Shown: positions 1 to 64,000 of the stretch, one piece after another
How the letters are laid out: every line of letters starts with the position of its first letter
Position numbering within the stretch: the first letter of the stretch is position 1
Assembly: GCA_036679605.1 (NCBI GenBank)
Contig: JAZDCZ010000091.1
Span: 1-64,000, forward strand
From: Gemmatimonadota bacterium
GTDB lineage: Bacteria; Gemmatimonadota; Gemmatimonadetes; Gemmatimonadales; GWC2-71-9
Length of the DNA: 64,000 bases
Direction of reading: 5' to 3'
Translations under genes and position numbers: made by a program
The notes under the pieces: model-generated
Told to the model about the DNA's origin: nothing
Seen by the model: only the letters and a program-made list of their open reading frames with translations
Database searches by the model: none

Positions 1-640
1 GCCCCAGTGGTTTGGGAGCTTGATCCAGGACAAGCGTGATGCTACGGGGTTGATGTACATGCGGAACCGGTATTATGATCCCGGTACCGGTAGATTTACG
101 CAGGAAGACCCGATCGGGCTGGCGGGCGGGCTCAACCTATACGGATTCGCCAACGGGGATCCGATCAACTTCAGTGATCCGTTTGGGCTTCGCGCCTGCC
201 CACCCTGTGCCGGAGTGATGACCGGTGGAGCCATCGGGTCCATCTTTCCGGGTGCTGGGACTGTTGCAGGGGTCGTCGTCGGAGGTGTTGTGGGCACTGC
301 CGCTCTTGCCGGTGGCTATGTCTTTCTCTCTGAAGACGGAAGTGCGGCTGAGGAATCACGGGATGGCTCCCTAGACGAGCTGACGCGTGACGCCGACGGC
401 ACTGTCCGTCCGAACGGGGACATTGAAGTGCAAGGCGGTCGGGAGCGAGCCAAGGAAATATTTGGAAAGCATAATGTGGCCGACAAGCTTAGAATCGTCA
501 GGGATAGGACCGGTGGTGGTCGCGGAGTTGAAGGCAAAACGGGTGACGGTACGCGAATCCGTATTAGGTTCAAGCCTGACGGCTCGACACGAATTCAGGC
601 AGGCGATCAAAAGTTCATCTTCCCAAAACCAATGAATTGA
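1..640 (+). CDS. Rhs/YD-repeat protein, 3' end (core end plus toxin tip CT0); runs in from outside the window
   Basis: Frame is open from the window edge. It contains the Rhs core signature GLMYMRNRYYDPGTGRFTQEDPIGLAGGLNLYGFANGDPINFSDPFGL, then a Gly/Val-rich hydrophobic segment and a basic C-terminal domain (possibly a nuclease, inferred). Confidence 0.92.
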   Translation, partial: PQWFGSLIQDKRDATGLMYMRNRYYDPGTGRFTQEDPIGLAGGLNLYGFANGDPINFSDPFGLRACPPCAGVMTGGAIGSIFPGAGTVAGVVVGGVVGTAALAGGYVFLSEDGSAAEESRDGSLDELTRDADGTVRPNGDIEVQGGRERAKEIFGKHNVADKLRIVRDRTGGGRGVEGKTGDGTRIRIRFKPDGSTRIQAGDQKFIFPKPMN

Positions 641-647
641 CGCGGGG

Positions 648-1250
648 ATGACGATTCCGGTAAGAACTCTCGGTGTGCGCGCGGTCTCTCCACTGGATCA
701 GTTTCCAGAGATCGGGCGGCGTCGGGAGCAGCTCTTGAAGGACGTTTTTCCGACATCGTGCGACCTTGAGTTCTACGCGATCATTACCCAAGTATGCGTC
801 CACGAGCATGAGCGAGCAGAAGTGATAGAGGATTTCGATACGCTCTTTCGGCTCTCTGGTGAACCTACGGGCCGGAACCTCGACCGAACGAGGGCCCACT
901 TGAAGGTCACTGAAGGATCGAAGCGGATCAAACCAGCGGTGGCCACCGAGTTACTGAATTCGATGAGTCCCTCACGACATGTGTTGATTCGTTGCTGGGA
1001 GGATCCGAATTCTTACGTTTGGCAAGTGCCAGGCGAGGCCTTTTTTCGGGCGCGGGACATGCTGAAGGTTTTGCCTCATCCGTTTGGAGAATTCGAGGTA
1101 ACCGATGAAGGCGGTGCCTGGTTCATGCGAATTGTGGATGACGACCCGCTCATCTTTCTTCAGGCCCATTCCAAGCTGGGCCGTCGGCTAATCGACCTGG
1201 CTCCGAGCGAGGTCCTGCACGTCCAACCCAGCATTCGGTACCGTTGGTAA
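648..1250 (+). CDS. Putative immunity protein for CT0
   Basis: Starts 7 bp after the toxin stop; no signal peptide; positional inference. Confidence 0.7.
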   Translation: MTIPVRTLGVRAVSPLDQFPEIGRRREQLLKDVFPTSCDLEFYAIITQVCVHEHERAEVIEDFDTLFRLSGEPTGRNLDRTRAHLKVTEGSKRIKPAVATELLNSMSPSRHVLIRCWEDPNSYVWQVPGEAFFRARDMLKVLPHPFGEFEVTDEGGAWFMRIVDDDPLIFLQAHSKLGRRLIDLAPSEVLHVQPSIRYRW

Positions 1251-1436
1251 CGGTGTTGCCAGTTCCGTAGTCTGGTCTCTTTGCGTGTGATAGCGTGCTC
1301 ATTATCGCATTGTAATGTATCGTGCTTGGATGTTGGGGTGGCACAGTCAGGGGGCTCTGACGTGAGCAGTGACGGGGTGCTTATGCGAGGACCGTCGCCC
1401 GGCAGACCCGAAATGCGTCTTCGACGACGTTCCACC

Positions 1437-1576
1437 CCACTCCCCCCCGAAAGTGCACGTCGGCGATTTTTAGTGCATATTACGATCAAAATCCGAGTGA
1501 GGTGAGCGGCTAAAGGAAGCAACCTCAACTGATTGCGGCGTCGGAGTCGTACCCGAACGCGTCGACCAGGACATAT
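1437..1576 (+). repeat. Conserved 140-bp cassette leader, copy L1
   Basis: CCACTCCCCC..AAGTGCACGTCGGCGATTTTTAGTGCATATTACGATCAAAAT..GAGGTGAGCGGCTAAAGGAAGCAA..CAGGACA; near-identical copies occur downstream. Confidence 0.95.
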
Positions 1577-2146
1577 ACGCAGGAAGACCCGATTGGGCTG
1601 GCCGGTGGGCTCAACCTCTACGGGTTTGCAAACGGGGATCCGATCAACTTCAGTGATCCGTTTGGGCTGTGTCCGGAGGATGTTGGTGGCGACGGAAAGA
1701 CAAGCTCCGTAGATGACTGTTCCGAAGACGTGCAGAATGCGTGGGCAGATGAGCACGTTAAGGTGAGTCCGGGGCACACAACCGACCTTGCTGGAATCGA
1801 TCCAGATTTGTGGAGTGCTGTTGTTCGAACGTCGATGGAACTCAGAGCCGACTTCGGGATATCTGCGGGGAAGGAAGACCGGGGTGGAGCCAGCGCGCAT
1901 AACGGCGGTCGAGCTGTGGACATCAATCGTGTCAATGGAACGCGGCTTCAGGATATGGACGCTGGCGTAGCCGCATCGCTCGGCAATCGTGTTGGGGCTG
2001 GGATCGTGAACCGCGTTGGTGGTCGCGGCATGGAGGTTTTCACGCCGGGTATGGCATTCCGAGTGGATACACGCTTGACACGGCAGTCTAGCTTGGCATT
2101 GCAGGCAAGTCACTTCAACCACGTACACGTGTCTGTCCGTCCATGA
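1577..2146 (+). CDS. Orphan Rhs tip CT1: M15/DD-peptidase-like Zn peptidoglycan peptidase (no evident start codon of its own)
   Basis: Reads TQEDPIGLAGG..SDPFGL|C, then SAHNGGRAVD (H-x6-D) and HFNHVHVS (HxH). Confidence 0.8.
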   Translation, partial: TQEDPIGLAGGLNLYGFANGDPINFSDPFGLCPEDVGGDGKTSSVDDCSEDVQNAWADEHVKVSPGHTTDLAGIDPDLWSAVVRTSMELRADFGISAGKEDRGGASAHNGGRAVDINRVNGTRLQDMDAGVAASLGNRVGAGIVNRVGGRGMEVFTPGMAFRVDTRLTRQSSLALQASHFNHVHVSVRP

Positions 2147-2784
2147 TGGAAGAGGTCGGCATGGCGGTTAATCATATCGATTCTCAGCTGTCCTCATCCA
2201 TGTATCCGGTGTCCGGTGTCCGGTCCATCGTCGGTGGGTGGGGACGGGGTCGATACTGTCTACGGTGTGGACTAGTGTTTGCGGTTGCCGTGGCTATCGC
2301 GTGCGGTGACGGCGAGGAGGACTCTGCGTTCCAACAGTCACGTGAGTCAGAGGCTTCGACTACGGAGGCACCATCAGAGCTAGGCCAGAGCGCCAACCCG
2401 CTGGACTCGCTAATTGAAAACCTCAGGGACCTTCGTGGGTCATTTGTCAACGTAGCACCGGGGAGATGGGACTTCGCTGGTGATCGATCTGCTTTGGTGG
2501 CTTTCGAAGAATTCCGGGACTCGGCTGTTGTTCGGCTCGTGGACTGCCTGGATCGCACCGAACTAGCGGCCGCGACCGTGCAAGAGCAACAAGTACCAAT
2601 GGGGTACATGTGCTACGCTGCATTAGCCCGCGTGGCTTACTACGAGTGGCATCAGTACCAGGACGTGGTCAAAGACCCGTCGTGGCCAGGGGAAGTCGCA
2701 GCCACCGCGAGCGTGGAGGATCTCCGTCAAGCTAAGACGGCTTGGCTCCAGGTAGTGGAAAAGCACCTCTACTTCCTCCATTGA
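2143..2784 (+). CDS. Putative lipoprotein immunity protein for CT1
   Basis: Overlaps the toxin stop; lipobox-like VAVAIAC; true start uncertain. Confidence 0.65.
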   Translation: MMEEVGMAVNHIDSQLSSSMYPVSGVRSIVGGWGRGRYCLRCGLVFAVAVAIACGDGEEDSAFQQSRESEASTTEAPSELGQSANPLDSLIENLRDLRGSFVNVAPGRWDFAGDRSALVAFEEFRDSAVVRLVDCLDRTELAAATVQEQQVPMGYMCYAALARVAYYEWHQYQDVVKDPSWPGEVAATASVEDLRQAKTAWLQVVEKHLYFLH

Positions 2785-2825
2785 CCGTGAACCCGCAACG
2801 TTAGTTTCGAAGACGACGGCAACTC

Positions 2826-3509
2826 ATGACACTCACTCGGATCGCGGCGACCGTCGTAGTAGCACACTCCTGTGCATCGTTCGCCTTCGCGCACCAGGTC
2901 AGTCCATTCACGTGTTTGAGTGCCGGTGATTCCTTGCCGTCGGTGGGGGCGTATGGTCTTTTTGTAGACCGGGGTCGGCTCCTGTGCCTGGCACCCGATG
3001 AGGATGCAGATGGGACACTTGTTCCCTGCCTGCGTATTGGTACACTTCACGTCGGTCAATCACGCACGGATGTCGAAGCACATATTGGCAAGCCGTGGCG
3101 CTCGGTGCACCCACGCCTCCCAGGATTGACCACACGCGCATACCTGGTCTCTCACGACTCCACCGCCAACAGAATTGCGTACTACCTTGTCGAATACGAG
3201 CGTGTCGGTGAAGAGGAGCTGGTCTTCGCTGTCCAGCTCACCGGTGATCGTCTCGACAGCTTGGCGGCCAGTTTCTCTTGTTTGAATCTTGCGGCTGTTG
3301 AGGCGGACGTGCGCCGTCAACTCGGGGCGCCTTCGGGCATGAGTCCGTTTAGGGCAGCTGACGCGGGTGTCGCTGGGGTCGTGTGGTCCTACGAGCCGCT
3401 GCCGATCTCGATCGAGGTCGTCGACGGGAAAGTGTACTCGTTTCGGGTGTGGCGGCCCGGCGATGTCCCGGCGCGGCGGCGTACGCTCACGCTGCTTGAG
3501 AAGCCGTAA
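2826..3509 (+). CDS. Secreted hypothetical protein (possible second or orphan immunity protein)
   Basis: 227 aa with a signal-peptide-like N-terminus. Confidence 0.6.
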   Translation: MTLTRIAATVVVAHSCASFAFAHQVSPFTCLSAGDSLPSVGAYGLFVDRGRLLCLAPDEDADGTLVPCLRIGTLHVGQSRTDVEAHIGKPWRSVHPRLPGLTTRAYLVSHDSTANRIAYYLVEYERVGEEELVFAVQLTGDRLDSLAASFSCLNLAAVEADVRRQLGAPSGMSPFRAADAGVAGVVWSYEPLPISIEVVDGKVYSFRVWRPGDVPARRRTLTLLEKP

Positions 3510-3529
3510 CTCTAATCTCACCTGTTGAA

Positions 3530-3564
3530 GGACAAGGAGCCCGGCTCCGGTCGGGCTCTTGTCC
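3530..3564. terminator. Stem-loop between convergent genes
   Basis: GGACAAG-GAGCCCG..CGGGCTC-TTGTCC inverted repeat. Confidence 0.55.
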
Positions 3565-3569
3565 CCGGC

Positions 3570-3971
3570 CTACGCCGAGCGCCGTCGCGATTGGACGAGC
3601 GCATCCACAAACTTGAGGACTGCGCGCTGATCCGCGGGCGGGAGTTCTTCGATGCGCTGGAGCCGTTTGAGGAGTCGGGCGCTTTTTTTGCCCCGTCGGT
3701 CGGCCGGCGGTTTCACTGCCAGCAACTCATCGGTGGATACGTCCAACGCCTGGGCGAGGGCCGCGAGGATCGGCCCGGGCGGGCTCGCCTCATCTCGCTC
3801 ATAGTACGCCACCATCCGGTTGGAGAGGCCGAGGCGCTCGCCCAACTCCTCTTGGGTGAGGCCGCGGCTTTGGCGGAACTCTGCGAGTCGCGGCCCGAAG
3901 CCGCCCTCAGTGCTCGGTTGTTTCCGTCGTCGGTTCGCCACCACGGCACTCCAGTCGGTGATCAGGTGCAC
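3570..3971 (-). CDS. XRE-family HTH regulator of the element
   Basis: RLAEFRQSRGLTQEELGERLGLSNRMVAYYE HTH; divergent from the primase. Confidence 0.9.
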   Translation of the reverse strand: MHLITDWSAVVANRRRKQPSTEGGFGPRLAEFRQSRGLTQEELGERLGLSNRMVAYYERDEASPPGPILAALAQALDVSTDELLAVKPPADRRGKKSARLLKRLQRIEELPPADQRAVLKFVDALVQSRRRSA

Positions 3972-4113
3972 GGCATCAACTCCCAGTTAAGGTAGGGCCG
4001 GTTCCAGAGGCGGCTCACAACTTCTTGCCTGGAACTTACAAAAAGTGTAATATTCTGGCCACCACTTGTTTGAGTGGGATTTGGGCCCCTTACCCCCTTG
4101 ACAGGATTTTGGA

Positions 4114-4482
4114 ATGGCGCGGATTCCAGAAGCTGAGCTGGCGAGGATCAAGCAGCAGGTCTCGCTGCTGGAGCGTGTGCGAGCGGAGGGAGTGGAGCTT
4201 AGGCGCCACGGTGCTGACTGGATCGGCTTGTGCCCGTTCCACGAGGATGTGAATCCGAGCCTGGTGATCTCGCCGGCGAAGAATCTGTGGCACTGTTTGG
4301 GTGCGTGCCAGGTGGGCGGGAGTGTGATCGACTGGGTGATGCGGTGTGAGGGAGTGAGTTTTCGGCACGCGGTGGAGCTGTTGCGGCACGAGCTGCCCGA
4401 TGTGAGTGCTGCCGGCGTGCGTTTCGATTCTACGCTGGACGACGCGGCACTACTCGGTGCCGTTGGTCACCTACTACCATGA
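4114..4482 (+). CDS. CHC2 zinc-finger N-terminus of the DNA primase (frameshifted from the rest)
   Basis: CPFHED..WHCLGAC motif; continues in another frame near 4460-4470. Confidence 0.85.
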   Translation: MARIPEAELARIKQQVSLLERVRAEGVELRRHGADWIGLCPFHEDVNPSLVISPAKNLWHCLGACQVGGSVIDWVMRCEGVSFRHAVELLRHELPDVSAAGVRFDSTLDDAALLGAVGHLLP

Positions 4483-7048
4483 GACGCTGCTCGGCAGTGC
4501 CGAGGCGATCGCGTATCTCGAGAAGCGGGGTCTCGATCACCGGGCGGCGATCGAACAGTTCCGGCTGGGCTATGCCAACCGCACGCTCGCCTACCGGCTG
4601 CCGGACGGCAAGCGGGGCCGTGTGCTGCGGGAGCGGCTGCAGCGGCTCGGTATCTTCCGGGCGAGCGGTCACGAGCACCTAAACGGCTCGCTGGTGGTGC
4701 CGGTCTTCGATAGCCAAGGAAACGTCTCCGAACTCTATGGCCGGAAGATCAGGGATGATTTGCGGGCGGGCACGCCGGTGCATCTTTATCTGCCGGGACC
4801 GCATCGTGGTGTGTGGAACCTTCAGGCCTTGAAGGAATCGAAAGAGATCATTCTCTGCGAAGCGCTGCTCGACGCGCTGACCTTCTGGTGCGCGGGCTAC
4901 GCCCACGTGACGGCGAGCTACGGGATCGAGGGATTTACGGCGGAGCAGCTCGAGGCTTTTAAGCGCTACGGCACTGAGCGGGTCTTGATCGCCTACGATC
5001 GGGACGAGGCGGGCGATCGAGCGGCGGAGCAGCTGGCTAAGCGTCTCACCAAAGCAGGCATCCGCTGTTACCGGGTGCAGTTTCCGAGGGGGCTGGATGC
5101 GAATGCGTACGCGCTGGAGCATGGGCCGGCGGAGCAGAGCTTAGGACTCGCGATCCGGAGCGCGGTGTTTCTGGGCCAGGGCGCGGCGGCCCCCGCGGTC
5201 CCGGCGGTCCCGCCACCCATGGCGGCTAAAGAGAAAAAGCCAGTTGCTTCTTCTTTAGCCGCTGATTCTGCTCCCTCACGGCCGATTGTTTCTCCTGAGC
5301 CTCAAGCGCCACCGCCGGATGTCCCGGTGCGATTGGACGGGGATGACGTACACGTCGAACTGGGCGATCGTCGCTACCGGATCCGGGGGCTCCGGAAAAA
5401 CAGGAGTCCGGATTTGATGAAGCTGAACTTGCTGGTGCGTAGGGGCGAGGGTGTGCACGTGGACACGCTGGACCTCTATTCGGCGCGGCCGCGGGCCGCG
5501 TTTGCGAAACAGGCCGCGGCGGAACTCAGCCTCAAGCCCGAGGTGCTGGCGAAAGATCTGGGCACTGTGCTGCTCCGGTGTGAGGCACTCCAGGGGGAGG
5601 AGAGCTTTGGCACCCGGGCGCAACCCGAGGAGGCGGTGACGCTCTCCCCCGCCGAGCGACAGGCTGCTCTCTCACTGCTCAAGGATCCACACCTGTTAGA
5701 CCGGATTCTCAGCGACTTCGACCGTGTGGGTGTGGTGGGTGAGGAGACGAACAAGCTGGTGGGCTACTTGGCGGCCTTGTCCAGGAAGCTGCCGGAGCCT
5801 CTGGCGGTGATCGTGCAATCGGCGTCGGCCGCGGGGAAGACGTCGTTGATGGAGGCGGTGCTGGCCCTGGTGCCGCCCGAGGAACGGGTGCAGTACTCGG
5901 CGGTGACGGGCCAGGCGCTCTTCTACATGAACGACACCGATTTGAAGCACAAGATCTTGAGTGTGGTGGAAGAAGAGGGCGCCGAGCGGGCGAGCTATGC
6001 CTTGAAGGTATTGCAGAGCGAGGGCGAACTGACGATTGCGTCGACCGGGAAAGATCCCCAGACGGGCAAGCTCGTGACCCATGCGTACCGGGTCGAGGGG
6101 CCGGTGATGATCTTCTTGACGACGACGGCGGTCGACGTGGATGAGGAGCTGTTAAACCGGGCGCTCGTGCTCAGCGTGGACGAGGACCGGGCGCAGACCA
6201 GGGCGATCCACGTGAGGCAGCGGGAGCGTCGCACGCTGGAGGGTCTGTTAGCCAGAGCCGAGCGAACCGAGATCCTGACACTGCATCGAAACGCCCAGCG
6301 GCTCTTGGAGCCGGTGGCGGTGGTAAACCCCTACGCCCCGCAGCTCACGTTTCTGGATGTGAAGACGCGTACGCGTCGCGATCGCGAGAAGTATCTGACG
6401 CTGATCGAGACGGTGGCCCTGTTGCACCAGCATCAACGTGAGAAGCAGACCATCGAGCGTGACGGTACCGCACTCAGCTACATCGAGGTCACAAAGCCAG
6501 ACATCGCGATCGCCAACCGCTTAGCGGCCCGGGTGCTGGGCCACTCACTGGACGAGCTGCCGCCACAGACCCGGGGCTTTCTCACCAAACTGGACGACTG
6601 GATCGCGTCCCAGTGTGAGCAGCGCCAAGTGGAGCGCGGTGCGATCCGTTTCCTTGCGAGAGACGCAAGAGAGATAACTGGCTTAGGAGCCACGCAGGTG
6701 AAGCTGCACTTGAGACGCTTGATCGATCTCGAGTACATCCTGGTCCACCGTGGCGAGCGCGGCCACGGTGTGGCCTACGAACTGCTGTACGACGGCGACG
6801 GAGAGGACGGGAAGCGCTTTCTGCCCGGTCTGCTCGATGTGGAGACTCTAAAGGAGCCGTACGATCCAGGGCGGTCGGGGGGAAACCACAAGCGGTCGGG
6901 GGTCGGTCGGCCCCGGGTCGGGCCCAAGTCGGGGGGAGGCCGGACCGATGAAACAGCACCTATGGCCAATGCTCACAGCCTCTTGCCCCTTGAGCGGTCG
7001 GATTGCTCAGAAAGCACTTCTGGGGCGGCAGAAGTGGTGCAGTCGTAG
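4406..7048 (+). CDS. Toprim primase fused to a P-loop ATPase/helicase (C-terminal part)
   Basis: Toprim motifs CEALLDAL and YDRDEAG; Walker A SASAAGKT; Walker B-like VVEEE; Pro-rich linker. Confidence 0.85.
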   Translation: MLPACVSILRWTTRHYSVPLVTYYHETLLGSAEAIAYLEKRGLDHRAAIEQFRLGYANRTLAYRLPDGKRGRVLRERLQRLGIFRASGHEHLNGSLVVPVFDSQGNVSELYGRKIRDDLRAGTPVHLYLPGPHRGVWNLQALKESKEIILCEALLDALTFWCAGYAHVTASYGIEGFTAEQLEAFKRYGTERVLIAYDRDEAGDRAAEQLAKRLTKAGIRCYRVQFPRGLDANAYALEHGPAEQSLGLAIRSAVFLGQGAAAPAVPAVPPPMAAKEKKPVASSLAADSAPSRPIVSPEPQAPPPDVPVRLDGDDVHVELGDRRYRIRGLRKNRSPDLMKLNLLVRRGEGVHVDTLDLYSARPRAAFAKQAAAELSLKPEVLAKDLGTVLLRCEALQGEESFGTRAQPEEAVTLSPAERQAALSLLKDPHLLDRILSDFDRVGVVGEETNKLVGYLAALSRKLPEPLAVIVQSASAAGKTSLMEAVLALVPPEERVQYSAVTGQALFYMNDTDLKHKILSVVEEEGAERASYALKVLQSEGELTIASTGKDPQTGKLVTHAYRVEGPVMIFLTTTAVDVDEELLNRALVLSVDEDRAQTRAIHVRQRERRTLEGLLARAERTEILTLHRNAQRLLEPVAVVNPYAPQLTFLDVKTRTRRDREKYLTLIETVALLHQHQREKQTIERDGTALSYIEVTKPDIAIANRLAARVLGHSLDELPPQTRGFLTKLDDWIASQCEQRQVERGAIRFLARDAREITGLGATQVKLHLRRLIDLEYILVHRGERGHGVAYELLYDGDGEDGKRFLPGLLDVETLKEPYDPGRSGGNHKRSGVGRPRVGPKSGGGRTDETAPMANAHSLLPLERSDCSESTSGAAEVVQS

Positions 7049-7056
7049 TCGTAGCG

Positions 7057-8067
7057 ATGATGGAGCGCTTGATAGGAGAGCATGTGGCCTCACTGGAGGC
7101 GGCCCACTACGCGATGTCGACGGTGGGGAGTCGCCGGCGGAACCTCTTGCACTTTGCCGGCTGGGCCCAAGTACGGGGGATCACACATCCGGCCGAGATC
7201 ACGCTGCCTGTCTTAGAGCGCTACCGCTACACGCTCTATCACACGCGCAAGGCAAACGGCAAGCCCTTGGGCTGGGGTGCGCAGGCGCAGAAGCTGCTTG
7301 CGGTGAAACAGTTTCTCAAGTGGGCGACCAGGATGCATGTGATAGCATGCAACACGGGCGCGGAACTGGGTCTGCCACGCAAGCCGCAGCGTCTACCCCG
7401 GAGCGTGCTTACTATCTCGGAGGCCGAGCAGGTCCTGGCCCAACCTGATCTCGCAGATCCAATGGGTGAGAGAGACCGCGCCATCTTGGAGACGCTCTAC
7501 TCGACGGGCATGCGCCGCAACGAACTCATTGCGTTAACGCTGCCCGATATCGACGCCGAGCGTGGCACGGTGTACATCAGGGAGGGCAAGGGCAAGAAGG
7601 ATCGTGTGGTGCCGATCGGCGAGCGGGCGCTTCTGTGGATCGAGCGCTACGTCGATCGAGTGAGGCCGCTCTCGGTGATCGAGCCGGATCCGGGGAATGT
7701 GTTTCTCACCAAACGTGGCGCACGTCTAAGACCCAATCGTCTGACGGAACTCGTGCATGGCTACGTCACCCAATCGGGCACGGCCAAGACCGGGAGCTGT
7801 CATCTGTTTCGCCACACGATGGCGACCCTGATGCTGGAGGGCGGAGCGGACATCCGCTACATCCAGGAGATGCTGGGGCATGCGCAGCTCGCCACCACGG
7901 AACTCTACACCAGAGTGTCGATCGGGCGCTTGAAGGCGGTGCACACGAGAACTCATCCGGCGCACAGCACACGTGAGCTACGCGCGAAGCGCGCGAGAGA
8001 AGACGAAGGTCATGCACTCTTTCGCTCTTTAGCTGCCGAGCAGAGTGACGTGGAGGTGTGCGGCTGA
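7057..8067 (+). CDS. XerC/XerD-family tyrosine recombinase
   Basis: Full catalytic set: GMRRNE (R), GKGKKDR (K), HLFRH, LGH, TELYT (Y). Confidence 0.93.
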   Translation: MMERLIGEHVASLEAAHYAMSTVGSRRRNLLHFAGWAQVRGITHPAEITLPVLERYRYTLYHTRKANGKPLGWGAQAQKLLAVKQFLKWATRMHVIACNTGAELGLPRKPQRLPRSVLTISEAEQVLAQPDLADPMGERDRAILETLYSTGMRRNELIALTLPDIDAERGTVYIREGKGKKDRVVPIGERALLWIERYVDRVRPLSVIEPDPGNVFLTKRGARLRPNRLTELVHGYVTQSGTAKTGSCHLFRHTMATLMLEGGADIRYIQEMLGHAQLATTELYTRVSIGRLKAVHTRTHPAHSTRELRAKRAREDEGHALFRSLAAEQSDVEVCG

Positions 8068-8085
8068 CATGTGCCCTTGGGCCCA

Positions 8086-8290
8086 GCGGCGCCGCGGCGT
8101 GCGCCCTCTGCGAGCCCTCTGGGGCTCGCTCCGGGATCGGGCAAGCACGCTCGCTCTGCTCGCTGCGTATAACAGCCCGTTATACGGCACTTGCCCTCGC
8201 CCGCCGCGCCGCTCGGCCTAAAGGCTTAACGTAACAAAGTTACGTTAACTGGGGCCGCGGATGATCGATCCGGGGCCGCGGGCACTGGAA
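8086..8290. other. Palindrome cluster (candidate recombination site or origin)
   Basis: CGTATAAC-N5-GTTATACG at 8166-8186; TTAACGTAAC-AAA-GTTACGTTAA at 8226-8248; GGGCAAG/CTTGCCC pair; hairpin at 8110-8129. Confidence 0.65.
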
Positions 8291-8329
8291 GAAGGGGCTG
8301 GCCCTGTTAGCTTATCCAATGGGAGGTGA

Positions 8330-8548
8330 GTGATGGCGCATCCAAAATCTGATGACCTCGCCGCTCGTATCCGACGGCTGCCGCAGACAGAGCAGCGACG
8401 GGCACTCGCGTATGTCGAAAGTCTCGAGTGCGCCGCTCGGGGCACGGCGCTCCTGCCCTTGGTGAACTCGATCCCGGCCGAGGACCTCGACGCCATAGCG
8501 GCGGCGATCGAAGCGGATTGCGAGCGCGTGGATGCCGCTGACTGGTAG
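8330..8548 (+). CDS. Antitoxin (VapB-like, by position)
   Basis: Small ORF with an acidic tail, overlapping the PIN gene. Confidence 0.7.
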   Translation: MMAHPKSDDLAARIRRLPQTEQRRALAYVESLECAARGTALLPLVNSIPAEDLDAIAAAIEADCERVDAADW

Positions 8549-8933
8549 TTATCTCCTTGACACCAACATCGTCATCGGACTACTGGCGGGCGACGCCGAC
8601 ATCAGGGAACACGTGTCAGCGGCGGGGCGGGTGTACGTCCCAAGCATCGTGCTGGGTGAACTCTACTACGGTGTACAGAAGTCCGGCCGCCCGACCGAGA
8701 ATGCGAAGCGCATCGATGCGCTCGCTCAGTCCGCGGCCGTGCTGGCGTGCGATGCCGCTACCGCCACGGTGTACGGGGAGCTGAAAGCCCGTCTGCGCGA
8801 GCGGGGGACGCCAATTCCCGAGAATGATTTGTGGATCGCCGCGCTCGCGGTCCAACATGACCTCACGCTCGTCACGCGTGACGCGCACTTCGACGCTGTT
8901 CCGGTCCTCTCCACCGTAGCCTGGGGGCGCTGA
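8532..8933 (+). CDS. vapC: PIN-domain toxin
   Basis: YLLDTN, GELYYG, ENDLWIAA and TRDAHF motifs. Confidence 0.92.
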   Translation: MPLTGSYLLDTNIVIGLLAGDADIREHVSAAGRVYVPSIVLGELYYGVQKSGRPTENAKRIDALAQSAAVLACDAATATVYGELKARLRERGTPIPENDLWIAALAVQHDLTLVTRDAHFDAVPVLSTVAWGR

Positions 8934-8940
8934 CTCCGCC

Positions 8941-9080
8941 CCACTCCCCCCCAAAAGTGCACGTCGGCGATTTTTAGTGCATATTACGATCAAAATCCGA
9001 GTGAGGTGAGCGGCTAAAGGAAGCAAGCGCAACGGATTGCGGCGCTCTGGTCGTAGCCGAAAGCGTCGATCAGGACAGTT
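8941..9080 (+). repeat. Cassette leader L2
   Basis: 140-bp near-copy of L1. Confidence 0.95.
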
Positions 9081-9611
9081 ACGCAGGAAGACCCGATTGG
9101 GCTGGCCGGCGGGCTCAACCTGTACGGGTTTGCCAATGGGGATCCGATCAATTTCAGTGATCCGTTTGGATTGTGTGTCTGGGATGCATGTGCGATTGAG
9201 GGAGCCAGTATCGGGGTGGTTGGCGTCGCAGCCATCGGCACCGGTATCGCTGTCGCCGCGGTTGCCGTAGCGAACGGTGAGCAGATCGGCAACGCGCTGG
9301 ACGCCGGACTTGAGGCCGGGAAGAAACTTGTGACCGGTATCTTTGCAGCAGTATCGACGAAGATCCACGAGAAAAAACTTGCTGGTCTGGAACGAAATGC
9401 CAACCTCCATTTTGGGTTTATTGGTGGAAACGGTCCTTCAGGAAAAGATCCGAACAAATGGACCAACAAGTGGAAGAAGGATATTCAAAAGGCGATTCGC
9501 GGGATGCGAAAACGACTGAATCGCCTCAAAGGAGATAAGAAGATCGAGAAGTGGAGAAACCGCATCGAGCAGCTGGAGCGGCGGCTTCAGGACCTCGAAG
9601 GAGGACCATAG
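9081..9611 (+). CDS. Orphan Rhs tip CT2: hydrophobic segment plus a very basic helical domain, activity unknown
   Basis: TQEDP..SDPFGL|CVWDAC; Lys/Arg-rich C-terminus. Confidence 0.8.
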   Translation, partial: TQEDPIGLAGGLNLYGFANGDPINFSDPFGLCVWDACAIEGASIGVVGVAAIGTGIAVAAVAVANGEQIGNALDAGLEAGKKLVTGIFAAVSTKIHEKKLAGLERNANLHFGFIGGNGPSGKDPNKWTNKWKKDIQKAIRGMRKRLNRLKGDKKIEKWRNRIEQLERRLQDLEGGP

Positions 9612-9944
9612 ATGAGTGGGACACCTTCAGAACATCTTGAATTCACTCGGTCAATCGATGCGTTCTTGAGTGGTATTGGCGTTGGTTCGGCAGATGAGCG
9701 CGCGGATTTGGCGGTCGACTTGGCGGATACACTCTACGCCGCTCGTGATGTGGAGAGGATGCTTGGCGAGCTTCTGGATCTGGATCTGGACAGCCCGTCG
9801 CAAGTGGACCGTGCCTTAGAACTGACCGCCAACATTGAAGTGCAGTTGTTCACGGAGCTGAAGGACCATCTCTTGGATCTTCAGCGGAGCTGGCCCATTC
9901 TGTTCCAGAAGCTTGGGGCTCTCGCTGAGCAGGCAGACACCTAG
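9612..9944 (+). CDS. Acidic cytoplasmic immunity protein for CT2
   Basis: Abuts the toxin stop; Asp/Glu-rich, so charge-complementary to CT2. Confidence 0.75.
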   Translation: MSGTPSEHLEFTRSIDAFLSGIGVGSADERADLAVDLADTLYAARDVERMLGELLDLDLDSPSQVDRALELTANIEVQLFTELKDHLLDLQRSWPILFQKLGALAEQADT

Positions 9945-10036
9945 GCTTCGGGTGGCGCCGGCCTTTGCCGAGGCTTAGTAGTTCGCGTGCTTCGCCGTTG
10001 CGGCCGCGTCGTCTTGCGGTTCTTGGGTAGCAGCGC

Positions 10037-10244
10037 TTATGCCGAGCGCCGTCGTGACTTGACGAGTGCGTCGACGAACTTGAGGACCGCTCGTTGATCG
10101 GCGGGTGGTAGCGACTCGATTCTTGCGAGCCGTTTCATGAGCCTCGCCTTTTTGGGCGAGGCTTTTGTTTTGACGCGTTTCAATCCAAGTAGTTCGTCGG
10201 CGCTCACCTTGAGCGCGATCGCCAGGTCGGCGAGCAACGCTCCG
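10037..10244 (-). pseudogene. 5'-truncated paralogue of the element XRE
   Basis: Ends LPPADQRAVLKFVDALVKSRRRSA like 3570-3971; the N-terminal HTH is missing. Confidence 0.85.
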
Positions 10245-10441
10245 CCTGGACGATGGTATCGAACTGGAGGCGGTGGTCGGTTGGCACCGCGGACACGAGC
10301 GACCTGCTAGCGGTCGACTTGGAACGGGGCGAGCCGGCTCGGGCGCCCGAAGGCTAACCCAGCCCGTCATTGGCGCCGGCTCCCCGAGTCCCTGCACCCG
10401 GCACGCTACCTTGCGTGGTGATGCTCAAACGGGCATATTAG

Positions 10442-10831
10442 ATGGTGACACGGAACGATCATGAGGTTCTCACCCCAGTCGAGTGGATCGGCTCGTCGCG
10501 CGAGGAGCTACGGACCATGCCGCAGGACGTTCGAGACACGTTTGGCTACGCGCTCTATGAAGCGCAGCGCGGCAAACAGCACCGGCGGGCGAAGCGCTTG
10601 AAGGGCGACCTAGCGGGGCTGGTCGAGCTAGTCGATGATTTCAATCGCAACACCTACCGTGCGATCTACACGGTGAAAATGGCTGGCGTCGTCTACGTAC
10701 TGCACGTGTTCCAGAAAAAATCGACGCGGGGAATTGCGACTCCGAAACGCGAGCTCGCGGTGATCAAGGAGCGGTGGAAACGAGCGAAAGCGCACTATGC
10801 GGCACATTACGGAGGTACAGAGGATGGCTAA
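10442..10831 (+). CDS. RelE/HigB (Gp49-like) toxin
   Basis: TYRAIYTV..VYVLHVFQKKS motif; lies upstream of an XRE antitoxin. Confidence 0.85.
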   Translation: MVTRNDHEVLTPVEWIGSSREELRTMPQDVRDTFGYALYEAQRGKQHRRAKRLKGDLAGLVELVDDFNRNTYRAIYTVKMAGVVYVLHVFQKKSTRGIATPKRELAVIKERWKRAKAHYAAHYGGTEDG

Positions 10832-11183
10832 GCGCAAGATCGGGGCGGCTCCCCACGACATCCCGGTGACCCGGGGCAGCGGCAATGTGTTCTCCGATCT
10901 CGGGCTGCCAAAGCCACAGGAACGACTTGCGAAGGCACAGTTGGCGTCGCTGATCGACGATGCCATTCGGGAACGGAAGCTGACGCAACGGCAAGCTGCT
11001 GCGTTGTTGGGCATCGACCAGCCGAAGATCTCGCGGTTGCTCAGCGGCCGCCTCAGCGGTTTCTCTACGCAACGGCTCCTCGATTTCCTCACCGCACTTG
11101 GGCGGGACGTGAACATCGTAGTGCGCGCGCCACGGCGCCGTCGGCAGGGCCGCCTGCGCGTGCGCATGCTTGCGCCCCGCTGA
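10824..11183 (+). CDS. HigA-like XRE antitoxin
   Basis: GSGNVFSDLG start; LTQRQAAALLGIDQPKIS HTH. Confidence 0.85.
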   Translation: MAKRKIGAAPHDIPVTRGSGNVFSDLGLPKPQERLAKAQLASLIDDAIRERKLTQRQAAALLGIDQPKISRLLSGRLSGFSTQRLLDFLTALGRDVNIVVRAPRRRRQGRLRVRMLAPR

Positions 11184-11191
11184 CTCGTCTG

Positions 11192-11331
11192 CCACTCCCC
11201 CCTGAGAATGCACGTCGGCGATTTTTAGTGCATATTACGATCAAAATTCAGGTGAGGTGAGCGGCTAAGAAAAAGAAGCACAACGGATTGCGGCGTCGCG
11301 GTCGTACCAGAACGCGTCGACCAGGACATAT
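11192..11331 (+). repeat. Cassette leader L3
   Basis: 140-bp near-copy of L1. Confidence 0.95.
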
Positions 11332-11892
11332 ACGCAGGAAGACCCGATCGGGCTGGCCGGTGGGCTCAACCTGTATGGGTTTGCCAACGGGGATCCGGTT
11401 AATTTCAGTGATCCGTTTGGGTTGTGTCCTGACCCGCCTTGCTTCAAGGTGGAAGGGAGCGAAGAGTTTAAACGCTTGTGGCGATCGCTGGTGAAAGAGT
11501 CGTCGCGGTTAGCCGGGTTCGTGAAGGAAGCGAGCGCCGCAGATAAACCTGATTTCATTTTGCGGGAAACTGAAGCCTCGACCTTGGACACGTTTGGCAA
11601 GCCAGGTGGTATCACCTTCTTCTTTGATGCGGAGGGAAGATCTGTGGAGGCGGGCTCTGGGGCTGGGATCACAAAGATCGACTCTCGGGTTAGCTCTACA
11701 GATCTGGGTAATGCCAGTACACGCGCGATGATAGCCAAGCGTGGGGGGGTGCCAACTCTCGGAAATGTTATGGTGCACGAGTTCTCTCACGGGATTTTGG
11801 CTATACAGGGCTTTAGATCAACTGAGAAGCAAGCAGGGCTGTCAGAGTGTGCGATCATCAAGCAGGTTGCCGGAGGTCGCTGTAAGCCATGA
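11332..11892 (+). CDS. Orphan Rhs tip CT3: zincin metallopeptidase
   Basis: Rhs core end followed by VHEFSH (HExxH). Confidence 0.8.
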   Translation, partial: TQEDPIGLAGGLNLYGFANGDPVNFSDPFGLCPDPPCFKVEGSEEFKRLWRSLVKESSRLAGFVKEASAADKPDFILRETEASTLDTFGKPGGITFFFDAEGRSVEAGSGAGITKIDSRVSSTDLGNASTRAMIAKRGGVPTLGNVMVHEFSHGILAIQGFRSTEKQAGLSECAIIKQVAGGRCKP

Positions 11893-12614
11893 TGGTGCAG
11901 AAGCTAACAGTGGCAGCGATGGTTGTTGGCTTCGCGTTCATTACCTATCGCGACGGCCCAAAGGTTCAACTAGTGCAGTCATGCCCTCAGGGGATATCGG
12001 CAGGCGTCCTGATGCGCGAAAAGCTCGGGCTTGGCTCACCAACAGGTTTCGTTCGAGGAGAGCTTAAGGAACTGGGACGGGAACATTCACGTACAGCAGC
12101 GCCTCAGGTTGGGTTCTATTCCGTGAACCGTCGCCATGCGCCTGAACGTGAATGGTTGCGTTTTGCGATAGACTCGGCGGGTATGGGGTACCGCATTTCA
12201 GGGTTTCCGACTCTGGACCTCGAGGCTCTTGCCTGTCGAATGACCGTAAGTCGTGTAACATCACCCGGTGATGTATGGCGCGCGCTGCAAGCCTTTGCTG
12301 AGGTTTTAGCCCCCTTCCGCGGGCCGACCTATCTACTTGGGGTTTCCGAAGAAGGAGTTGAGGACCACCCCGAGAGCTGGCGATTGCTCGGAGACTCCAC
12401 AGACTTTCCCAGTCCGCAAATTGAGTGGTCAGAAGAACGACGTGCCTATCTAGGTGTCGTAAGCGTGCTGTGGTCTTATGAAGCGCGAGATCACCTGGTC
12501 GAGTGGCGCTTTGTCGTGGCACAAACAGGGCAGATCCTGGCTCTTAACGAGCGCCTACTTGCTGGGCAGAGGGGAATCCGGACATTGAGTTTCTCACGTG
12601 AATCATTAAGGTAA
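11889..12614 (+). CDS. Putative exported immunity protein for CT3
   Basis: ATGA overlap with the toxin; hydrophobic N-terminus. Confidence 0.7.
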   Translation: MMVQKLTVAAMVVGFAFITYRDGPKVQLVQSCPQGISAGVLMREKLGLGSPTGFVRGELKELGREHSRTAAPQVGFYSVNRRHAPEREWLRFAIDSAGMGYRISGFPTLDLEALACRMTVSRVTSPGDVWRALQAFAEVLAPFRGPTYLLGVSEEGVEDHPESWRLLGDSTDFPSPQIEWSEERRAYLGVVSVLWSYEARDHLVEWRFVVAQTGQILALNERLLAGQRGIRTLSFSRESLR

Positions 12615-12691
12615 CTAGGCAGTCGCTTGATCCTCCACATTCAGCCCGGTTTCGGCCGGGCTTTTCTTTATTCTGAGGTAATCCAGCGTCG

Positions 12692-12840
12692 GCTTGGTGC
12701 TTGAGCATGAGGGAGTCGAGTAGGGCGTTGGTGATCTTCTTCTCGTCGGCGTTGAACTGACCGAGACCTTCGAATTGCAGGCGGAAGTCGTCGTCGGGTC
12801 CGCGCCGGCCGTCTTCGAACACCAACGCATTCGCACCGAC
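12692..12840 (-). pseudogene. C-terminal remnant of a different XRE subfamily
   Basis: ALVFEDGRRGPDDDFRLQFE..EKKITNALLDSLMLKHQA resembles (from memory) the C-termini of XRE regulators next to CHC2-primase/Xer elements; same slot and strand as the other XRE copies. Confidence 0.6.
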
Positions 12841-12888
12841 ACCTACCCCTTGGCCAATGTCTCGTGGCCAGTGTAAGTTATTCGTGCC

Positions 12889-13179
12889 ATGGGAGTTCAA
12901 GACCGCCTCACCAAGCTACGGGATATTATCCATGCCACCGCCGCCGCGCATGGCGCTCGGGACGTACGGGTTTTCGGGTCTGTGGCGCGGGGCGAGGAGG
13001 CGGAAAACAGTGACATTGACTTCCTCGTTACGTTGGAACCGGGTAGGACGCTGCTCGACGTGGCGCGGCTGGAGATGCGCCTTGAGAGCTTACTCGGGCG
13101 GCACGTGGATGTCGTGACTGAAAGTGGACTGCGCGAGCCCCTTCGCACGGATGCCCTGCGCGAAGCCGTTCGTGTCTGA
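12889..13179 (+). CDS. Minimal nucleotidyltransferase antitoxin (MNT)
   Basis: FGSVARGE..SDID motif. Confidence 0.9.
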   Translation: MGVQDRLTKLRDIIHATAAAHGARDVRVFGSVARGEEAENSDIDFLVTLEPGRTLLDVARLEMRLESLLGRHVDVVTESGLREPLRTDALREAVRV

Positions 13180-13528
13180 GGGCCGTCGTGCGGCCCTGGC
13201 TCGCCTGCGCCACATGGTGGAGGCTGCCGACGCCATCATCGGGTATACGGCTCGCGGCCGGGAGGTGTTTGACAGCGACTCCGCCGTGCGCGAGGCGATT
13301 CTGTATCAAGTGGTCGTGCTTGGCGAGGCGGCGAAGGCGGTACTTGCCGCCGACCCGTCGCTTGAGAATGCGCTGCCGGAAGTGGAATGGTCGCCGATTG
13401 CTCGTATGCGAGACCGGGTGGCGCACCACTACTGGGCAACGGACCGTGATGTCGTGTGGGCCACGGCTACGGTTGCCGTGCCCGAACTCCGTGCAGCCCT
13501 TGCTGGGGCGCTTGAGCGCCTTGGGTAG
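13172..13528 (+). CDS. HEPN (DUF86) toxin
   Basis: MRDRVAHHY (R-x4-H-x-Y); GTG start overlaps the MNT gene. Confidence 0.9.
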   Translation: MSEGRRAALARLRHMVEAADAIIGYTARGREVFDSDSAVREAILYQVVVLGEAAKAVLAADPSLENALPEVEWSPIARMRDRVAHHYWATDRDVVWATATVAVPELRAALAGALERLG

Positions 13529-13589
13529 TCGCTCAGCGGTCTGCGCGCCCACCGGCCGATGGTCTCTCCCGTACCCGTCTATCTCACCT

Positions 13590-13728
13590 CACCCCCTCCC
13601 CAAAGTGCACGTCGGCGATTTTTAGTGCATATTACGATCAAAATTAGAGTGAGGTGAGCGGCTAAAGGAAGCAAGCGCAACTGATTGCGGCGCCCTGGTC
13701 GTAGCCGAAAGCGTCGATCAGGACAGTT
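13590..13728 (+). repeat. Cassette leader L4
   Basis: Near-copy of L1. Confidence 0.95.
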
Positions 13729-14277
13729 ACGCAGGAAGACCCGATCGGGCTGGCGGGCGGGCTCAACCTATACGGATTCGCCAACGGGGATCCGATCAAC
13801 TTCAGTGATCCGTTCGGGCTGTGTCCGCCGTGCAGTGTAGGAGAGCAGGGGATTGTATTCATCAAGCGCCACGAAGGGTTCAGGGCGAACGTTTATGATG
13901 ACCTCGGTGGCCGAGGCACGATCGGATACGGCCACCTCATCCTGCGAGGTGAGACCATCCAAGGCCCGCTAACTCGCGGACAGGGAGATGCACTGCTCCG
14001 GCAAGACCTCATAGTAAGGGTGCAGCCTGGACTTGATCTGATCACCGGTGACCTTAATCAAAACCAAGTCGACGCGGTCGGTAGTCTCATCTTCAACGTA
14101 GGCGTTTCCAACTTCGCTGGTTCGAGGGCACTCCAGAAACTGAACGCCGGCGACTTTGAAGGAGCGAAGGATGAGATGGCAGAATTCAGGCTCGTGAACG
14201 GCAAGGTTGAGCCAAGCTTGGTCCGTCGGCGCGCGGATGAGCGTCGTTTGTTTGACAAGAACGAGGGGGGGCGATGA
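13729..14277 (+). CDS. Orphan Rhs tip CT4: GH24 phage-type lysozyme
   Basis: Manual translation gives IKRHEGFRANVYDDLGGRGTIGYGH (E-x8-D-x5-T), SLIFNVG and LVRRRADE; the ORF track misses the 5' half. Confidence 0.9.
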   Translation, partial: TQEDPIGLAGGLNLYGFANGDPINFSDPFGLCPPCSVGEQGIVFIKRHEGFRANVYDDLGGRGTIGYGHLILRGETIQGPLTRGQGDALLRQDLIVRVQPGLDLITGDLNQNQVDAVGSLIFNVGVSNFAGSRALQKLNAGDFEGAKDEMAEFRLVNGKVEPSLVRRRADERRLFDKNEGGR

Positions 14278-14615
14278 ACATGCTGATTCTGATGCTAACG
14301 CTGCAACTCGTGACCGTGTCCCGGCAATGCGACAATGCGCAAAACACAGTCGAATTGGAGGACTGTCTCAGACGAGAGCTAGATTCCCTCAATCTCGAAA
14401 TCAGAGAGCGGGTATCTGAAATTGAGGAACGTTTTCCGTCTCGGAAGCGTGTGCTTTTCGATCGCGCACAGCGGACGTGGTCACTTTATCGCGATCTCCA
14501 ATGCGAGAGTGAGGCCGCCCAATTTGAAGGGGGAAGTATCGCGGGTGTATCAACGCTCCGCTGTCATATGCGCATTGCGGATGCACGGTTAACCGAGTTG
14601 AATGAGGTCTACTGA
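14274..14615 (+). CDS. LprI-family lysozyme inhibitor (immunity for CT4)
   Basis: Signal peptide; C..C; AQRTWSLYRDLQC..GGS..C pattern. Confidence 0.85.
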   Translation: MNMLILMLTLQLVTVSRQCDNAQNTVELEDCLRRELDSLNLEIRERVSEIEERFPSRKRVLFDRAQRTWSLYRDLQCESEAAQFEGGSIAGVSTLRCHMRIADARLTELNEVY

Positions 14616-14765
14616 AGGGAAACCGCTCCGCCCAGTGGCGCAACGGCCACGCCCCTCGAAGAGCAGTATGGCTAGCGGTACCGTCCGTCGGGTGAGTACG
14701 GTGATTCTATCTATGCAGTTTCGGACCATGGCAGCTTTTCATGTCCGCAAGACTTTGTTCGTAGG

Positions 14766-15148
14766 CTAGGTGCTCCATCGCCGTGACTCGACCAGTGCAT
14801 CCACAAACTTGAGGACAGCCCGCTGATCTGATTGGGGTAGTTTTTCGACCTGCTGGAGCCTTTTGAGGAGCCTTGCCCTTTTGGGCGAGGCTTTCTCTTT
14901 CACAGGCTTGAGCCCTAGCAGTTCGTCGGCACTCACCTTGAGCGCTTTCGCGAGGTCAACGAGCAGCGTGCCGGGTGGCTGGGCGTCGTCCTGCTTATAA
15001 TAAGGCGCCATCCCTCATGTCTTGCTGGGTGAGGTCGCGGCTCTTGCGGAGCCGATCGAGGCGGGGTCGGATAACTTCTTGTTCCGTACTCTCGGCGTGC
15101 CTCTTGGCCAAGGCGGTCGCCCATTCGGTGAAGTTTCGCCGAACGCAC
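14766..15148 (-). pseudogene. Frameshifted paralogue of the element XRE
   Basis: C-terminus QPPGTLLVDLAKALKVSADELLG..DQRAVLKFVDALV is intact; the N-terminus is disrupted. Confidence 0.8.
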
Positions 15149-15165
15149 CCGTTTCGGACATCACC

Positions 15166-15206
15166 TTGACTGTGGCCATAAGTGTATGTACAGTAATGCT
15201 GTACAG
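15166..15206 (+). promoter_or_regulatory. yefM-yoeB promoter/operator
   Basis: TTGACT -35 box and two TGTACA palindromes (15187, 15200), the known YefM operator core. Confidence 0.7.
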
Positions 15207-15223
15207 TTAATCAGGGTGTGCCG

Positions 15224-15514
15224 ATGGCCATTCGTACTACTTATACAGACGCCAGGCAGCGACTCGCCGAACTGTGGCGACGCGTTGAAGAAGACCGTGA
15301 ACCGGTGATAATCACACGCCGTGGACACCAGGAGGTAGCCCTCGTGGCTGCCGACGAACTCGCAAGCCTGCAAGAGACCGCCCACCTGCTGCGGTCGCCG
15401 GCGAATGCGCGCCGCTTGTTGCGGGCGCTCGACCGTGCACTGGCGGGTGGCGGCAGACGTCGCTCGATGGAGGAATTGCAGCGGGAGTTGGACCTTGGGC
15501 CAGCGGCGGGGTAG
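15224..15514 (+). CDS. yefM: Phd/YefM antitoxin
   Basis: TYTDARQRLA..PVIITRRG..ETAHLLRSPANARRL. Confidence 0.9.
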   Translation: MAIRTTYTDARQRLAELWRRVEEDREPVIITRRGHQEVALVAADELASLQETAHLLRSPANARRLLRALDRALAGGGRRRSMEELQRELDLGPAAG

Positions 15515-15773
15515 AGCCCGCAAGGCGATCTTCCAGAAGGAGTTTCTCGAGGATCTGCGATTTTGGGTAGGAAACGACCGCAAGACCGCGTTGCGGTGCC
15601 TGGATCTGGTGCAAGCGGCGTTGCGCGACCCGTTCACCGGTATTGGCAAACCTGAGCGATTGAGATATCTGGGTGGCAGCATGTGGTCTCGGCGATTGAC
15701 ACAGGAGCATCGCGTGGTGTATCTGGTTCGGCACGATCGCATCGATTTTCTGCAGGCACGCTACCACTACTGA
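15495..15773 (+). CDS. yoeB: Txe/YoeB toxin
   Basis: PFTGIGKPERL..WSRRLTQEHRVVY..RYHY; start approximate. Confidence 0.92.
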   Translation: MGQRRGRARKAIFQKEFLEDLRFWVGNDRKTALRCLDLVQAALRDPFTGIGKPERLRYLGGSMWSRRLTQEHRVVYLVRHDRIDFLQARYHY

Positions 15774-15795
15774 TCTTTCGGGAACCGCCTCGACC

Positions 15796-15936
15796 CCACT
15801 CCCCCCCCCAAAGTGCACGTCGGCGATTTTCAGTGCATATGACGATCAAGATTAGAGTGAGGTGAGCGGCTAAAGGAAGCAAGCGCAACTGATTGCGGCG
15901 CCCTGGTCGTACCCGAACGCGTCGATCAGGACAGTT
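15796..15936 (+). repeat. Cassette leader L5
   Basis: 141-bp near-copy of L1. Confidence 0.95.
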
Positions 15937-16491
15937 ACGCAGGAAGACCCGATTGGATTAGCCGGTGGGCTCAACCTGTATGGGTTTGCCAATGGGGATC
16001 CGGTCAATTTCTCGGATCCGTTTGGGCTGTGTGTAGACAAGGACGCGACCTGTGACGATCTGGTTCGGCAACTGCGACTTCAAGAGGGCGGTGAGTTTCA
16101 GAAAGCTGCTGACTTGTTTGACGGTTACCGGGGTGGTCAAGTCAGTTGGGTCACTGGTGACAACGCTTTACTGAATGTCAACTTTGCTAATCGAGATGGG
16201 AATGCCGAGACTTGGGTTGGAGGCATCTTCAACCCAGACAATGGCGACATTCTCCTGAACGCTGAGTTTTCGGGAGGTGACCGGTTGATCACCGCGGTAC
16301 ACGAATCACTTCACATAGCCGGTCTCGGCGATCAGCAGGATAGAGCGCAGATCTTGGGAGTCGAGCAGCGCGCGTACAACCAACTCTCTCCTGCAGCACA
16401 GGCCTCAGCAGTTCGACATTCAGATAGGTTCTTCCACGCATTTGGACCTCAGGCTGGAGTGCATCCCGTACCTGTTCGGGAGCGTAGGTGA
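15937..16491 (+). CDS. Orphan Rhs tip CT5: zincin metallopeptidase
   Basis: Rhs core end followed by VHESLH (HExxH). Confidence 0.78.
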   Translation, partial: TQEDPIGLAGGLNLYGFANGDPVNFSDPFGLCVDKDATCDDLVRQLRLQEGGEFQKAADLFDGYRGGQVSWVTGDNALLNVNFANRDGNAETWVGGIFNPDNGDILLNAEFSGGDRLITAVHESLHIAGLGDQQDRAQILGVEQRAYNQLSPAAQASAVRHSDRFFHAFGPQAGVHPVPVRERR

Positions 16492-17066
16492 TGATAGGAC
16501 CTCGCGTAACTCCCGGCTTCGCGCTGCTGATGGGAGCTGTCCTTGCGGTATCATGCACTACAGAACCTTCCCGGAGGTTTGATAAAGGGGGGCCACTTCA
16601 CTTGGACCCCACTAGTTGGCCGGCTGGGCTCTCTCTCGTGGTCGTCACTGTCGATGATACCGTTCGCGAGGGTGACCGCGTCCAGATTGGTTACGCAATT
16701 CGGAATAGGGGATCCGCAATGCGCTTCCGAAATGATCCGTTGGATTTTGGTTTGGAAGTTTCCGGGCCGCGTGGAGAGATCCGTCCACAGCAGCAGTTGG
16801 AATTTCCGTCACTAGGCGACTTGCCGGATCTCTATCTGCCGGATGGCAGTATGCTGGTCAACATCATTGATATCACCTGCATTAACGGTCAATACTTCTT
16901 GAAGAGTCGCTCCGACTGCATTGCCAGTTTTCCTCTTGGTCTCGGCGAATTTCGGGTGATAATTACTTATCGCGGAACGGTCGTCTCGGACTCCGTCGAT
17001 ACCAGGGCGCAAGCCACAGGACCTCGACTAGTCGACACTACCACTGTCGTGATTGTTCCGGAGTAG
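16488..17066 (+). CDS. Lipoprotein immunity protein for CT5
   Basis: Overlaps the toxin stop; lipobox-like LAVSC. Confidence 0.72.
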   Translation: MMIGPRVTPGFALLMGAVLAVSCTTEPSRRFDKGGPLHLDPTSWPAGLSLVVVTVDDTVREGDRVQIGYAIRNRGSAMRFRNDPLDFGLEVSGPRGEIRPQQQLEFPSLGDLPDLYLPDGSMLVNIIDITCINGQYFLKSRSDCIASFPLGLGEFRVIITYRGTVVSDSVDTRAQATGPRLVDTTTVVIVPE

Positions 17067-17169
17067 TCCCGTCCTGGTTTCTCAAGGTGAACAAGCGCTT
17101 GCCTAGTCGGCCCGCTGGTGACTCGCCCTGAAGTTGAGTCGGCGCTACCTTGTAAGCGAGGAGGCGGAG

Positions 17170-17376
17170 ATGAGTGAATTGGTCTTTGTGGTAGAGGAAG
17201 CAGCCGAAGGGGGCTACATCGCGCGGGCGGTGGGTGCCTCGATCGTGACGGAATCCGATGACCTCGATGGACTGCGGGCTCAGGTGCGGGACGCGGTTCA
17301 ATGTCACTTCGATGAGGGCGCGCGTCCCAAGCTGATCCGCTTGCACCACGTGCGCGACGAAGTCATAGCGGCGTGA
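17170..17376 (+). CDS. Short HicB-like antitoxin
   Basis: ELVFVVEEAAEGGYIARA..AVQCHF; lies upstream of hicA. Confidence 0.8.
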   Translation: MSELVFVVEEAAEGGYIARAVGASIVTESDDLDGLRAQVRDAVQCHFDEGARPKLIRLHHVRDEVIAA

Positions 17377-17621
17377 GGCTGGCGCGGGATCTCTCGGGCC
17401 GCGCGTTGGCGAAGGCCCTGGAGACGCTGGGATACCAGATCACGCGGCAGACGGGTAGCCACCTGCGTCTCACAACCCGAGAACGCGGGGAGCACCACGT
17501 GACGATCCCCAACCACAAGGCCCTGCGCGTGGGCACGCTCGCCAGCATCCTTGACGAGGTCGCTATCCACTTTAGCCTTGAGCGTGCCTCCGTTGTCGAG
17601 CGCCTCTTCGGCCACCGCTGA
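17373..17621 (+). CDS. hicA: HicA-family toxin
   Basis: LGY..RQTGSH..TIPNH..GTLASIL. Confidence 0.9.
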   Translation: MRLARDLSGRALAKALETLGYQITRQTGSHLRLTTRERGEHHVTIPNHKALRVGTLASILDEVAIHFSLERASVVERLFGHR

Positions 17622-17658
17622 GCACCGTCTGGCCCGGTCCCCTTCAGCGATCCCACCG

Positions 17659-17715
17659 CACTCCCCCCCCGAAAGTCCACGTCGGCGATTTTGAGTACAT
17701 ATTACGATCAAAATT
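17659..17715 (+). repeat. Cassette leader L6 (5' part only)
   Basis: Match stops after GATCAAAAT and runs into GCGGAT repeats. Confidence 0.9.
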
Positions 17716-17717
17716 GT

Positions 17718-17836
17718 GCCGCGGATACTAACGCGGATTGACGCGGGTGGGCCCGCGGATGATTACACTGATGGCCGCAGATAGGAACGCGGATTAACAC
17801 GGATGGGGCCGCGGATGATTATGCCGATAGCCGCGC
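17718..17836. repeat. Cluster of short (A/C)CGCGGAT repeats
   Basis: About nine degenerate units, the same as those flanking the GxxExxY gene. Confidence 0.8.
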
Positions 17837-17909
17837 ATGTAGGTGAGGTCTTGTCTCAGGTGCGCCGCGAGCTGTCACTCAGGATGAACCTCCTGAACTG
17901 AAGCCGTTC

Positions 17910-18049
17910 CCACTCCCCCCCGAAAGTGCACGTCGGCGATTTTCAGTGCATATTACGATCAATATTCGAGTGAGGTGAGCGGCTAAAGGAAGCAAGCGCA
18001 ACTGATTGCGCCGCTCTGATCGTAGCCGAAAGCGTCGACCAGGACAGTT
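17910..18049 (+). repeat. Cassette leader L7
   Basis: 140-bp near-copy of L1. Confidence 0.95.
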
Positions 18050-18628
18050 ACGCAGGAAGACCCGATCGGGCTGGCCGGTGGGCTCAATCTCTACGGGTTT
18101 GCCAACGGGGATCCGATTAATTTCAGTGACCCGTTTGGGTTGTGTCCAGTGTGGCTCGATGGTATTCCGTGCGTAGCTCCGGTTGCCAACTTCATGACGC
18201 CAGCGCGGGCACCGGGTCAGCGGAGTGGAGTCGGCGGTAGTGAATTTGGCTTTACGCGTAGCGGTGGTGCTCTATTCCACAACGGTTTTGACCAGGATGC
18301 GCCTGTTCTGACCTCAATTGCAGCTCCAGGTGACGGTACACTGACCGTCGGATTCAACGACAAGTCCGGGCTCAACGTCACACTTGATCTTGGGAATGGA
18401 GCGTCCGTGAGTTTCTCTCATCTGTCAAAAGCCCCTGCTGGGCTCGCTGTTGGCGAAGGCCTCCAAGTACAGGCTGGTCAGACGATCGGTTACGCGGGTA
18501 CAAGTGGAAACTCTGCGGGATCCGGACGCGATCCTCATGCCCACATCGTAACACGCGTGAAGCAACGAACGTGTAATCCACGCGACTTCTTTTCTGAAAG
18601 TGGTGGGGGTGGCAGTTGTGGGAACTAA
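18050..18628 (+). CDS. Orphan Rhs tip CT6: M23 peptidoglycan endopeptidase
   Basis: HNGFD (HxxxD), SHLS, GQTIGYAGTSGNS and PHAH (HxH). Confidence 0.9.
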   Translation, partial: TQEDPIGLAGGLNLYGFANGDPINFSDPFGLCPVWLDGIPCVAPVANFMTPARAPGQRSGVGGSEFGFTRSGGALFHNGFDQDAPVLTSIAAPGDGTLTVGFNDKSGLNVTLDLGNGASVSFSHLSKAPAGLAVGEGLQVQAGQTIGYAGTSGNSAGSGRDPHAHIVTRVKQRTCNPRDFFSESGGGGSCGN

Positions 18629-19317
18629 TGTGCTCTAGGAATGCGGTCATTGTGCGTGCTAGTGGGCTATTGAGAACCGGCAGCATCGTCCTTCTGGTTC
18701 TACAGTTCGCAGCGTGCCGAAGTGCAAAGAAACAGGACGATGCCACTCCGCATACTTCTCGCGACCTGGCCTGCGATCCTGCAGAAGTGGTCGCGGTGAG
18801 TTCCGGAGACAAACAGGTCGCGGTTGTAGATCTAGATTGCGACGGTGTAAGTGACAGCGTGACAGTTACGTGGAAGATACACGAGACTGGGCGCCGTCCG
18901 ACTCTTACCGTGCACGGCTCTTTAGGTGGTGAGATATCGACGGAAGGAGATTTTCTTCCAGAGCTTGTTTCCTTCGGCGACCTCGACAGTGACGGAATGC
19001 GAGACATACTCGTTGTTAGCGTCACTGAGTCGAGTGTGTTCGCTGAAGTCGTCATGGTTCACCGTGACGGGGATCTCAGTCTAGTGACTTTTCCTAGCCT
19101 TTCGTTGCGCCGAGCAATGCAATACCGGTTCCACGACGTAGGGTGGAGTTCGGGGTGCCTTGGCACTCTCATGCCTCGGCTGGAGCGATTAGGTACGGGA
19201 GGTCTTGCAGTGTCGTTGGCTACTGGAGACTACCGTCGGGAGGGTGACTGTGCACGCGCTCGTCGTCAGATATTGCGCGTCGTAGACCAGCGCTTTGAAC
19301 CGGTTGAGGAACGCTGA
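18628..19317 (+). CDS. Lipoprotein immunity protein for CT6
   Basis: Lipobox FAAC; DLDCDG and DLDSDG loops. Confidence 0.72.
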   Translation: MCSRNAVIVRASGLLRTGSIVLLVLQFAACRSAKKQDDATPHTSRDLACDPAEVVAVSSGDKQVAVVDLDCDGVSDSVTVTWKIHETGRRPTLTVHGSLGGEISTEGDFLPELVSFGDLDSDGMRDILVVSVTESSVFAEVVMVHRDGDLSLVTFPSLSLRRAMQYRFHDVGWSSGCLGTLMPRLERLGTGGLAVSLATGDYRREGDCARARRQILRVVDQRFEPVEER

Positions 19318-19377
19318 GTTCGATGCCGGAGCTATGTGAGCACATCCCGGCTTCGCTGGGCTGTGTGTTTTTGGTAG

Positions 19378-19442
19378 CTACGCCGTGCGCCGTCGTGACT
19401 CGACGAGTGCGTCGACGAACTTGAGGACAGCTCGCTGATCTG
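19378..19442 (-). pseudogene. 65-bp 3' remnant of the element XRE
   Basis: Encodes DQRAVLKFVDALVESRRRTA*. Confidence 0.85.
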
Positions 19443-19443
19443 A

Positions 19444-20107
19444 GAGCCGCGGATAAGAACGCGGATAGACGCGGATCTTTCGTACCTGCCCGTGGGTTGC
19501 ACGACATTACCAGCCTCTGGAACTCTGCGCGTCTCCCAAAATTGAGCCGCAGATAATTACGCTGATGCACGCGGATGTTTCGTACCTGGCTGCGGGTTGC
19601 GCGACATTACCAGCCTCCGGAACTCTGCACGTCTCCCAAAATTGAGCAATAAGCCAACTTCGAGTTTCGTGGCGCGCAAATAGTTGAGCACTTGCGCCGT
19701 GTGGGAAGGCTCTAGCTGTGCGAGCGCTTTGATCTCGACCAGTACCTTGTGTTCCACAATGAGGTCTGTGCGAAATCGAGCGATTGGAAGGCCGCGATAA
19801 CGGACTTCGGCTGGGGTTTCGGTGTCGACGAGAAGACTGGAGGCCCGGAGATCGTGTGCGAGGGCCCGCTGATAGACTCGCTCGGCGAAGCCTCGGCCGA
19901 GTGTGTTGAAGACCTCATAGAATGATCCGATTATATTGTGGGTGATGGCGGCGTGGGGCAAGTTGGGGTGCAGGGTTGGCGGTTCGTTCATGGACCGAAT
20001 ATGGTGCCCTCTGCGCGAATTGCGGTATCGATTTTTTGCGCAGTGAAGCCTTTTCCCGCATTGGAGTGCGGTTAATCCGCGTTAATCCGCGCACCAATCC
20101 GTGGCCC
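19444..20107. mobile_element. GxxExxY gene bounded by inverted GCGGAT repeat ends
   Basis: Left end GAGCCGCGGATAAGAACGCGGATAGACGCGGAT; right end ATCCGCGTTAATCCGCGCACCAATCCGTGGCCC. Confidence 0.6.
19557..19991 (-). CDS. GxxExxY protein (PD-(D/E)xK nuclease fold)
   Basis: LGRGFAERVY, RTDLIVE..VEIK, QVLNYL and GLLLNFG motifs. Confidence 0.92.
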   Translation of the reverse strand: MNEPPTLHPNLPHAAITHNIIGSFYEVFNTLGRGFAERVYQRALAHDLRASSLLVDTETPAEVRYRGLPIARFRTDLIVEHKVLVEIKALAQLEPSHTAQVLNYLRATKLEVGLLLNFGRRAEFRRLVMSRNPQPGTKHPRASA

Positions 20108-20108
20108 G

Positions 20109-20672
20109 GAAGACCCGATCGGGCTGGCCGGTGGGCTCAACCTGTATGGGTTTGCAAATGGGGATCCGGTTAATTTCAGTGATCCGTTTGGGTTGTGTAA
20201 GGACAAGGACGGTGAAGAGCTGCCGGCGGATCAGTGTCGAGACGCAACCAAGCAGGAAGGCAAAGCGACCTACACAGCTGCGGTCGCAATGGGTTCGTGG
20301 ACGTGGACGATGGGGAGAGAGGGTGAGCCGGCAAAGGACGTGGCGAACCAGGTTGGCGACTGCACCGACTACTGCGAGTCTGCTCACCGAGGCGCGGGAC
20401 TTCCCGGCTTGGATCCGCGGCCAGCGACATCCGGGTTCGCCTCTTCCTCGGACTACCGCGCTTTGGGATCGGAAGCCCCCCAAGCTGGCGATGTGATCGT
20501 TCAGGGTGGGCATGCCGGCATTTTCAGCGGGCAGTACGATAGTCAGGACAGACCACTCGGAATCCAGAACGGCGGCAGTGGAACGAAGGTGATTCCCTGG
20601 GGCCCCAATGTCTCTGGACTCGCCAAGGTGAACCCCGTGTTCTACCGGCGCCAGGTTCCAAAGAACCCCTAG
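20109..20672 (+). CDS. Orphan Rhs tip CT7: NlpC/P60-like cysteine peptidase/amidase
   Basis: EDPIGLAGG..; GDCTDY and GDVIVQGGHAGIF give a Cys-His dyad. Confidence 0.82.
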   Translation, partial: EDPIGLAGGLNLYGFANGDPVNFSDPFGLCKDKDGEELPADQCRDATKQEGKATYTAAVAMGSWTWTMGREGEPAKDVANQVGDCTDYCESAHRGAGLPGLDPRPATSGFASSSDYRALGSEAPQAGDVIVQGGHAGIFSGQYDSQDRPLGIQNGGSGTKVIPWGPNVSGLAKVNPVFYRRQVPKNP

Positions 20673-20687
20673 CCGCACGGAGCAAGC

Positions 20688-21212
20688 ATGAAGACGAAAT
20701 CGACACTAGCGGCAGTGATACTTATACTTACAGCTTGCAGTTCTGCAGGAGAGAGCCAGATGCGGGCGGAAGCTGCGAGAAGTCTAGTCAAACAATTCGT
20801 AGACGCCGAGATGGATGGTGATTCAGAAACGGCGTGGGCACTCCTGACGGGATGTGACGTCTTGCCAACGGCCGACTACATCGAGCCGACGCTCTCATAC
20901 GAGATTCTGGATGCTATCGAACAGAATGGGCGAGTCACGATCCCAGTACGGTACGTAGTTCTAGGGAAGGCATGGTCGTATGACGTCCGGCAGGTCGGGC
21001 AGCACAACTGGCGATTTGTGCCCGACGTCCGCGTCGATACCGTTGAATTCTCCATCGACGATGATCGCGAGGGGCCATTGAGGATAGTCTGCGCCTACCT
21101 CCCGCCGATACATGATGCGGCTATGCAGATGGCAGGAACGATTGAGCGGTTTGATGAAGAATCACGGGCGGCTTGGGAGGATGCGATGCGAAAAGCGCGG
21201 GAGCTACGGTAA
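20688..21212 (+). CDS. Lipoprotein immunity protein for CT7
   Basis: Lipobox LTAC. Confidence 0.75.
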   Translation: MKTKSTLAAVILILTACSSAGESQMRAEAARSLVKQFVDAEMDGDSETAWALLTGCDVLPTADYIEPTLSYEILDAIEQNGRVTIPVRYVVLGKAWSYDVRQVGQHNWRFVPDVRVDTVEFSIDDDREGPLRIVCAYLPPIHDAAMQMAGTIERFDEESRAAWEDAMRKARELR

Positions 21213-21233
21213 CCTGCGCTGGTGCGACTGCTG

Positions 21234-21605
21234 CTACGCAGAGCGCCGTCGTGATTCGACGAGGGCGTCGACGAACTTGAGGACGGCGCGTTGATCTGAC
21301 TGGGGCAGTTTTTCTACCTGCTGGATCCGTTTCATGAGCCTCGCCTTTTTCGGTGAGGCTTTTGGTTTCATGGGTTTCAATCCAAGTAGCCCGTCGGCGG
21401 AAACCTTGAGCGCGATTGCCAGGTCGGCGAGCAACGCGCCGGGCGGTTGAGCATCCTGTGTTTCGTAGTAGGCGATGACCCGCTGTGACACATCGACCAT
21501 GTGACCCAACTCGGCCTGTGTAACGTCCCGGGTCCGCCGGAGGTCTGCCAACCGCGGGCCAAAGCCTTCGATGGTCCGCTGCTTCATCTGCAACACCTCG
21601 CTCAT
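21234..21605 (-). CDS. XRE regulator, intact paralogue of 3570-3971
   Basis: EGFGPRLADLRR..TQAELG..DQRAVLKFVDALVESRRRSA. Confidence 0.88.
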   Translation of the reverse strand: MSEVLQMKQRTIEGFGPRLADLRRTRDVTQAELGHMVDVSQRVIAYYETQDAQPPGALLADLAIALKVSADGLLGLKPMKPKASPKKARLMKRIQQVEKLPQSDQRAVLKFVDALVESRRRSA

Positions 21606-21720
21606 GTCGTGACCTCCGAAGGGTAAGGGTGGTATCCGGTAACGGTGCGTCTGACTTGGACAGTTGGCGATACAGCCTGCGTGCCTTGGCAATGGAGGGA
21701 GCCGAGCTTAGACTGATACC

Positions 21721-21957
21721 ATGCCGACGGTCCTCCGGACTGGCCCTTACCGATTCTTCTTCTATTCCGCCGATCGGGAGGAGCCGCCGCATGTGCACGT
21801 CGAGCGCGACGACTGCCGGGCGAAATTCTGGCTTGACACGGTCCGGCTGCACGACAGTACGGCGTTCCAACGCCCCGAACTTGGGCGCCTGGAGGGGATA
21901 GTGCAGAGGCATCACGACGAGTTGCTGAGAGCATGGCATGACTTCTTCGCCGCTTGA
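21721..21957 (+). CDS. DUF4160 protein (putative TA component)
   Basis: YRFFFYSAD.EPPHVHV..AKFWL. Confidence 0.88.
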   Translation: MPTVLRTGPYRFFFYSADREEPPHVHVERDDCRAKFWLDTVRLHDSTAFQRPELGRLEGIVQRHHDELLRAWHDFFAA

Positions 21958-22243
21958 ACTCCGGTCAGGGGTGGCTCAGACCGTCACGGTGACCGACGAG
22001 GCCCTGGTCGTCGACTTGGTGGATGGGCGAACTGTCTCTGTGCCGCTCATGTGGTTCCCCCGCCTCCTGCATGGCACACCTGCCGAGCGCGGCGAGTGGC
22101 GCTTGATCGGGCGCGGCGAGGGCATTCACTGGCAACGACTCGACGAGGATATCAGCGTCGACAGTCTGCTGGCGGGGCGCGCGTCTGGCGAGGCTCAGGC
22201 TTCGCTTCAACGTTGGCTCGAGAACCGCAAGGCTGCTGGCTGA
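21938..22243 (+). CDS. DUF2442 protein (putative TA component)
   Basis: DGRTVSVPL.WFPRL..GIHW..LDEDISV. Confidence 0.88.
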   Translation: MTSSPLELRSGVAQTVTVTDEALVVDLVDGRTVSVPLMWFPRLLHGTPAERGEWRLIGRGEGIHWQRLDEDISVDSLLAGRASGEAQASLQRWLENRKAAG

Positions 22244-22292
22244 AGTTACGTTAACTGGGGCCGCGGATGATCGATCTGGGGCCTGGGGGCAC
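22243..22292 (+). repeat. Copy of the right half of the post-recombinase site (8237 onward)
   Basis: 34-bp identity: AAGTTACGTTAACTGGGGCCGCGGATGATCGATC. Confidence 0.9.
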
Positions 22293-22457
22293 CGAACGAC
22301 GACTCGGTGCGTGACTGACTGCGTTTGGGCATTGCGGTGGGGTGCCGGTGGCCAGAGTGAACTCAAGTAGAGCGCTCTCGCAAGTGCAGCTGGTGGATCG
22401 CGGCTAAAGCCGCACGAGCAAGAGAAGATTCCGTCCCCACCACCCGCGAAGCGCGCC

Positions 22458-22513
22458 CCACTCCCCCTCAAGAGTGCACGTCGGCGATTTTCAGTGCATA
22501 TTACGATCAAAAC
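22458..22513 (+). repeat. Cassette leader L8 (5' part only)
   Basis: Truncated at the same point as L6, then TGTGCCGCGGATA. Confidence 0.9.
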
Positions 22514-22516
22514 TGT

Positions 22517-22666
22517 GCCGCGGATAAGAACGCGGATAGACGCGGACAACAGCTCTGGTCGACCGTAGGCTCCGCCCTGGCGGCCTGGCTTGCTGTAGGC
22601 CTGCTGCATGCACGTAGCAGGTTTACGGAGTCGATTCGCGTTAAATCCGCGCAACAATCCGCGGCC
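22517..22666. mobile_element. Gene-less GCGGAT-ended element (MITE-like)
   Basis: GCCGCGGAT..ATCCGCGGC inverted ends; interior similar to 22708-22941. Confidence 0.55.
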
Positions 22667-22667
22667 T

Positions 22668-22707
22668 GTATTATGATCCGGCTACCGGTAGATTTACGCA
22701 GGAAGAC
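22668..22707 (+). pseudogene. Rhs core fragment YYDPATGRFTQED
   Basis: Near-identical to about 70-108; separated from CT8 by an insertion. Confidence 0.85.
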
Positions 22708-22941
22708 GAGCCGCGGATAGCAACGCGGATAGACGCGGATAACAACTCTGGTCGGCCGAAGACTCCGCCCTGGCGGCCTGGATTGTTGTAGTTCTGCGGC
22801 ATGCACGTAGCAGCCACGGATGATGGCGCGGATTGACAGGGCAGCGCGAGGACTTTCGTTCAGTTGTACTGGGAGCCGTGTGCTTTTCGCGTGCGAGATG
22901 GCCCGAAATCCGCGTTCATCCGCGCAACAGATCCGCGGCCC
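22708..22941. mobile_element. 234-bp GCGGAT-ended insertion in the Rhs core, flanked by GGAAGAC direct repeats
   Basis: GGAAGAC at 22701-22707 and 22942-22948; inverted ends. Confidence 0.7.
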
Positions 22942-22942
22942 G

Positions 22943-23509
22943 GAAGACCCGATCGGGCTGGCCGGCGGGCTCAACCTGTATGGGTTTGCCAACGGGGATC
23001 CGGTTAATTTCAGTGATCCGTTTGGGCTGAAAGCGTGTGATCCGCCGGACGATCCAAGCTGCACGGGTGGTGAGGCTTCGACGGCTTCCGAAGCAGCTGG
23101 TAAGGTCGTCGACTTCCTTGAATCCCTTCCTGGAAAGGCCGTTTCACTCCTTGCTGAAGGGGTGGGTGCGTTCGGCCGGATTCTAAGCTCGGTGGTTCCT
23201 GGGGTTGGGAACGCGGCGGCTGCGGCGACTGGCATCGATCCTGAAGGGAACCGCCTAGGTAATCTAGCCCGAGCAGCAGCTGTGGGAGCTGCTGTCACGG
23301 AGGTCGTACTTACTAGACCCACGCCCGGCGGCGACGGAGGGATTTCTCGACATGTCCTAGAAAAGGTGGGAGGTCGAACTAACCGCGTTATCCATCAGGT
23401 CGAACGAGCTGGAGGGATCGTGCACCAACATACGACTCACGTCGGTAAGTATGGGGGATTAAGGCGCTTTCCAGACAAGTGGACGGGAATACCAACCATC
23501 AAGAGGTGA
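22943..23509 (+). CDS. Orphan Rhs tip CT8: Ala/Gly-rich segment plus His-rich basic domain (possible nuclease)
   Basis: EDPIGLAGG..SDPFGL|KAC; GGDGGISRH..HQV..HQH..H. Confidence 0.78.
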   Translation, partial: EDPIGLAGGLNLYGFANGDPVNFSDPFGLKACDPPDDPSCTGGEASTASEAAGKVVDFLESLPGKAVSLLAEGVGAFGRILSSVVPGVGNAAAAATGIDPEGNRLGNLARAAAVGAAVTEVVLTRPTPGGDGGISRHVLEKVGGRTNRVIHQVERAGGIVHQHTTHVGKYGGLRRFPDKWTGIPTIKR

Positions 23510-23513
23510 CGAT

Positions 23514-23810
23514 ATGGGATCGGATCTCGAACCGTTCATCGTCGACGTCATAGAGATGAGCCAGCGAGTGATTAGTGAATTCCGATCAACGCTGGCAGCA
23601 CTCGGTTTGGACGCAGACGTGCCTCAAGTGAGCCGTTCTCCCCATGGCGTAGAGATCGTCTCCTATGTGCGCCGCCAGGGAGATATTGAGGATGCCATTG
23701 AGTTTGCGGCGGTCGAGAATGACCGGGTCACTTACTCCGTGAGAGAACTAGAGAAGTGGCTTCGTAACGCGCTGGACGATGTCGTCCGCAGAGCGGTTGA
23801 GGGAGCGTGA
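23514..23810 (+). CDS. Acidic cytoplasmic immunity protein for CT8
   Basis: Starts 4 bp after the toxin stop; no signal peptide. Confidence 0.7.
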   Translation: MGSDLEPFIVDVIEMSQRVISEFRSTLAALGLDADVPQVSRSPHGVEIVSYVRRQGDIEDAIEFAAVENDRVTYSVRELEKWLRNALDDVVRRAVEGA

Positions 23811-23833
23811 GGATTGTCGTCGGCTACTGGAGA

Positions 23834-23909
23834 GGCTCTGGGCCTGGGATCACAAAGATCGACTCTCGGGTTAGCTCTACTAATCTGGGCAATCCCAGTA
23901 CACGCGCGA
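23834..23909 (+). repeat. Isolated copy of an internal piece of CT3 (11653-11728)
   Basis: 71 of 76 bases identical by manual alignment. Confidence 0.9.
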
Positions 23910-24172
23910 AGGCCGCAGTGCGATAGCCACCGAGCGGTCTGCCAGCGCCAGTTTCTATGGGGCGGATGAGAAGCTGATGTTTCAGCAGTCGAATAACGAC
24001 TCACTGGACGTGTAGGGTACTCCTCAGCAGGCGGCGTGGTGCGTATCAGGAGTACTAGTACGAGGCGAGCCGCGGGGCCCGAAGCCTTCCTCGCGCTTCA
24101 TCGTTCGTCGGCTAGCCCAGTCGCCCCGTTGCTTTGATGAACCGGACTTGACCACGTCGCCTCCCCATGTGA

Positions 24173-24186
24173 TCTTACCAGTAAGA
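24173..24186. promoter_or_regulatory. Candidate AbrB-antitoxin operator
   Basis: TCTTAC-CA-GTAAGA palindrome upstream of the gene. Confidence 0.5.
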
Positions 24187-24207
24187 ATACGAACGAGGAA
24201 ACCGGCT

Positions 24208-24471
24208 ATGGCATCGGTAGCGACGACAAGACTGTCCTCCAAGGGACAGGTGGTCATCCCTGAGGAGATCCGGCGGCGTCTGGGCCTGGAGACCGGTGCC
24301 CAGTTCGTCGTAGTGGGGGAGGGGGACGTTGTGGTACTGAAGGCGGTGCAGCCGCCGTCGATGCGGCAGTTCGACGACGTGATGCGGGCGGCGCGTAAGG
24401 CGGCCCGCCGCGCGTGTATGAAGCGTCGCGATGTTGCCGATGCGGTTCGCAAGGCGCGACGCTCGACGTGA
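24208..24471 (+). CDS. AbrB/MazE-family antitoxin
   Basis: LSSKGQVVIPEEIRRRLGL. Confidence 0.9.
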   Translation: MASVATTRLSSKGQVVIPEEIRRRLGLETGAQFVVVGEGDVVVLKAVQPPSMRQFDDVMRAARKAARRACMKRRDVADAVRKARRST

Positions 24472-24872
24472 GGGTAGTAATCGACACCAACGTACTGGTG
24501 TCGGGCGTTTTCTTCGGAGGTGTGCCGGGTCGGATTCTCGAAGCGTGGCGAGACGGGAAACTCGCACTCGTTGTGTCGCCTGCGATCCTCGAGGAATACG
24601 AGCGTGTGGGCGCTGTGCTTGCCGTGCAGTATGAAGGAGCGGAACTGGAGCCGTTTCTCGCGCTTGTCGCTGTGCACGCGGATGTCGTCCAAGCCGCTCC
24701 TCTGGCGGAGGGTCTCTGCGCCGATCCCGATGACGACATGTTTATGGCGTGTGCCCTAGCCGGTGCGGCGACCGTTGTGGTGTCGGGGGATAAGGCGCTT
24801 CGGAGGGTATCTGGCTGGAACGGGATCGAGGTGCTTGCTCCGAGAGCATTCGCCGACCGCTACCTGAGCTGA
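24468..24872 (+). CDS. PIN-family toxin
   Basis: VVIDTNVLVS, DPDDDMF and VSGDKAL motifs. Confidence 0.9.
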   Translation: MRVVIDTNVLVSGVFFGGVPGRILEAWRDGKLALVVSPAILEEYERVGAVLAVQYEGAELEPFLALVAVHADVVQAAPLAEGLCADPDDDMFMACALAGAATVVVSGDKALRRVSGWNGIEVLAPRAFADRYLS

Positions 24873-24951
24873 TGGGTCAGCTAGGCAGCACCTCAATCCG
24901 TCGAGCACCATTGCGAAGCGGCCGCAACGGCGGGCTGGACCTATATGGGTT

Positions 24952-24981
24952 GGTGGGTTCGATTCCCACACGCTCCCGCCA
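24952..24981 (+). other. 3' fragment of a tRNA (Sec-like); probable att site ending the island
   Basis: GGTGGGTTCGATTCCCACACGCTCCCGCCA gives a T-arm, acceptor strand and GCCA end; the matching 5' strand GGGAGCG is not found just upstream. Confidence 0.65.
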
Positions 24982-25008
24982 CAACGACGATTTCGCAGTA
25001 TCTTTGCC

Positions 25009-25548
25009 GTGATGAGGCAGCTCAGTTTCTTGCGCGTTGTGGCGATCGCGATCTTCCTGACAATGGCCCTCTGGTCTAGTGCGCTAGCCCAGGTACGGAC
25101 CAATCTGCCACCGCAACAGAGACGTCCGGATCCCCGGGACACGATTCCCGTTCCAGCCTTCAGGTTTGAGCCGCCGGTCGCTCCGCTCGCTGCGCTCGGG
25201 CGCTCCATGTTGTTGCCTGGGTGGGGGCAGGCGGTGCTCGGCAGGAGAGTTACCGGAGCGGTCTTCGTGTTCTGGGAGGGGCTTACTCTCACCATGACTC
25301 TCAAAGCAGCACACCAGCTCAACTTTCAAGAGGACACCGACGCGGAAACGGTCGATGACAAACGGGATGAGGTGCAGGATTGGTTGGTCCTACTGGTATT
25401 CAACCACCTCATGTCCGGCATGGAGGCGTTTGTGGCCGCCCATCTGTGGGATTTCCCGACGGAGCTGGAGGCGCGGGCGCTGCCGGGGGGCCGCGTAGGG
25501 ATGGGGCTCTCACTCTATTGGTCGGCCCCTGGCCTCAAGGTCAATTGA
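25009..25548 (+). CDS. Membrane or exported hypothetical protein (DUF5683-like)
   Basis: RSMLLPGWGQ motif; signal peptide. Confidence 0.65.
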   Translation: MMRQLSFLRVVAIAIFLTMALWSSALAQVRTNLPPQQRRPDPRDTIPVPAFRFEPPVAPLAALGRSMLLPGWGQAVLGRRVTGAVFVFWEGLTLTMTLKAAHQLNFQEDTDAETVDDKRDEVQDWLVLLVFNHLMSGMEAFVAAHLWDFPTELEARALPGGRVGMGLSLYWSAPGLKVN

Positions 25549-26275
25549 ACGAACGCAACTCCGGGCCGTCCCGCGAGATCACGGCATACCGGTAGCCGTC
25601 CATCCACGCGCCGGGATTTAGATACCAACGCCGCTCTCCACAGAGTTCTAGCACCGGTCGGTGGGTGTGACCTAAGACTATAACGTCCAGTTCCGGTCGC
25701 TCCTCCATGATCCTGGCAGCATATTGGGCCTGTGCAGCAACGGCTCGCCTAGCTGTCTCTTCGTCATCTCGCCTCGACCCTAACCGCCCGGACATGCGCC
25801 TTACTAGGGCGAAACCCAGGTCAGGGTGAAGCCATCTGAAGACCGCCGCCGTCGCAGGGTGACCCACCACTCGATGGATGATCCTCCCGCCCAAGTCGGA
25901 CTCAGCCACCCCGTCTCCGTGGCTTACCAACGCCTGCCAGCCCGCCAGCTCGATTTCGCCGTTCCTTCGGAAGAACGTTGCCCCGAGTTCCTCCTGCCAG
26001 AATCGGCTTCCCCAGCGGTCGTGATTCCCACCGACCACCGTTAGAGCGATCCCCTCGCGGCGTACGCCGGCTAGGGCCTCCAACGTTCCGAAGTGCGCTC
26101 TGGGGATGACGTGGCGGTACTCAAACCAGAAATCGAAGAGATCTCCGTTGATGATCAGGTGGTCACCCAATTCCGGAACCACGGCTAGAAAGCGGCGGAA
26201 AGCCTCAGAAACCTCGTTTGGCGCCGCCCCGAGATGAGCATCGGACACCACGACCGCAGTTGAGTGAGTGGGCAC
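25541..26275 (-). CDS. lpxH: UDP-2,3-diacylglucosamine hydrolase-like metallophosphoesterase
   Basis: SDAHLG, GDLFDFW, GNHD, HGD and GHTH motifs. Confidence 0.8.
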   Translation of the reverse strand: MPTHSTAVVVSDAHLGAAPNEVSEAFRRFLAVVPELGDHLIINGDLFDFWFEYRHVIPRAHFGTLEALAGVRREGIALTVVGGNHDRWGSRFWQEELGATFFRRNGEIELAGWQALVSHGDGVAESDLGGRIIHRVVGHPATAAVFRWLHPDLGFALVRRMSGRLGSRRDDEETARRAVAAQAQYAARIMEERPELDVIVLGHTHRPVLELCGERRWYLNPGAWMDGYRYAVISRDGPELRSFN

Positions 26276-26412
26276 GGCGGGAGTATATCTGGAGCGGCCC
26301 AGCAGCCGCAACCTCCTGTCGCAATTGACTTTTCGCTCGGGAGCATCTTATCTTGCTCCCACGAGTCGATCTCGTGCTCCCAATATGCTCCCATCGGAGG
26401 GTAACCGAACCA

Positions 26413-26703
26413 ATGACGTCGGAAAGCGCTTTAGGCCTGATTGAGACCCGTGGCCTTGTAGGGTCGATTGAGGCGGCTGATGCGATGGTCAAGGCCGCAC
26501 CTGTGAGCTTGCTAGGGAAGGAAAAGGTCGGCGGCGGATACGTCACGATCATGGTGCGCGGTGACGTTGGTGCTGTAAAGGCCGCGACCGATGCCGGGGC
26601 TGCGGCCGCCGAACGCGTCGGGGAGCTGGTCTCCGTGCATGTGATACCGCGGCCACATCAGGAACTCGAACTCATCCTCCCGAACCGCTCCGACGGGGCG
26701 TAG
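26413..26703 (+). CDS. BMC hexamer shell protein (EutM/PduA-like)
   Basis: [35 protein letters not shown]. Confidence 0.95.
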
Positions 26704-26706
26704 GCC

Positions 26707-27174
26707 ATGGGTTGGTCCGGCCGGGCGCTCGGGCTTATCGAGACCCGCGGACTGGTCGGTGCGATCGAGGCGGCTGACGCCGGGATAAAAGCCGCACCCG
26801 TCGAGTCCGCGGGGTCCGAATATGCCGACGCGGGTCTGGTTACTATTTTTTTCCGTGGCGACGTGGCCGCCGTAAAGGCCGCTGTGGACGCGGGAGCTGC
26901 CGCCGCAGAACGCGTGGGTGAATTGGTTTCGGTTCACGTTATCCCTCGGCCGCACGACGATCTCGACGTGTTGGCCGGTGACGGGCGCTCTCCCCCCGTA
27001 AGGTCAGAGGCCGACGGGCCTGGCAGCTCCTCTAACGATCTCCCTGGCATGAAGGTTGTGGAACTGCGTCGTGCTGCTCGCGCAGTCGAGAATTTTCCCA
27101 TCAAAGGGCGAAACTTGGCGCGCGCCGGTAGGGAGGAGATCCTGGACGCCTTCCGATCCATGGGCCTCCTCTAA
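26707..27174 (+). CDS. BMC shell protein with a C-terminal extension
   Basis: BMC domain plus a KVVELRRAAR.. helical tail. Confidence 0.9.
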   Translation: MGWSGRALGLIETRGLVGAIEAADAGIKAAPVESAGSEYADAGLVTIFFRGDVAAVKAAVDAGAAAAERVGELVSVHVIPRPHDDLDVLAGDGRSPPVRSEADGPGSSSNDLPGMKVVELRRAARAVENFPIKGRNLARAGREEILDAFRSMGLL

Positions 27175-27201
27175 TCGACCCGCCAGCCCACTCGTACTGA
27201 A

Positions 27202-28689
27202 ATGGACCGCGATCTCACATCTGTTCAAGAAGCTCGAGATCTCCTTGTTCGTGCCCATCGGGCGGGGAAGCAGTTCGCCCACGCTAGTCAGGAAGAAGTC
27301 GACAGGATTGTTCGGGCGGTCGGCGAGGCCTGCGAACTGAAGGCTGCTCAACTCGCTCGCTCAGCTGTTGATGAGACTCGGATAGGACGATACGAAGACA
27401 AGGTGACGAAGAACCTGTTTTCATCGATCGATGTGCGAAACTACATACTGCCGCTCAAAACCTGCGGCATCATCCGAGAGGATCCGGATCGAAGAGTGCA
27501 GGAGCGAGCCGTGCCCATGGGGACGATTGCCGCTCTGGTGCCAACGACGAACCCGACTTCCACGGTGATCTACAAGGCGTTGATCGCGATTAAGGCAAGA
27601 GATTCGATCGTCTTCTCTCCACACCCCCGGGCCACGCGCTGTATTGCCGATACCGTACAGGTCGTCGATGAGGCAGCACGCAGCGCTGGTGCGCCGGAGG
27701 ATCTAGTCCTGTCCATGATGACGCCCACCCTCGATGGCACCAGCGAACTGATGCGGCATGAACTCACGGACATGATATTGGCGACCGGCGGATCGGCCAT
27801 GGTCCGTGCTGCGTATAGCTCAGGGAAACCTGCCTATGGTGTGGGACCGGGGAACGTTCCAGCGATTGTCGAACGGACCGCCCATGTGGGTAAGGCCGTA
27901 GCCGACATAATTGCGGGGAAAAACTTCGACTACGGGCTGCTGTGTTCGGCCGAGAATTCTCTCATCTGTGACGCCCCAATCGAAGCAGACGTGCGCAACG
28001 AACTCAGGCGTCAACGTGCAGTCTTCGTGACCGGTGCCGAACGAGACCGGTTGCAGCGAGCGATGCAAGACCCACGGACCGGTGGAATCAATAGCGAGAT
28101 CGTCGGCCTCCCTGCTACGGAGATCGCACAGCGGGCCGGTATATCGGTGGCAGGTGATACGAGGGTCCTCGTCTGTGAGTGCGAATCGGTCGGACAACAG
28201 GAGTTTTTCTCGCGGGAGAAGCTCTCGCCGGTACTGGCCTTTTACGTCGAGAACGGTTGGGAGAAGTGTTGCGAGCGAAGCATAGAACTGCTTGAGTTCG
28301 GAGGGGTCGGTCACTCGCTGGTTATTCACAGCAACGATGAGAACGTTATCCAGCGATTCTTTGAAGAGAAACCTGCGTTCAGAATCGTGGTAAACACGGT
28401 TTGCGCTCTCGGGGCTGTCGGAAGCACCACTGGACTGGCTCCGGCAATGACCCTCGGCCCGGGGGCGTGGGGTGGGTCGTCTACGAGTGACAACATCACG
28501 CCGTTACACTTGATCAACATCAAGAGACTGGCCCGAGAGACCAAACCGTTCGTGGCAGTCGACGCCCCTGAAGGTGCCTCTGCGGGCATCGCACCTCTCG
28601 CTAAGGCCAACAGAAGCTCGCCGGAAAAAGAGATCGCACAGGCGGTTGAGTCGTTCCTAGCGGAACGGCGTGCCAGGAGAAGTTCATGA
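27202..28689 (+). CDS. CoA-acylating aldehyde dehydrogenase (EutE/AdhE-N-like)
   Basis: PTTNPTST, ATGG, GVGPGN and catalytic LCSAEN. Confidence 0.9.
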   Translation: MDRDLTSVQEARDLLVRAHRAGKQFAHASQEEVDRIVRAVGEACELKAAQLARSAVDETRIGRYEDKVTKNLFSSIDVRNYILPLKTCGIIREDPDRRVQERAVPMGTIAALVPTTNPTSTVIYKALIAIKARDSIVFSPHPRATRCIADTVQVVDEAARSAGAPEDLVLSMMTPTLDGTSELMRHELTDMILATGGSAMVRAAYSSGKPAYGVGPGNVPAIVERTAHVGKAVADIIAGKNFDYGLLCSAENSLICDAPIEADVRNELRRQRAVFVTGAERDRLQRAMQDPRTGGINSEIVGLPATEIAQRAGISVAGDTRVLVCECESVGQQEFFSREKLSPVLAFYVENGWEKCCERSIELLEFGGVGHSLVIHSNDENVIQRFFEEKPAFRIVVNTVCALGAVGSTTGLAPAMTLGPGAWGGSSTSDNITPLHLINIKRLARETKPFVAVDAPEGASAGIAPLAKANRSSPEKEIAQAVESFLAERRARRSS

Positions 28690-29738
28690 CTCCGCAGGAA
28701 ATCCAGGAACTCGCCGCCCGCATCGCCGATGTGCTTGGCAAGCGCGAGTGGCTTCCAGGAACGGTCCGGCCAGATCCTCCAGCGCGACCTACTCCCGGGG
28801 CACTTCCCGCATGGGCGGGGGCCGCTCAGCAACTGAGTGATGTTGCTCCTGTCACCGGCCGCCGAACGCGTTCCGGCCGGCACCGACCCTCGTATGATGG
28901 CATCACGGTGGCGGCCCGCGGGGCTGCGGCCGGGACAGCACCGGCTCCAATGCCGGGTGGTGGAGAGGACGATGTGGAGAGCGCCGCGAGTGGACGTATC
29001 GTGCCGATAGCTATCTCGAATCGCCATATCCACGTGTCTGCCAGTGATTTTCAAACACTGTTCGGAGCCACCAAGGAGCCGACGCCCGATCGACCGATCA
29101 CCCAGCCGGGCCAGTTCGCTGCCAACGAGAAGGTGCGTGTTGTGGGTCCTGCCTCGGCGATCGACAATGTGCGGATAGTTGGGCCGACACGCAGCACCAC
29201 CCAGGTGGAGCTTTCTTTCAGTGACTGTCGTGCCCTAGGCCTCGAAGTGCCAGTCCGCCGATCGGGCGATACAACGGGAAGCGCACCGGTGCAGCTGGAG
29301 GGCCCAGTCGGGAGCCTGGAGTTGCGAGAAGGTGCCATAATTGCTGCACGTCACCTTCATCTGTCAGAGGCAGATGCCTCCAGACTCGGTATGGCCGATG
29401 GTGACAGGGTAACAGTGGTGCTGGGTCAGGGGGACCGGCGTGCCAGGCTCTCCGACGTGCTGGTGAGGTCTGGCAAGGAACACGCGACGGAACTGCATCT
29501 CGACACCGACGAGGCACGGGCATTCAACGTGCGGCAGGGCGATTCGGCAACGATATTGGGCCGCCCGCGTCGCATGGCTGAGGCGCGTGGTGGCGGCAAG
29601 CGAAAATTAATCACCGAACGTGACATAAGCCGAATAGCAGCGGCTGGTCGAACCTTGGGGAATTCGTGCCCGTACATAATTACGCCGGCGGCCAAGGATC
29701 GCGCGAAGGCCCTTGGGATTTGGCGGGAGAGTCGGTGA
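28686..29738 (+). CDS. pduL: PduL-family phosphotransacylase with N- and C-terminal extensions
   Basis: SNRHIH, QPGQFA, ARHLH and ELHLDTDEA motifs. Confidence 0.88.
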   Translation: MTPQEIQELAARIADVLGKREWLPGTVRPDPPARPTPGALPAWAGAAQQLSDVAPVTGRRTRSGRHRPSYDGITVAARGAAAGTAPAPMPGGGEDDVESAASGRIVPIAISNRHIHVSASDFQTLFGATKEPTPDRPITQPGQFAANEKVRVVGPASAIDNVRIVGPTRSTTQVELSFSDCRALGLEVPVRRSGDTTGSAPVQLEGPVGSLELREGAIIAARHLHLSEADASRLGMADGDRVTVVLGQGDRRARLSDVLVRSGKEHATELHLDTDEARAFNVRQGDSATILGRPRRMAEARGGGKRKLITERDISRIAAAGRTLGNSCPYIITPAAKDRAKALGIWRESR

Positions 29739-30163
29739 CGGGACCGGATATCACGGTGAGTCCACTGCGAGTGCGATACGCCGAGACCGATCAGATGGGC
29801 ATTGTACACCACGCGGTTTATCTGATCTGGTGTGAACTGGCACGTACCGATCACATGCGCGAGAAAGGCATCAATTACAGCAACCTGGAGGCGCAAGGCC
29901 TCAAACTCCCTGTCGTGGATGCTCGTCTGCGGTACCGAGCGCCGGCGAGGTATGACGAAGTGTTGGAAGTCCGTTGTTGGGTTCGTGATGTATCGAGCCG
30001 AAGAGTGATCTTCGGCTATGCGGTAGATCGCGTTGATGACGGCCGGCTGCTTGCGACGGCGCAAACGTCGCTGATCGCGGTAGATTCTAACCATGAAATC
30101 ACTTCTCTGCCTCCGTCGGTTCGAACAAAGCTCGTTTCTGTCGCTGACCCGGTTCGCGTTTAG
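29735..30163 (+). CDS. Acyl-CoA thioesterase (YbgC/FadM family)
   Basis: RVRYAETDQMGIVHH. Confidence 0.9.
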   Translation: MTGPDITVSPLRVRYAETDQMGIVHHAVYLIWCELARTDHMREKGINYSNLEAQGLKLPVVDARLRYRAPARYDEVLEVRCWVRDVSSRRVIFGYAVDRVDDGRLLATAQTSLIAVDSNHEITSLPPSVRTKLVSVADPVRV

Positions 30164-30214
30164 TCCCGCGGTCGGGTTGCTCCGCTCGGATACCATCGGC
30201 ACATTGAGGTTGAG

Positions 30215-30901
30215 GTGAGCCCGATGAGGTCGCTGCTGATTGTCTCCACAGCTGTTTTGGTGGGCACCGCATGCAACAGGCCTCCCCGTCCTCTTGCGCC
30301 CCTCGGGATGATACCTATGTCGCGCGACACAGCACGTGCCTGGGTGGCCGAGCTGGCCCCCACCGAGTTGAGGCGCTACGACCTGCGGTGGAGATTCCAA
30401 AACCAACAGGCCTCAGTGGCTGGCCGCGGGGCAGTGCGATTGGCTCCACCTGACTCTCTCCGGTTCGACTATCGAGCCCCGTTCGGGAGGTCTGGCGCGG
30501 CGGTCGTCGTCGATGATGAGGTGATCTGGCGCGAGCCTGAGGACGGAGTCCAGCTTATCCCAGTAGTAGCGCTTTTTTGGGCCGCACTCGGCATTCCCCG
30601 ACTGCCGCCGGTTGGCTCAAAGGTGATGGGGCTCGCAGATGGAGATAGGCGTATCTGGCAATATTTGGTAGACGGAGACACTCTAACCTATGTGGTTAGG
30701 AGTGGATCTCTTAGATTGCAGGCAGAGATCAGACAGCCGGGGAGGCTAGTCGGGACAGTAGATGTCAGGTTTGACCCGGAGACGCATTTGCCGACCCAGG
30801 CGACGCTAACGTTTCCTGAGAAGGCGGCGATCCTGCGATTCACTGTGGAGGAAATTGAAGAACTTGCATCACTGGATGCGGATATTTGGAAGAGGCCTTA
30901 G
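30215..30901 (+). CDS. Lipoprotein of unknown function
   Basis: Lipobox-like GTAC; beta-rich composition. Confidence 0.7.
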   Translation: MSPMRSLLIVSTAVLVGTACNRPPRPLAPLGMIPMSRDTARAWVAELAPTELRRYDLRWRFQNQQASVAGRGAVRLAPPDSLRFDYRAPFGRSGAAVVVDDEVIWREPEDGVQLIPVVALFWAALGIPRLPPVGSKVMGLADGDRRIWQYLVDGDTLTYVVRSGSLRLQAEIRQPGRLVGTVDVRFDPETHLPTQATLTFPEKAAILRFTVEEIEELASLDADIWKRP

Positions 30902-31385
30902 CCGCTTGGTACTGGCAGGTGGTCTCCTTGCGATCAGCGCCTGCTTTTATGGATTTTCCGGTGGCGGACTACCGAGTCACATAAGGACGGTGGCGATATT
31001 GCCGTTTGACAACGAGACACCCGAGCCGAGCCTCACGCAAGAGGTCTCGGAAGCGATCAGAACGGCCATGGAAAACAGGTTGGGTCTCAGGCTTGCCGCT
31101 GAGGCCACTGCGGATGCGGTGGTGAGGGGTTCAATCACGCGCTACGCAGCCGATATTCCGCTTTCCTTTCAAGCCACCGGCGGTAATGTAAACGTAACGC
31201 GCAGACGTGTTCAACTCTCTCTCAGAGTAGAGATATTTGATCAACTCGAGCAGCGAGTGCTTTGGGAAAGGACCGGTATTCGAGTGGACGGCGAGTACGA
31301 ACCGCCCAACGAGGAGAAGGGCAGGGAAGTCGCACTAGAGAAGCTGGTAGACGACATTGTGGATGGAGCCCAATCTCAGTGGTAA
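30876..31385 (+). CDS. lptE: LptE-like LPS assembly lipoprotein
   Basis: ISACFYGF..GLPSHIRTVAI.PFDN.T. Confidence 0.78.
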   Translation: MRIFGRGLSRLVLAGGLLAISACFYGFSGGGLPSHIRTVAILPFDNETPEPSLTQEVSEAIRTAMENRLGLRLAAEATADAVVRGSITRYAADIPLSFQATGGNVNVTRRRVQLSLRVEIFDQLEQRVLWERTGIRVDGEYEPPNEEKGREVALEKLVDDIVDGAQSQW

Positions 31386-31402
31386 GAAGACATACGGCGA
31401 TC

Positions 31403-31759
31403 GTGCGCAACACCAGCGGCAAGGGCAGGCTCGGAACACTCTTCGTTCTGATGCTATTTGCAGTGGGAGCCTACTACGGAGTGACCGTCGGAAAATCGTA
31501 TGTGCAATTTTGGAGACTTGAACAAGCGGTTCGAACTGAGGTTCGGCTGGCCCCGGGTATCACAGACGACACGATTCGGCGGCGGCTAAGAGCCAAGGTA
31601 GCCGAACTCGGCTTGCCGGATCAAGCATACAACATTCAGATTCAGCGACGAGAGCGCCCCAAAGAGATTATTGTGAAGGCATCTTACCAGGTGCTTCTCG
31701 AACTGCCGTTCGTGGACCGGCTCCATACGTTCAAGATCGAGATTAGAAATCCTCTCTAG
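31403..31759 (+). CDS. Membrane-anchored hypothetical protein
   Basis: Single N-terminal TM helix; start approximate. Confidence 0.65.
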   Translation: MRNTSGKGRLGTLFVLMLFAVGAYYGVTVGKSYVQFWRLEQAVRTEVRLAPGITDDTIRRRLRAKVAELGLPDQAYNIQIQRRERPKEIIVKASYQVLLELPFVDRLHTFKIEIRNPL

Positions 31760-31784
31760 CGCACGAACTAGGCTGGCGGTCAGT

Positions 31785-33134
31785 GTGGTAGGAGTGGTCG
31801 TGCTACTTTCGTGGGTCCCAGCAACCTTACACGCTGCCGTCTCAGCCAGTGCCGGCGATCTGGACGTGGCTCAGCTTTTCCTCCTACTCGGCCTCTTGCT
31901 TCTCGTGGGTAAATTTTCCGGCGAGTTGAGTGAACGAATCGGCCAGCCCGCAGTACTGGGTGAACTTGTCGCCGGCGCTCTTCTGGGCGGGGGTGCCCTT
32001 GGCATCATTCCGACGTCACCCGACAATCCGACAACCGAAATAATCAAAGTGTTGGCTGAGGTGGGCGTAGTGATCCTGCTATTTGAGATCGGCCTGGAAA
32101 CCGACCTCAAAGCGTTGTTTCGGGTTGGGCGAGGGGCGCTCGCCGTTGCTTTCGTTGGCGTGGCATTGCCGATGGCGGGCGGTGTCCTGTTCTGGATGTC
32201 ACCTCTGGCCAATCGAGAGTTCGCGCCCGCCAGCGTCGAGCACACCGCCATCTTTATCGGGGCGGCGCTTACCGCTACATCAGTGGGTATTACGGCCCGA
32301 GTCCTACAGGATCTCCGGGTCATGCACAGCATTGAAGCGCGTCTCATCATCGGGGCTGCGGTGATCGACGATGTGATCGGACTGATAATGTTGGGCTTGG
32401 TGTCATCACTCGCCGCGGGCCAATCGATAACTGCGCTTGGTGTTGGTCGATCCATCGCCGCGGCTGTCGGATTCTTGGTTGTTGCCGTGGGTATCGGACT
32501 GATCAGTGCACCGAAGATCTTCGATCTGTTCAACCGCATGCGCGTTCGAGGAGTTCTGCTTGTCGCAGCCATCGCATTCACACTCATAGTCGCTGCCCTT
32601 GCGGATAAGCTGGGATCTGCGATGATCATCGGGGCCTTTGCGGCGGGGTTGATACTTTCCGGAACCAATCAGTTCGATCTCATTGCAGACCGCACAAAGC
32701 CGGTGGCCGACATATTCACACCCATATTTTTTCTCAGCATCGGCGCCGAGTTCGATATTCGTCTTCTCAATCCGTTCCAGCCCGAGAACATTCCCGTGCT
32801 GCAACTTGGCGGCATCCTGCTCGTGATTGCGATCCTTGGCAAGCTGGCGGCAGGTTGGGCCGTGCCGTGGAGGCGGTACAATCGACTCGCGGTGGGTGTA
32901 GGCATGATGCCGCGCGGTGAGGTAGGTCTCATCTTTGCGGGCCTCGGCTTAGCAACCGGAGTTCTGAGTCACGAGTTGTTCGGCTCAATAATCATCATGG
33001 TGATAGGAACTACGTTTATTGCACCGCCGATTCTAAAATTGGCCTTCAACCGGTTCGGAGTGACGCACCCCGATCAAGACGGACCGACAGTGTTGATCAA
33101 GGACGGGAAGGGGAGTTCACATGCCGCGACCTGA
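31785..33134 (+). CDS. CPA2 cation:proton antiporter
   Basis: [21 protein letters not shown] and PRGEV motifs; many TM helices. Confidence 0.92.
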
Positions 33135-33831
33135 CGGCCGCAAACCTGATGAGCTTCGCGCAATAAGGCTGGAGCGGGACTCCAGTCCCTATGCCGAGGG
33201 ATCGTGCCTTACTCACTTTGGCGACACTGTCGTACTTTGCACCGCCAGCGTGGTTGAGAGCGTGCCGCGATGGCGACGCGGAAGCGGGCAAGGATGGCTG
33301 ACCGCAGAGTATTCGATGCTTCCTAGGGCTACGCTGGAGCGTACTTCGAGAGAACGACGGGGACCGGGCGGTCGCACGTCGGAAATCCAGAGGCTGATAG
33401 GCCGGAGCCTGAGAGCGGCTCTCACAGGGTTCGATTTCGGCGAGCGCACTATCCAGATCGATTGTGATGTACTGCAGGCGGACGGTGGCACCAGGACCGC
33501 AGCGATTACGGGGGCAACGGTGGCACTGGCTGACGCCTGTGCGTGGATCGCCAAGAAGCGAAAAGTTGCCAACCCTTTCGCACGCCTTGTGGCGGCCGTC
33601 TCAGTCGGCATCGTGGATGGTCAGGCGGTTCTCGATCTTCCGTACGCCGAGGACAAAACCGCCCAAGTAGATGCGAACATCGTAATGGCCGAGCCGGACG
33701 AATATGTTGAGGTGCAGAGTACCGCCGAACGAGAACCTTTCACGCGAAATGAGTTCGACCAAATGCTGGCACTGGCATCGGGCGGTACCATCCGGCTGTT
33801 TGAGGAGCAACACAGCGTACTGGGGTGGTGA
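33121..33831 (+). CDS. rph: Ribonuclease PH
   Basis: [14 protein letters not shown] and [16 protein letters not shown]. Confidence 0.97.
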
Positions 33832-34445
33832 ATAAGCGGCTTCTGTTTGCCACTCGGAACGTGGGCAAAGCGCGCGAAATCAAGCGGATCTTGAGCGATC
33901 TACCCTACGAAATAGTCTTCCCCGACGACATCGGTATCTACGAGCAGCCGGACGAGACATTGGTGGAAGATGCTGCGACGTTCTCGGGCAACGCTCACAG
34001 AAAGGCCGAGTACTTCGCGCAACGAGCGGGCACTCCAACCGTAGCAGAAGATTCGGGGCTGGAGGTTTTTTCCCTGGGGGGTGCACCCGGTGTGCGCTCC
34101 CGTCGTTTTGCGTTGCCCACGGCCGACCAAGACAAGGCAAATAATGCGGAACTGCTGCGACGTCTGGCGGGGGCGTCGTCCCAGCGTCGGCACGCGCGGT
34201 ATTGTTGCAGTGTGGTCTTCTTGGGGAGCCCTGCCGACCTACCCGCGGTCTTCGACGGCGAGTGCAGTGGTATGATCCTAGAGGAGGCTCGCGGCGATGG
34301 CGGATTCGGGTACGACCCGCTGTTCTTTTCCGACGATCTTTGCAAGAGTTTTGGGGAGGCCGGAGTGGCGGAGAAAGACGCCGTTAGCCATCGGGGCAGG
34401 GCGTTGCGGGCGTTTGCAGAGTGGTTGTTGGAGCATCCTCTGTAG
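33825..34445 (+). CDS. rdgB: dITP/XTP pyrophosphatase
   Basis: [20 protein letters not shown] and SHRGRA; follows rph. Confidence 0.95.
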
Positions 34446-34447
34446 CT

Positions 34448-34648
34448 TCATCTCCGCAGTATCAGGTACCCCGGGTCACACCTCAGGGCACGGGCCAATC
34501 CCTCCAAATTCGGAAAGTTGATGGAGCTAACCTCTCCACTCTCCAACCTAGAGATGATGGCTTGGTTAACGCCTGATCGCCGAGCCAGTTCCGCCTGGGA
34601 CCAGCCGTTCACCCTCCGCAGTTCCTGAATCCGAAGAACGATTGCCAT
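34448..34648 (-). CDS. Small XRE HTH regulator
   Basis: WSQAELARRSGVNQAIISRLE. Confidence 0.85.
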   Translation of the reverse strand: MAIVLRIQELRRVNGWSQAELARRSGVNQAIISRLESGEVSSINFPNLEGLARALRCDPGYLILRR

Positions 34649-34650
34649 GA

Positions 34651-34725
34651 GCTATGTGATATCACATCGCAAAAAAAGGGCCGCTAGAGTAACACTCTCT
34701 TGACATCTATGCAAGATCACATAGC
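34651..34725. promoter_or_regulatory. Divergent promoter with operators
   Basis: Perfect palindrome ATGTGATATCACAT (34654-34667), a second half-site ATCACATAGC (34716-34725) and TTGACA at 34700. Confidence 0.6.
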
Positions 34726-34785
34726 TTGTATCCGCCATATGAGACATCCCCACTGCTATAGCCGGGCCCTATCTGGAGGTAAGAC

Positions 34786-35178
34786 ATGGAGTTAGAGATT
34801 CCCTTCGAAGGCCGTCTGCATGCCGAACTGAACGATCGTTATGCGCGACTCTGCCTACAATTCGGGGCGAGAAGGGTAATTTCGCCCGGGCCGGCCCTGA
34901 TCATCTCCTTTTCCGAGGTGACCAGAGAGATGAGGACTCAGGGCAGTGAAGACGTTATTGCTGAGTGCATCCAGTACGCTGGAGATACCTACGAATACAT
35001 AGTCACCCGATGGCAGGACCCACGCTGGCGGGTGATCCTGGCCATAGCCCTCGAGATGGGGCTACAGCAAGAAGACTCGGGGGTCAACGAGGGGCCTGTT
35101 GTGGTACCGGCGCAACATCGATCGGAGGCCTTCTTCTTCCAGGATATGGCCCTAGCAGGGTCCGGGGTGGACGGCTAG
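34786..35178 (+). CDS. Hypothetical protein
   Basis: GGAGG RBS; 130 aa. Confidence 0.55.
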   Translation: MELEIPFEGRLHAELNDRYARLCLQFGARRVISPGPALIISFSEVTREMRTQGSEDVIAECIQYAGDTYEYIVTRWQDPRWRVILAIALEMGLQQEDSGVNEGPVVVPAQHRSEAFFFQDMALAGSGVDG

Positions 35179-35402
35179 CACCCAGGCAGGTCAACCTCAA
35201 CAGCTTCGCCCCTACGCAGCTGTGCCGCGGAGTTGCCTCTCAGGTCTACTTCCCGCGATTCGGGGCTCGGGGCGCCCCGTTGCCGGCTTACAAACCCATT
35301 CCGGCGGGGCTCACTTGTGGCCGAGTCCAATTGGTACCAGCTTTGACACCTCCTACGTGATGACAAGCGGCCATTGCTATGCTTCGGGAGGAGGTGAAGG
35401 TC

Positions 35403-35798
35403 ATGCACCGAGATCGAGAAGGCTTCACGTTGATAGAGATTCTCATCGTGGTAGTCATCATTGGGATCCTTGCGGCAGTTGCCATACCAAAGTACACCAG
35501 AGTGAAGTCACAGGGATATGTTGCCACGGTTAAGAGCGACCTCAAGAACCTCTCGACCGCAGAAGAATCGTACTTTGCCGCATCCAACACCTACGCGACC
35601 TCGGCGCAACTTGCGGTTGAGAATTACTTCGCACCGTCACGCGGGGTTAATGTCACTATCTCCTCGATCACTTCCACCGGTTGGTCGGCTACTGCTACTC
35701 ACGGTGGGTTCAGCGGTATGACGGCGTGCGGAGTTTACGTTGGCACGGCGACGTCACCGGACGCGAGCTTGAATCTTGGCCAGGTGGGTTGCTGGTAG
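35403..35798 (+). CDS. Type IV pilin
   Basis: G|FTLIEILIVVVIIGILAAVAIP prepilin motif; C-terminal Cys pair. Confidence 0.92.
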   Translation: MHRDREGFTLIEILIVVVIIGILAAVAIPKYTRVKSQGYVATVKSDLKNLSTAEESYFAASNTYATSAQLAVENYFAPSRGVNVTISSITSTGWSATATHGGFSGMTACGVYVGTATSPDASLNLGQVGCW

Positions 35799-35893
35799 AC
35801 GGACAGGATAGCTAGTCCCGAAAAAACCGCGCCTAGACAAACCACCCCTACGGAACGCCGCTAGCAGTCGTTAATTTATCCTGGACCGAGAAA

Positions 35894-35967
35894 CGGGGCG
35901 TGGCGCAGTCCGGTAGCGCGCCTGCTTTGGGAGCAGGAAGTCGTCGGTTCAAATCCGGCCGCCCCGA
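35894..35967 (+). tRNA. tRNA-Pro(TGG)
   Basis: Cloverleaf CGGGGCG..CGCCCCG-A; anticodon arm CCTGC-TTTGGGA-GCAGG. Confidence 0.95.
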
Positions 35968-36061
35968 CTATGCCTAACCGTTCGCATAACAACACGTTGC
36001 ACGGTTGGGCGTTTTTCATGAAGATGGCCGACTCAGTGAAAACCTCAGTGAAAATGTTCAC

Positions 36062-37279
36062 CTACTTGGCCTCTCGTAGTTCCATCGGCTCGGTCATCAC
36101 CTTGTAGAGAGTGGCACCGTCCACCTGTTGATAGCACGCCCTGAGGCATGAGAGGTCGGACCAGCCACCGCCGGCCGCTACGTCGCGATCGGGTAGGTGC
36201 TTTCTTTCGGTTACCCACTTACGGCGATACGGATGCCAGCAGCCGCCGTCCAGGTGTGGGACCTTCGCCAACTCTTCTGCTTTTTGAAGCCAGCGGGACG
36301 CCTTGTCCTTTGAGATCGGCCGCCGAGCATTACGTGGGGAAGGGAACAGGTACGCTGTCCCGAGGCCCGGCCGTACCGCTTTGATCCGGTCGATCACTGC
36401 ACGCATCCGCGGGCTCATCGGTGTCAGCCACTCTTTACCCTGCTTGTCGGTATCCTGGCGCCAGTGTAGCGACCCGTGCGGTCCTTCACTCAGTCGCACG
36501 TCGGCGTATTGCAGCGAAAGCACAGCCGAGATACGGCGACCGCTGTCGTTCACAAGGTCCAATATTTCACGCAAGTAGGACGCGACCTTGAACCGGCGAC
36601 CGTCCCGCCGTATCTCCATCGTCACCTCGTCGGCCTTCGCGATGACCGCCTCGTAGCGGTCCGCTGTCGCGAGCGGCCGCTTGGGGTTCTGCTCTCGCAT
36701 TATCGCGTAACCGCGCATCGGGTTCTCGCGCATGAGGTAGCGGCCCTCGTCGTCCTGCCAGGTTATCGCCCAGCGAATGACACCGCGGAGCCATTCCTGG
36801 TCGCCCCCGACAGTGCGCCCCCGCACTTTATGGCGCTTAGTTGCTGTGACCGGCCGCCCTTTGGCGTCGATCGCTCCGGCCAGGCGGTCACGGGCGAACC
36901 GCTCCCACTCGCCGCGCGTCAGCTTGTGCAGGTCCTTGCCGGATCTGAGCACGCGCTCCCACATCTCACGCCGTCGCCGGTCCTCGCCTTGGGTTCGTGT
37001 GGTCCGGGTCGGGCTGTGGTGCTCCAGGTAGGCATCGAACACGCGGGCTGCATTTGGTGTGGGGGTGCCGAGCGCCTCGATCCCGAGCGCGAGCTTCGCC
37101 TGGCGATCGCGCGCCCACGCCTTTGCTCGATCGCGGCTACGGTGATTGAGGCTGTACGGTTTCCGGCCCGTCTCACGGGCGTAGATCATGCCGTTCAGCT
37201 CCTCGTACACCGTCACCCGACAGCCGTAGGGGCCTGTCGAGTAACTCCACCGTTCTCCTCGTTTCTTCTTTCTAGCCAT
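36062..37279 (-). CDS. Tyrosine integrase
   Basis: SGRRISA (R), WHPYRR, GGW and ACY; adjacent to the tRNA. Confidence 0.9.
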   Translation of the reverse strand: MARKKKRGERWSYSTGPYGCRVTVYEELNGMIYARETGRKPYSLNHRSRDRAKAWARDRQAKLALGIEALGTPTPNAARVFDAYLEHHSPTRTTRTQGEDRRRREMWERVLRSGKDLHKLTRGEWERFARDRLAGAIDAKGRPVTATKRHKVRGRTVGGDQEWLRGVIRWAITWQDDEGRYLMRENPMRGYAIMREQNPKRPLATADRYEAVIAKADEVTMEIRRDGRRFKVASYLREILDLVNDSGRRISAVLSLQYADVRLSEGPHGSLHWRQDTDKQGKEWLTPMSPRMRAVIDRIKAVRPGLGTAYLFPSPRNARRPISKDKASRWLQKAEELAKVPHLDGGCWHPYRRKWVTERKHLPDRDVAAGGGWSDLSCLRACYQQVDGATLYKVMTEPMELREAK

Positions 37280-37292
37280 TGCGTACCTCCTG

Positions 37293-37508
37293 CTAACTGT
37301 CCCGCTCTGCGCTTCGCTCCAGGCGCTCGGCCAGTTTAACCAGTCGCTTGGCGTGCCTTCGAAAGGCCGTGGCAAGCCGCTTCCTCGCCGCCGGGTTCGG
37401 GCTGCGCCGTTCCAGCCGCCAGCTACGTGCGGTCTCATAGGACGCTCCCGCCCACTTCGCCAGCGTGCGAAGGTTCACCGTCGCTGTGTCTAGCACTTGT
37501 CGCATCAT
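37293..37508 (-). CDS. Small HTH protein
   Basis: LRTLAKWAGASYETARSW. Confidence 0.65.
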   Translation of the reverse strand: MMRQVLDTATVNLRTLAKWAGASYETARSWRLERRSPNPAARKRLATAFRRHAKRLVKLAERLERSAERDS

Positions 37509-37547
37509 CGCAGAGCCCTCGGTGTATGTACGCAATATACGGTACAG

Positions 37548-37862
37548 TTATGCTGTACGCAATGGGCGGTACACTGTGTGGCCCGGTTTGCGGGGCAGGT
37601 CACCCATCCGGACGCGGGTCGCCCCCGTCTGGGCTATGTCTCTTAACCTACCCTGCGCGATCAGGCGGCGGAGATGTTTCTCGCTGTAGCCGCTCACTTC
37701 GTGTGCCTCGCTCAACGTTAGTTCTTCTCCGTTGCGTTCGGCAAGACACGCGGCCAGCTCATCAGCGCATTTCTCCAGTGTGCCGGCCTGCGCGTCGGCA
37801 CCGAACTCCCGCAGTGAATCGGCCATCGAGTGCCAGCGGTCGAGCAGCTCGTCGGGCGTCAT
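37548..37862 (-). CDS. Excisionase-like HTH protein
   Basis: LTLSEAHEVSGYSEKHLRRLI. Confidence 0.7.
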   Translation of the reverse strand: MTPDELLDRWHSMADSLREFGADAQAGTLEKCADELAACLAERNGEELTLSEAHEVSGYSEKHLRRLIAQGRLRDIAQTGATRVRMGDLPRKPGHTVYRPLRTA

Positions 37863-39079
37863 TAGAACTCACGCATTCCGGCCCGCTCGTCTTGCTCGTG
37901 TTGCCGGTTCCCGTCACGCTCTGCCCATAGAGTGCCACGATCCACCATAGAGTGCCGTGCATTTGTTTGGCAGTCTATGAAGTTGTTTGGCACCCTATGG
38001 GTTTCGGGAAACTGGAGCCACCACCGGCCGCCCGGCCCGAAACCTTCTCGGAACGCACCACCGGCCCTTTGCGTAAGGCCAAGAGACTCCCTGGCCCGGC
38101 GATACGTGCGTTTCGAGATCCCCGCCGCCCGCACCTTCTTCCAGACCTCCTCCTCGGGTCTCTTACCGTCGGCCAGCGCGTCGTCTATCACGTCTTTGGC
38201 TTCTTCTATCTGGCTCCGCTCCTCAGCCGTTATCGCTGTGACCAGTTCGTCCGCCGAAACATCGACCGACCCCTTCCACTCAACGCGGCTGCTACCCTCG
38301 GGAGCGTCCGTGATCTGGTACGCTAAAGACACTGCTTTCGCGGCGACGTTGCACTTAATCACGGCCAGGACCCGGCGGCTTTCGTCGGTTGGGTCCTCGC
38401 TAGCCAACAGGACCACACGAGCGGCGGCCGTGAACGCGATCGACGCACCGCCCCGATATATCGCCTTGCCACCGCCTTGTTTATTGAGGTGTCGGATACA
38501 GAGAATAGTGCAGCGCGTCTCCTCAGCCAGCCGAGCCAGCTGCTTTAGGGCGCGGCGTATGTCGTGATCTCGGTACGTATCAAACTCACCGCCCAAATAG
38601 GCCGTGAATGGGTCTAGGACAAGCAGCCTGATGTCGTTCTCTACAATCACTGCTTGCAGGCGTTGCAGATCCTGCGGGACACTTACATCCCGTTCGTGGC
38701 CGTCTGACTCTTTGACTGTGAAAAGAAAGAACCGAGAGGGGTCGCCGTCCATCGCGTCGAAGCGGCGGCGGATTGTGTCTGCAATCCCGTCCTCGGCGGT
38801 CAAGTACGCCACAGTTCCTGGAAACCCCGAGGCATCGTCCGGCCACGTTCGACCTATGGTAAGTCGCGCACACCAGTCTAAACAGAGATGCGACTTTCCT
38901 GTGGAGGGATCGCCGTCCAGCCACACCAGCTTGCCGACCGGGAGCCGGCCGGGCCAAAGCCAAGTAACATCCTCGGGCTCGAATTCCGAGAGTCGGCGGG
39001 AAACGATACAACCATCACCATTCTTCTTCGGATCATCCATCGCAGCGATGACCCGTTGCAACTCAGCGCGATCTGTCAT
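37862..39079 (-). CDS. AAA_25/RepA-like helicase
   Basis: VTWLWPG, GDPSTGKS, LLVLDP and HLNK motifs. Confidence 0.88.
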   Translation of the reverse strand: MTDRAELQRVIAAMDDPKKNGDGCIVSRRLSEFEPEDVTWLWPGRLPVGKLVWLDGDPSTGKSHLCLDWCARLTIGRTWPDDASGFPGTVAYLTAEDGIADTIRRRFDAMDGDPSRFFLFTVKESDGHERDVSVPQDLQRLQAVIVENDIRLLVLDPFTAYLGGEFDTYRDHDIRRALKQLARLAEETRCTILCIRHLNKQGGGKAIYRGGASIAFTAAARVVLLASEDPTDESRRVLAVIKCNVAAKAVSLAYQITDAPEGSSRVEWKGSVDVSADELVTAITAEERSQIEEAKDVIDDALADGKRPEEEVWKKVRAAGISKRTYRRARESLGLTQRAGGAFREGFGPGGRWWLQFPETHRVPNNFIDCQTNARHSMVDRGTLWAERDGNRQHEQDERAGMREF

Positions 39080-39321
39080 GCAACCCCCTTCAGGGCGCTA
39101 CGTAGGATGTCGCGTGCCTCCCGTAGATACTGTTTCGCCGTTTCCGATAAGCCGTTCTGCTCCGCTTCGATCGCGTTCATTTCGGCGCAGGCTGCGCGCC
39201 ATAGGGCATCAAACCGATACCGCCGCTCGTCAGCGTAGCGTCTGCGCCAGGCAGCAAGAGCAGGGTATGACCTCAACTTCCGGCGGCCACCTGCCAATAG
39301 GGAGGCTTGCTCGATCGCCAT
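39076..39321 (-). CDS. Hypothetical protein
   Basis: Overlaps the helicase start; lies in the operon. Confidence 0.55.
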   Translation of the reverse strand: MAIEQASLLAGGRRKLRSYPALAAWRRRYADERRYRFDALWRAACAEMNAIEAEQNGLSETAKQYLREARDILRSALKGVA

Positions 39322-39336
39322 CGTGTTGCGCTGCAC

Positions 39337-39540
39337 TCAGCGCCTCAAGCCGGGTTCCAGTTTGACGTGCTCATGGCGAGCTGTAAGGCGCAGAACATCT
39401 TCACGTGCAACGTACCAGTGTCCGTCTAGGCGTTTGCCACACACATCGCCCACCAAGACTTTTCGGAGCAGCACACCGTACGACACCCGAGCTTCTGCCG
39501 CCCCGACGGTAAGAGGAATCCAGACTATTGCCTTTGACAT
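39337..39540 (-). CDS. Small putative DNA-binding protein
   Basis: Excisionase-like GHWYV motif; first gene of the leftward operon. Confidence 0.55.
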   Translation of the reverse strand: MSKAIVWIPLTVGAAEARVSYGVLLRKVLVGDVCGKRLDGHWYVAREDVLRLTARHEHVKLEPGLRR

Positions 39541-39617
39541 TTCTTTCTTTCTCTTGCGTTCCCGCAAATCTTAGTCGATGTTGCCTAAGTCATTAAAGTG
39601 GCCAAAGGAGATCTCCA

Positions 39618-40385
39618 GTGACTAACCGACGGGCTTCCGTAGCTGAGCGAGTGCGGGTAACGCAAGAATTCCGCTCGCTGGTCAAGCGGCTAAGAGATCA
39701 CTTTGGAAGTGCCAACCGGGCTGCAGTCGATTTTGCGCAGCACGCCCGGAAACAGGGTTGCTTCCTCGGTGTGATTGACCTTGCCGTATCGCAAGCGACA
39801 CTGTCGAGAATTGCACGCGGCGCTGTCCAGGAGGTTCAGTGGCAGACCTTCATGGCCCTGAAGGAGCATGGAAGGCGCTGCGGGATCGGAGAACGGGGCG
39901 AGTGGCAGGCCGCTGTGTACTCGCCAGCAGCACGAAGAGCATTCGACGATTATTACGAGTGGCTTAACGACGAGCGCTGGCGAATAGAACCAACGGGGAC
40001 GGACCTGAAGAAGCTGCGCCAACAGCTACGCGAGTGGGACGACGGCGATAAATCGGCGTGGAGACAAATCCTGGAGTTCCGAGAGTGGCTAGGGCGAACA
40101 CACCCTACACGAGGTGCGACCCGCATTAGACATCGTTTCGCGGAACTGCGTGCACTGGAACCTCTGCTACTAGGGGACCGGGCCGGTGGAATGGAATTGA
40201 CGGCGGAGGAACTGCAGGCGTCAGGCAAGCTGAACGCCTTCGTTAAGGCGGCACTGGAGCGGGAGCGGTTGATCTTGGAACGTGAGCGCGACGAGCGGCG
40301 GGCACAGACGCTAAACCCACACCCACCCGAGAGCTATGACATACCAACTTACAAAGCGACGAAGCGCAAGCGGCGGAGTATGTAG
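39618..40385 (+). CDS. Divergent putative repressor
   Basis: AAGGAG RBS; VSQATLSRIARG is HTH-like. Confidence 0.6.
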   Translation: MTNRRASVAERVRVTQEFRSLVKRLRDHFGSANRAAVDFAQHARKQGCFLGVIDLAVSQATLSRIARGAVQEVQWQTFMALKEHGRRCGIGERGEWQAAVYSPAARRAFDDYYEWLNDERWRIEPTGTDLKKLRQQLREWDDGDKSAWRQILEFREWLGRTHPTRGATRIRHRFAELRALEPLLLGDRAGGMELTAEELQASGKLNAFVKAALERERLILERERDERRAQTLNPHPPESYDIPTYKATKRKRRSM

Positions 40386-40501
40386 GTCATTGGTGAAACT
40401 GCATTCCTGACCTAGCTCCCACGCCCAATCTCGGGACAGCCTCCTACTTTCGTACGCCGAGGGGCGAGATCGGTCTTCAAGTAGGAGAATGTTGTTGTGA
40501 G

Positions 40502-41152
40502 CTACGGCTCGGTTTCCTCTTGGCAAGACGCTCCGGCTAAACACAAGAATCTCGCTGCGTTGCCGTCCTGATCGGGCGCGTTCCATGTGACGCGAGTTGG
40601 GGCGCTCGAACCAAGCAGGGTGACTGTCCAGGTCAAAGCACCTGCTTGCTGCCACTGCTGGCCGCCTGAGAAGATGAGGTTACCGAACCCCGGACCCTCG
40701 GCGAATGCGGTCACGCTGGACTGGTCAATACTGGCACCGCCTCGCAGATCGCCGATTGTGACCACCATGATCTCGGACGACGTGGCGAACCATGAAAGGG
40801 CTTGCACCCACGGTGCAAGCCGCCGCAGTTGAACATCCAACGTTTGGTTGCTGCTTAACTGAACGGACCTCGTGTACAGTTCATATCCGACGGGACCTAC
40901 AGTGAGCGTGACGGTGCCCTCGTCGAGCGTCACCGCGTAGCGGCCAAGCGCATCAGTCGTATCGCTCTTGCTGCCAACGGACACCACGACGCCAGCGAGA
41001 ACCTTGCCGAGCACGGAATCTTCTACCACGCCGCTGATAGTGTATTGCTGAGGGCTTGTTGGTTCGCTACTGCCGCCGGGGTCGGTAGCGCCGTCGCCAC
41101 ACGCGGAGATGATAAGCATTACGGATAGGACGGGCAGGCGTCGCGCAGACAT
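40502..41152 (-). CDS. Lipoprotein with a carboxypeptidase-regulatory-like domain
   Basis: ISAC lipobox; ISGVVED..TDALGRY. Confidence 0.75.
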   Translation of the reverse strand: MSARRLPVLSVMLIISACGDGATDPGGSSEPTSPQQYTISGVVEDSVLGKVLAGVVVSVGSKSDTTDALGRYAVTLDEGTVTLTVGPVGYELYTRSVQLSSNQTLDVQLRRLAPWVQALSWFATSSEIMVVTIGDLRGGASIDQSSVTAFAEGPGFGNLIFSGGQQWQQAGALTWTVTLLGSSAPTRVTWNAPDQDGNAARFLCLAGASCQEETEP

Positions 41153-41258
41153 GGTTAGCTCTCTTCGGAGATTGTAACGGTTGATCGTGCGGAGCCTCTC
41201 CCACGACGCATCAGTTGCGAGCGTCGAACTCGGCGGCTCGCAGCCTTTCGAGTCGGGT

Positions 41259-41672
41259 TCATCGCCTAGGGTACGCCTTCTTCGTGACAGCCTGACCCGC
41301 AACTTCTACAGAGGTGTCGAGAAACGTGACTACGATTGCGTCTCTAGGGCACCCGTTCCGGCACATGCTGGCGTTGACGGTGAACGCTATCGCTATCTCC
41401 TGCCCAACCCGCGCATCGGGATAGACGAATAATGTATCTGAGATCCCAATCTTGCGGATACGTAACGTTCCGACACCCCACGTCTCTAGCTCCTTCATTG
41501 CTGGCTTGAGCCAAAAGGAGCCATGTCCCCTCACCCAAATCTCGGCGCGTGCTGCGAGAGGGCGGGAACTTGTTTCGTCCAGAACGACGACTCGCACGGC
41601 TTGTGCGGCGGCGACCCGAACAGACACAAGAATCAGGATGACGAACGTGAGCAGTGTCTTCGATTTCAGCAT
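41259..41672 (-). CDS. Secreted hypothetical protein
   Basis: Signal peptide ending AAA. Confidence 0.6.
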   Translation of the reverse strand: MLKSKTLLTFVILILVSVRVAAAQAVRVVVLDETSSRPLAARAEIWVRGHGSFWLKPAMKELETWGVGTLRIRKIGISDTLFVYPDARVGQEIAIAFTVNASMCRNGCPRDAIVVTFLDTSVEVAGQAVTKKAYPRR

Positions 41673-41767
41673 GAGACCTTCCGGGCCATATGTTTGAATA
41701 ACCGCCCACAAGTATCACACTCATAGTGTGTAGACGCCAGGGCCGGTGAAGCTTTCCTTCCCGTTCT

Positions 41768-42013
41768 ATGGGCACGCGCTTATGGCTGCGGATTCTCGGG
41801 AGCAACGTCCGCCGGTTGCGGACAAGGAAGGGACTATCGCAGGAGGCTCTCGCCAGCCGATCCAAGTCTCACCGGAATTACATTGGGGGCGTCGAGCGAG
41901 GGGAGAGAAATCTCACCGCCAGCAAGATCGTCGCGATTGCTCTCGCGCTCGACTGCACCGTTGCGCAACTCTTCCGAGGGCTGAACCCGAACGATCTCCG
42001 CCGCGATGCCTGA
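41768..42013 (+). CDS. XRE HTH regulator
   Basis: GLSQEALA..HRNYIGGVERGERN. Confidence 0.88.
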   Translation: MGTRLWLRILGSNVRRLRTRKGLSQEALASRSKSHRNYIGGVERGERNLTASKIVAIALALDCTVAQLFRGLNPNDLRRDA

Positions 42014-42165
42014 AATTCTACTGAACGGAGTGCCTGTCGCACCGCCGATCAACAGGCGCTCGTCCGTACGGATACCGTCGTCCAGGTGGCGTCTTGGATG
42101 GCTCAGTCTGAAGCTCAGCTGAAGCTCAGCTAATGGCTCAGTAATGACGGGAATGGATAAGATTT

Positions 42166-42507
42166 CTAAAGAGAACGATTGTATCCGGCGGGCTCAGTGG
42201 TGCCAAGCACCTCCGCGTAGAACCTCATTGGATCTTCTTTGCACCGTGATTGATAACTGCGAATCCACACCTGGACGGCCCGCACGGACGCGCTTCCCTG
42301 ATTGGCTGTGAGCAGTCCGCTGGCGATCCAGACATTGAGCTTGTCCAGCCGCCGCATGGCATCGTCGATGGTTGCCAGCGGTCCTAGCTCCGTCTCAACG
42401 CGGGCCAGCGTCAAACGACCCTTGCCAGCCGCCTCGGCCCTGTGCGCCTGCTCAGGCGTCAGCACGCCAACCCCCTGCGACGCACGCCCCACGCACCACT
42501 TTCGCAC
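42166..42507 (-). CDS. Hypothetical protein
   Basis: Protein-like helical ORF; start uncertain. Confidence 0.5.
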   Translation of the reverse strand: MRKWCVGRASQGVGVLTPEQAHRAEAAGKGRLTLARVETELGPLATIDDAMRRLDKLNVWIASGLLTANQGSASVRAVQVWIRSYQSRCKEDPMRFYAEVLGTTEPAGYNRSL

Positions 42508-42830
42508 CAGGATGCACCGAGATATTGACTGAGCCGACGGACGGCGGCAACTGTAACCGTTGACTGCATAACACCTTGTCTATCCTGACGGCTCCTGCTC
42601 AAGTAGCAGACGCCAACACAAACCACATGCGCGCGGAGCAGGGCAGGGAGGGAAAACATTTTCGGGGGCCTCAGTGAAAATCTCAGTGAACAATCACTGC
42701 GCAGCATGCGGAAGTGCTTTTGGGGTGATCTGTGGGAAAGGTTGTGAGCGTCGGCGCAAGTTGAGCCAGCACCAAGAGATAACCGCTCAACCTGTACCCC
42801 TACTGCGTCTAGCTTGCTACCTGTAAGCGC

Positions 42831-42876
42831 GCTTTGGGAGCAGGAAGTCGTCGGTTCAAATCCGGCCGCCCCGACT
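42831..42876 (+). repeat. attR: 3' 46 bp of tRNA-Pro
   Basis: Identical to 35924-35969. Confidence 0.95.
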
Positions 42877-43355
42877 GCACGAACGCGGATTTTGCCGCGT
42901 TCGATTTCGGCGGTACGCCCGTTCTTGTCGCCGCCACTCGCCTTTCGGCTCGTGGCATTACCGTTCCAAATCCGGCCGCCCCGACTCTGTAAGACTAATC
43001 CCAGGTGATGGTTACAACGGCCTGGGTTTTTTCGTTATGGGGAGTGGGGTGAACACCTTCTGGGGGGGGGTCTCGCAGGATGTGCAGGTACGGTCAGGTG
43101 CGGTCATGACCTAGCGAATATGCAGCCAGGCTCCGTGGCGTCAAACGCTCAGAACTGTCTCGCGCCATTTAAGGTAGGTGCTGGCCACCCGAGCTTCGGC
43201 ACTGCATCTTAGCTCCATGACCGAGATCACGTCCAAGCTCTCGACTGCCCTCGCGGATCGCCCGGATCGAACGCCACGAGGAAGGGGAAGAAAGCAAGTT
43301 CCGCTGACGATGCTCAGCTTCACCCAAGACTGTTGAGAGTTCTGAATAGCTGTTC

Positions 43356-43787
43356 TTGATGAATTCATTTTATTTCAAAACATTCGCCCGCCTCGCCTTG
43401 CTGCCTTATATAGGCGGTACCGTGATTCATATCCTCCGCCTTATTTACAACCTGCCAATCGATGAAATTCCGTTTGAGGCTGACTGGCTGGTGGTGATAG
43501 TCGGAGGCTATGCTGGTTTAGGACTGATTATTTACGCCAATAGAATACCGTTCCAGAATTTATTCGATAAGATTATTTATGGGTTGCTGATCTTTCATCT
43601 CGATGGCTCGGTAATCCTACACGCATATATATTATGGGTAGGAAGCCATGAGGTCCTTAACGTCTTTTCCTACGGGTACAGTTTTTTTGCTGTGGCGTAT
43701 TTCATGGGATTTGGTTTTTACGTACTTAGCCTGAATAAACGCTTGTATCGCAAACAGTGCGATCTGATAAATGATCAAATTCACTAA
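43356..43787 (+). CDS. AT-rich four-TM membrane protein
   Basis: Hydrophobic; visibly lower GC than its flanks. Confidence 0.75.
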   Translation: MMNSFYFKTFARLALLPYIGGTVIHILRLIYNLPIDEIPFEADWLVVIVGGYAGLGLIIYANRIPFQNLFDKIIYGLLIFHLDGSVILHAYILWVGSHEVLNVFSYGYSFFAVAYFMGFGFYVLSLNKRLYRKQCDLINDQIH

Positions 43788-44045
43788 CGTGAATGTTTTA
43801 CAGAGCCTTAACCTCAAAAAGACCGTTCGCTGAAGTGCGTAAGCGAGCGTCCCAGCGGGCAGTCGGGGCTTTCGCTTTCTCGCCGCAACTGCATAGTTGC
43901 ATAGGTTGATGTCTGTCTCGTTAGCGAGAGCAACACACTCACATTCTCTGGCTATCGGGCGTTGAAGGACCTCAGCAACCTATGCAACTCGGTACGTATG
44001 AGCTGGGAGCTGGCCACTTGAGCTTCGGCACTGCATCTTAGCCCC

Positions 44046-46724
44046 ATGACCGAGATCACGTCCAAGCTCTCGACCGCCCTCGCTGACCGCTACAAGATCG
44101 AACGCCACTTGGGCGAAGGTGGCATGGCGACCGTCTATCTGGCCGAGGACTTGAAGCACAAGCGGAAGGTGGCGGTCAAGGTACTGCGCCCCGAACTCGC
44201 AGCGGTGCTTGGAGCCGAGCGTTTCGTGCAGGAGATCACGACCACTGCCAATCTTCAGCATCCGCACATCCTGCCATTGTTCGATTCTGGCGAGGCCGAC
44301 GGCTTTCTCTACTACGTCATGCCCTACATCGAAGGGGAGACGCTGCGCGACAAGCTGAACCGTGAATCGCAACTGAGTATCGACGAGGCGGTGAAGATCA
44401 CGACCGAGGTGGCCGATGCACTCGACTACGCACACCGCGCCAGCGTGATCCATCGAGACATCAAGCCGGAGAACATCCTGCTGCACGATGGGCGGGCGAT
44501 GGTAGCGGACTTTGGGATCGCGTTGGCGGTGAGTGCCGCCGCAGGTGGCCGGATGACCGAGACGGGACTGAGTCTTGGAACGCCGCACTATATGTCTCCT
44601 GAACAGGCGACGGCAGAGAAAGACCTGACGAATCGTTCCGACATCTATTCGTTGGGAACCGTGCTATACGAGTTACTCGCTGGTGCGCCACCACATCTTG
44701 GTGGTTCAGCGCAGCAGATCATCATGAAGATCGTGACCGACGAGGCACGACCGATCACGGAGCTACGGAAGTCGGTGCCACCCCATGTTGCGGCCGCGAC
44801 GGCCAAGTCGTTGGAGAAGTTGGCGGCGGATCGGTTCGAGAGTGCGGCCAAGTTTGCGGAAGCATTGATGAACCCGGCGTTCACGTTGCCGACGACACAG
44901 GCGGCGACGGTGGCAGGTGCACCAGCGAGCGAGCCGTGGACTCGTTTGAGTGTTCTTGGATGGAGCGTCGCAGCGGTTGCAATCATCGTTGCTCTGTGGG
45001 GTTGGCTGCGGCCCCAACCGGAAGTACCGAAGCGTGTCTTGCGCTACAGCATTGCTCTGCCCGAAGGCGAGGCACTTGTCAGCAGGTTCGCGAGGCTAGC
45101 GATCTCACCCAATGGGTCGCGGCTGGTTTACATCGGCGAGAGCGACGGAGCCCGTCGCTTGTGGGTGAGACCACGGGACCAGCTACATGCGACTCCGTTA
45201 GCGGGAACGGAAGGGGCGGATGCACCGTTCCTCTCGCCGGACGGCGACAGAGTGGGATTCTTCATAGGGAGGAGCATCCTGAGGGTCGCCTCGCTTCGCG
45301 GTGGTCCTCCCGTGACGGTGACTGACTCTCTCGTGGGAGTCGCGGGTGCCTCGTGGGGGCCAGATGGTTTCCTGTACTCCGACGGGAGCGGGTTCGTTCC
45401 GCTCGTTCGAGTGGCGGCGACCGGAGGCGTGCCGCAGTGGTTCACAACACTCGACAGTGCACAGGGCGAGATCGATCACGTATGGCCCGACGCCCTACCC
45501 AACGGTAAGGGCGTGATATTCACTGTACGCCATGGTCTGAACAGCGAATTGGCCGACATTGCCGTGGCAGAGGTAGCCACGGGCACCCACAAGATACTCG
45601 TGCGCGGCGTCTATGCCCGCTACGCGGCGTCGGGGCACCTCGTGTATGTGACAGCGGACGGAACACTGATGGGCCAACCGTTTGATCAGGATGCGTTGGA
45701 GCTCAGAGGTGAAGCGACGGCCTTGCTTGACGGGGTGGCCCTAAGGAGCACCGGTGGGACGCTCGTTGCGCCCGATCTCACGGTGTCGGTGACGGGAACG
45801 TTGATGTACTCGACCGGAGCCGGGGTAAGAGATTCCGCCGCTGTAGTGTGGGTGACGCGGGACGGGACGGCTGAGGAGGTCGATCCGGGCTGGATTGACA
45901 GATTCCAAGAACTCGCTCTCTCTCGGGATGGCGCCCAATTGGCGGTCAGCATCGCCACAAGCGAGGAATCACAGATTTGGATCAAGCAACTGAATCGCGG
46001 GCCGCTGTCCAAGCTCACTTTCGACGGCGTTGTGAACATTCGGCCCTCGTGGACTCCGGATGGAAGGTCAGTGGCGTTTGTATCGGGTCGCTTTTCCGCT
46101 CGTGATCTCTTTGTGAGGCGGGCGGACGGAACGGCGTTGGCCGAAGTGCTGCGGGACGAGGAGCGGCAACTGCAGGAGGTACGGTACTCTGACGATGGGG
46201 AGTGGATGGTGTATCGGATTGGGGCCGGACCGACCAGCGACCTCCATGCGCTCCGAGTGGGCGTGGACAGCGCCTTGGTAGAACTCGTCGCAACTGAGCA
46301 CCAAGAAACCGAACCGGCACTCTCACCCGATAGCCGATGGTTGGCGTACGTCTCCGACGAGACGGGACGATCAGAGATTTACGTGCGTCCCTTCCCGAAT
46401 GCGGCAGAGGGAAAGTGGCAGGTCTCGACGGACGGAGGCACCGAGCCAGCGTGGGCGCACAGTGGGCGGGAGTTGTTCTATCGAAACGGTCGCGACGAGT
46501 TAGTACGGGTGGAGGTGTTGAGAGGTGCGACGTTCGTCACCGGGGACCAGCAGGTGCTTTTCTCGGCACGAGAGTATCTCAGTAGTTTGTTCTACCGAAT
46601 GTACGACGTGACACCTGACGATCAGCGGTTCGTAATGTTGCGGAACCTCGGTGGGGAGGATGCAGGCGAGTTGATCGTGGTCGAGAACTTCTTCGAGGAG
46701 TTGAAGGCGAAGGTGGGGAATTGA
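44046..46724 (+). CDS. Hanks-type Ser/Thr kinase with a TM helix and TolB-like beta-propeller
   Basis: GEGGMATVY, HRDIKPEN, DFG and GTPHYMSPE; PD40-like repeats. Confidence 0.95.
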   Translation: MTEITSKLSTALADRYKIERHLGEGGMATVYLAEDLKHKRKVAVKVLRPELAAVLGAERFVQEITTTANLQHPHILPLFDSGEADGFLYYVMPYIEGETLRDKLNRESQLSIDEAVKITTEVADALDYAHRASVIHRDIKPENILLHDGRAMVADFGIALAVSAAAGGRMTETGLSLGTPHYMSPEQATAEKDLTNRSDIYSLGTVLYELLAGAPPHLGGSAQQIIMKIVTDEARPITELRKSVPPHVAAATAKSLEKLAADRFESAAKFAEALMNPAFTLPTTQAATVAGAPASEPWTRLSVLGWSVAAVAIIVALWGWLRPQPEVPKRVLRYSIALPEGEALVSRFARLAISPNGSRLVYIGESDGARRLWVRPRDQLHATPLAGTEGADAPFLSPDGDRVGFFIGRSILRVASLRGGPPVTVTDSLVGVAGASWGPDGFLYSDGSGFVPLVRVAATGGVPQWFTTLDSAQGEIDHVWPDALPNGKGVIFTVRHGLNSELADIAVAEVATGTHKILVRGVYARYAASGHLVYVTADGTLMGQPFDQDALELRGEATALLDGVALRSTGGTLVAPDLTVSVTGTLMYSTGAGVRDSAAVVWVTRDGTAEEVDPGWIDRFQELALSRDGAQLAVSIATSEESQIWIKQLNRGPLSKLTFDGVVNIRPSWTPDGRSVAFVSGRFSARDLFVRRADGTALAEVLRDEERQLQEVRYSDDGEWMVYRIGAGPTSDLHALRVGVDSALVELVATEHQETEPALSPDSRWLAYVSDETGRSEIYVRPFPNAAEGKWQVSTDGGTEPAWAHSGRELFYRNGRDELVRVEVLRGATFVTGDQQVLFSAREYLSSLFYRMYDVTPDDQRFVMLRNLGGEDAGELIVVENFFEELKAKVGN

Positions 46725-46769
46725 CCGAGATCACGTCCAAGCTCTCGACCGCGCTCGCTGACCGCTACA

Positions 46770-47846
46770 ATGAAATACACTAGACCGGCCTCCCTGGCGC
46801 TCGTCGTAGGGCTCGCCGGTATTGGCCGTGCAGAAGCACAGGTAGTCCAGCGCAACGCGCAGTTCCGGCTGCCCGCGAGCTACAACTTCAAGTTTTACAA
46901 CCAATATCCCGAAGCGGCACGGAGTTTCTATGCCGCGCATTTCGCCCACTTTAGTGCGTATGAAGTGTTGCTAAATAGCGGTCCGGACGCCGTGAACGAG
47001 ATGCAACGGATCGAGGAACAGATCCGGTACTACGTTGCCAATCCGCCGCGCCTCGAGCCGCCGGCCGAGATCATCGCGCCGAACTGGTCCAAGATTGCCT
47101 ATCCGACTGGCCAGGCAATGGACTGGACCCACATGCTACACTCGCAGCTCTACGATATCCTCACTGACGACCAGATCGAGGACAAGAGGGCGGCCGGTGA
47201 GCGGGCGATCTCATACTACCTGAGCAACTTGAGGTCCGCCTTCTCCACCCGAGGCTACGGGCATGCGTTCATGTTGGCCGGAGGGTCGTGGGCCGAAACA
47301 TTCGCACGCAAGTATCCAGCGTTCAACGCGATCCTCTGGGCCTACCACTGGCATCACGCAGCTGTATACGAAGCACTGATGGAATCTGATACGACCGCAC
47401 GACGCGCGGGGCTCAACCGCGTGATCCGTGTATTCGCCGACTCGGTGCTCGTGAACCCTCCGACGTACATGCCCCTGACAGCACAGTTTGCGCCCAGGTT
47501 CGCGGAGCTCTGGCCTGCTGCCGCGCAGATCTTCGACAATCTGCACATGATGCATGACGTGGTGAACGACATCATGGCTGATGAGCGCATGCCGCGGGAG
47601 GCAAAGGGGCGGGAAATTGACCGTATGCTCCGACAAATGCTGTATGCCAATCAGGAGTGGGTGATCCCTCCACCGCTCCCACCCGAAGCGCACAGCCAAA
47701 TGCCGATGGAAGCCATGACGGTTCCTACACAGTTGCCGGATGGCCGCTGGCTACCGCAGGGTCACCCGGACGCACGTCGGCCAGCGACGGGGCACAAAAT
47801 GCCGGCCGGGCCCCGTGACACCCAACTGCCTGATAAGGCACGGTGA
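46770..47846 (+). CDS. Secreted His-rich helical protein (putative metal binding)
   Basis: Signal peptide; AHFAH, WTHMLH, YHWHH and NLHMMHD motifs. Confidence 0.7.
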   Translation: MKYTRPASLALVVGLAGIGRAEAQVVQRNAQFRLPASYNFKFYNQYPEAARSFYAAHFAHFSAYEVLLNSGPDAVNEMQRIEEQIRYYVANPPRLEPPAEIIAPNWSKIAYPTGQAMDWTHMLHSQLYDILTDDQIEDKRAAGERAISYYLSNLRSAFSTRGYGHAFMLAGGSWAETFARKYPAFNAILWAYHWHHAAVYEALMESDTTARRAGLNRVIRVFADSVLVNPPTYMPLTAQFAPRFAELWPAAAQIFDNLHMMHDVVNDIMADERMPREAKGREIDRMLRQMLYANQEWVIPPPLPPEAHSQMPMEAMTVPTQLPDGRWLPQGHPDARRPATGHKMPAGPRDTQLPDKAR

Positions 47847-47849
47847 CCA

Positions 47850-48665
47850 ATGCGGGATGACACTGCTCTTTGGGTAGTGGCTCTTTCACTCGGAGTCACC
47901 GGAGCGATACACGCCCAGGAGGATTTCCGGGCGGCGGACGCAGACAGACCCATACGGGTTGAGGACGCCTATCCCGTCAAGCTCTACGAGTGGGAATGGG
48001 AACTCGGAAGCCGAGGGGAGTTTGCCGAAGGTGGCGAGTCCATCATCTCGGAAATCTTTGAGTTGAAAACCGGCGTCGCCCGTAACTGGCAACTTGGCCT
48101 GGACGTCCATGGGGGTCAGGAACGCGCGGCGGGTGTGTGGCAGGGCGGCATCGAGGAGTTTAGCGGGCATGTGCTCTACAACCTTAACCAAGAAGGCAGA
48201 CGCACCCCAGCACTTGCCATGCGTGCGGACGTATTCAGCCCCGGCATCGGGGACGGTGGTCGAGAGGAACTCGGCGTTCGGCTGCGAGCGATCCTGACGC
48301 GCAGTGTTGGTCGTCTGCGCCTTCACTTCAACGGAGCCTACGACTGGGCGAGCACCGTCGATGGCGCAGACTTTTGGAGCGGTGGGCTCGCGTTCGATTA
48401 CCCCATCGGACTATTCAGCAAGGCTGTCCTCGGCGATATGTATAGTGAGATCCCGGTCAACGGTGGTGACGCTCGTGTATGGGCGGAGCTTGGTACGAGG
48501 TTTCAGCTCACCAACTCCACAGTGTTGGACCTGGGGGTCACAAGTCGCGTTGACCAATGGAGGGATGGGGTTGCCAACCTTGGACTCGTGGTCGGGTTGT
48601 CGCGCGTGTTTGGGATCGCGGGACTCATCAAGGTCCCGCCGTATCCGAACCCGCGGATCAACTAA
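47850..48665 (+). CDS. Putative outer-membrane beta-barrel
   Basis: Signal peptide; alternating beta-strand pattern. Confidence 0.65.
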   Translation: MRDDTALWVVALSLGVTGAIHAQEDFRAADADRPIRVEDAYPVKLYEWEWELGSRGEFAEGGESIISEIFELKTGVARNWQLGLDVHGGQERAAGVWQGGIEEFSGHVLYNLNQEGRRTPALAMRADVFSPGIGDGGREELGVRLRAILTRSVGRLRLHFNGAYDWASTVDGADFWSGGLAFDYPIGLFSKAVLGDMYSEIPVNGGDARVWAELGTRFQLTNSTVLDLGVTSRVDQWRDGVANLGLVVGLSRVFGIAGLIKVPPYPNPRIN

Positions 48666-48743
48666 CGCCCGACCAACTCGGCTGTCACCGGGATCTGCAA
48701 TTTCAAATTGACAATCGATTAACAGGTTGCACACCGTCTACGG

Positions 48744-48832
48744 GCTTTGCGAGCAGGAAGTCGTCGGTTCAAATCCCCGCCACTCGCCTTTCGGCTCGTG
48801 GCATTACCGTTGCAAATCCGGCCGCCCAGACT
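48744..48832 (+). repeat. Degenerate tRNA-Pro 3' fragment interrupted by a hairpin insert
   Basis: GCTTTGCGAGCAGGAAGTCGTCGGTTCAAATCC-insert-CAAATCCGGCCGCCCAGACT. Confidence 0.85.
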
Positions 48833-48894
48833 GCATCAGCTTGGCCTCTGGCCGCCGCTCCAGCAAGAGTTACCACAATGCCACCACCGCATGG

Positions 48895-49812
48895 TTAATG
48901 TCGGAAGAGTACGTCCTCTCGACCTCGCACATCGCCATCCGAGACAGGGACTTCTTGGCCCTCTCGCCAGAAATAGGGTCTATAGCCCAGCCCGCTCAAC
49001 AGGCGCTTCACTTCAGGATATGTGTTCGGAGCGCGTCGCGAGCCGTCAGGGCCACGCACCTCGATCCATAGCGGTGGGTACGCCGCAGCCTCCAGTGTCC
49101 TAGTCATCCCGGATACGGCCTCTACCTCGTGCCCTTCGACGTCACACTTGATGAGCTGCAACCTGTCGAGGTCAAGATCGAGTTTGGCAAGACAATCGTC
49201 GAGCAAGTCGCAGTCCACCTGGACGGAGTCCCGGTATCGGTCATCTGGGCCCGTGCCCTCAGATACCAACGAACTCGATGCGGGTTTCCATGCCCGGTAA
49301 AACTGCGCAGTTCGTTTGGCGTCAGAAACTGCAACGTTGACGCAGGTAACTGAGGATCCCGTTTGAAACCGCGTGCTGCGTGAAAGAGACTCGTAGGTAT
49401 CGGGGTCCGGCTCGAACGCGCCCACGGCACCCTCGCGCCCGAGCAATCCTGCCGCGAAGAACGAGAAAAAACCCAAGTGAGCGCCGATGTCCACGAATAC
49501 TCCGCCCGGTGACAGTTCCTGCTGCATGAAACGAGGAAAAGGTTCATTCATCCAATAGTTCCCCCAAGCCGTTGGGAAATAGAAGATCTTCCGCTGATGG
49601 GGAATAGAAAGGTTGAGTTCCAATCGCGGTGCCTTCCCGCACGGTTCGCTGACCATCCAGGGCGGATCGGGAATAGGGAGGATCGCTCCGACTAAGCCAG
49701 AGAACTGTGGGGCGAGGCGCCGCGTGGGGTAATGCTTGGTAAGCGCCCGTACAAATTTATGCGCGGCACCGGCCAGTGATGGCGTAATATCCAACAAAGG
49801 ATTGTCTATCAT
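48895..49812 (-). CDS. FkbM-family methyltransferase
   Basis: VDIGAHLG, AFEP and IKCDVEGHE motifs. Confidence 0.9.
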   Translation of the reverse strand: MIDNPLLDITPSLAGAAHKFVRALTKHYPTRRLAPQFSGLVGAILPIPDPPWMVSEPCGKAPRLELNLSIPHQRKIFYFPTAWGNYWMNEPFPRFMQQELSPGGVFVDIGAHLGFFSFFAAGLLGREGAVGAFEPDPDTYESLSRSTRFQTGSSVTCVNVAVSDAKRTAQFYRAWKPASSSLVSEGTGPDDRYRDSVQVDCDLLDDCLAKLDLDLDRLQLIKCDVEGHEVEAVSGMTRTLEAAAYPPLWIEVRGPDGSRRAPNTYPEVKRLLSGLGYRPYFWREGQEVPVSDGDVRGREDVLFRH

Positions 49813-49847
49813 CAGGAGAGAGACCCTAGGCCCCTAGGTTTTCACAA

Positions 49848-51041
49848 CTAATTCCCGGACGCCATTTCGGCCGGCGCCACAGTGTAGAGGGAGGACATGC
49901 CGCCCTGGAGGTGCGGGCCGACGTGGCAGTGGAACATCCATACACCGGGGTTATCGGGGACCATGTCCGCAACCAGCATGCCCATCGTCAGCAGCGTGCT
50001 GACATCGGTACGCATGTTCTGAGTGACCACCGTGTTGCCGTGCCAGTGAGGTGCGTGGACCTCGAAGTTGGTCGATGCCATGAGGTACCAACGGACATGC
50101 TCGCCCACCTTCATCTCGAGACCGGGTAGGTTGCCGAATACGAATCCGTTCAGCGATTCCATCAAATTGTAGTCGCCCAGATAGTCAGAATCCGGCGCCA
50201 TGATGATTGGACCGCCGAACGGGTCCTTTAGGATCTTCTGGCCATCGGGGTCGCTCGTGTAGGTCCGGATATTCTCCTCTAGATACCAGCTCTCGTTCTC
50301 GAAGACTTCGTGGAACGAGACGATCAACTCTCGGTCGACTCCCTTTGGCGTGCCATCTTCCTTCGTCGTACCCGCAGCACTGATGATCATCGGTCCCATA
50401 AGACCGGAGTTCACATCTGGTACGTCGTTCTTATGAGAGTGATACATCCACATGATAGAACTCGGATCACCTTCGGCCGGCCCGGCACGCTCTGGAACAG
50501 GCCATACGTAGGTGTGCGTACCTCCCTGAGGAACCCCGTCGTCTGCCTTGTCCGGACCGCTGGTACCATCTTCGTAAGGCGCGCCTTCGGAATCCTTATC
50601 GTAAATGACGCCGTGCGGGTGAACGCTAGCCAGAAACCCCGAGTTGTTGCGGAACACGATCCGAACCGTGTCACCCACCTCGGCGCGAACCAGCGGCCCA
50701 AGAAGACCGAGGTGTTCCCATTCGGGTGGGCGTGGCTTCAGGGTCGTGAAACTGGAGTCGGTGTACTCGCGATAAAGCGCTTTCTTGTACTCCTTGCCGA
50801 TGCGGTGTGGACCGCTCTCGACCCACTGGGCTTCGGCCTCACCGAATGGCTTGCCGGTGATCTTGTTCATGCCGCTCGGCGCGTAATCCCAGACCACCTC
50901 GTCCGCCGCGATATAGTAAGTGCGCGTAACCCCGCTAGGGGTCGAAGAGCGAAAACTGACGAGCGCGAGACCACCAGCGAGTAGCGATATAATGAGAGCG
51001 CTGGCTAGAAGAGTGTGTCGTTTCTTTTGAACGGCGGACAT
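49848..51041 (-). CDS. Two-domain multicopper oxidase
   Basis: HPHG, YHSH, HAPHWHG and HCHVGPHLQGGM motifs. Confidence 0.9.
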   Translation of the reverse strand: MSAVQKKRHTLLASALIISLLAGGLALVSFRSSTPSGVTRTYYIAADEVVWDYAPSGMNKITGKPFGEAEAQWVESGPHRIGKEYKKALYREYTDSSFTTLKPRPPEWEHLGLLGPLVRAEVGDTVRIVFRNNSGFLASVHPHGVIYDKDSEGAPYEDGTSGPDKADDGVPQGGTHTYVWPVPERAGPAEGDPSSIMWMYHSHKNDVPDVNSGLMGPMIISAAGTTKEDGTPKGVDRELIVSFHEVFENESWYLEENIRTYTSDPDGQKILKDPFGGPIIMAPDSDYLGDYNLMESLNGFVFGNLPGLEMKVGEHVRWYLMASTNFEVHAPHWHGNTVVTQNMRTDVSTLLTMGMLVADMVPDNPGVWMFHCHVGPHLQGGMSSLYTVAPAEMASGN

Positions 51042-51222
51042 TATGCACCTCGTGAGGGTCGTGAATCGGCCCTGAGATTATCCGCGTCTACACCGCGCCC
51101 TCTGGAGGGCGTTGTCACGGTGTCTGCAGGTGGCGGGGTCCCAGGACTGCCAGTGTAGATGTGCTTCGCGGCTAGTATGAAGGTGGTTCCGCTAACAGTC
51201 AAGTCGACGGCCAGCTCTAGCC

Positions 51223-52227
51223 TTATCGCCGCACCTGGAACCGATTGGTGATATTGAACCGTATTTCCATCTTGATGCTACCGAGTTGGCCCTCGCCTCC
51301 CAACTGCATATCCATAATCAGAACAGCCCGTGAACTCCCCGACACGAAGGCGTTCCACCCAGTGGACCATATTACCCTGGTTGCAAAGGCTCCACTCACT
51401 GTGGTCGTACCCTCGACTCCATCTTCGATCTCTGAGGCGGTTACCGGAGCGAACTGTCCACTCACGCTCATGTAGGCCAAGGTGTCACGCGGAGCGACCA
51501 CAAAGCTGTCCAGAGTGACGTTTGCCTGGGCAACGAGGTCTGCCGCCTCGATCAGTGTCGGTGTACTTCCTGCATCCAAGCTCTTGGTTAGATCGAACGG
51601 GAAGGTCACTTCCGTCGACCAGGTGCTGCCCGCAGATACCGGATCCACTGGCAGCCCAAGCTCGATCCCGCCGTGCGGCGCTCGCAAAAAGCCCTGTAAC
51701 ATCTCGCCCACACTGTCCGGTTTCAGCAGCTCGAATTGAGATATCTCGAGTCTATCGCTGAACACGATTGTTGCCGATGTCGCAGGGAGTCGATCGGTCG
51801 GCAACGCTTCCCACGCTTCGTCCTGGGTACGGGCTCGAGCGCGAATGGAGTCGATCGTACGAAACACAGAATAGCGATCCGACTGCACTTCGAATACGTC
51901 TTCAGTCAGGTATTGGCGCATCTCCATCTGAATCGTGAGGCTGTCGCTTCCGAACTCGGCCATCGCCGCATCGAGGCTGTCGCGAATCGATACGTCTGCG
52001 GTATCGGCGCCAAAAGCGGCGGCCATGCCCTCACCAAGATCGGCCGCGAGGCCCAGGAGTCCCCCGAGTGGTATCTTCATTTCCGCGTCCGTCCACGAGA
52101 CGGTGCGGACGACCATGCGTTTGCTAGGATGGTACCGCAGTAGGATCGTCTCTTGGGCTGCAAGCTCGATCGCAAGGGCAGGCATGAGCCCGCAGAGGGC
52201 CACAACGGCTACGATGGGACGGCGCAT
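51223..52227 (-). CDS. Secreted hypothetical protein
   Basis: Signal peptide; 334 aa. Confidence 0.7.
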   Translation of the reverse strand: MRRPIVAVVALCGLMPALAIELAAQETILLRYHPSKRMVVRTVSWTDAEMKIPLGGLLGLAADLGEGMAAAFGADTADVSIRDSLDAAMAEFGSDSLTIQMEMRQYLTEDVFEVQSDRYSVFRTIDSIRARARTQDEAWEALPTDRLPATSATIVFSDRLEISQFELLKPDSVGEMLQGFLRAPHGGIELGLPVDPVSAGSTWSTEVTFPFDLTKSLDAGSTPTLIEAADLVAQANVTLDSFVVAPRDTLAYMSVSGQFAPVTASEIEDGVEGTTTVSGAFATRVIWSTGWNAFVSGSSRAVLIMDMQLGGEGQLGSIKMEIRFNITNRFQVRR

Positions 52228-52448
52228 AACTGAAACCCTCCTTGGGTTCGGAAGGCGATTCTGGAGGAGTCAGTGGAAACTATGCCTCGGACTGCCAGTA
52301 GGCAATACGCTAAGACGGCCTCGAGAACAGCCACCCGCTCACTCTTTTGAACAAGGTCGTAACACGTTGACCAACTTATACTTAGATGGCTTGATCTTTT
52401 GTGCTACATGAAGCACTTTCACTTTTCCATCAACAAGGACAAGTCGTG

Positions 52449-53423
52449 ATGCTGTCTAGAGTGTCGATGGTGTGTCTAGCTGTCGTAGCCTTTAGCTCTT
52501 CGAGTGGGGCACAGTCGACCGTGCCGACAGGTATCCAGCGCAAGCTGACCGCAATTGGCTACAGCTCACCCTACGCTGAGTCCATGGAGATATATCAACC
52601 TCTGCTGGCAGCTGTCCCCAAGGACGGAGTAGACGTAATCAAAGACATCGGCTACGGCGAGCACCCCCGCAACAAGCTGGACCTTTATCGACCGGCGGAC
52701 CTCGCCAAGGGTCCCGTTTTCGTGTTCGTTCATGGCGGCGGTTATAGCAGCGGTGACCGCGATCTCAATAGTGAGGTCTATGGAAATATTCCGACATACT
52801 TTGCGCGCCACGGAATGCTGAGCATCAACGCTACCTATCGCCTTGCTCCCGAGGCGTCATGGCCCTCAGGTGCCCAAGATATCGCGGCGCTTGTGAGCTG
52901 GATCCAGGCGAATGCTGCCTCGTATGGAGGTGATCCGGAACAGATTTTCATGATGGGGCATTCGGCGGGAGCAACCCATGTTGCTACGTACGCATTCGAC
53001 TCTAGATTCCAACCCGCGGACGGGACCGGATTGAGCGGAATCGTGCTGGTTAGCGGACGCTATGATCTTGCGTGGGATCCAGACGATCCGGGTCTCAAGG
53101 GGGTTCGGCAATACTTTGGTAACGACCCTTCGCTCTACGGCCCCCGATCGGTGATCACTCACGTAGCGAACAGCGAGGTGACGGCGATGCTGGTTATCGC
53201 AGAGTACGATCAGCGTAATCTTGTTGCTACTACGGGCCAACTGTTTGTTGCGCTGTGCGAAAGGGATGACGGAAGATGCCCCCGCTTAGTGCAGCTCAAG
53301 TACCACAACCACTTCTCGGAGGTTCTCCATATCAATACGACGGATGATCTCCTGGGGAACGAGATCGTGGACTTCGTGACGGTGGGAGCCCGGCGTCAAC
53401 GGGAGCGCTCACGCGCCCGCTGA
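52449..53423 (+). CDS. Alpha/beta hydrolase (HSL-family esterase)
   Basis: HGGG and GHSAG motifs. Confidence 0.9.
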   Translation: MLSRVSMVCLAVVAFSSSSGAQSTVPTGIQRKLTAIGYSSPYAESMEIYQPLLAAVPKDGVDVIKDIGYGEHPRNKLDLYRPADLAKGPVFVFVHGGGYSSGDRDLNSEVYGNIPTYFARHGMLSINATYRLAPEASWPSGAQDIAALVSWIQANAASYGGDPEQIFMMGHSAGATHVATYAFDSRFQPADGTGLSGIVLVSGRYDLAWDPDDPGLKGVRQYFGNDPSLYGPRSVITHVANSEVTAMLVIAEYDQRNLVATTGQLFVALCERDDGRCPRLVQLKYHNHFSEVLHINTTDDLLGNEIVDFVTVGARRQRERSRAR

Positions 53424-53471
53424 TGAAATGGATTCAGTCGGCGAACAAGCAGTTTCCCCAAGCGAGAAGCG

Positions 53472-53780
53472 TTACTTCATATCGGCTGCCTCCCGGCTGC
53501 CCTGCATCTCCTGTTTGATCCGATCGAAATTCCACGCCAGTGCGTGGAGGATCACTACGGTGACGGCACACATGATCGCGAACACGGCCACGATGGTTGC
53601 GGCGAACCACAGCACGTTCTCCAAGGTCAGCTGGGCCAGCATCGGGACCAACAGGAAAAACGCCAGGATCATTAGCGCCAAGCTGTAGCGCTGCATTCGA
53701 TGGGCCATGACGGCCGGTGGGATAGTGTGTTTCTTGACCAAAAAGACGCCGGGAGAGGTCTCTATCGTTGGTCTCTTCAT
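53472..53780 (-). CDS. Small two-TM membrane protein
   Basis: Two hydrophobic segments. Confidence 0.6.
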   Translation of the reverse strand: MKRPTIETSPGVFLVKKHTIPPAVMAHRMQRYSLALMILAFFLLVPMLAQLTLENVLWFAATIVAVFAIMCAVTVVILHALAWNFDRIKQEMQGSREAADMK

Positions 53781-53910
53781 TCCGTACCCCCAATGTTAGA
53801 CCTTCCAACATTTGAAGAAACCGTTGGTAGGTCAAGTATCGTCCTTCCTGGGGAGACTGGCTTGCCGCCTTGGCGAGCAGGGGATCGCGATTAAATTGCG
53901 GTCGCAATGG

Positions 53911-53984
<74 letters not shown>

Positions 53985-53995
53985 TACCACTGCGG

Positions 53996-54712
53996 TTAGG
54001 ATCGGGAAGCCGGCTCCGTTTCGAGGGCACGAACGAACAACACATTATTTTCCTTGTGAATGTGCTCGTGAGTATCAGCTTCGAGAGTCTCGAGACCGTC
54101 CAACATCGCGCGGAACGTGTTGCACGCGCCCTCAGGCGCGGTGAAATCATCGGTGAGCTTTCGGAGATGTTGCAGAGCCTGCCCAGCGTTCTCGTGCTCC
54201 CGCTCCATAACGGAAATCGGGTTACCGATACCGCCGCAATGAAAGGACCCTGAGTCAACAGCCCGATCCAGCTCCCGTATCATGGGAAACAGGATCTGTT
54301 CCTCCTTCATCATGTGCGGCTCCAACTCCGCCACCAGATCGGCGTAGGTTGACCGGACCGCATCGAGCCATGGATATTTGTCGCCGTGTGCGGCGACGAC
54401 CTTCTGGATGAGACCACCTATCCGTGGGAGTTCGCGACGAAGAAACTCGTGATGAGTACTCTCAATGTGGTTCACCAATTCGGTCATCGTCATTGCTGTG
54501 GGGTTCGCCACTGCCGCGACGCCTGCTGTCTCTATTGCTTCCAACTCTCTGAGCACCGCTCTTGCATCGAGATCTCTTTCGCGACAAGCCTCCTCAACGC
54601 TGCGTTTGCCACCGCAACAGTAGTCGATGCCGTGACGCTCAAACACACGAGAGCGTGCCGGCTTTTCCGCTACAAGAGCCCCAACCTTCTGATGAATGTC
54701 TAGCTTCTCCAT
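53996..54712 (-). CDS. ric: Iron-sulfur cluster repair di-iron protein
   Basis: IDYCCGG, HMMKEE and HIHKENN motifs. Confidence 0.95.
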   Translation of the reverse strand: MEKLDIHQKVGALVAEKPARSRVFERHGIDYCCGGKRSVEEACRERDLDARAVLRELEAIETAGVAAVANPTAMTMTELVNHIESTHHEFLRRELPRIGGLIQKVVAAHGDKYPWLDAVRSTYADLVAELEPHMMKEEQILFPMIRELDRAVDSGSFHCGGIGNPISVMEREHENAGQALQHLRKLTDDFTAPEGACNTFRAMLDGLETLEADTHEHIHKENNVLFVRALETEPASRS

Positions 54713-54839
54713 GGTTTATCCTTCCCGATAGCGTTGATTCGTCTTAGTGTAGAAGCAAGCTATGCGGGTCCGGTAAAGCCGCGTTAAAGGAATCATGAAG
54801 CTTTCATGAAGGCTGCACGACAAGACGAAGGAATAGTTG

Positions 54840-56015
54840 ATGTCCAAAATCTCTGACGTTGTAGTCATTGGCGCAGGAGTGATGGGGTGTAGCACCGCAT
54901 TCCACCTGGCCCAACGAGGCATGAAAGTGACGGTGCTCGAGAAGGGCGTAATCGGCGCCGGCAGTACCGGCCGCTCCTCCGCCATCATACGGCAACACTA
55001 CTCCAACGAACTGACGGCGCGCATGGCACTTCATAGTCTGCGCGTCTTTCAAAACTTCGACTCCGCGGTGGGAGGAGATTGTGAGTTCCGACAGACTGGA
55101 TGGGTGGCAATCGCGCCGGCAGCGGACCGAGCGGGACTCGAGGCAAACGTAGTCATGCAGCAGGGCGTAGGCATTCAGACTCGGTTAATCAATACCGAGG
55201 AGCTGCGGGAAGTGTTGCCGGCAGCCCACAGCGAGGAGGTTGTCGCCGCGGCATATGAACCCGAGAGTGGCTACGCCGATCCACACATGACTGTCAATGG
55301 ATACGCAGACGCGGCGCGCCGCCACGGGGCCGACTTTCGGCTAGACACCGAGGTCACCGGGATTCGGTTTAACGGCGATCGAGTGGTGGGCGTTGATACC
55401 TCCGACGGAGCGTACGACGCTCCGAAGTTGGTCAACTGCTCTGGTCCGTGGGCTGCCCGTGTGGCGGCGATGACTGGATACAAGGTCCCGATCAACTCGT
55501 GCCGCATACAGGTCGCCACATTTCGTCGGCCCGCCGAATACAAAGATCCCCATCCTGTTGTGATGGATTTTGTGTTCGGGAGCTACTTTCGCTCCGAGGT
55601 CGGCAATCTGACACTCGTTGGGTCCATCGACCCCTCAGAAGCTGACGCTGTGGTCGACCCCGACAACTACCCGGAACATGTTGACTCTGAGTTCGTTGCA
55701 GACGTCGGTGAACGATTCATACGCCGCTGTCCACCACTCGAGCTGAGTGAGAGCACCGGAGGGTACTCCGGCCTCTACGCCGTAACCCCCGACTGGCATC
55801 CTATCGTTGACGAGCTACCGCCTGGAAGTGGGTGCTTCCTCTGCTCGGGTTTCAGCGGCCATGGGTTCAAGCTCGCTCCAGCAGTGGGTGTGATGATCGC
55901 AGATATGGTCTGTGGCGCCAAAGATCCGCTTTTCTCGCCCGAGTTGTTTCGCTTCGACCGGTTCGCAACCAACGACCTGGTTCGGGGAACCTACGAATAC
56001 AGCATCACAGGCTGA
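54840..56015 (+). CDS. FAD-dependent oxidoreductase (DAO/sarcosine oxidase beta-like)
   Basis: IGAGVMG, TPDWHP and GFSGHGFK motifs. Confidence 0.9.
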   Translation: MSKISDVVVIGAGVMGCSTAFHLAQRGMKVTVLEKGVIGAGSTGRSSAIIRQHYSNELTARMALHSLRVFQNFDSAVGGDCEFRQTGWVAIAPAADRAGLEANVVMQQGVGIQTRLINTEELREVLPAAHSEEVVAAAYEPESGYADPHMTVNGYADAARRHGADFRLDTEVTGIRFNGDRVVGVDTSDGAYDAPKLVNCSGPWAARVAAMTGYKVPINSCRIQVATFRRPAEYKDPHPVVMDFVFGSYFRSEVGNLTLVGSIDPSEADAVVDPDNYPEHVDSEFVADVGERFIRRCPPLELSESTGGYSGLYAVTPDWHPIVDELPPGSGCFLCSGFSGHGFKLAPAVGVMIADMVCGAKDPLFSPELFRFDRFATNDLVRGTYEYSITG

Positions 56016-56070
56016 AGTCTACCGATTGGATAGTCTTGCGTGGGACACGGGACCCAACCATCATTGTGCC

Positions 56071-56850
56071 GTGCAAGGTCCGACCAAAGAATCGCCCCGC
56101 GACCGTAAGAATAGGAAAATCAAACCCACTAGGGGACGAGGCAAGGTCGCCTATTACCTGTGGTCGTGGTTCAGCTATGCCTTGACGAATTCTACGGTTG
56201 CAGTCTTTTGGGTTTTGTTCCGCGTTCTGAACAGAACAACCGTCATAGGCAGGGAAAACGTAGGCGAAGATCGCAACACCCTGTTGCTCTCTAATCATCA
56301 GTCCATGATCGACAGTTTCCTTGTGGGAGTGTGCGTCTTTTTCCCTAAGTCTCTCATAAGACCGCACCTCATGCCGTGGAACCCTGCGGCGGAAGAGAAT
56401 TTCTACGGGCACCCCGTACTTAGGTGGCTCTCCACCCATTGGCGATGTATTCGAGTCAAGGAAGGTCGTCGCGACCTGCACGCGTTACACCGAATGCTGG
56501 AGCTTCTTCCTACTGGAGTAATGACATTTTTTCCTGAGGGAACCAGGAGTCGCGATGGTAGCGTTGGTTCCGGCAAGGCGGGCGCTGGGTTAGTGGTTCT
56601 TGGCACTCACCCCAAGGTGATACCCGTAGCGATCGAGGGAATGAGGGAGGTCCTACCTATCGGCAAGACGTTCCCACGCTTCTTCAAGCGAATCTACGTG
56701 TCGTACGGGCCTGCTATCGATTACTCAGACTTCCTAGGAAAGAAGCGCTCGCGCGAACTCGCCCAAGGTCTGGTGGACCGCGCCATGGACACGATCCGAA
56801 AGCAGCACGAGGAACTCGTGGCATTGCGCTCGGCTACAGGGGACCCATGA
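56071..56850 (+). CDS. Lysophospholipid acyltransferase (PlsC-like)
   Basis: NHQSMID and FPEGTRS motifs; start approximate. Confidence 0.85.
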   Translation: MQGPTKESPRDRKNRKIKPTRGRGKVAYYLWSWFSYALTNSTVAVFWVLFRVLNRTTVIGRENVGEDRNTLLLSNHQSMIDSFLVGVCVFFPKSLIRPHLMPWNPAAEENFYGHPVLRWLSTHWRCIRVKEGRRDLHALHRMLELLPTGVMTFFPEGTRSRDGSVGSGKAGAGLVVLGTHPKVIPVAIEGMREVLPIGKTFPRFFKRIYVSYGPAIDYSDFLGKKRSRELAQGLVDRAMDTIRKQHEELVALRSATGDP

Positions 56851-59800
56851 TCTCCCGCAGACCGGCAACAATTTCGTCCAGCCTCTGCTGCAACTCGGCG
56901 TACCGTTTGTAAGCCTCCGAACCGGGTCTCTGATCTGCTCTACCGGTCATTCCGGCGAGGTAGGCAAGCTGACTGATCAGCATGGGCGTCTGGTACCTAC
57001 CCGTGGCCGTCACGAATTTATCCTCCAGTGCGCGTAGCCTGTCATCGATCCCACCACCAGAGTCCACTTGCTCGAGTTGCTTCCGAGTTGACACAATACT
57101 GGCCATCGTTTTCTTCGCCAAGCTCGTCAGGTCCCTGATTTTCAAGTTGAGCGCCAGCTGCGCCGCGACATCCTCCTGCGTTAGTCCGTCAGCGATAACA
57201 CGGGGGTCCATGAGCAGCGTCAAGTCTCGCATCTGGCTCGATCCGTCTACGGTTAGCCGAATCTGGTATGTACCCGGAGTTACCATGGGACCGTTGCGAC
57301 CCGAACGCGACGCGTTTTCATCCCAAGCTCCGGCGTGTCGCAGGTTCCACCTGAAGCGATGCAGCCCGGCTGACTTCGGCAGTCGACCGGTACCGACACG
57401 TTCCGGCGTCACGTCGCGACCGTCGCGTGCGGCCAGCGCACTGCTAAACTCCCGGATCAGACGACCCACATCGTCCAACACCTGCAAAGTGACTTCACCG
57501 TCCGTCTCATCTTGCAAGTAGTAGTCGATGACCGCACCAACGGGCGGGAACTCTGGATCATCGCCACGGCGTTGGAAACCGCCACGGTATCTCATTCGGT
57601 AGGCCTCGCGCGGCTGAAACAGATGTGCCTTAGATGCCATGACCCTATCACCCAACTCATGCAGTGGGGTTACGTCATCGAGAATCCAGAACGAGCGTCC
57701 CATTGTCGAGATGACGAGATCTTTGCGGTACACCTTTATGTCTGTGATAGGCGTAACAGGAAGATTCATCTGGAATGGTTGCCAGTTGGCGCCGTCATCA
57801 AATGACACGAACATTCCGAACTCAGTCCCCGCGTAGAGCAGCCCCTCACGATCGGGGTCCTCACGCACGACCCTCGTCGGGAAATCGGCGGGGATGCCGT
57901 TCTCGCCCGTGGTCAGCCGAGTCCATGAGCTACCATAGTTTTCGGTCCGGTAGATGTAAGGCTGCCAATCGTCCAGCAAATACCGATACACCGCTACATA
58001 TGCCTTACCGGCCCGATGTGGAGACGGCTCGATGTTCTGCACTCGGCCACCTGTTGGCAAATCCGGCGGTGTTACATCACTCCAGGTCTCTCCGGCGTCT
58101 CTTGTCATGTGCACCGGTCCATCGTTGGCACCGGTCCAGATCAAGCCCTTTTCGATCGGCGACTCCTCGATGGCATATAGAGTGGAGTAGAACTCTTCGC
58201 CCGTGACATCGCGGGTCAGCGGCGTGCCAGAGATGACCTGTTTGTCGGGCTCAAACGCGGTAAGATCGGGTGAGATCGTCTCCCAGGTAATCCCTCCGTC
58301 GGTAGTGCGGTGCAGATATTGAGAACCGTGGTACACGACATTCGCGTCATGGGGAGAGATTTCGATCGGTGATACCCGTTGGAAGCGGTATTTTAGGTCA
58401 CGCGGGTTATGTCCGTACATGTTTCCTGCGCCCACGTAATACTGCTGCTCTTGACCCGTAGTCTTGTTGTACCTCCCGAACCGACCCTTACAATTGGAAA
58501 ACACGATGTTCGGATCGCCCGGCTTGGGGACCGCGGGCCCGGTCTCGCAACCACCGATCGCCCTCCAATACCCGCTGGCACCCGCCGCCATTGAATAGGG
58601 TGGGAGACTGGGTACCATGATAGTGCTGTTGTCCTGCTGCCCGGCGTAGACCCAATAGGGAAACTGATCGTCCACGTCCACCTGATAGAGTTCCGCGGTA
58701 GGCTGATTGAGCAGAGACGACCACGTTCTTCCACTGTCCAATGTCACCGTCGCTCCACCATCATTTGCCTGGATGAAAATGCCGGGATCGTTGGGATTGA
58801 TCCACATGTCGTGGTTGTCACCGTGAGGTGTGGATCTTCTGGAGAAGGTCTTGCCACCATCGAGCGATCGATAAAACCGCGTCGCGTTGACGTAGAGCAG
58901 GTCGGCGTTGGTAGGATCGACGTCGATGTTGGTGTAATAGAAAGGTCTATCGAGCAAACCCGACTCAGTGTTGACCAAACGGAAGCTCTCGCCGCGGTCG
59001 TCGGACCGATATACTCCCCCCTCGCCCTCGGGCGCCTCCATCAAGACATAGAGCCGGTTGGGATCCGCCGGCGAAACTGCCAGGTCGCTCTTTCCGACCA
59101 GTCCACTGGGGAGCCCGTCGGTAAGCTTGGTCCACGAGTCACCGCCATCCCGCGATTTGTATACGCCACCCTCGTAGGCGCCGCTAATGATGGTCCACGG
59201 CTTGCGCTCTCCACGCCACATGGAGGCGTACACCTCGTCCGGATTGTCGGGGGCGAACTCCAGGTCTACCGCACCGGTACTGTCCGAGACGAACAGAACC
59301 TTGGTCCATGACACTCCACCATCTCTAGTGCGATAGACACCACGATCCGGATTGGGGCCGAAGGCATGGCCCATCGCGGCGACGAAAGCGACGTCGGGGT
59401 CTTGCGGGTTGATCTGAACCGCTCCGATCTGACCGACGTCTCTCAGCCCAACGAAAGTCCAACTCTTACCCGCGTCGGTCGATTTATAGACCCCGCGGCC
59501 CGTTATCACGTTGGAGCGAATACCGTCCGAACCGGTGCCGGCGTAAATGATGTCGGGATCGGAGTCCGCTACATCAATGGCACCTATCGAGGCCGTAGCA
59601 AAGTACCCGTCAGAGATGTTCGTCCAACGGCGTCCGTAGTCAGTTGTTTTCCAGACACCACCGCCGGTGCTCCCCATGTAGAATGTTGCGGGCTGGGCTG
59701 CGACTCCCGTAACCGTCGTTACGCGGCCGCCGCGGGACGGGCCGATCATGCGGTACTTGAAGTGGTCAAACAGGGAGGAATTAACCTGCGCGCATAGCGG

Positions 59801-59875
59801 TGTCATTCCCGCTCCGAGCGCAATACAACAAGTAGAGAGGAACAAAACGGTCTTGAACGGGTTCACCGATCGCAT
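56834..59875 (-). CDS. VPS10/BNR-repeat secreted protein
   Basis: Many S/T-x-D-x-G-x-x-W Asp boxes; IGPSRGGRV. Confidence 0.9.
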   Translation of the reverse strand: MRSVNPFKTVLFLSTCCIALGAGMTPLCAQVNSSLFDHFKYRMIGPSRGGRVTTVTGVAAQPATFYMGSTGGGVWKTTDYGRRWTNISDGYFATASIGAIDVADSDPDIIYAGTGSDGIRSNVITGRGVYKSTDAGKSWTFVGLRDVGQIGAVQINPQDPDVAFVAAMGHAFGPNPDRGVYRTRDGGVSWTKVLFVSDSTGAVDLEFAPDNPDEVYASMWRGERKPWTIISGAYEGGVYKSRDGGDSWTKLTDGLPSGLVGKSDLAVSPADPNRLYVLMEAPEGEGGVYRSDDRGESFRLVNTESGLLDRPFYYTNIDVDPTNADLLYVNATRFYRSLDGGKTFSRRSTPHGDNHDMWINPNDPGIFIQANDGGATVTLDSGRTWSSLLNQPTAELYQVDVDDQFPYWVYAGQQDNSTIMVPSLPPYSMAAGASGYWRAIGGCETGPAVPKPGDPNIVFSNCKGRFGRYNKTTGQEQQYYVGAGNMYGHNPRDLKYRFQRVSPIEISPHDANVVYHGSQYLHRTTDGGITWETISPDLTAFEPDKQVISGTPLTRDVTGEEFYSTLYAIEESPIEKGLIWTGANDGPVHMTRDAGETWSDVTPPDLPTGGRVQNIEPSPHRAGKAYVAVYRYLLDDWQPYIYRTENYGSSWTRLTTGENGIPADFPTRVVREDPDREGLLYAGTEFGMFVSFDDGANWQPFQMNLPVTPITDIKVYRKDLVISTMGRSFWILDDVTPLHELGDRVMASKAHLFQPREAYRMRYRGGFQRRGDDPEFPPVGAVIDYYLQDETDGEVTLQVLDDVGRLIREFSSALAARDGRDVTPERVGTGRLPKSAGLHRFRWNLRHAGAWDENASRSGRNGPMVTPGTYQIRLTVDGSSQMRDLTLLMDPRVIADGLTQEDVAAQLALNLKIRDLTSLAKKTMASIVSTRKQLEQVDSGGGIDDRLRALEDKFVTATGRYQTPMLISQLAYLAGMTGRADQRPGSEAYKRYAELQQRLDEIVAGLREIMGPL

Positions 59876-60018
59876 GGAAGCTCCTGTTGGTATTTGCAGT
59901 AGGCCCAGTTGGCTGCACTGGCTGCGTCTCATAACTCAGGCCAATATACCGTGGTGGTAGTACCCTGCCGAGCTTCGGCCTCGCCGTGCCGGACAGGATC
60001 GCATATGTTGTTGTCGCA

Positions 60019-62529
60019 ATGGCCGCCGTCATAGACAAACTCAAAGCCGCCCTAGAGGGTCACTACTCGATCGAGCGAGAACTTGGTGAGGGGGGAATGG
60101 CCCTGGTTTTCCTCGCCCACGACGATAAGCTCGACAGGGAAGTAGCGATCAAGGTGATGAAACCGGACCTGACCGCAAGCGTCGGGGCCGAGCGTTTTCT
60201 GCGCGAGATTCGGATTGCGGCCAAGCTCAATCACCCGCACATCCTGCCGGTGTTCGATTCCGGTGATGCCGACGGGCTGCTCTACTACGTAATGCCCTTC
60301 ATACAGGGCGAGTCCTTATCCGACCTGCTTGCCCGCGAGCAACAGCTGTCGATAGAGGATGCCGTACGCATTACCTGCGAGGTGGCTGAGGCCTTAGCGG
60401 AGGCCCACAGCCAAGATATCATCCATAGAGACATCAAACCGCAGAACATCATGATGTCGGGCGGCCATGCGATCGTGGCCGATTTCGGAATCGCGAGAGC
60501 AGTGAGTTCGGCGGGAGCGGAGAGCCTGACTCAGACAGGCACGTCCGTGGGTACCCCAGCCTACATGAGTCCCGAACAGTCGGCCGGCGATCCGAATGTG
60601 GACGGCCGCGCCGACATCTACAGCTTGGGTTGTGTTCTCTACGAACTGCTGGTGGGCCAGATCCCGTTCACCGGGGCCACGCCGCAGCAGATAATGGCAC
60701 GCCATTCCATCGATATGGTCCCTCCGCCACACATCATGCGGCAGTCCATTCCGGATGAGCTGGAAGACGTCATCATGTGCGCGCTGGCCAAGGTGCCGGC
60801 GGATCGGTTCCGGACCGCGCAACAATTCGCTGAGGCGCTGACCGCTATAGCCTCAGGACAGGTACCGCACGTACGAACCACAGGGATACAGCGGCGCCAC
60901 ACGCAGCGGAAGCGGCGCTCGGCCATGCTGTGGCCCGCGACTATAGGTGCGGTCGTGGTGGTCGTGGGAGGAGCGATAGGCTGGCAGGCCATGAGAGGAA
61001 ATTCCTCACCGGCTCCAACCGGCGATGGGCTTGATCCAAGTCGTATTGCCGTGCTGTATTTCGAAGATCTCAGTTCGGACGGAGATCTGGGATACATTGC
61101 GGATGGACTAACCGAAGGGTTAATCGACGAACTGTCGGATGTGCGGGGACTCTCGATCATATCCCGAAACGGAGTGGCTCCGTTCAGAGATGAGAACATC
61201 GCCCGAGACAGCATAGCTCGGGCGTTGGGGGTGGGCAGCTTGATCGTCGGAAGTGTGGAGCAGTCTAGGGATCGACTGCGGGTTACGGCGCGACTGGTCG
61301 ATGGAAACAGTGCCGCTGATTTTGCGCGAGCGAGCTTCGAACTCCCAAGTGACCAGCTGTTGGCAGCAAAGGATTCCATAGTCCAAGAGGTCTCTCGGTT
61401 GCTGCGCGAGCGTCTGGGCGAGGAAATTCGCATACGAGCCAGGAAGGCGAGCACCACAAGTGTTCGGGCATGGTCTCTCGTTCAGCTCGGCGAGAAGGCG
61501 AAGAAGGATGCGACAGAGTTGGTGAGCAGGAACGATAGCGACGGTGCGGTAATAAAGTATGCGGAGGCAGATTCATTACTGGCGCTGGCCGAGCAGGAAG
61601 ATCCGAATTGGACCGAGCCAATAGTTCTCCGCGGCTGGATCAGTTCAGGCCAAGCAGAACTCGTACGCGGCCCCGCCGGTCAGCACCATGTAGACGAGGG
61701 GTTGGAGCATGCCGCACGCGCTCTTGATCTCGCCCCGAACGATGCTCCTGCGCTCGAGCTGCGTGGCAGCCTGAGGTACTTATCCTGGGGCCAGAGATTC
61801 TCTACAGACCCTGCGGAGCAGCAACAACTCCTGGCTGACGCCCGTGCAGATCTGGAACAGGCAATCGAGCAGGATCCGACCATTACCCGCGCTCGTGTTG
61901 CTTTGACATTCCTGTACTACCAGACCGACGACACGCCTGCGGCGCTCCTGATGGCCCAGAGGGCACTTGAGGAAGACGCGTATCTCACCCGGGCCGCAGA
62001 CGTTTTGGATCGTCTTTTTTGGGGATCGATCGATCTCGAACAGTTCCGGCAGGCGCGGCGGTGGTGTGGAGACGGTGCGCGCCGGTTCCAGCGCGACTAC
62101 CGGTTCGTTGCTTGCCAGATGTGGGTCATGGTGACGCCGGCGGTTGAGGCAGACGTGGCAAAGGCGTGGCGTTTACTCGCCGCACTGGACACGGTCACAC
62201 CCGAAATCGGTCGACCGTATATGGCTGCTTTAGGGAGACTGCTCGTTGGAGGCACCTTGGCCCGGGCCGGTCTCGAGGACAGCTCGCGTGCGGTCCTCTT
62301 GGAGGGGCGGGGGATGGCTACCTTCGAGGTCGATCCGAGCCAGGGACTCCTGGCCCGGGAGGCATACATGCGGACCCTACTCGGCGACTATGACGAGGCA
62401 ATCGATCTGCTGAAACGCGCGGTGGCAGCAGAACCCGGGCACGGTTTCGAGCACCAGGCGGGAGATTGGTGGTGGCGCGAACTCCGGGATCATCCCCGTT
62501 TCAGCGAACTCACCGGTTCCGGTGGATAG
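60019..62529 (+). CDS. Ser/Thr kinase with TM helix, TolB-N-like and TPR-like regions
   Basis: HRDIKPQN, DFG and GTPAYMSPE; IAVLYF..ADGLTE. Confidence 0.92.
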   Translation: MAAVIDKLKAALEGHYSIERELGEGGMALVFLAHDDKLDREVAIKVMKPDLTASVGAERFLREIRIAAKLNHPHILPVFDSGDADGLLYYVMPFIQGESLSDLLAREQQLSIEDAVRITCEVAEALAEAHSQDIIHRDIKPQNIMMSGGHAIVADFGIARAVSSAGAESLTQTGTSVGTPAYMSPEQSAGDPNVDGRADIYSLGCVLYELLVGQIPFTGATPQQIMARHSIDMVPPPHIMRQSIPDELEDVIMCALAKVPADRFRTAQQFAEALTAIASGQVPHVRTTGIQRRHTQRKRRSAMLWPATIGAVVVVVGGAIGWQAMRGNSSPAPTGDGLDPSRIAVLYFEDLSSDGDLGYIADGLTEGLIDELSDVRGLSIISRNGVAPFRDENIARDSIARALGVGSLIVGSVEQSRDRLRVTARLVDGNSAADFARASFELPSDQLLAAKDSIVQEVSRLLRERLGEEIRIRARKASTTSVRAWSLVQLGEKAKKDATELVSRNDSDGAVIKYAEADSLLALAEQEDPNWTEPIVLRGWISSGQAELVRGPAGQHHVDEGLEHAARALDLAPNDAPALELRGSLRYLSWGQRFSTDPAEQQQLLADARADLEQAIEQDPTITRARVALTFLYYQTDDTPAALLMAQRALEEDAYLTRAADVLDRLFWGSIDLEQFRQARRWCGDGARRFQRDYRFVACQMWVMVTPAVEADVAKAWRLLAALDTVTPEIGRPYMAALGRLLVGGTLARAGLEDSSRAVLLEGRGMATFEVDPSQGLLAREAYMRTLLGDYDEAIDLLKRAVAAEPGHGFEHQAGDWWWRELRDHPRFSELTGSGG

Positions 62530-62765
62530 CGGCAGAAGAATGACGTGTGTTGCGTTCAGGCGGCTACTGTTGTAGCTCCCCCATTAGGTACCAAATAGAA
62601 ACACTCCGAGCGGGCCGTTTTGCCCCAATTGCCGCCACAAAATGGAGCCCTCATGTGGCGCAGCAATTGCTTGACAAGCCCTGTAAGCGTGTGCACTTTC
62701 GCCAATCTCAGGGTTCGTCGTCCGCCTGAGCCGTAATCTGGAGACAATATTAAGGAGTGGTACCA

Positions 62766-64000
62766 ATGAAACGCCTGTTCCTGCTTTCCGCCGTGGCAGT
62801 GTTCTTGGCTGCCTGTAACGATTCCCAAGTTCCCTCACTTGCAGACCCTGAAGGCCCGAACCTGAACGTAATGGATGGAGCCCACGAGGCCTGTGATTCT
62901 GGCCCCTGTGAGCATTTCTTCTTCATGCCCCCGCTGGTGCCGACGCCGAACCCGACCGGCACGTTCAACTCGGTTCTCAAGCCGCACATAATAGTCACTA
63001 CGCTTCCGTTCTTGTCAGACGGGGTTACCCCCGCCGACACTAGCCTGGCATGCGTCACGACCGGGGCGCAAGTTGCGGAGTTCCTGACATCCGAGATAAC
63101 TGCAGACGTCACCAACGAGATCTACAGTGTCGGCTGGCAGACAGGCGCATCAAACTTGACGGCCGGAACCGGCTACAGGATTTGCGTGAAGCTAGGAAGC
63201 ATCGACCTTGGCTTCCGCGACGTACAGCCCGATGAAAACGGTGCTGACGTACCGCGTAACCCCGAACAGCTGCCGATCTTGGAGTTCAACAACGGTAGTA
63301 ACCTGCCCATCAAGTTCAGAATCGAGAGCGGCATACTGTGCAACAACGATGACGACTGTGGTGAAGGGTCGGTTGGCACCGGTGGTGGCCAGGTCGTGAC
63401 CAACACACTCCGCGCCGGAATAGATGTTTCCGGTGGACTCGTGACTGGTGACGTAAACCTTATCATAGAGCGCGTCAACTGTCCCGTTACGGACGGGCGT
63501 GTCACGTTCTTGCCGCTGGACATACCGCAGTTTGCAGGGTGCTATGACGTGAGAACCGCCGAGGACAACGTCACTTTTGCCAACCCTGGTACGATCGTAG
63601 GCGTGTGTTTGGACATTGCCGCGGCGACTGCGGCAGGCCTTACGGATGATCAAGTCGACCGGCTCCAACTGCACCATCGGAGGACCAGCGATGAAGTAGT
63701 TGAGGCATTGCGCAGCACGGCGGCTCCGTTCGTTGATTGTTTGAACTTTGTCGGCATGGGCAGCGACAACAAGTTGGTGCGGTTTGCTCGCCGAGGGTTG
63801 CGGGCAGTGCAGAGTGTCCTGGCGCCGTGGTTCAGTCCGCCGCCCGTAGCGGCGTTCGACAACGGGTTCGGCGGTGGCGGTTTCCGACCCGGTAGCCCAC
63901 TCGTCTGGGCGCTTCCATCCCAGATGGAGATCGTGGACGGGCTCTCCGATGGTTTTGGCAAGGTCGGAGAAGCAAGTGAACCAGCACCGCAGGTTCTTGT
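62766..64000 (+). CDS. Large lipoprotein, runs off the window (absent from the ORF track)
   Basis: AAGGAG RBS; MKRLFLLSAVAVFLAAC lipobox; no stop seen in the part translated by hand. Confidence 0.8.
   Translation, partial: MKRLFLLSAVAVFLAACNDSQVPSLADPEGPNLNVMDGAHEACDSGPCEHFFFMPPLVPTPNPTGTFNSVLKPHIIVTTLPFLSDGVTPADTSLACVTTGAQVAEFLTSEITADVTNEIYSVGWQTGASNLTAGTGYRICVKLGSIDLGFRDVQPDENGADVPRNPEQLPILEFNNGSNLPIKFRIESGILCNNDDDCGEGSVGTGGGQVVTNTLRAGIDVSGGLVTGDVNLIIERVNCPVTDGRVTFLPLDIPQFAGCYDVRTAEDNVTFANPGTIVGVCLDIAAATAAGLTDDQVDRLQLHHRRTSDEVVEALRSTAAPFVDCLNFVGMGSDNKLVRFARRGLRAVQSVLAPWFSPPPVAAFDNGFGGGGFRPGSPLVWALPSQMEIVDGLSDGFGKVGEASEPAPQVL

Follow-up and report, generated by a model that had tools for sequence, protein, structure and literature searches.

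An Rhs toxin-tip array in a Gemmatimonadota genome and a candidate family of integrative tip-swapping elements

The window, by which is meant the whole 64,000-nt stretch of Gemmatimonadota DNA that was analysed, opens on an array built around a 99-nt repeat encoding the end of an Rhs core, (T)QEDPIGLAGGLNLYGFANGDPxNFSDPFGL. Its nine copies, 79-100% identical to the reference copy, start at 92, 1571, 9075, 11326, 13723, 15931, 18044, 20097 and 22931; each opens a distinct frame of 184-232 aa and leads into a tip of its own, with a small ORF after it, in agreement with the nine-tip repeating unit claimed in a preliminary description of this DNA. The NCBIfam model TIGR03696 (Rhs_assc_core) matches all eight tips submitted out of the nine, tip 5 having been left out of this comparison. 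Six of the nine core ends are preceded by a 135-nt leader, earlier put at 140 bp, and leader and core end together form a 237-nt repeat whose six copies (87-100% identical) start with leader copies 1 to 6 at 1436-1570, 8940-9074, 11191-11325, 13588-13722, 15796-15930 and 17909-18043 (forward strand, repeat comparison). Seven of the eight orphan frames have no ATG, GTG or TTG ahead of the 3' limit of the core end, and tip 9 is an orphan frame with an ATG at 22820, located in an inserted repeat element. The contig (C426) and the window begin together, 90 nt 5' of core end 1, and the long rhs gene mentioned in the preliminary description is absent from the window and from this contig. The repeat-array anatomy itself is confirmed as real.

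All features of the array lie on the forward strand unless stated. Core end 1, open at the contig start, and tip 1 share one frame (2-640; TIGR03696 positions 25-76 of 76, E 3.8e-20), followed by a candidate immunity ORF (648-1250) recognized by position and codon GC pattern, for which a family search found no match; no XRE gene, toxin-antitoxin (TA) pair, primase or integrase lies behind this tip, which is the closest to the Rhs body. The next unit is the intact one, and includes core end 2 (1571-1669) and tip 2 in a frame at 1514-2146 with no start codon before 1730, two ORFs without family match (2143-2784 and 2826-3509) that are candidate immunity or cargo genes, an XRE-type repressor on the reverse strand (3570-3971; HTH_3, E 2.8e-15, with a weak RstR-like match), a replication gene in two frames (4114-7048), a XerC-like tyrosine recombinase (7003-8067), and a TA pair composed of a 72-aa ORF and a PIN/VapC protein (8330-8933, family search). 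The earlier claim that a primase-helicase and a recombinase reside in one unit is thereby upheld. In the replication gene, a primase of DnaG type is joined to an MCM-like helicase; a +1 shift near 4470 divides the primase, with the DnaG Zn ribbon at 4114-4482 and the Toprim primase and MCM-like AAA+ helicase at 4406-7048. It matches the DnaG structure 2au3 (E 8.5e-27), and the model of its C-terminal part (pLDDT 81.5), which resembles MCM helicases most closely in fold comparison (E 1e-9, TM 0.45-0.51), points to a predicted MCM-like AAA+ helicase. The recombinase is intact, carries catalytic-type motifs on sequence inspection, and scores as XerC-like (Phage_integrase, E 6.8e-39; NF002331, 394.6 bits, cutoff 371).

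The remaining units are compact, and their spacing is regular (2251, 2397, 2208, 2113 and 2053 nt). Frames and family searches place core end 3 and tip 3 at 9057-9611 with an ORF at 9612-9944, and core end 4 and tip 4 at 11269-11892 with an ORF at 11889-12614. Core end 5 leads into a lysozyme tip (13705-14277; Phage_lysozyme, E 1.3e-30) followed by an LprI lysozyme-inhibitor ORF (14274-14615; E 2.3e-12), core end 6 into tip 6 (15874-16491; weak metallopeptidase match) and an ORF ending at 17066, and core end 7 into a Peptidase_M23 tip (18026-18628; Pfam, frame) and an ORF ending at 19317. Core end 8 and tip 8 (20076-20672, with an ORF reaching 21212) and core end 9 and tip 9 (22811-23509, with an ORF at 23514-23810) complete the series. 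Seven TA-like pairs occupy fixed slots, tips 1 and 7 having none; after the PIN pair of the intact unit come, in order and by Pfam, Gp49/HigB-like with HTH_37 (10442-11183), MNT nucleotidyltransferase with HepT (12889-13528), Phd/YefM with YoeB (15218-15773), an 80-aa ORF with HicA (17134-17621), DUF4160 with DUF2442, a putative TA pair (21721-22243), and a MazE/AbrB-type protein with PIN_3 at the array end (24148-24872). Slots are likewise fixed for five XRE genes or remnants, all on the reverse strand, as had been described: in addition to the repressor of the intact unit, there is an intact gene in a compact unit (21234-21692, Pfam), a broken one (9975-10397, with similarity at 10035-10244), a remnant at 14766-15011 (both by sequence comparison) and a 67-nt 3' remnant (19377-19443, repeat family D5).

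Inserted repeats interrupt the array at several points. An element with CGCGGAT-rich ends (19444-20107), bearing a GxxExxY/PDDEXK_3 gene on the reverse strand (19557-19991), takes the place of the TA pair and leader and of the opening bases of core end 8. The leader is missing from tips 8 and 9 because such a repeat element abuts GGAAGACCCG. Two extra partial leaders were found by repeat comparison: one, at 17659-17714, is cut and followed by CGCGGAT-type repeats (to 17829), and the other, at 22457-22512, precedes two MITE-like copies (approximately 22517-22664 and 22708-22941) between which lies an Rhs core fragment, YYDPATGRFTQED (22665-22707). A 76-nt remnant (23834-23909, repeat family D10) is 93% identical to part of tip 4.

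The association of XRE gene, primase/helicase and recombinase is not peculiar to this locus. A search found 462 primase/helicase relatives, and the best 79 loci, which were read, belong to Acidobacteriota, Beta- and Gammaproteobacteria, Planctomycetota, Gemmatimonadota and others; the module is widespread across bacterial phyla. An integrase lies just downstream of the primase/helicase in 64 of these 79 loci and a reversed XRE gene upstream in 61. In 49, the module has an Rhs core end on its own strand no more than 4 kb away, in keeping with the linkage to rhs put forward for testing, and all 98 core-end hits in the 79 loci share the orientation of the module. At least one core end is present in 13 of the 16 loci that have both flanks, and where 2 kb or more of sequence continues beyond the integrase (37 loci), a core end follows in 28, the median distance being 895 nt; the window's own genome holds 34 core-end hits in 6.7 Mb. 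No core end was found within 4 kb in 30 of the 79 relatives, many of which are short contigs, although L075, L107 and L110 among them have both flanks. Since the search employed primase/helicase peptides only, the linkage to rhs is not a search artefact. The leader is kept across families, and is linked to a recombinase or a TA pair in L086, L098, L076, G045 and G001, the first four providing the leader-recombinase link that had been anticipated. The G045 array also carries Mutator and rve transposases.

Circular forms were found among the relatives. Three metagenomic contigs (L063, L071 and L088), all of which carry leader-type sequence, a core end, a tip and an immunity gene, close on themselves inside unique genes, and the 11,289-bp circular plasmid NZ_CP072857.1 of a cultured Lonsdalea populi strain is made up solely of such units, with no Rhs body. 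Together with a tip of G045 present in two settings, once on a full rhs gene and once behind a leader (identity 99.8% over 2359 nt), these forms provide, in relatives, the circles and alternative fusions that the preliminary description had called for. For the window element, no circle, alternative fusion or excised cassette was found in the single sequencing run, which is kept as contigs; every joint in that run is accounted for by repeats or other copies, and read depth over the element (approximately 14-17) equals that of the flanks (12.6-15). The locus could also be read as an ordinary orphan Rhs array generated by homologous C-terminal displacement, where an unrelated integrative element and unrelated TA genes landed by chance. 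Tip exchange through homologous recombination is an established process, as are arrays of orphan Rhs tips (reportedly Koskiniemi 2014), and islands commonly gather TA genes and IS elements, as the transposases of G045 illustrate. This reading is nevertheless disfavoured, and must be considered highly improbable, in view of the linkage and co-orientation of module and core ends across phyla, the presence of core end and tip on the circles, the fixed XRE and TA slots, and the conservation of the leader.

Integrated copies of the module are bracketed by core ends. In 11 loci a core end flanks the module on either side, with 5.7-8.4 kb separating the two. In five of the 11, the left-hand core end closes a long Rhs frame (at least 712 aa in L044, at least 964 in L097, at least 722 in L098, 626 in L109 and 396 in L041), while the right core end has only 21-66 aa upstream and represents a stranded tip. 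This is the layout that would result if a new tip were placed on the long gene and the old one pushed downstream. Ralstonia Po82 displays the same bracketed layout, with upstream frames of 1570 aa vs 9 aa; no empty-site strain was found, and the 6 records in which the displaced Ralstonia tip was found complete are all among those with a primase/helicase match.

The junction itself is fixed. Homology to the rhs core begins at one place, within approximately 4 nt 5' of ACGCAG, in all six leaders of the window, in the 14 leader-preceded tips of G045 examined and in all ten G037 orphans, despite left flanks that differ between lineages; the ten G037 cassettes have only an 8-nt motif in common at the junction. 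The arms of an inverted repeat proposed at this site pair imperfectly, at 2-6 of 8 positions. These data bear on the possibility that the element is a plasmid-like replicon with a primase/helicase, TA addiction and Xer-like multimer resolution, which carries an orphan Rhs tip by chance and enters by a RecA-dependent single crossover at the core end, producing the same final layout. Such a replicon would suit a recombinase of the XerC subfamily, the TA pair in the slot behind it, the free 11.3-kb plasmid of Lonsdalea, and the long similar repeats of the window (243 nt, 92%) and L098 (97 nt, 100%). However, exact runs common to both bracketing core ends reach at most 9-23 nt in all but one of the 11 loci, and 11 nt in Po82. 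Identities of this length are short for RecA-dependent exchange and ordinary for the core of a tyrosine recombinase site, an argument that loses weight if the bracketing repeats drifted apart once the element had integrated, as they may have done. In addition, one junction base is employed in three lineages with unrelated left flanks, and in the two informative G045 pairs the left edge of the core end is where identity between the copies begins. Entry as a plasmid is, on balance, unlikely.

Integration by a dedicated tip-swapping element is the favoured explanation, and it is fairly likely that the 3' side of rhs has been struck repeatedly by such elements. The interpretation offered in the preliminary description is supported, none of the three contrary outcomes it had named (relatives mostly away from rhs, no circles or alternative fusions, no leader-recombinase link elsewhere) having been found. 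The element would be small, about 6-8 kb, and its intact form would encompass a divergent XRE repressor, the primase-MCM-like helicase gene, the XerC-like recombinase and often a TA pair, followed by the non-coding leader, approximately 100 nt of core-end coding sequence in frame with a start-less tip, and the immunity gene. It is probably self-replicating, and the primase-helicase could serve replication of the circular form. The recombinase, including that of the window, would join the leader/core-end junction of the circle to the same codons (Thr-Gln-Glu-Asp-Pro...) of the chromosomal rhs, such that the Rhs body reads through into the incoming tip, and the earlier tip and its immunity gene are left downstream, behind the leader and without a start codon. 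Units would stack up through successive insertions; their replication and recombination genes would then be lost, unless the units were compact cassettes from the outset, and each would retain a tip, an immunity gene, an XRE remnant, a TA pair and a leader. The TA pairs may act as stabilisers, and the retained immunity genes may be expressed. The suggestion of one TA pair per unit holds in the window and in the sister species G001, but among 29 relatives only 8 conform to it, and the elements of G045 do not.

The earlier view that each unit is a decayed copy of the full element is uncertain. Among themselves, the XRE sequences of compact units share 80-83% identity, against only 55-71% with the XRE of the intact unit, and by this comparison they belong to a different lineage. 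Instead of being decayed copies, the compact units may be cassettes of a non-autonomous kind, which evokes an integron-like scheme, compatible with the favoured explanation, in which a recombinase acting in trans excises units of 2.1-2.4 kb between adjacent junctions and re-inserts them at rhs, the array being a reservoir of silent tips. The regular spacing noted above agrees with this scheme, as do a compact unit of approximately 2.1 kb directly behind an Rhs core fragment in G001 (L030), the ten minimal cassettes of G037, with a lone recombinase at the array end and no primase, and the occurrence of the same cassettes at two places in G045. Nevertheless, the single run, kept as contigs, showed no excised cassette, NCBIfam integron-integrase models score 111.7 vs a cutoff of 265, no conserved attC-like hairpin was found, and compact units could also have arisen by deletion of primase and integrase from full elements. 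The scheme is a tentative one, less likely than not.

Several known systems share traits with the tip-swapping element proposed here. Islands and phages that target tRNA genes, and e14 and phage 21 in icd, insert at the 3' end of a gene and supply a replacement end; as here, attP copies the target 3' end, the gene stays intact, and direct repeats bracket the element. In the present case, however, the replacement end is a new toxin domain with an immunity gene, which changes the function of the gene, and displaced ends pile up. Chromosomal integrons with TA cassettes and Prochlorococcus tycheposons, some of which carry a primase-helicase, are arrays of promoter-less cassettes or decayed elements that a tyrosine recombinase builds, also with interspersed TA genes. 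They differ from this array, which has no integron-integrase signature or attC-type hairpin, and which targets a toxin gene, protein-coding and joined in frame, rather than attI or a tRNA gene.

The rAID of Bacteroidales, an acquired interbacterial defence associated with a recombinase, was reportedly described by Ross in 2019. In the available part of PMC12247911, rAID is characterized by a tyrosine recombinase, an array of short immunity-type genes that share one orientation, and intergenic motifs that are conserved, much as here, and its biogenesis is stated as unknown; it is depicted as an immunity-only array of low-GC Bacteroidales, unattached to a toxin gene. The present array, in contrast, holds whole tips and core ends at an rhs locus, a replication module and TA pairs, at 57-63% GC. 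Xer-type recombinases are found next to arrays of polyimmunity or Rhs immunity genes (Zhang 2012, PMC3482391; reportedly also Martinkus 2026, Curr Biol), dif sites in Neisseria vgrG clusters (PMC10210955), and integrase-like genes near rhs in bee-gut bacteria (PMC5727410). The available portions of these reports present a XerC/D-like recombinase beside toxin/immunity cassettes, suggested to help gather them, as in our array, and describe no circular primase/helicase/recombinase element with an in-frame core end and tip. Our literature search likewise found no description of this element in the texts available, Martinkus 2026 being a possible overlap.

Rhs C-terminal displacement resembles the present system in its conserved core end, its variable tips and immunity genes, the silent old tips downstream and the ability of a tip to move onto the full-length gene. 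Such displacement, with its orphan tip arrays, is said to have been described by Jackson in 2009, Poole in 2011 and Koskiniemi in 2014. Those arrays are attributed to homologous recombination and retain core fragments of variable length, whereas here the units, set behind a conserved leader, each begin at one fixed base and hold XRE and TA genes, and a dedicated primase/helicase-recombinase element travels with the tip.

Between positions 92 and 23029 of the window, the opening 64 kb of contig C426 in a metagenome bin of 434 contigs (genome G000), a 99-nt repeat occurs nine times, in six cases as the right part of a 237-nt repeat. It encodes (T)QEDPIGLAGGLNLYGFANGDPxNFSDPFGL and, judged by its sequence, is the end of the Rhs core; the NCBIfam model TIGR03696 matches all eight of the tips submitted (of nine in the window), over model positions 25-76 of 76 in tip 1 and from positions 35 to 48 through 76 in the orphan tips. 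As in Rhs/YD polymorphic toxin loci with orphan tips, this motif stands directly 5' of the variable C-terminal domain, with nine distinct sequences downstream, and the frame continues past each copy into a differing stretch of 184-232 aa. Three tips bear Pfam names (a phage-type lysozyme, an M23 peptidase and, weakly, a metallopeptidase), and all nine are followed by an ORF that is a candidate immunity gene, one of them of a telling family, the LprI lysozyme inhibitor that follows the lysozyme tip. In seven of the eight orphan tips (tips 2-9), no ATG, GTG or TTG lies ahead of the 3' limit of the core end, so that these tips look like silent cassettes. A 76-nt piece at 23834-23909, located after the last immunity-type ORF, matches the central part of tip 4 (11653-11728) at 93% identity and is the remnant of a further tip, and two genes with BMC domains (bacterial microcompartment shell) lie just past the array, at 26353-27174.

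The array had been described as lying downstream of a long rhs gene. Additional Rhs core does precede core end 1, but the contig begins 90 nt before that core end, and the gene itself, which would lie beyond the contig start, had thus been deduced and not seen. Other contigs of this genome do carry full-length rhs frames, and five further small contigs of the bin begin in the same Rhs core, with other tips. It is of note that the bin, with 6.7 Mb and 6.3% contamination, as compared to 3.7 Mb for a genus mate, may hold more than one strain; one of its contigs, C149, carries at 100-682 a second, broken copy of the primase/helicase gene (83% amino acid identity) behind another tip.

The order of elements between successive tips is fixed, running from the tip through a small ORF, a reversed XRE gene, a pair of toxin-antitoxin (TA) type and a leader to the next core end, and confirms, over nine core ends with constant slots, the repeating unit of tip, reversed XRE, TA pair and leader that had been noticed earlier. 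The reversed XRE gene is intact at 3570-3971 and 21234-21692, with remnants at three other places. The seven TA-type pairs in the array come from seven different families: both partners are recognised in Gp49/HTH_37, MNT/HepT, Phd/YoeB and MazE/PIN_3, the toxin alone is recognised in the ?/PIN and ?/HicA pairs, and DUF4160/DUF2442 is not an established TA pair. Being small, adjacent or overlapping genes, such pairs would qualify as type II (and VII) TA systems, and by analogy with plasmids and chromosomal integrons they may stabilise the element or the array.

In the intact unit (1571-9074), the XRE gene and the PIN pair are separated by two additional genes, a replication gene and one for a recombinase. 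In the preliminary description each of the other units had been taken as a decayed copy of such a 7.5-kb element. However, the compact units have an even length of 2.05-2.4 kb, and their XRE genes are 80-83% identical among themselves but only 55-71% identical to that of the intact unit, so that these units may represent compact cassettes that are non-autonomous, and not the remains of the larger element. The sister species G001 has a compact unit of equal composition (L030, about 2.1 kb) behind an Rhs core fragment, and there a TA gene directly precedes all three leader copies that have upstream sequence. The presence of one TA pair per unit holds less widely: among 29 relatives, 8 have a pair behind the recombinase when plus-strand ORFs are considered, as does locus L076, but a pair is absent between integrase and leader in the elements of genome G045, and is thus common without being general. 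In three proteobacterial loci (L044, L072 and L078), a small DUF7706 protein (E 1e-23 to 3e-26) is encoded between the integrase and the next core end, in the slot that the TA pair holds in other elements.

The first 350 residues of the replication gene product correspond to a DnaG-type primase (PDB 2au3, E 8.5e-27), and the model predicted for its last 441 residues, with 56 natural relatives as input (pLDDT 81.5, pTM 0.81), is closest to MCM helicases (Foldseek E about 1e-9, TM 0.45-0.51), which justifies the name ‘primase-helicase’ at the level of the fold. A primase domain and a hexameric-helicase-type ATPase are joined in one gene, as in the replication modules of plasmids and satellites; no origin of replication was identified, and a search of a phage collection yielded weak matches to the primase N-terminus only, with no sign of a phage or satellite relative. 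G045 and Ralstonia carry the gene as one ORF of 1036-1059 aa, and it also has a single frame in locus L040 and in most of the remaining relatives; in the window it is split into two frames by one extra base just before CTACTACCA (about 4465-4475). The independent relative L086 (68-78% amino acid identity) carries the same +1 shift at the same place (about 2497-2505), and both primase ORFs are otherwise intact; instead of a recent break, the shift may be one that is tolerated or programmed. With NF002331, the recombinase reaches a score of 394.6 (XerC subfamily; curated cutoff 371), its catalytic domain is complete (Phage_integrase positions 2-169 of 172, E 6.8e-39), and its sequence contains RRNEL, HLFRH and LYTRV, which we take to be the catalytic motifs. 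A perfect palindrome, TTAACGTAAC-AA-GTTACGTTAA, is located at about 8215-8245, some 150 nt 3' of the recombinase gene, and its right half and the next 30 nt recur after the DUF2442 gene of a different unit (22243-22288; 93% over 46 nt).

The combination of reversed XRE gene, primase/helicase and recombinase, here referred to as the module, recurs in relatives. A search in one genome per species, with primase/helicase peptides as sole query, returned 462 stretches encoding a relative, of which the best 79 loci were read; these come from Acidobacteriota, Beta- and Gammaproteobacteria, Planctomycetota, Gemmatimonadota and others. The recombinase lies just downstream in 64 of the 79 and a reversed XRE gene upstream in 61, and most loci that lack either are on contigs that end too early. 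Core ends were detected by a strict pattern in 7 loci and by a looser pattern near the module in 39, and a profile built from the looser hits finds 98 matches in 52 loci, every one of them on the strand of the module. Forty-nine of the 79 loci have a core end within 4 kb of the module; among the 37 loci that offer 2 kb or more after the recombinase, 28 have one on that side (median distance 895 nt), and among the 33 that offer 2.5 kb or more before the XRE gene, 19 have one there. At least one core end is present in 13 of the 16 loci with both flanks, the profile finding none in L075, L107 and L110. For comparison, the Rhs-rich genome of the window holds 34 core-end matches in 6.7 Mb. The same architecture is found in genome sequences of cultured Janthinobacterium and Undibacterium strains, related modules occur in Massilia isolates, and the idea can consequently be tested at the bench. 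Linkage of relatives to rhs, proposed earlier as a check, is thus borne out by proximity and common orientation.

Two core ends enclose the module in 11 loci, at a distance of 5.7-8.4 kb from each other (7504 nt in the window). Direct repeats bracket the element in the window, where 1431-1672 matches 8935-9176 at 91.8%, in these 11 loci and in Ralstonia solanacearum Po82. The left core end closes a long Rhs frame in five of the 11 (at least 712 aa open before it in L044, at least 964 in L097, at least 722 in L098, 626 in L109 and 396 in L041), and the right core ends of the same five have 21-66 aa open upstream; on the megaplasmid of Po82, the corresponding figures are 1570 and 9 aa. A Janthinobacterium lividum plasmid has the same bracketed layout, with immunity-type genes and a primase fragment further down. 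According to the proposed mechanism, the element would insert at the core end, place its own tip on the rhs gene and strand the old tip, and the bracketed layout is what would be expected from such events. No strain with an empty site was found; the displaced Ralstonia tip was detected in full in six records only, all of which also match the primase/helicase, which precludes an attB comparison in Ralstonia.

The point at which exchange would occur can be read from where homology to the rhs core begins in the orphan copies, which is a single place, at most about 4 nt 5' of ACGCAG (Thr-Gln codons). This start is fixed in three lineages with differing left flanks: in all six leaders of the window, in the 14 leader-preceded tips examined in G045, and in 10 of 10 orphans of genome G037, which have no leader and share only GCCCCGCC before ACGCAG. 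Two pairs in G045 have the same sharp onset of identity, at TTCACGCA: in one, a whole element and its tip are found twice, once after a leader and once after a short piece of core, with 99.7% identity over 6784 nt, and in the other, the same tip is carried by a full rhs gene and by a leader-preceded copy (99.8% over 2359 nt). A further mode in which cassettes are shuffled would be compatible with a recombinase-driven element, and we consider this addition possible though less likely than not. The longest exact run common to the two bracketing core ends is 9-23 nt in 10 of the 11 loci and 11 nt in Po82, lengths that are short for RecA-dependent exchange and ordinary for the core site of a tyrosine recombinase. 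The short runs could alternatively stem from later divergence of the repeats, in which case the same element might have entered rhs by homologous recombination; taken together, we regard this route as unlikely, and favor an integrative element that is probably driven by its recombinase and targets the rhs core end. An imperfect inverted repeat across the junction was considered as the core site of the recombinase, and with 2-6 of 8 positions complementary is retained as a weak lead only.

Two arrays in relatives differ in their content. That of G037 (L021 and L022; G037:C2:578000-594000) consists of 10 minimal orphan cassettes without leader, 1-2.5 kb apart (most 1.0-1.3 kb), each of which opens with GCCCCGCC|ACGCAG; a lone recombinase (45% identical), without primase, stands at the far end, the nearest full rhs gene lies at a distance of 10 kb on the opposite strand, and the layout resembles that of recombinase-associated immunity arrays (rAID). 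In the G045 array (L023-L025), the series of orphan cassettes is interrupted by inserted transposase genes of the Mutator family and of rve type, and a second type of junction starts at ...LKDATGQIYQRNRYYD, 60 nt further into the core.

Circular forms were sought both among relatives and in the sequencing run of the window. Five whole contigs have identical ends of 99-127 nt. In L046 the overlap is the core end itself and in L095 it lies within the leader region, and both prove nothing; L063, L071 and L088 (7.6-7.9 kb) break inside unique genes or unique DNA and are therefore circles or tandem copies. The order in L071 is recombinase, antitoxin-like ORF, PIN toxin, non-Rhs sequence, core end, tip, small ORF, XRE and primase, and L088 has HicA in the slot of PIN. 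A plasmid of Lonsdalea populi N-5-1 (L119, NZ_CP072857.1), complete and circular with 11,289 bp, consists of one full and one truncated unit and nothing else: of its two tips, one bears the annotation DNA/RNA non-specific endonuclease and has an NTF2-fold immunity protein behind it, and the second is an HNH endonuclease; DinJ/RelE comes after XerC, SymE-type genes stand beside the XRE genes, and with at most 10 aa open before both core ends the plasmid carries no Rhs body. Circles and alternative fusions, the latter represented by the G045 tip pair, are hence found in relatives. The sole run with the window (X1) consists of Logan contigs, in which rare forms are invisible, and no circle or excision joint could be called in it; joints such as 12000->1433 and 11246->70 are explained by array copies further down, 1674->5661, which matches C149, by a related contig of the bin, and the rest by a high-copy repeat at 8190-8277. 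The depth of the element equals that of its flanks in X1, and tip 1, which adjoins Rhs core, has no element body behind it.

The leader is a non-coding stretch of 135 nt that abuts the next core end, and within the genome of the window it occurs in this array only. BLAST detects it in 4 of 60 relatives, namely at four places in G001 (same genus), in G048 and G056 (another family) and in G015, an unpublished genome on which no conclusion rests; a profile search adds L086, L098 and L076 and, for its 3' part, G045. Its position is always after the recombinase or TA pair and directly 5' of a core end, so that the linkage to the recombinase claimed from the window extends to these profile matches. 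An alignment of 22 copies reveals conserved blocks (AAAGTGCACGTC, TACGA and GCGGCTAAAG); as a best guess, the leader may contain binding sites for the recombinase or the XRE protein. Other roles fared poorly: RNAalifold finds no common fold among the 22 leaders (3 pairs, -0.64 kcal/mol), leaving a structured RNA unsupported; the blocks are, by eye, unlike sigma-70 hexamers, as a promoter would require; and a translation start is disfavored by the lack of an in-frame ATG, GTG or TTG and by an in-frame TAG in three of six copies. A hairpin around AAAGTGCACGTC can be seen by eye in G045, L098, G048 and G056, and shows up weakly in the copies of the window.

The leader is missing before tips 8 and 9, the frames of which open with ...IRGPEDP. 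Inspection of the DNA attributes the missing leaders to a repeat element that terminates in iterated CGCGGAT words, with GAGCCGCGGATAAGAACGCGGATAGACGCGGAT at the left end and its inverse at the right; in core ends 8 and 9, the sequence adjoining the right end is GGAAGACCCG. The element is complete at 19444-20107, where it contains a GxxExxY/PDDEXK_3 gene. Its shorter copies resemble MITEs, two of them at about 22517-22664 and 22708-22941, and others lie at 17718-17829 and 8237-8282; the leader and the core-end junction are the sites that the copies occupy. The left end truncates two partial leaders (17659-17714 and 22457-22512) at the identical base, and GGAAGAC flanks one copy on both sides. 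An Rhs core fragment (YYDPATGRFTQED) between the two MITE-like copies indicates that tip 9 was once joined to a longer stretch of core. In the whole genome, GCCGCGGAT is found 132 times, where about 51 occurrences would be expected.

The model in which a mobile element delivers a tip to the rhs gene and displaces the old one downstream thus holds, on comparative data, at each of the three points by which the preliminary description had proposed to judge it (linkage to rhs, circles or fusions, and linkage of leader and recombinase). The acquisition of Rhs tips and the downstream pile-up of old ones form a long-described pattern for which we know of no dedicated machinery; this locus and its relatives suggest a testable vehicle, a small element with a tip, an immunity gene, its own recombinase and a replication gene, aimed at a toxin gene. 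A broader reading, which we advance tentatively and hold to be less than even in likelihood, would join these observations into a self-replicating ‘tip-swapper’ family across many phyla that acts as a general engine of Rhs C-terminal displacement, with conserved core-end codons as attachment site and the toxin-delivery scaffold of the host as expression platform for the element's toxin, its stacked remains being integron-like, so that a recombinase acting in trans could re-seat any silent cassette, with its immunity gene and TA pair, on the rhs gene. If the vehicle proposed here is real, it would explain orphan arrays in many phyla, would tie interbacterial weapons to selfish spread, with carriers killing non-carriers and loss of the element being costly, and may bear on how recombinase-associated immunity arrays are built in gut bacteria. 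The interest is high because testable machinery is offered for the turnover of Rhs tips across phyla.

Recombinases have been noted beside related loci, and the available text of the sources cited here describes polyimmunity loci that ‘in several cases’ adjoin XerC/D genes (PMC3482391), integrase-like genes with a putative role near rhs genes of bee-gut bacteria (PMC5727410) and dif sites in Neisseria vgrG clusters (PMC10210955). Searches of the literature returned no account of a primase/helicase-recombinase element with a core end and tip, with the proviso that Martinkus et al. 2026 may overlap. The window array differs from integrons, as its recombinase reaches 111.7 bits against a cutoff of 265 for TIGR02249, and no conserved attC-type fold was found among 22 leaders (3 predicted pairs). 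The defining features of a rAID, according to the available text of PMC12247911, are a tyrosine recombinase, arrayed orphan immunity genes and conserved intergenic motifs, and how such loci arise is described there as an open question. The window array likewise has a tyrosine recombinase, co-oriented short immunity-type genes and a conserved intergenic motif; by contrast, GC values along the array are 54-65%, where the rAID criterion for genes is below 41%. The rAID criteria also include a homologue of the B. fragilis rAID recombinase, and the comparison here covers description and GC. The element as a whole resembles two known kinds, the integrative elements that replace the end of a gene and the recombinase-associated arrays of toxin and immunity genes.

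Follow-up and report, generated by a model that had tools for sequence, protein, structure and literature searches.

We find that the 140-bp non-coding leader repeated through an rhs locus of a Gemmatimonadota bacterium most likely serves as the attachment arm of a small mobile element whose insertion point is a single fixed position close to the end of the Rhs gene. Judged from sequence, the boundary between leader and core is probably the attR of an integrative element that targets rhs and swaps its toxins. In the window, i.e. the whole 64,000-nucleotide stretch analysed, six full leaders meet the Rhs core at one nucleotide, as the first-pass annotation had reported, and the core sequence common to all, TACGCAGGAAGAC, begins at the junction bases given in Table 1, so that the leaders measure 138–140 bp. 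Their final 128 bp are 80–96% identical in pairwise comparison. Two partial leaders, also described earlier, retain only about the first 56 bp and both end at the same base; the genome (6.7 Mb) yields eight leader matches, every one of them inside this array. The junction words likewise read as previously given, GACAGT or GACATA in the cassettes and AGATT (92–96) in the long core. The 'long gene' named in that annotation does join at AGATT-TACGCAG, but it may not be the full-length gene, since only 190 bp of it lie in the window, which begins at a contig end, and the same long core is present on four other contigs.

Table 1. Features of the rhs locus in the window (CT, toxin tip; TA, TA pair).
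Feature	Position	Strand	Remarks
3' end of intact Rhs core with toxin tip CT0	1..640	+	TIGR03696, 72 bits; open from contig end
Putative attL/attB-type core site	84..116	.	centre TACGCAG 97–103; arms 5/13
Probable CT0 immunity gene	648..1250	+	from position; no Pfam match
Leader 1, element-side arm	1437..1575	+	
13-7-13 core site 1 (putative attR type)	1563..1595	.	junction base 1576; arms 7/13
Core tail without start, CT1, probable immunity gene	1577..2784	+	CT1 to 2146; immunity 2143–2784
XRE/HTH_3 repressor, RstR-like	3570..3971	-	
CHC2 zinc finger and Toprim primase-helicase	4114..7048	+	frameshift between the two domains
Tyrosine recombinase, PRK01287/NF002331 family	7003..8067	+	394.6 bits, cut-off 371; R-K-H-R-H-Y motifs
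Small gene and PIN toxin, VapBC-like TA	8330..8933	+	
Leader 2	8941..9079	+	right end of complete 7,504-bp unit 1576–9079
Core site 2	9067..9099	.	junction base 9080
Defective unit: CT2, immunity, XRE remnant, Gp49/HTH_37 TA	9081..11183	+	XRE remnant ~10036–10258, strand -
Leader 3 and core site 3	11192..11350	+	junction base 11331
Defective unit: CT3, immunity, nucleotidyltransferase-HepT TA	11332..13528	+	
Leader 4 and core site 4	13590..13747	+	junction base 13728
Defective unit: lysozyme tip, LprI immunity, XRE remnant, YefM-YoeB	13729..15773	+	
Leader 5 and core site 5	15796..15955	+	junction base 15936
Defective unit: putative metallopeptidase tip, immunity, small gene and HicA	15937..17621	+	DUF6782 weak, E 0.002
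Partial leader interrupted by GCCGCGGATA-type repeats	17659..17714	+	intact after the same HicA module in G001
Leader 7 and core site	17910..18068	+	junction base 18049
M23 peptidase tip and probable immunity gene	18050..19317	+	
GxxExxY gene inside GCCGCGGATA-type repeats, separate invader	19557..19991	-	TIGR04256; repeats D6–D9
Leaderless unit: tip, immunity, XRE, DUF4160-DUF2442	20102..22243	+	core cut at GGAAGAC; XRE on strand -
Partial leader	22458..22512	+	cut at same base as 17659 copy
Last leaderless tip and immunity gene	22936..23810	+	
38-bp copy of tRNA-Sec 3' end	24951..24988	+	identical to C65:37670–37707

The earlier description of the leader as non-coding is borne out. Across 34 related leaders, any given reading frame is open in 20 at most, so a coding leader was rejected, and conservation by codon position shows no periodicity (0.77/0.69/0.76, against 0.91/0.98/0.63 in the core). 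A structured RNA was rejected as well, since an Rfam scan of positions 1–30000 returned one weak match, which lies outside the leaders. The genes upstream of the leader differ from copy to copy and are various TA or immunity genes.

The junction is fixed beyond this genome. A leader-only pattern run on metagenomes found the Rhs D-P-x-G core at an offset of 50–53 in 44 of 49 evaluable high-scoring matches and in none of 15 low-scoring chance matches; the core fragment's length is constant in the same proportion of metagenome matches and in 6/6 full window copies. Between 10 bases ahead of the D codon and +7, matches to the source's own intact core number 25–27 of 27; at −13 they drop to 8 of 27. 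Leaders of other families in the phylum keep the spacing of the motifs, the bases between them having diverged. Exceptions to the pattern are G044 and one site in G045, where no core follows the leader. The arrays of G037 and G019 have short sites without the long leader; at a second G037 locus the tips are inverted. The att-like reading put forward in the first-pass annotation is supported and survives the two findings that were to count against it: the junction keeps its position across related genomes and metagenomes, and the leader, being non-coding and preceded by different genes in different copies, is not the end of an ordinary duplicated gene.

A conserved imperfect inverted repeat of 13-7-13 layout (CGAYCAGGACA-- / TACGCAG / GAAGACCCGATYG) straddles the junction. 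An inverted repeat had been noticed here before, but it was placed just upstream of the junction, as CTGRTCG-N13-CGAYCAG, and has only the outer portion of its left arm in common with the conserved one; it occurs in four of 34 related leaders, all four from the window, and its inner part, GRTCG-N13-CGAYC, in 20 of 34. Arm symmetry, for which the null is about 3.2/13 (sd 1.6), peaks at spacer 7 in the window's leader subtype (7.4/13, n = 35), at spacer 8 in a second (8.0/13, n = 29) and at spacer 9 in a third (7.3/13, n = 11), the subtypes having been sorted by left-arm motif, which favours a symmetry peak. The window subtype thus has a symmetric core with a presumed overlap in the 6–8 bp range, and one subtype peaks at 9. 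The arm matches are modest, and an overlap of 9 bp would be unusual. All core sites in the window are direct repeats.

The unit at 1576–9079 is a whole element, consisting of toxin tip, immunity gene, XRE repressor, primase-helicase, tyrosine recombinase, TA pair and leader, and the units after it are deletion derivatives. The primase-helicase, frameshifted in the window, is one open frame in 59/59 relatives examined. The recombinase passes NF002331, with the catalytic motifs in the alignment, and lies below the XerC/XerD equivalog cut-offs (215 of 335, 217 of 330). Of 57 recombinase copies followed by 1.5 kb of sequence, 37 have an Rhs core within 4.5 kb downstream and 20 have none; a Pfam scan of 50 ORFs behind recombinases without an Rhs core gave mostly no match, some TA pairs and two toxin domains, Tox-REase-7 and AHH. 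In a phage collection the recombinase had no match at E 1e-55. The 38-bp copy of the tRNA-Sec 3' end is probably the right end of a larger island that contains the rhs locus; the putative contig join is to C65, where an Rhs N-terminal ORF follows the matching copy.

In the recombinase tree, all 15 enzymes adjoining F/TQ junctions form one branch (support 100/99), and the window enzyme groups with the two full-length metagenome recombinases whose leaders are also of the spacer-7 type. Junction position tracks the recombinase clade, other clades having their own fixed junctions, although 15 of the 50 rows fall outside the main junction classes and many recombinase/leader rows are near-copies. 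Row L096 has its junction further upstream than the YMQARF class, which therefore comprises two rows. This congruence of leader and recombinase does not prove action of one on the other, because both are inherited together.

Empty and filled alleles were found for Escherichia coli members of the family, whose enzyme is 45% identical to that of the window and whose site lies 10 bases further downstream. In two pairs (NZ_AP045173.1, empty, against NZ_AP027254.1, filled with a 7,928-bp insert; and NZ_CM192132.1 / NZ_AP027258.1 against NZ_CP196708.1, about 30 kb) the flanks are 99.5–99.99% identical and the insert is bounded by a shared 15-bp core at the DPIG codons, i.e. a precise empty site with a short shared core; the core outside these 15 bp shows about 70% identity, as counted by eye. 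In the empty strain the toxin that is parked in the filled strain is fused to full-length rhs. Both toxin states also occur within G045, a genome of the same clade as the window, where three tips are found on an intact core and again behind a leader, with 98–100% identity over 305 nt, and one of these is attached to an open frame of 1,831 codons. We found no empty allele of the window genome's own element, the G001 assembly being fragmented, nor, in a comparison of G000 with G001, any one tip in the two states. The circular records NZ_CP055112.1 and NZ_CP072857.1 contain such units only and may be collapsed tandem repeats. A joint linking unit ends, as in a circle, was absent at contig level from the only run that contains this DNA, which is probably its source; because unitigs break at leaders and cores, the unit order rests on the given assembly.

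These observations suggest a route by which toxins could be exchanged. An element of 7–8 kb would circularise, so as to run from leader through Rhs core tail, toxin, immunity gene, XRE, primase/helicase, recombinase and TA pair back to the leader, and the circle might replicate. The tyrosine recombinase would then cross the leader-core boundary with the corresponding codons in an rhs gene already present (F/T-Q-E-D-P in the window system and D-P-I-G in E. coli). After integration the long rhs gene would read in frame into the incoming toxin, while the old toxin and its immunity gene would be displaced downstream behind a leader, without a start codon. Repeated integration would lengthen the array, in which units that lack primase and recombinase would move in trans only, and a stored toxin could return through excision between sites. 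The upstream ~125 bp of the leader would serve as accessory binding DNA.

A reading compatible with this one, differing only in the role of those upstream 125 bp, is that the leader is mostly a replication origin or a regulatory region for the primase-helicase or XRE gene and that its last ~13 bp recombine. It would fit the motif GCTAAAG, which occurs 10 times in 25 kb where 1.14 would be expected and is located in the leaders, at the 3' end of the recombinase gene and, as an inverted pair, within the primase gene (5225, 5259), as well as the G037 and G019 arrays that do without a long leader. We nevertheless regard it as rather unlikely: the spacing from upstream motif to junction is nearly fixed (offset 51 or 53), as expected if the motifs act in a synapse, and none of the eight sigma-70-like matches in 1–20000 falls in a leader, on which ground a promoter there was rejected.

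Homologous recombination alone would hold that RecA crossovers in the ~90-bp core, together with tandem duplication, spread one leader-ended unit, the junction being a frozen accident and the recombinase having another target. Such crossovers evidently do act on these cores, some of which are mosaic: core 4 is near-identical to the long core, differing at 2 of 31 variable sites, and one G045 tip is attached to two different cores. TA and leader modules 96% identical between G000 and G001 lie behind different DNA, and in Salmonella a route through 522 bp at 95% identity is published, according to the relevant passages of PMC3967940. As a full explanation it is improbable. Both E. coli crossovers fall within 15 bp although the remaining core is only about 70% identical, the published model as outlined in PMC2935791 predicts variable core lengths where here the length is fixed, the other recombinase clades have fixed junctions of their own, and the motif spacing in leaders of other families has outlasted the divergence between motifs.

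It is very unlikely that the host XerC/XerD act on the site, as at dif/pdif, with the element's enzyme accessory or dispensable. Other Xer-like genes are present in the genome (on C133 and C251), the array is long though its sole primase is broken, and G001, in 190 contigs, has four leaders and no recombinase match at E 1e-40; yet the spacer class and the codon targeted vary according to the clade of the element's recombinase, and symmetry in the window peaks at spacer 7, against the 6 generally known for dif (PMC10210955). Least probable of all is integron-like recombination of a folded single strand, since, for all that a TA-pair cassette array adjoins a tyrosine recombinase and a primase-helicase could expose single strands, five of six strands fold no better than shuffles (z-scores 0.03, -0.54, 0.48, 0.76, -0.27 and -2.05), no relevant Rfam match was seen, which led us to reject a hairpin or attC site, and the enzyme scores 111.7 against a cut-off of 265 for the integron integrase TIGR02249.

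We lean, if narrowly, towards a wider reading of the rhs-targeting element, in which it would belong to a cross-phylum class of toxin-swapping elements. Each PRK01287 clade would have come to target conserved pre-toxin codons in polymorphic toxin genes, at several spots in the Rhs core and, in one Enterobacter locus, at the CdiA VENN motif; circles would replicate and re-arm the host, and excision would reload a stored toxin. Some lineages may keep the recombinase and short sites only, as an integron- or shufflon-like toxin library. Our literature search found no description of such an rhs-targeting, toxin-swapping element. If the rhs-targeting element does swap toxins, it would provide a dedicated enzyme for an exchange so far put down to chance homologous recombination, and the tandem recurrence of a gene mislabelled 'xerC' in toxin arrays would be explained. 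The recombinase family, the mapped 15-bp core and the E. coli alleles make acquisition of toxin tips directly testable, and the family offers integrases with in-frame target sites in a very widespread gene.

Islands of tyrosine integrases whose insertion rebuilds the target gene's 3' end share a short core, an attP carrying the target's 3' part, and tandem arrays. The 3' end restored here is a different toxin, and integration therefore gives another product, with the old one archived. Shufflons (Rci/PilV) likewise change a C terminus through a recombinase, and integrons store cassettes; unlike the shufflon's, the window sites are direct and not inverted, and unlike integrons the locus has no attC hairpin and no IntI-type integrase, each complete unit being its own mobile element. 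The arrays of Bacteroidales rAID and polyimmunity loci, as they appear in parts of PMC12247911 and PMC3482391, adjoin XerC/D-like genes and resemble this locus in combining a tyrosine recombinase, conserved intergenic motifs and an array of conflict genes. Theirs hold immunity genes between intergenic sites, whereas the site described here is inside coding sequence and loads toxins; it also departs from the 11-6-11 intergenic sites that flank whole genes in XerCD/dif (pdif) modules and rAID in its spacer peak of 7 and its position within Rhs codons. Integrase-like genes adjoin Rhs arrays in bee-gut bacteria and were suggested to aid capture (Steele 2017, the passages on these arrays in PMC5727410); no mapped site accompanies them there. 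Closer in gene content are the Prim-Hel / cHTH / SymE islands, which are mobile and situated close to RHS and haemagglutinin genes (Kawano 2007). They have the same gene set; the window recombinase passes the NCBIfam PRK01287 'XerC' cut-off, and our E. coli units carry SymE. The pertinent passages of PMC1891008 give no att site, rhs target or toxin exchange. The relevant part of PMC2935791 ascribes acquisition of Rhs/CdiA tips to homologous recombination, a rare event for which no enzyme is known, and Rhs C-terminal displacement moves the old tip downstream by way of a circular intermediate (Jackson 2009, PMC2935791; Koskiniemi 2014, PMC3967940, in the sections on displacement). The window shares with that scheme an intact rhs that has start-less tips and immunity genes behind it, and with orphan arrays made by homologous recombination it shares mosaic cores. 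It differs from both in a core fragment of fixed length, and from the displacement scheme as set out in those sections in an E. coli crossover confined to 15 bp and in a unit that carries its own recombinase and primase.

All six full leaders and both partial copies, with their junction words, lie where the first-pass annotation had placed them (Table). The leaders measure 138-140 bp, and these eight copies are the only leader matches in the 434-contig genome. The long gene of that annotation is present as 190 bp of intact core, the window beginning at a contig end, and the same long core is found on four other contigs. The inverted repeat noted upstream of the junction proved to be local (4 of 34 leaders), whereas its component words, TACGAYC and GRTCGTA, each recur in 26 of 34 and may be accessory binding sites. 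Leader folding was no better than that of shuffles in five of six tests. Of the six cassette frames shown, five contain stops in the 20 codons preceding TQEDP in all copies, and none has an ATG start in that stretch; the parked tips, as they stand, are therefore probably not produced.

Coordinates of features in the window and in related loci
Feature	Position	Description
First unit	97-1575	Tip, immunity, leader only
Complete unit	between junctions 1576 and 9080 (7,504 bp)	In order: core tail with toxin tip, immunity gene, one unknown ORF, XRE repressor, CHC2-Toprim primase-helicase, tyrosine recombinase, PIN-type TA pair, leader
Full leaders (starts)	1437, 8941, 11192, 13590, 15796, 17910	
Partial leaders	17659, 22458	
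GCGGCTAAAG	5221-5260	Inverted pair inside primase linker
GCGGCTAAAG	8033	Recombinase 3' end; also in leaders
CGTATAAC-N5-GTTATACG and GTAACAAAGTTAC	8160-8290	Palindromes behind recombinase
Part of these palindromes	22243-22290	Also in G001
TA pairs	8330-24872	Seven different, about one per unit
GCCGCGGATA-type repeats	17715-17830, 19444-20101, 22513-22935	Around GxxExxY gene
Intact-core piece, 43 bp	22665-22707	Enclosed by GCCGCGGATA-type repeats
tRNA-Sec 3' end, 38 bp	24951-24988	Repeat
Bacterial microcompartment locus	26353-29738	Two BMC shell genes, aldehyde dehydrogenase, phosphate propanoyltransferase
tRNA-Sec island	G000:C65:37604-42854	Sigma-54-type regulator; Rhs N-terminus with Ig-like repeats (by eye)
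Open rhs frame, G045	C2:1,243,244	1,831 codons
Leader with same tip, G045	C2:1,274,750	
CdiA-locus unit (L228)	NZ_CP074171.1, 875-30906	XRE-primase-recombinase-TA unit in tandem

Leader-borne and intact cores were compared in 27 pairs from seven sources, 14 of them from G045, a genome of the same clade, with partners selected for identity downstream. Counted from the D codon, positions -10 to +7 agree in 25-27 of the 27 pairs; agreement drops to 21-23 at -12 and -11 and to 8 at -13, beyond which matches are scattered as far as -21. When the right arm is anchored at the E codon and the left arm compared with its reverse complement across spacers, the match in the window's subtype peaks at spacer 7 (7.4 of 13, n=35, one row being from the unpublished G015, on which nothing here rests) and in two other leader subtypes at spacers 8 (8.0, n=29) and 9 (7.3, n=11), against a null of 3.2-3.7 (s.d. 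about 1.6); subtypes were sorted by left-arm motif, a choice favouring a peak. Intact cores give 5.8 at spacer 7 (n=30), and genomes G019 and G037 peak at spacers 6 (9.0, n=4) and 8 (7.0, n=11). The site centre in the window, TACGCAG, falls exactly at the start of leader/intact identity, and the leader-core junction is well supported as a recombination site.

Junction position was also compared across other genomes and metagenomes. Matches to a 238-bp query were present in 19 of 61 genomes, mostly through the core, and spanned the leader in G001 (four places), G048, G056 and G015. A leader-motif-only pattern was present in 7 of 401 genomes from the phylum and gave no control matches; in G356, G101 and G327 it is followed by the core at an unchanged offset, but not in G044 or at one G045 site. 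Applied to metagenomes, the pattern hit 89 stretches, of which 80 came back as loci, 66 of them distinct; several are from related samples and hence not independent. Scoring by a profile restricted to bases that precede the end of the pattern placed 50 above -10 bits and 15 below -40, with one unscored. D-P-x-G stands at offset 50-53 in 44 of the 49 evaluable high-scoring matches (30 at 51, 12 at 53; the fiftieth stops at a contig edge), and in the other five the core begins at the same place and then decays; it is absent from all 15 low-scoring matches.

Both states of one toxin were found. In G045 the tip of an open rhs frame occurs again behind a leader, identical from the junction on, and two further tips behave likewise. 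Members of the recombinase family are present in 54 of 5,426 complete E. coli genomes; in all four regions read, the ansP-vgrG-rhs-pptA locus carries them as tandem units. All eight leader-borne cores captured (these regions and one circular record) begin at the D codon of DPIG, and two of three leader-plus-tip queries found genomes matching only from that codon onward. NZ_AP027254.1 carries 7,928 bp absent from NZ_AP045173.1, and NZ_CP196708.1 about 30 kb absent from NZ_CM192132.1 and NZ_AP027258.1; in each pair the strains without the insert have the parked tip fused to a long rhs gene. The flanking DNA is 99.5-99.99% identical. A stretch of 15 bp is common to the left and right junctions, which then diverge to about 70%, a divergence that the ungapped display exaggerates in the second pair (one-base indel). 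The pairs fit insertion and excision alike, and either way the crossover fell twice within 15 bp. Two circular records, of 8.8 and 11.3 kb, contain nothing but such units, an arrangement that tandem-repeat collapse could also yield.

The window recombinase scores above the cut-off of NCBIfam PRK01287 and below those of XerC, XerD and IntI. The 80 best relatives yielded 77 loci across many phyla, and 49 of these have an Rhs core close by; among 86 recombinase copies, 57 are followed by 1.5 kb or more of sequence, and in 37 of the 57 a core lies within 4.5 kb. Truncated cores start at clade-specific points (F|TQ, Y|NY or F|YR, S|ARYY, T|xGARD and others). In a 50-row tree, in which L096 is mislabelled and 15 rows are "other or longer", the 15 F|TQ rows group as a single branch (100/99) whose sub-branches the spacer subtypes track. 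Given linkage and near-copies among rows, this amounts to congruence, not proof of action. In L228, 14 bp at the VENN codons are common to the first orphan and full-length cdiA. G037 (L036-L037, L243) and G019 (L038) hold tip arrays behind short sites with a lone recombinase and without the 140-bp leader; five tips in L243 are inverted relative to the long rhs gene, shufflon-like, and G019 has a near-perfect 9-6-9 site. In acidobacterial L095 and L098, tips in both orientations start at SYYRARYY, and the core directly behind the recombinase is long.

The primase of the window unit is frameshifted and is open in 59 of 59 relatives examined. Later units retain tip, immunity, leader and usually an XRE gene remnant, with a different TA pair in each; three TA-leader modules recur in G001 at 92-96% identity behind other DNA. 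GCGGCTAAAG may be bound by a protein of the element. GCCGCGGATA-type repeats interrupt both partial leaders at the identical base and trim two cores at GGAAGAC; with GxxExxY they look like a second element preferring these sites. On contig C65 a 927-residue Rhs N-terminus lies behind tRNA-Sec and runs off the contig, which, with the 38-bp repeat in the window, suggests one island holding both rhs gene and array, the contigs being presumably joined.

Full-text searches, chiefly of openly available papers, turned up no account of an integrative element that targets rhs; how novel it is could also depend on island databases or Additional File 1 of PMC3482391. That integrase or Prim-Hel genes occur alongside Rhs loci is already published (PMC1891008, PMC5727410). 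The site and toxin swap were not found in passages of these two papers or of PMC2935791, PMC3967940, PMC3482391, PMC10210955, PMC12247911 and bioRxiv 10.64898/2026.07.13.738213, and term searches within PMC11606950, PMC3414803, PMC8138268, PMC3032704, PMC12884075 and bioRxiv 10.64898/2026.09.08.750204 returned nothing relevant.

Homologous recombination contributes too, but does not account for the 15-bp window or the clade-specific junctions. Integration of an element circle at the target Rhs codons, with the element's recombinase presumably acting at the site, would explain in one step the fixed junction, start-less tips, unit order and empty alleles; circles may form, and trans-mobilisation may occur. 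Shufflons, integrons and gene-restoring attP sites serve as comparisons, and the element would be of tyrosine-integrase type, with an unusual consequence.
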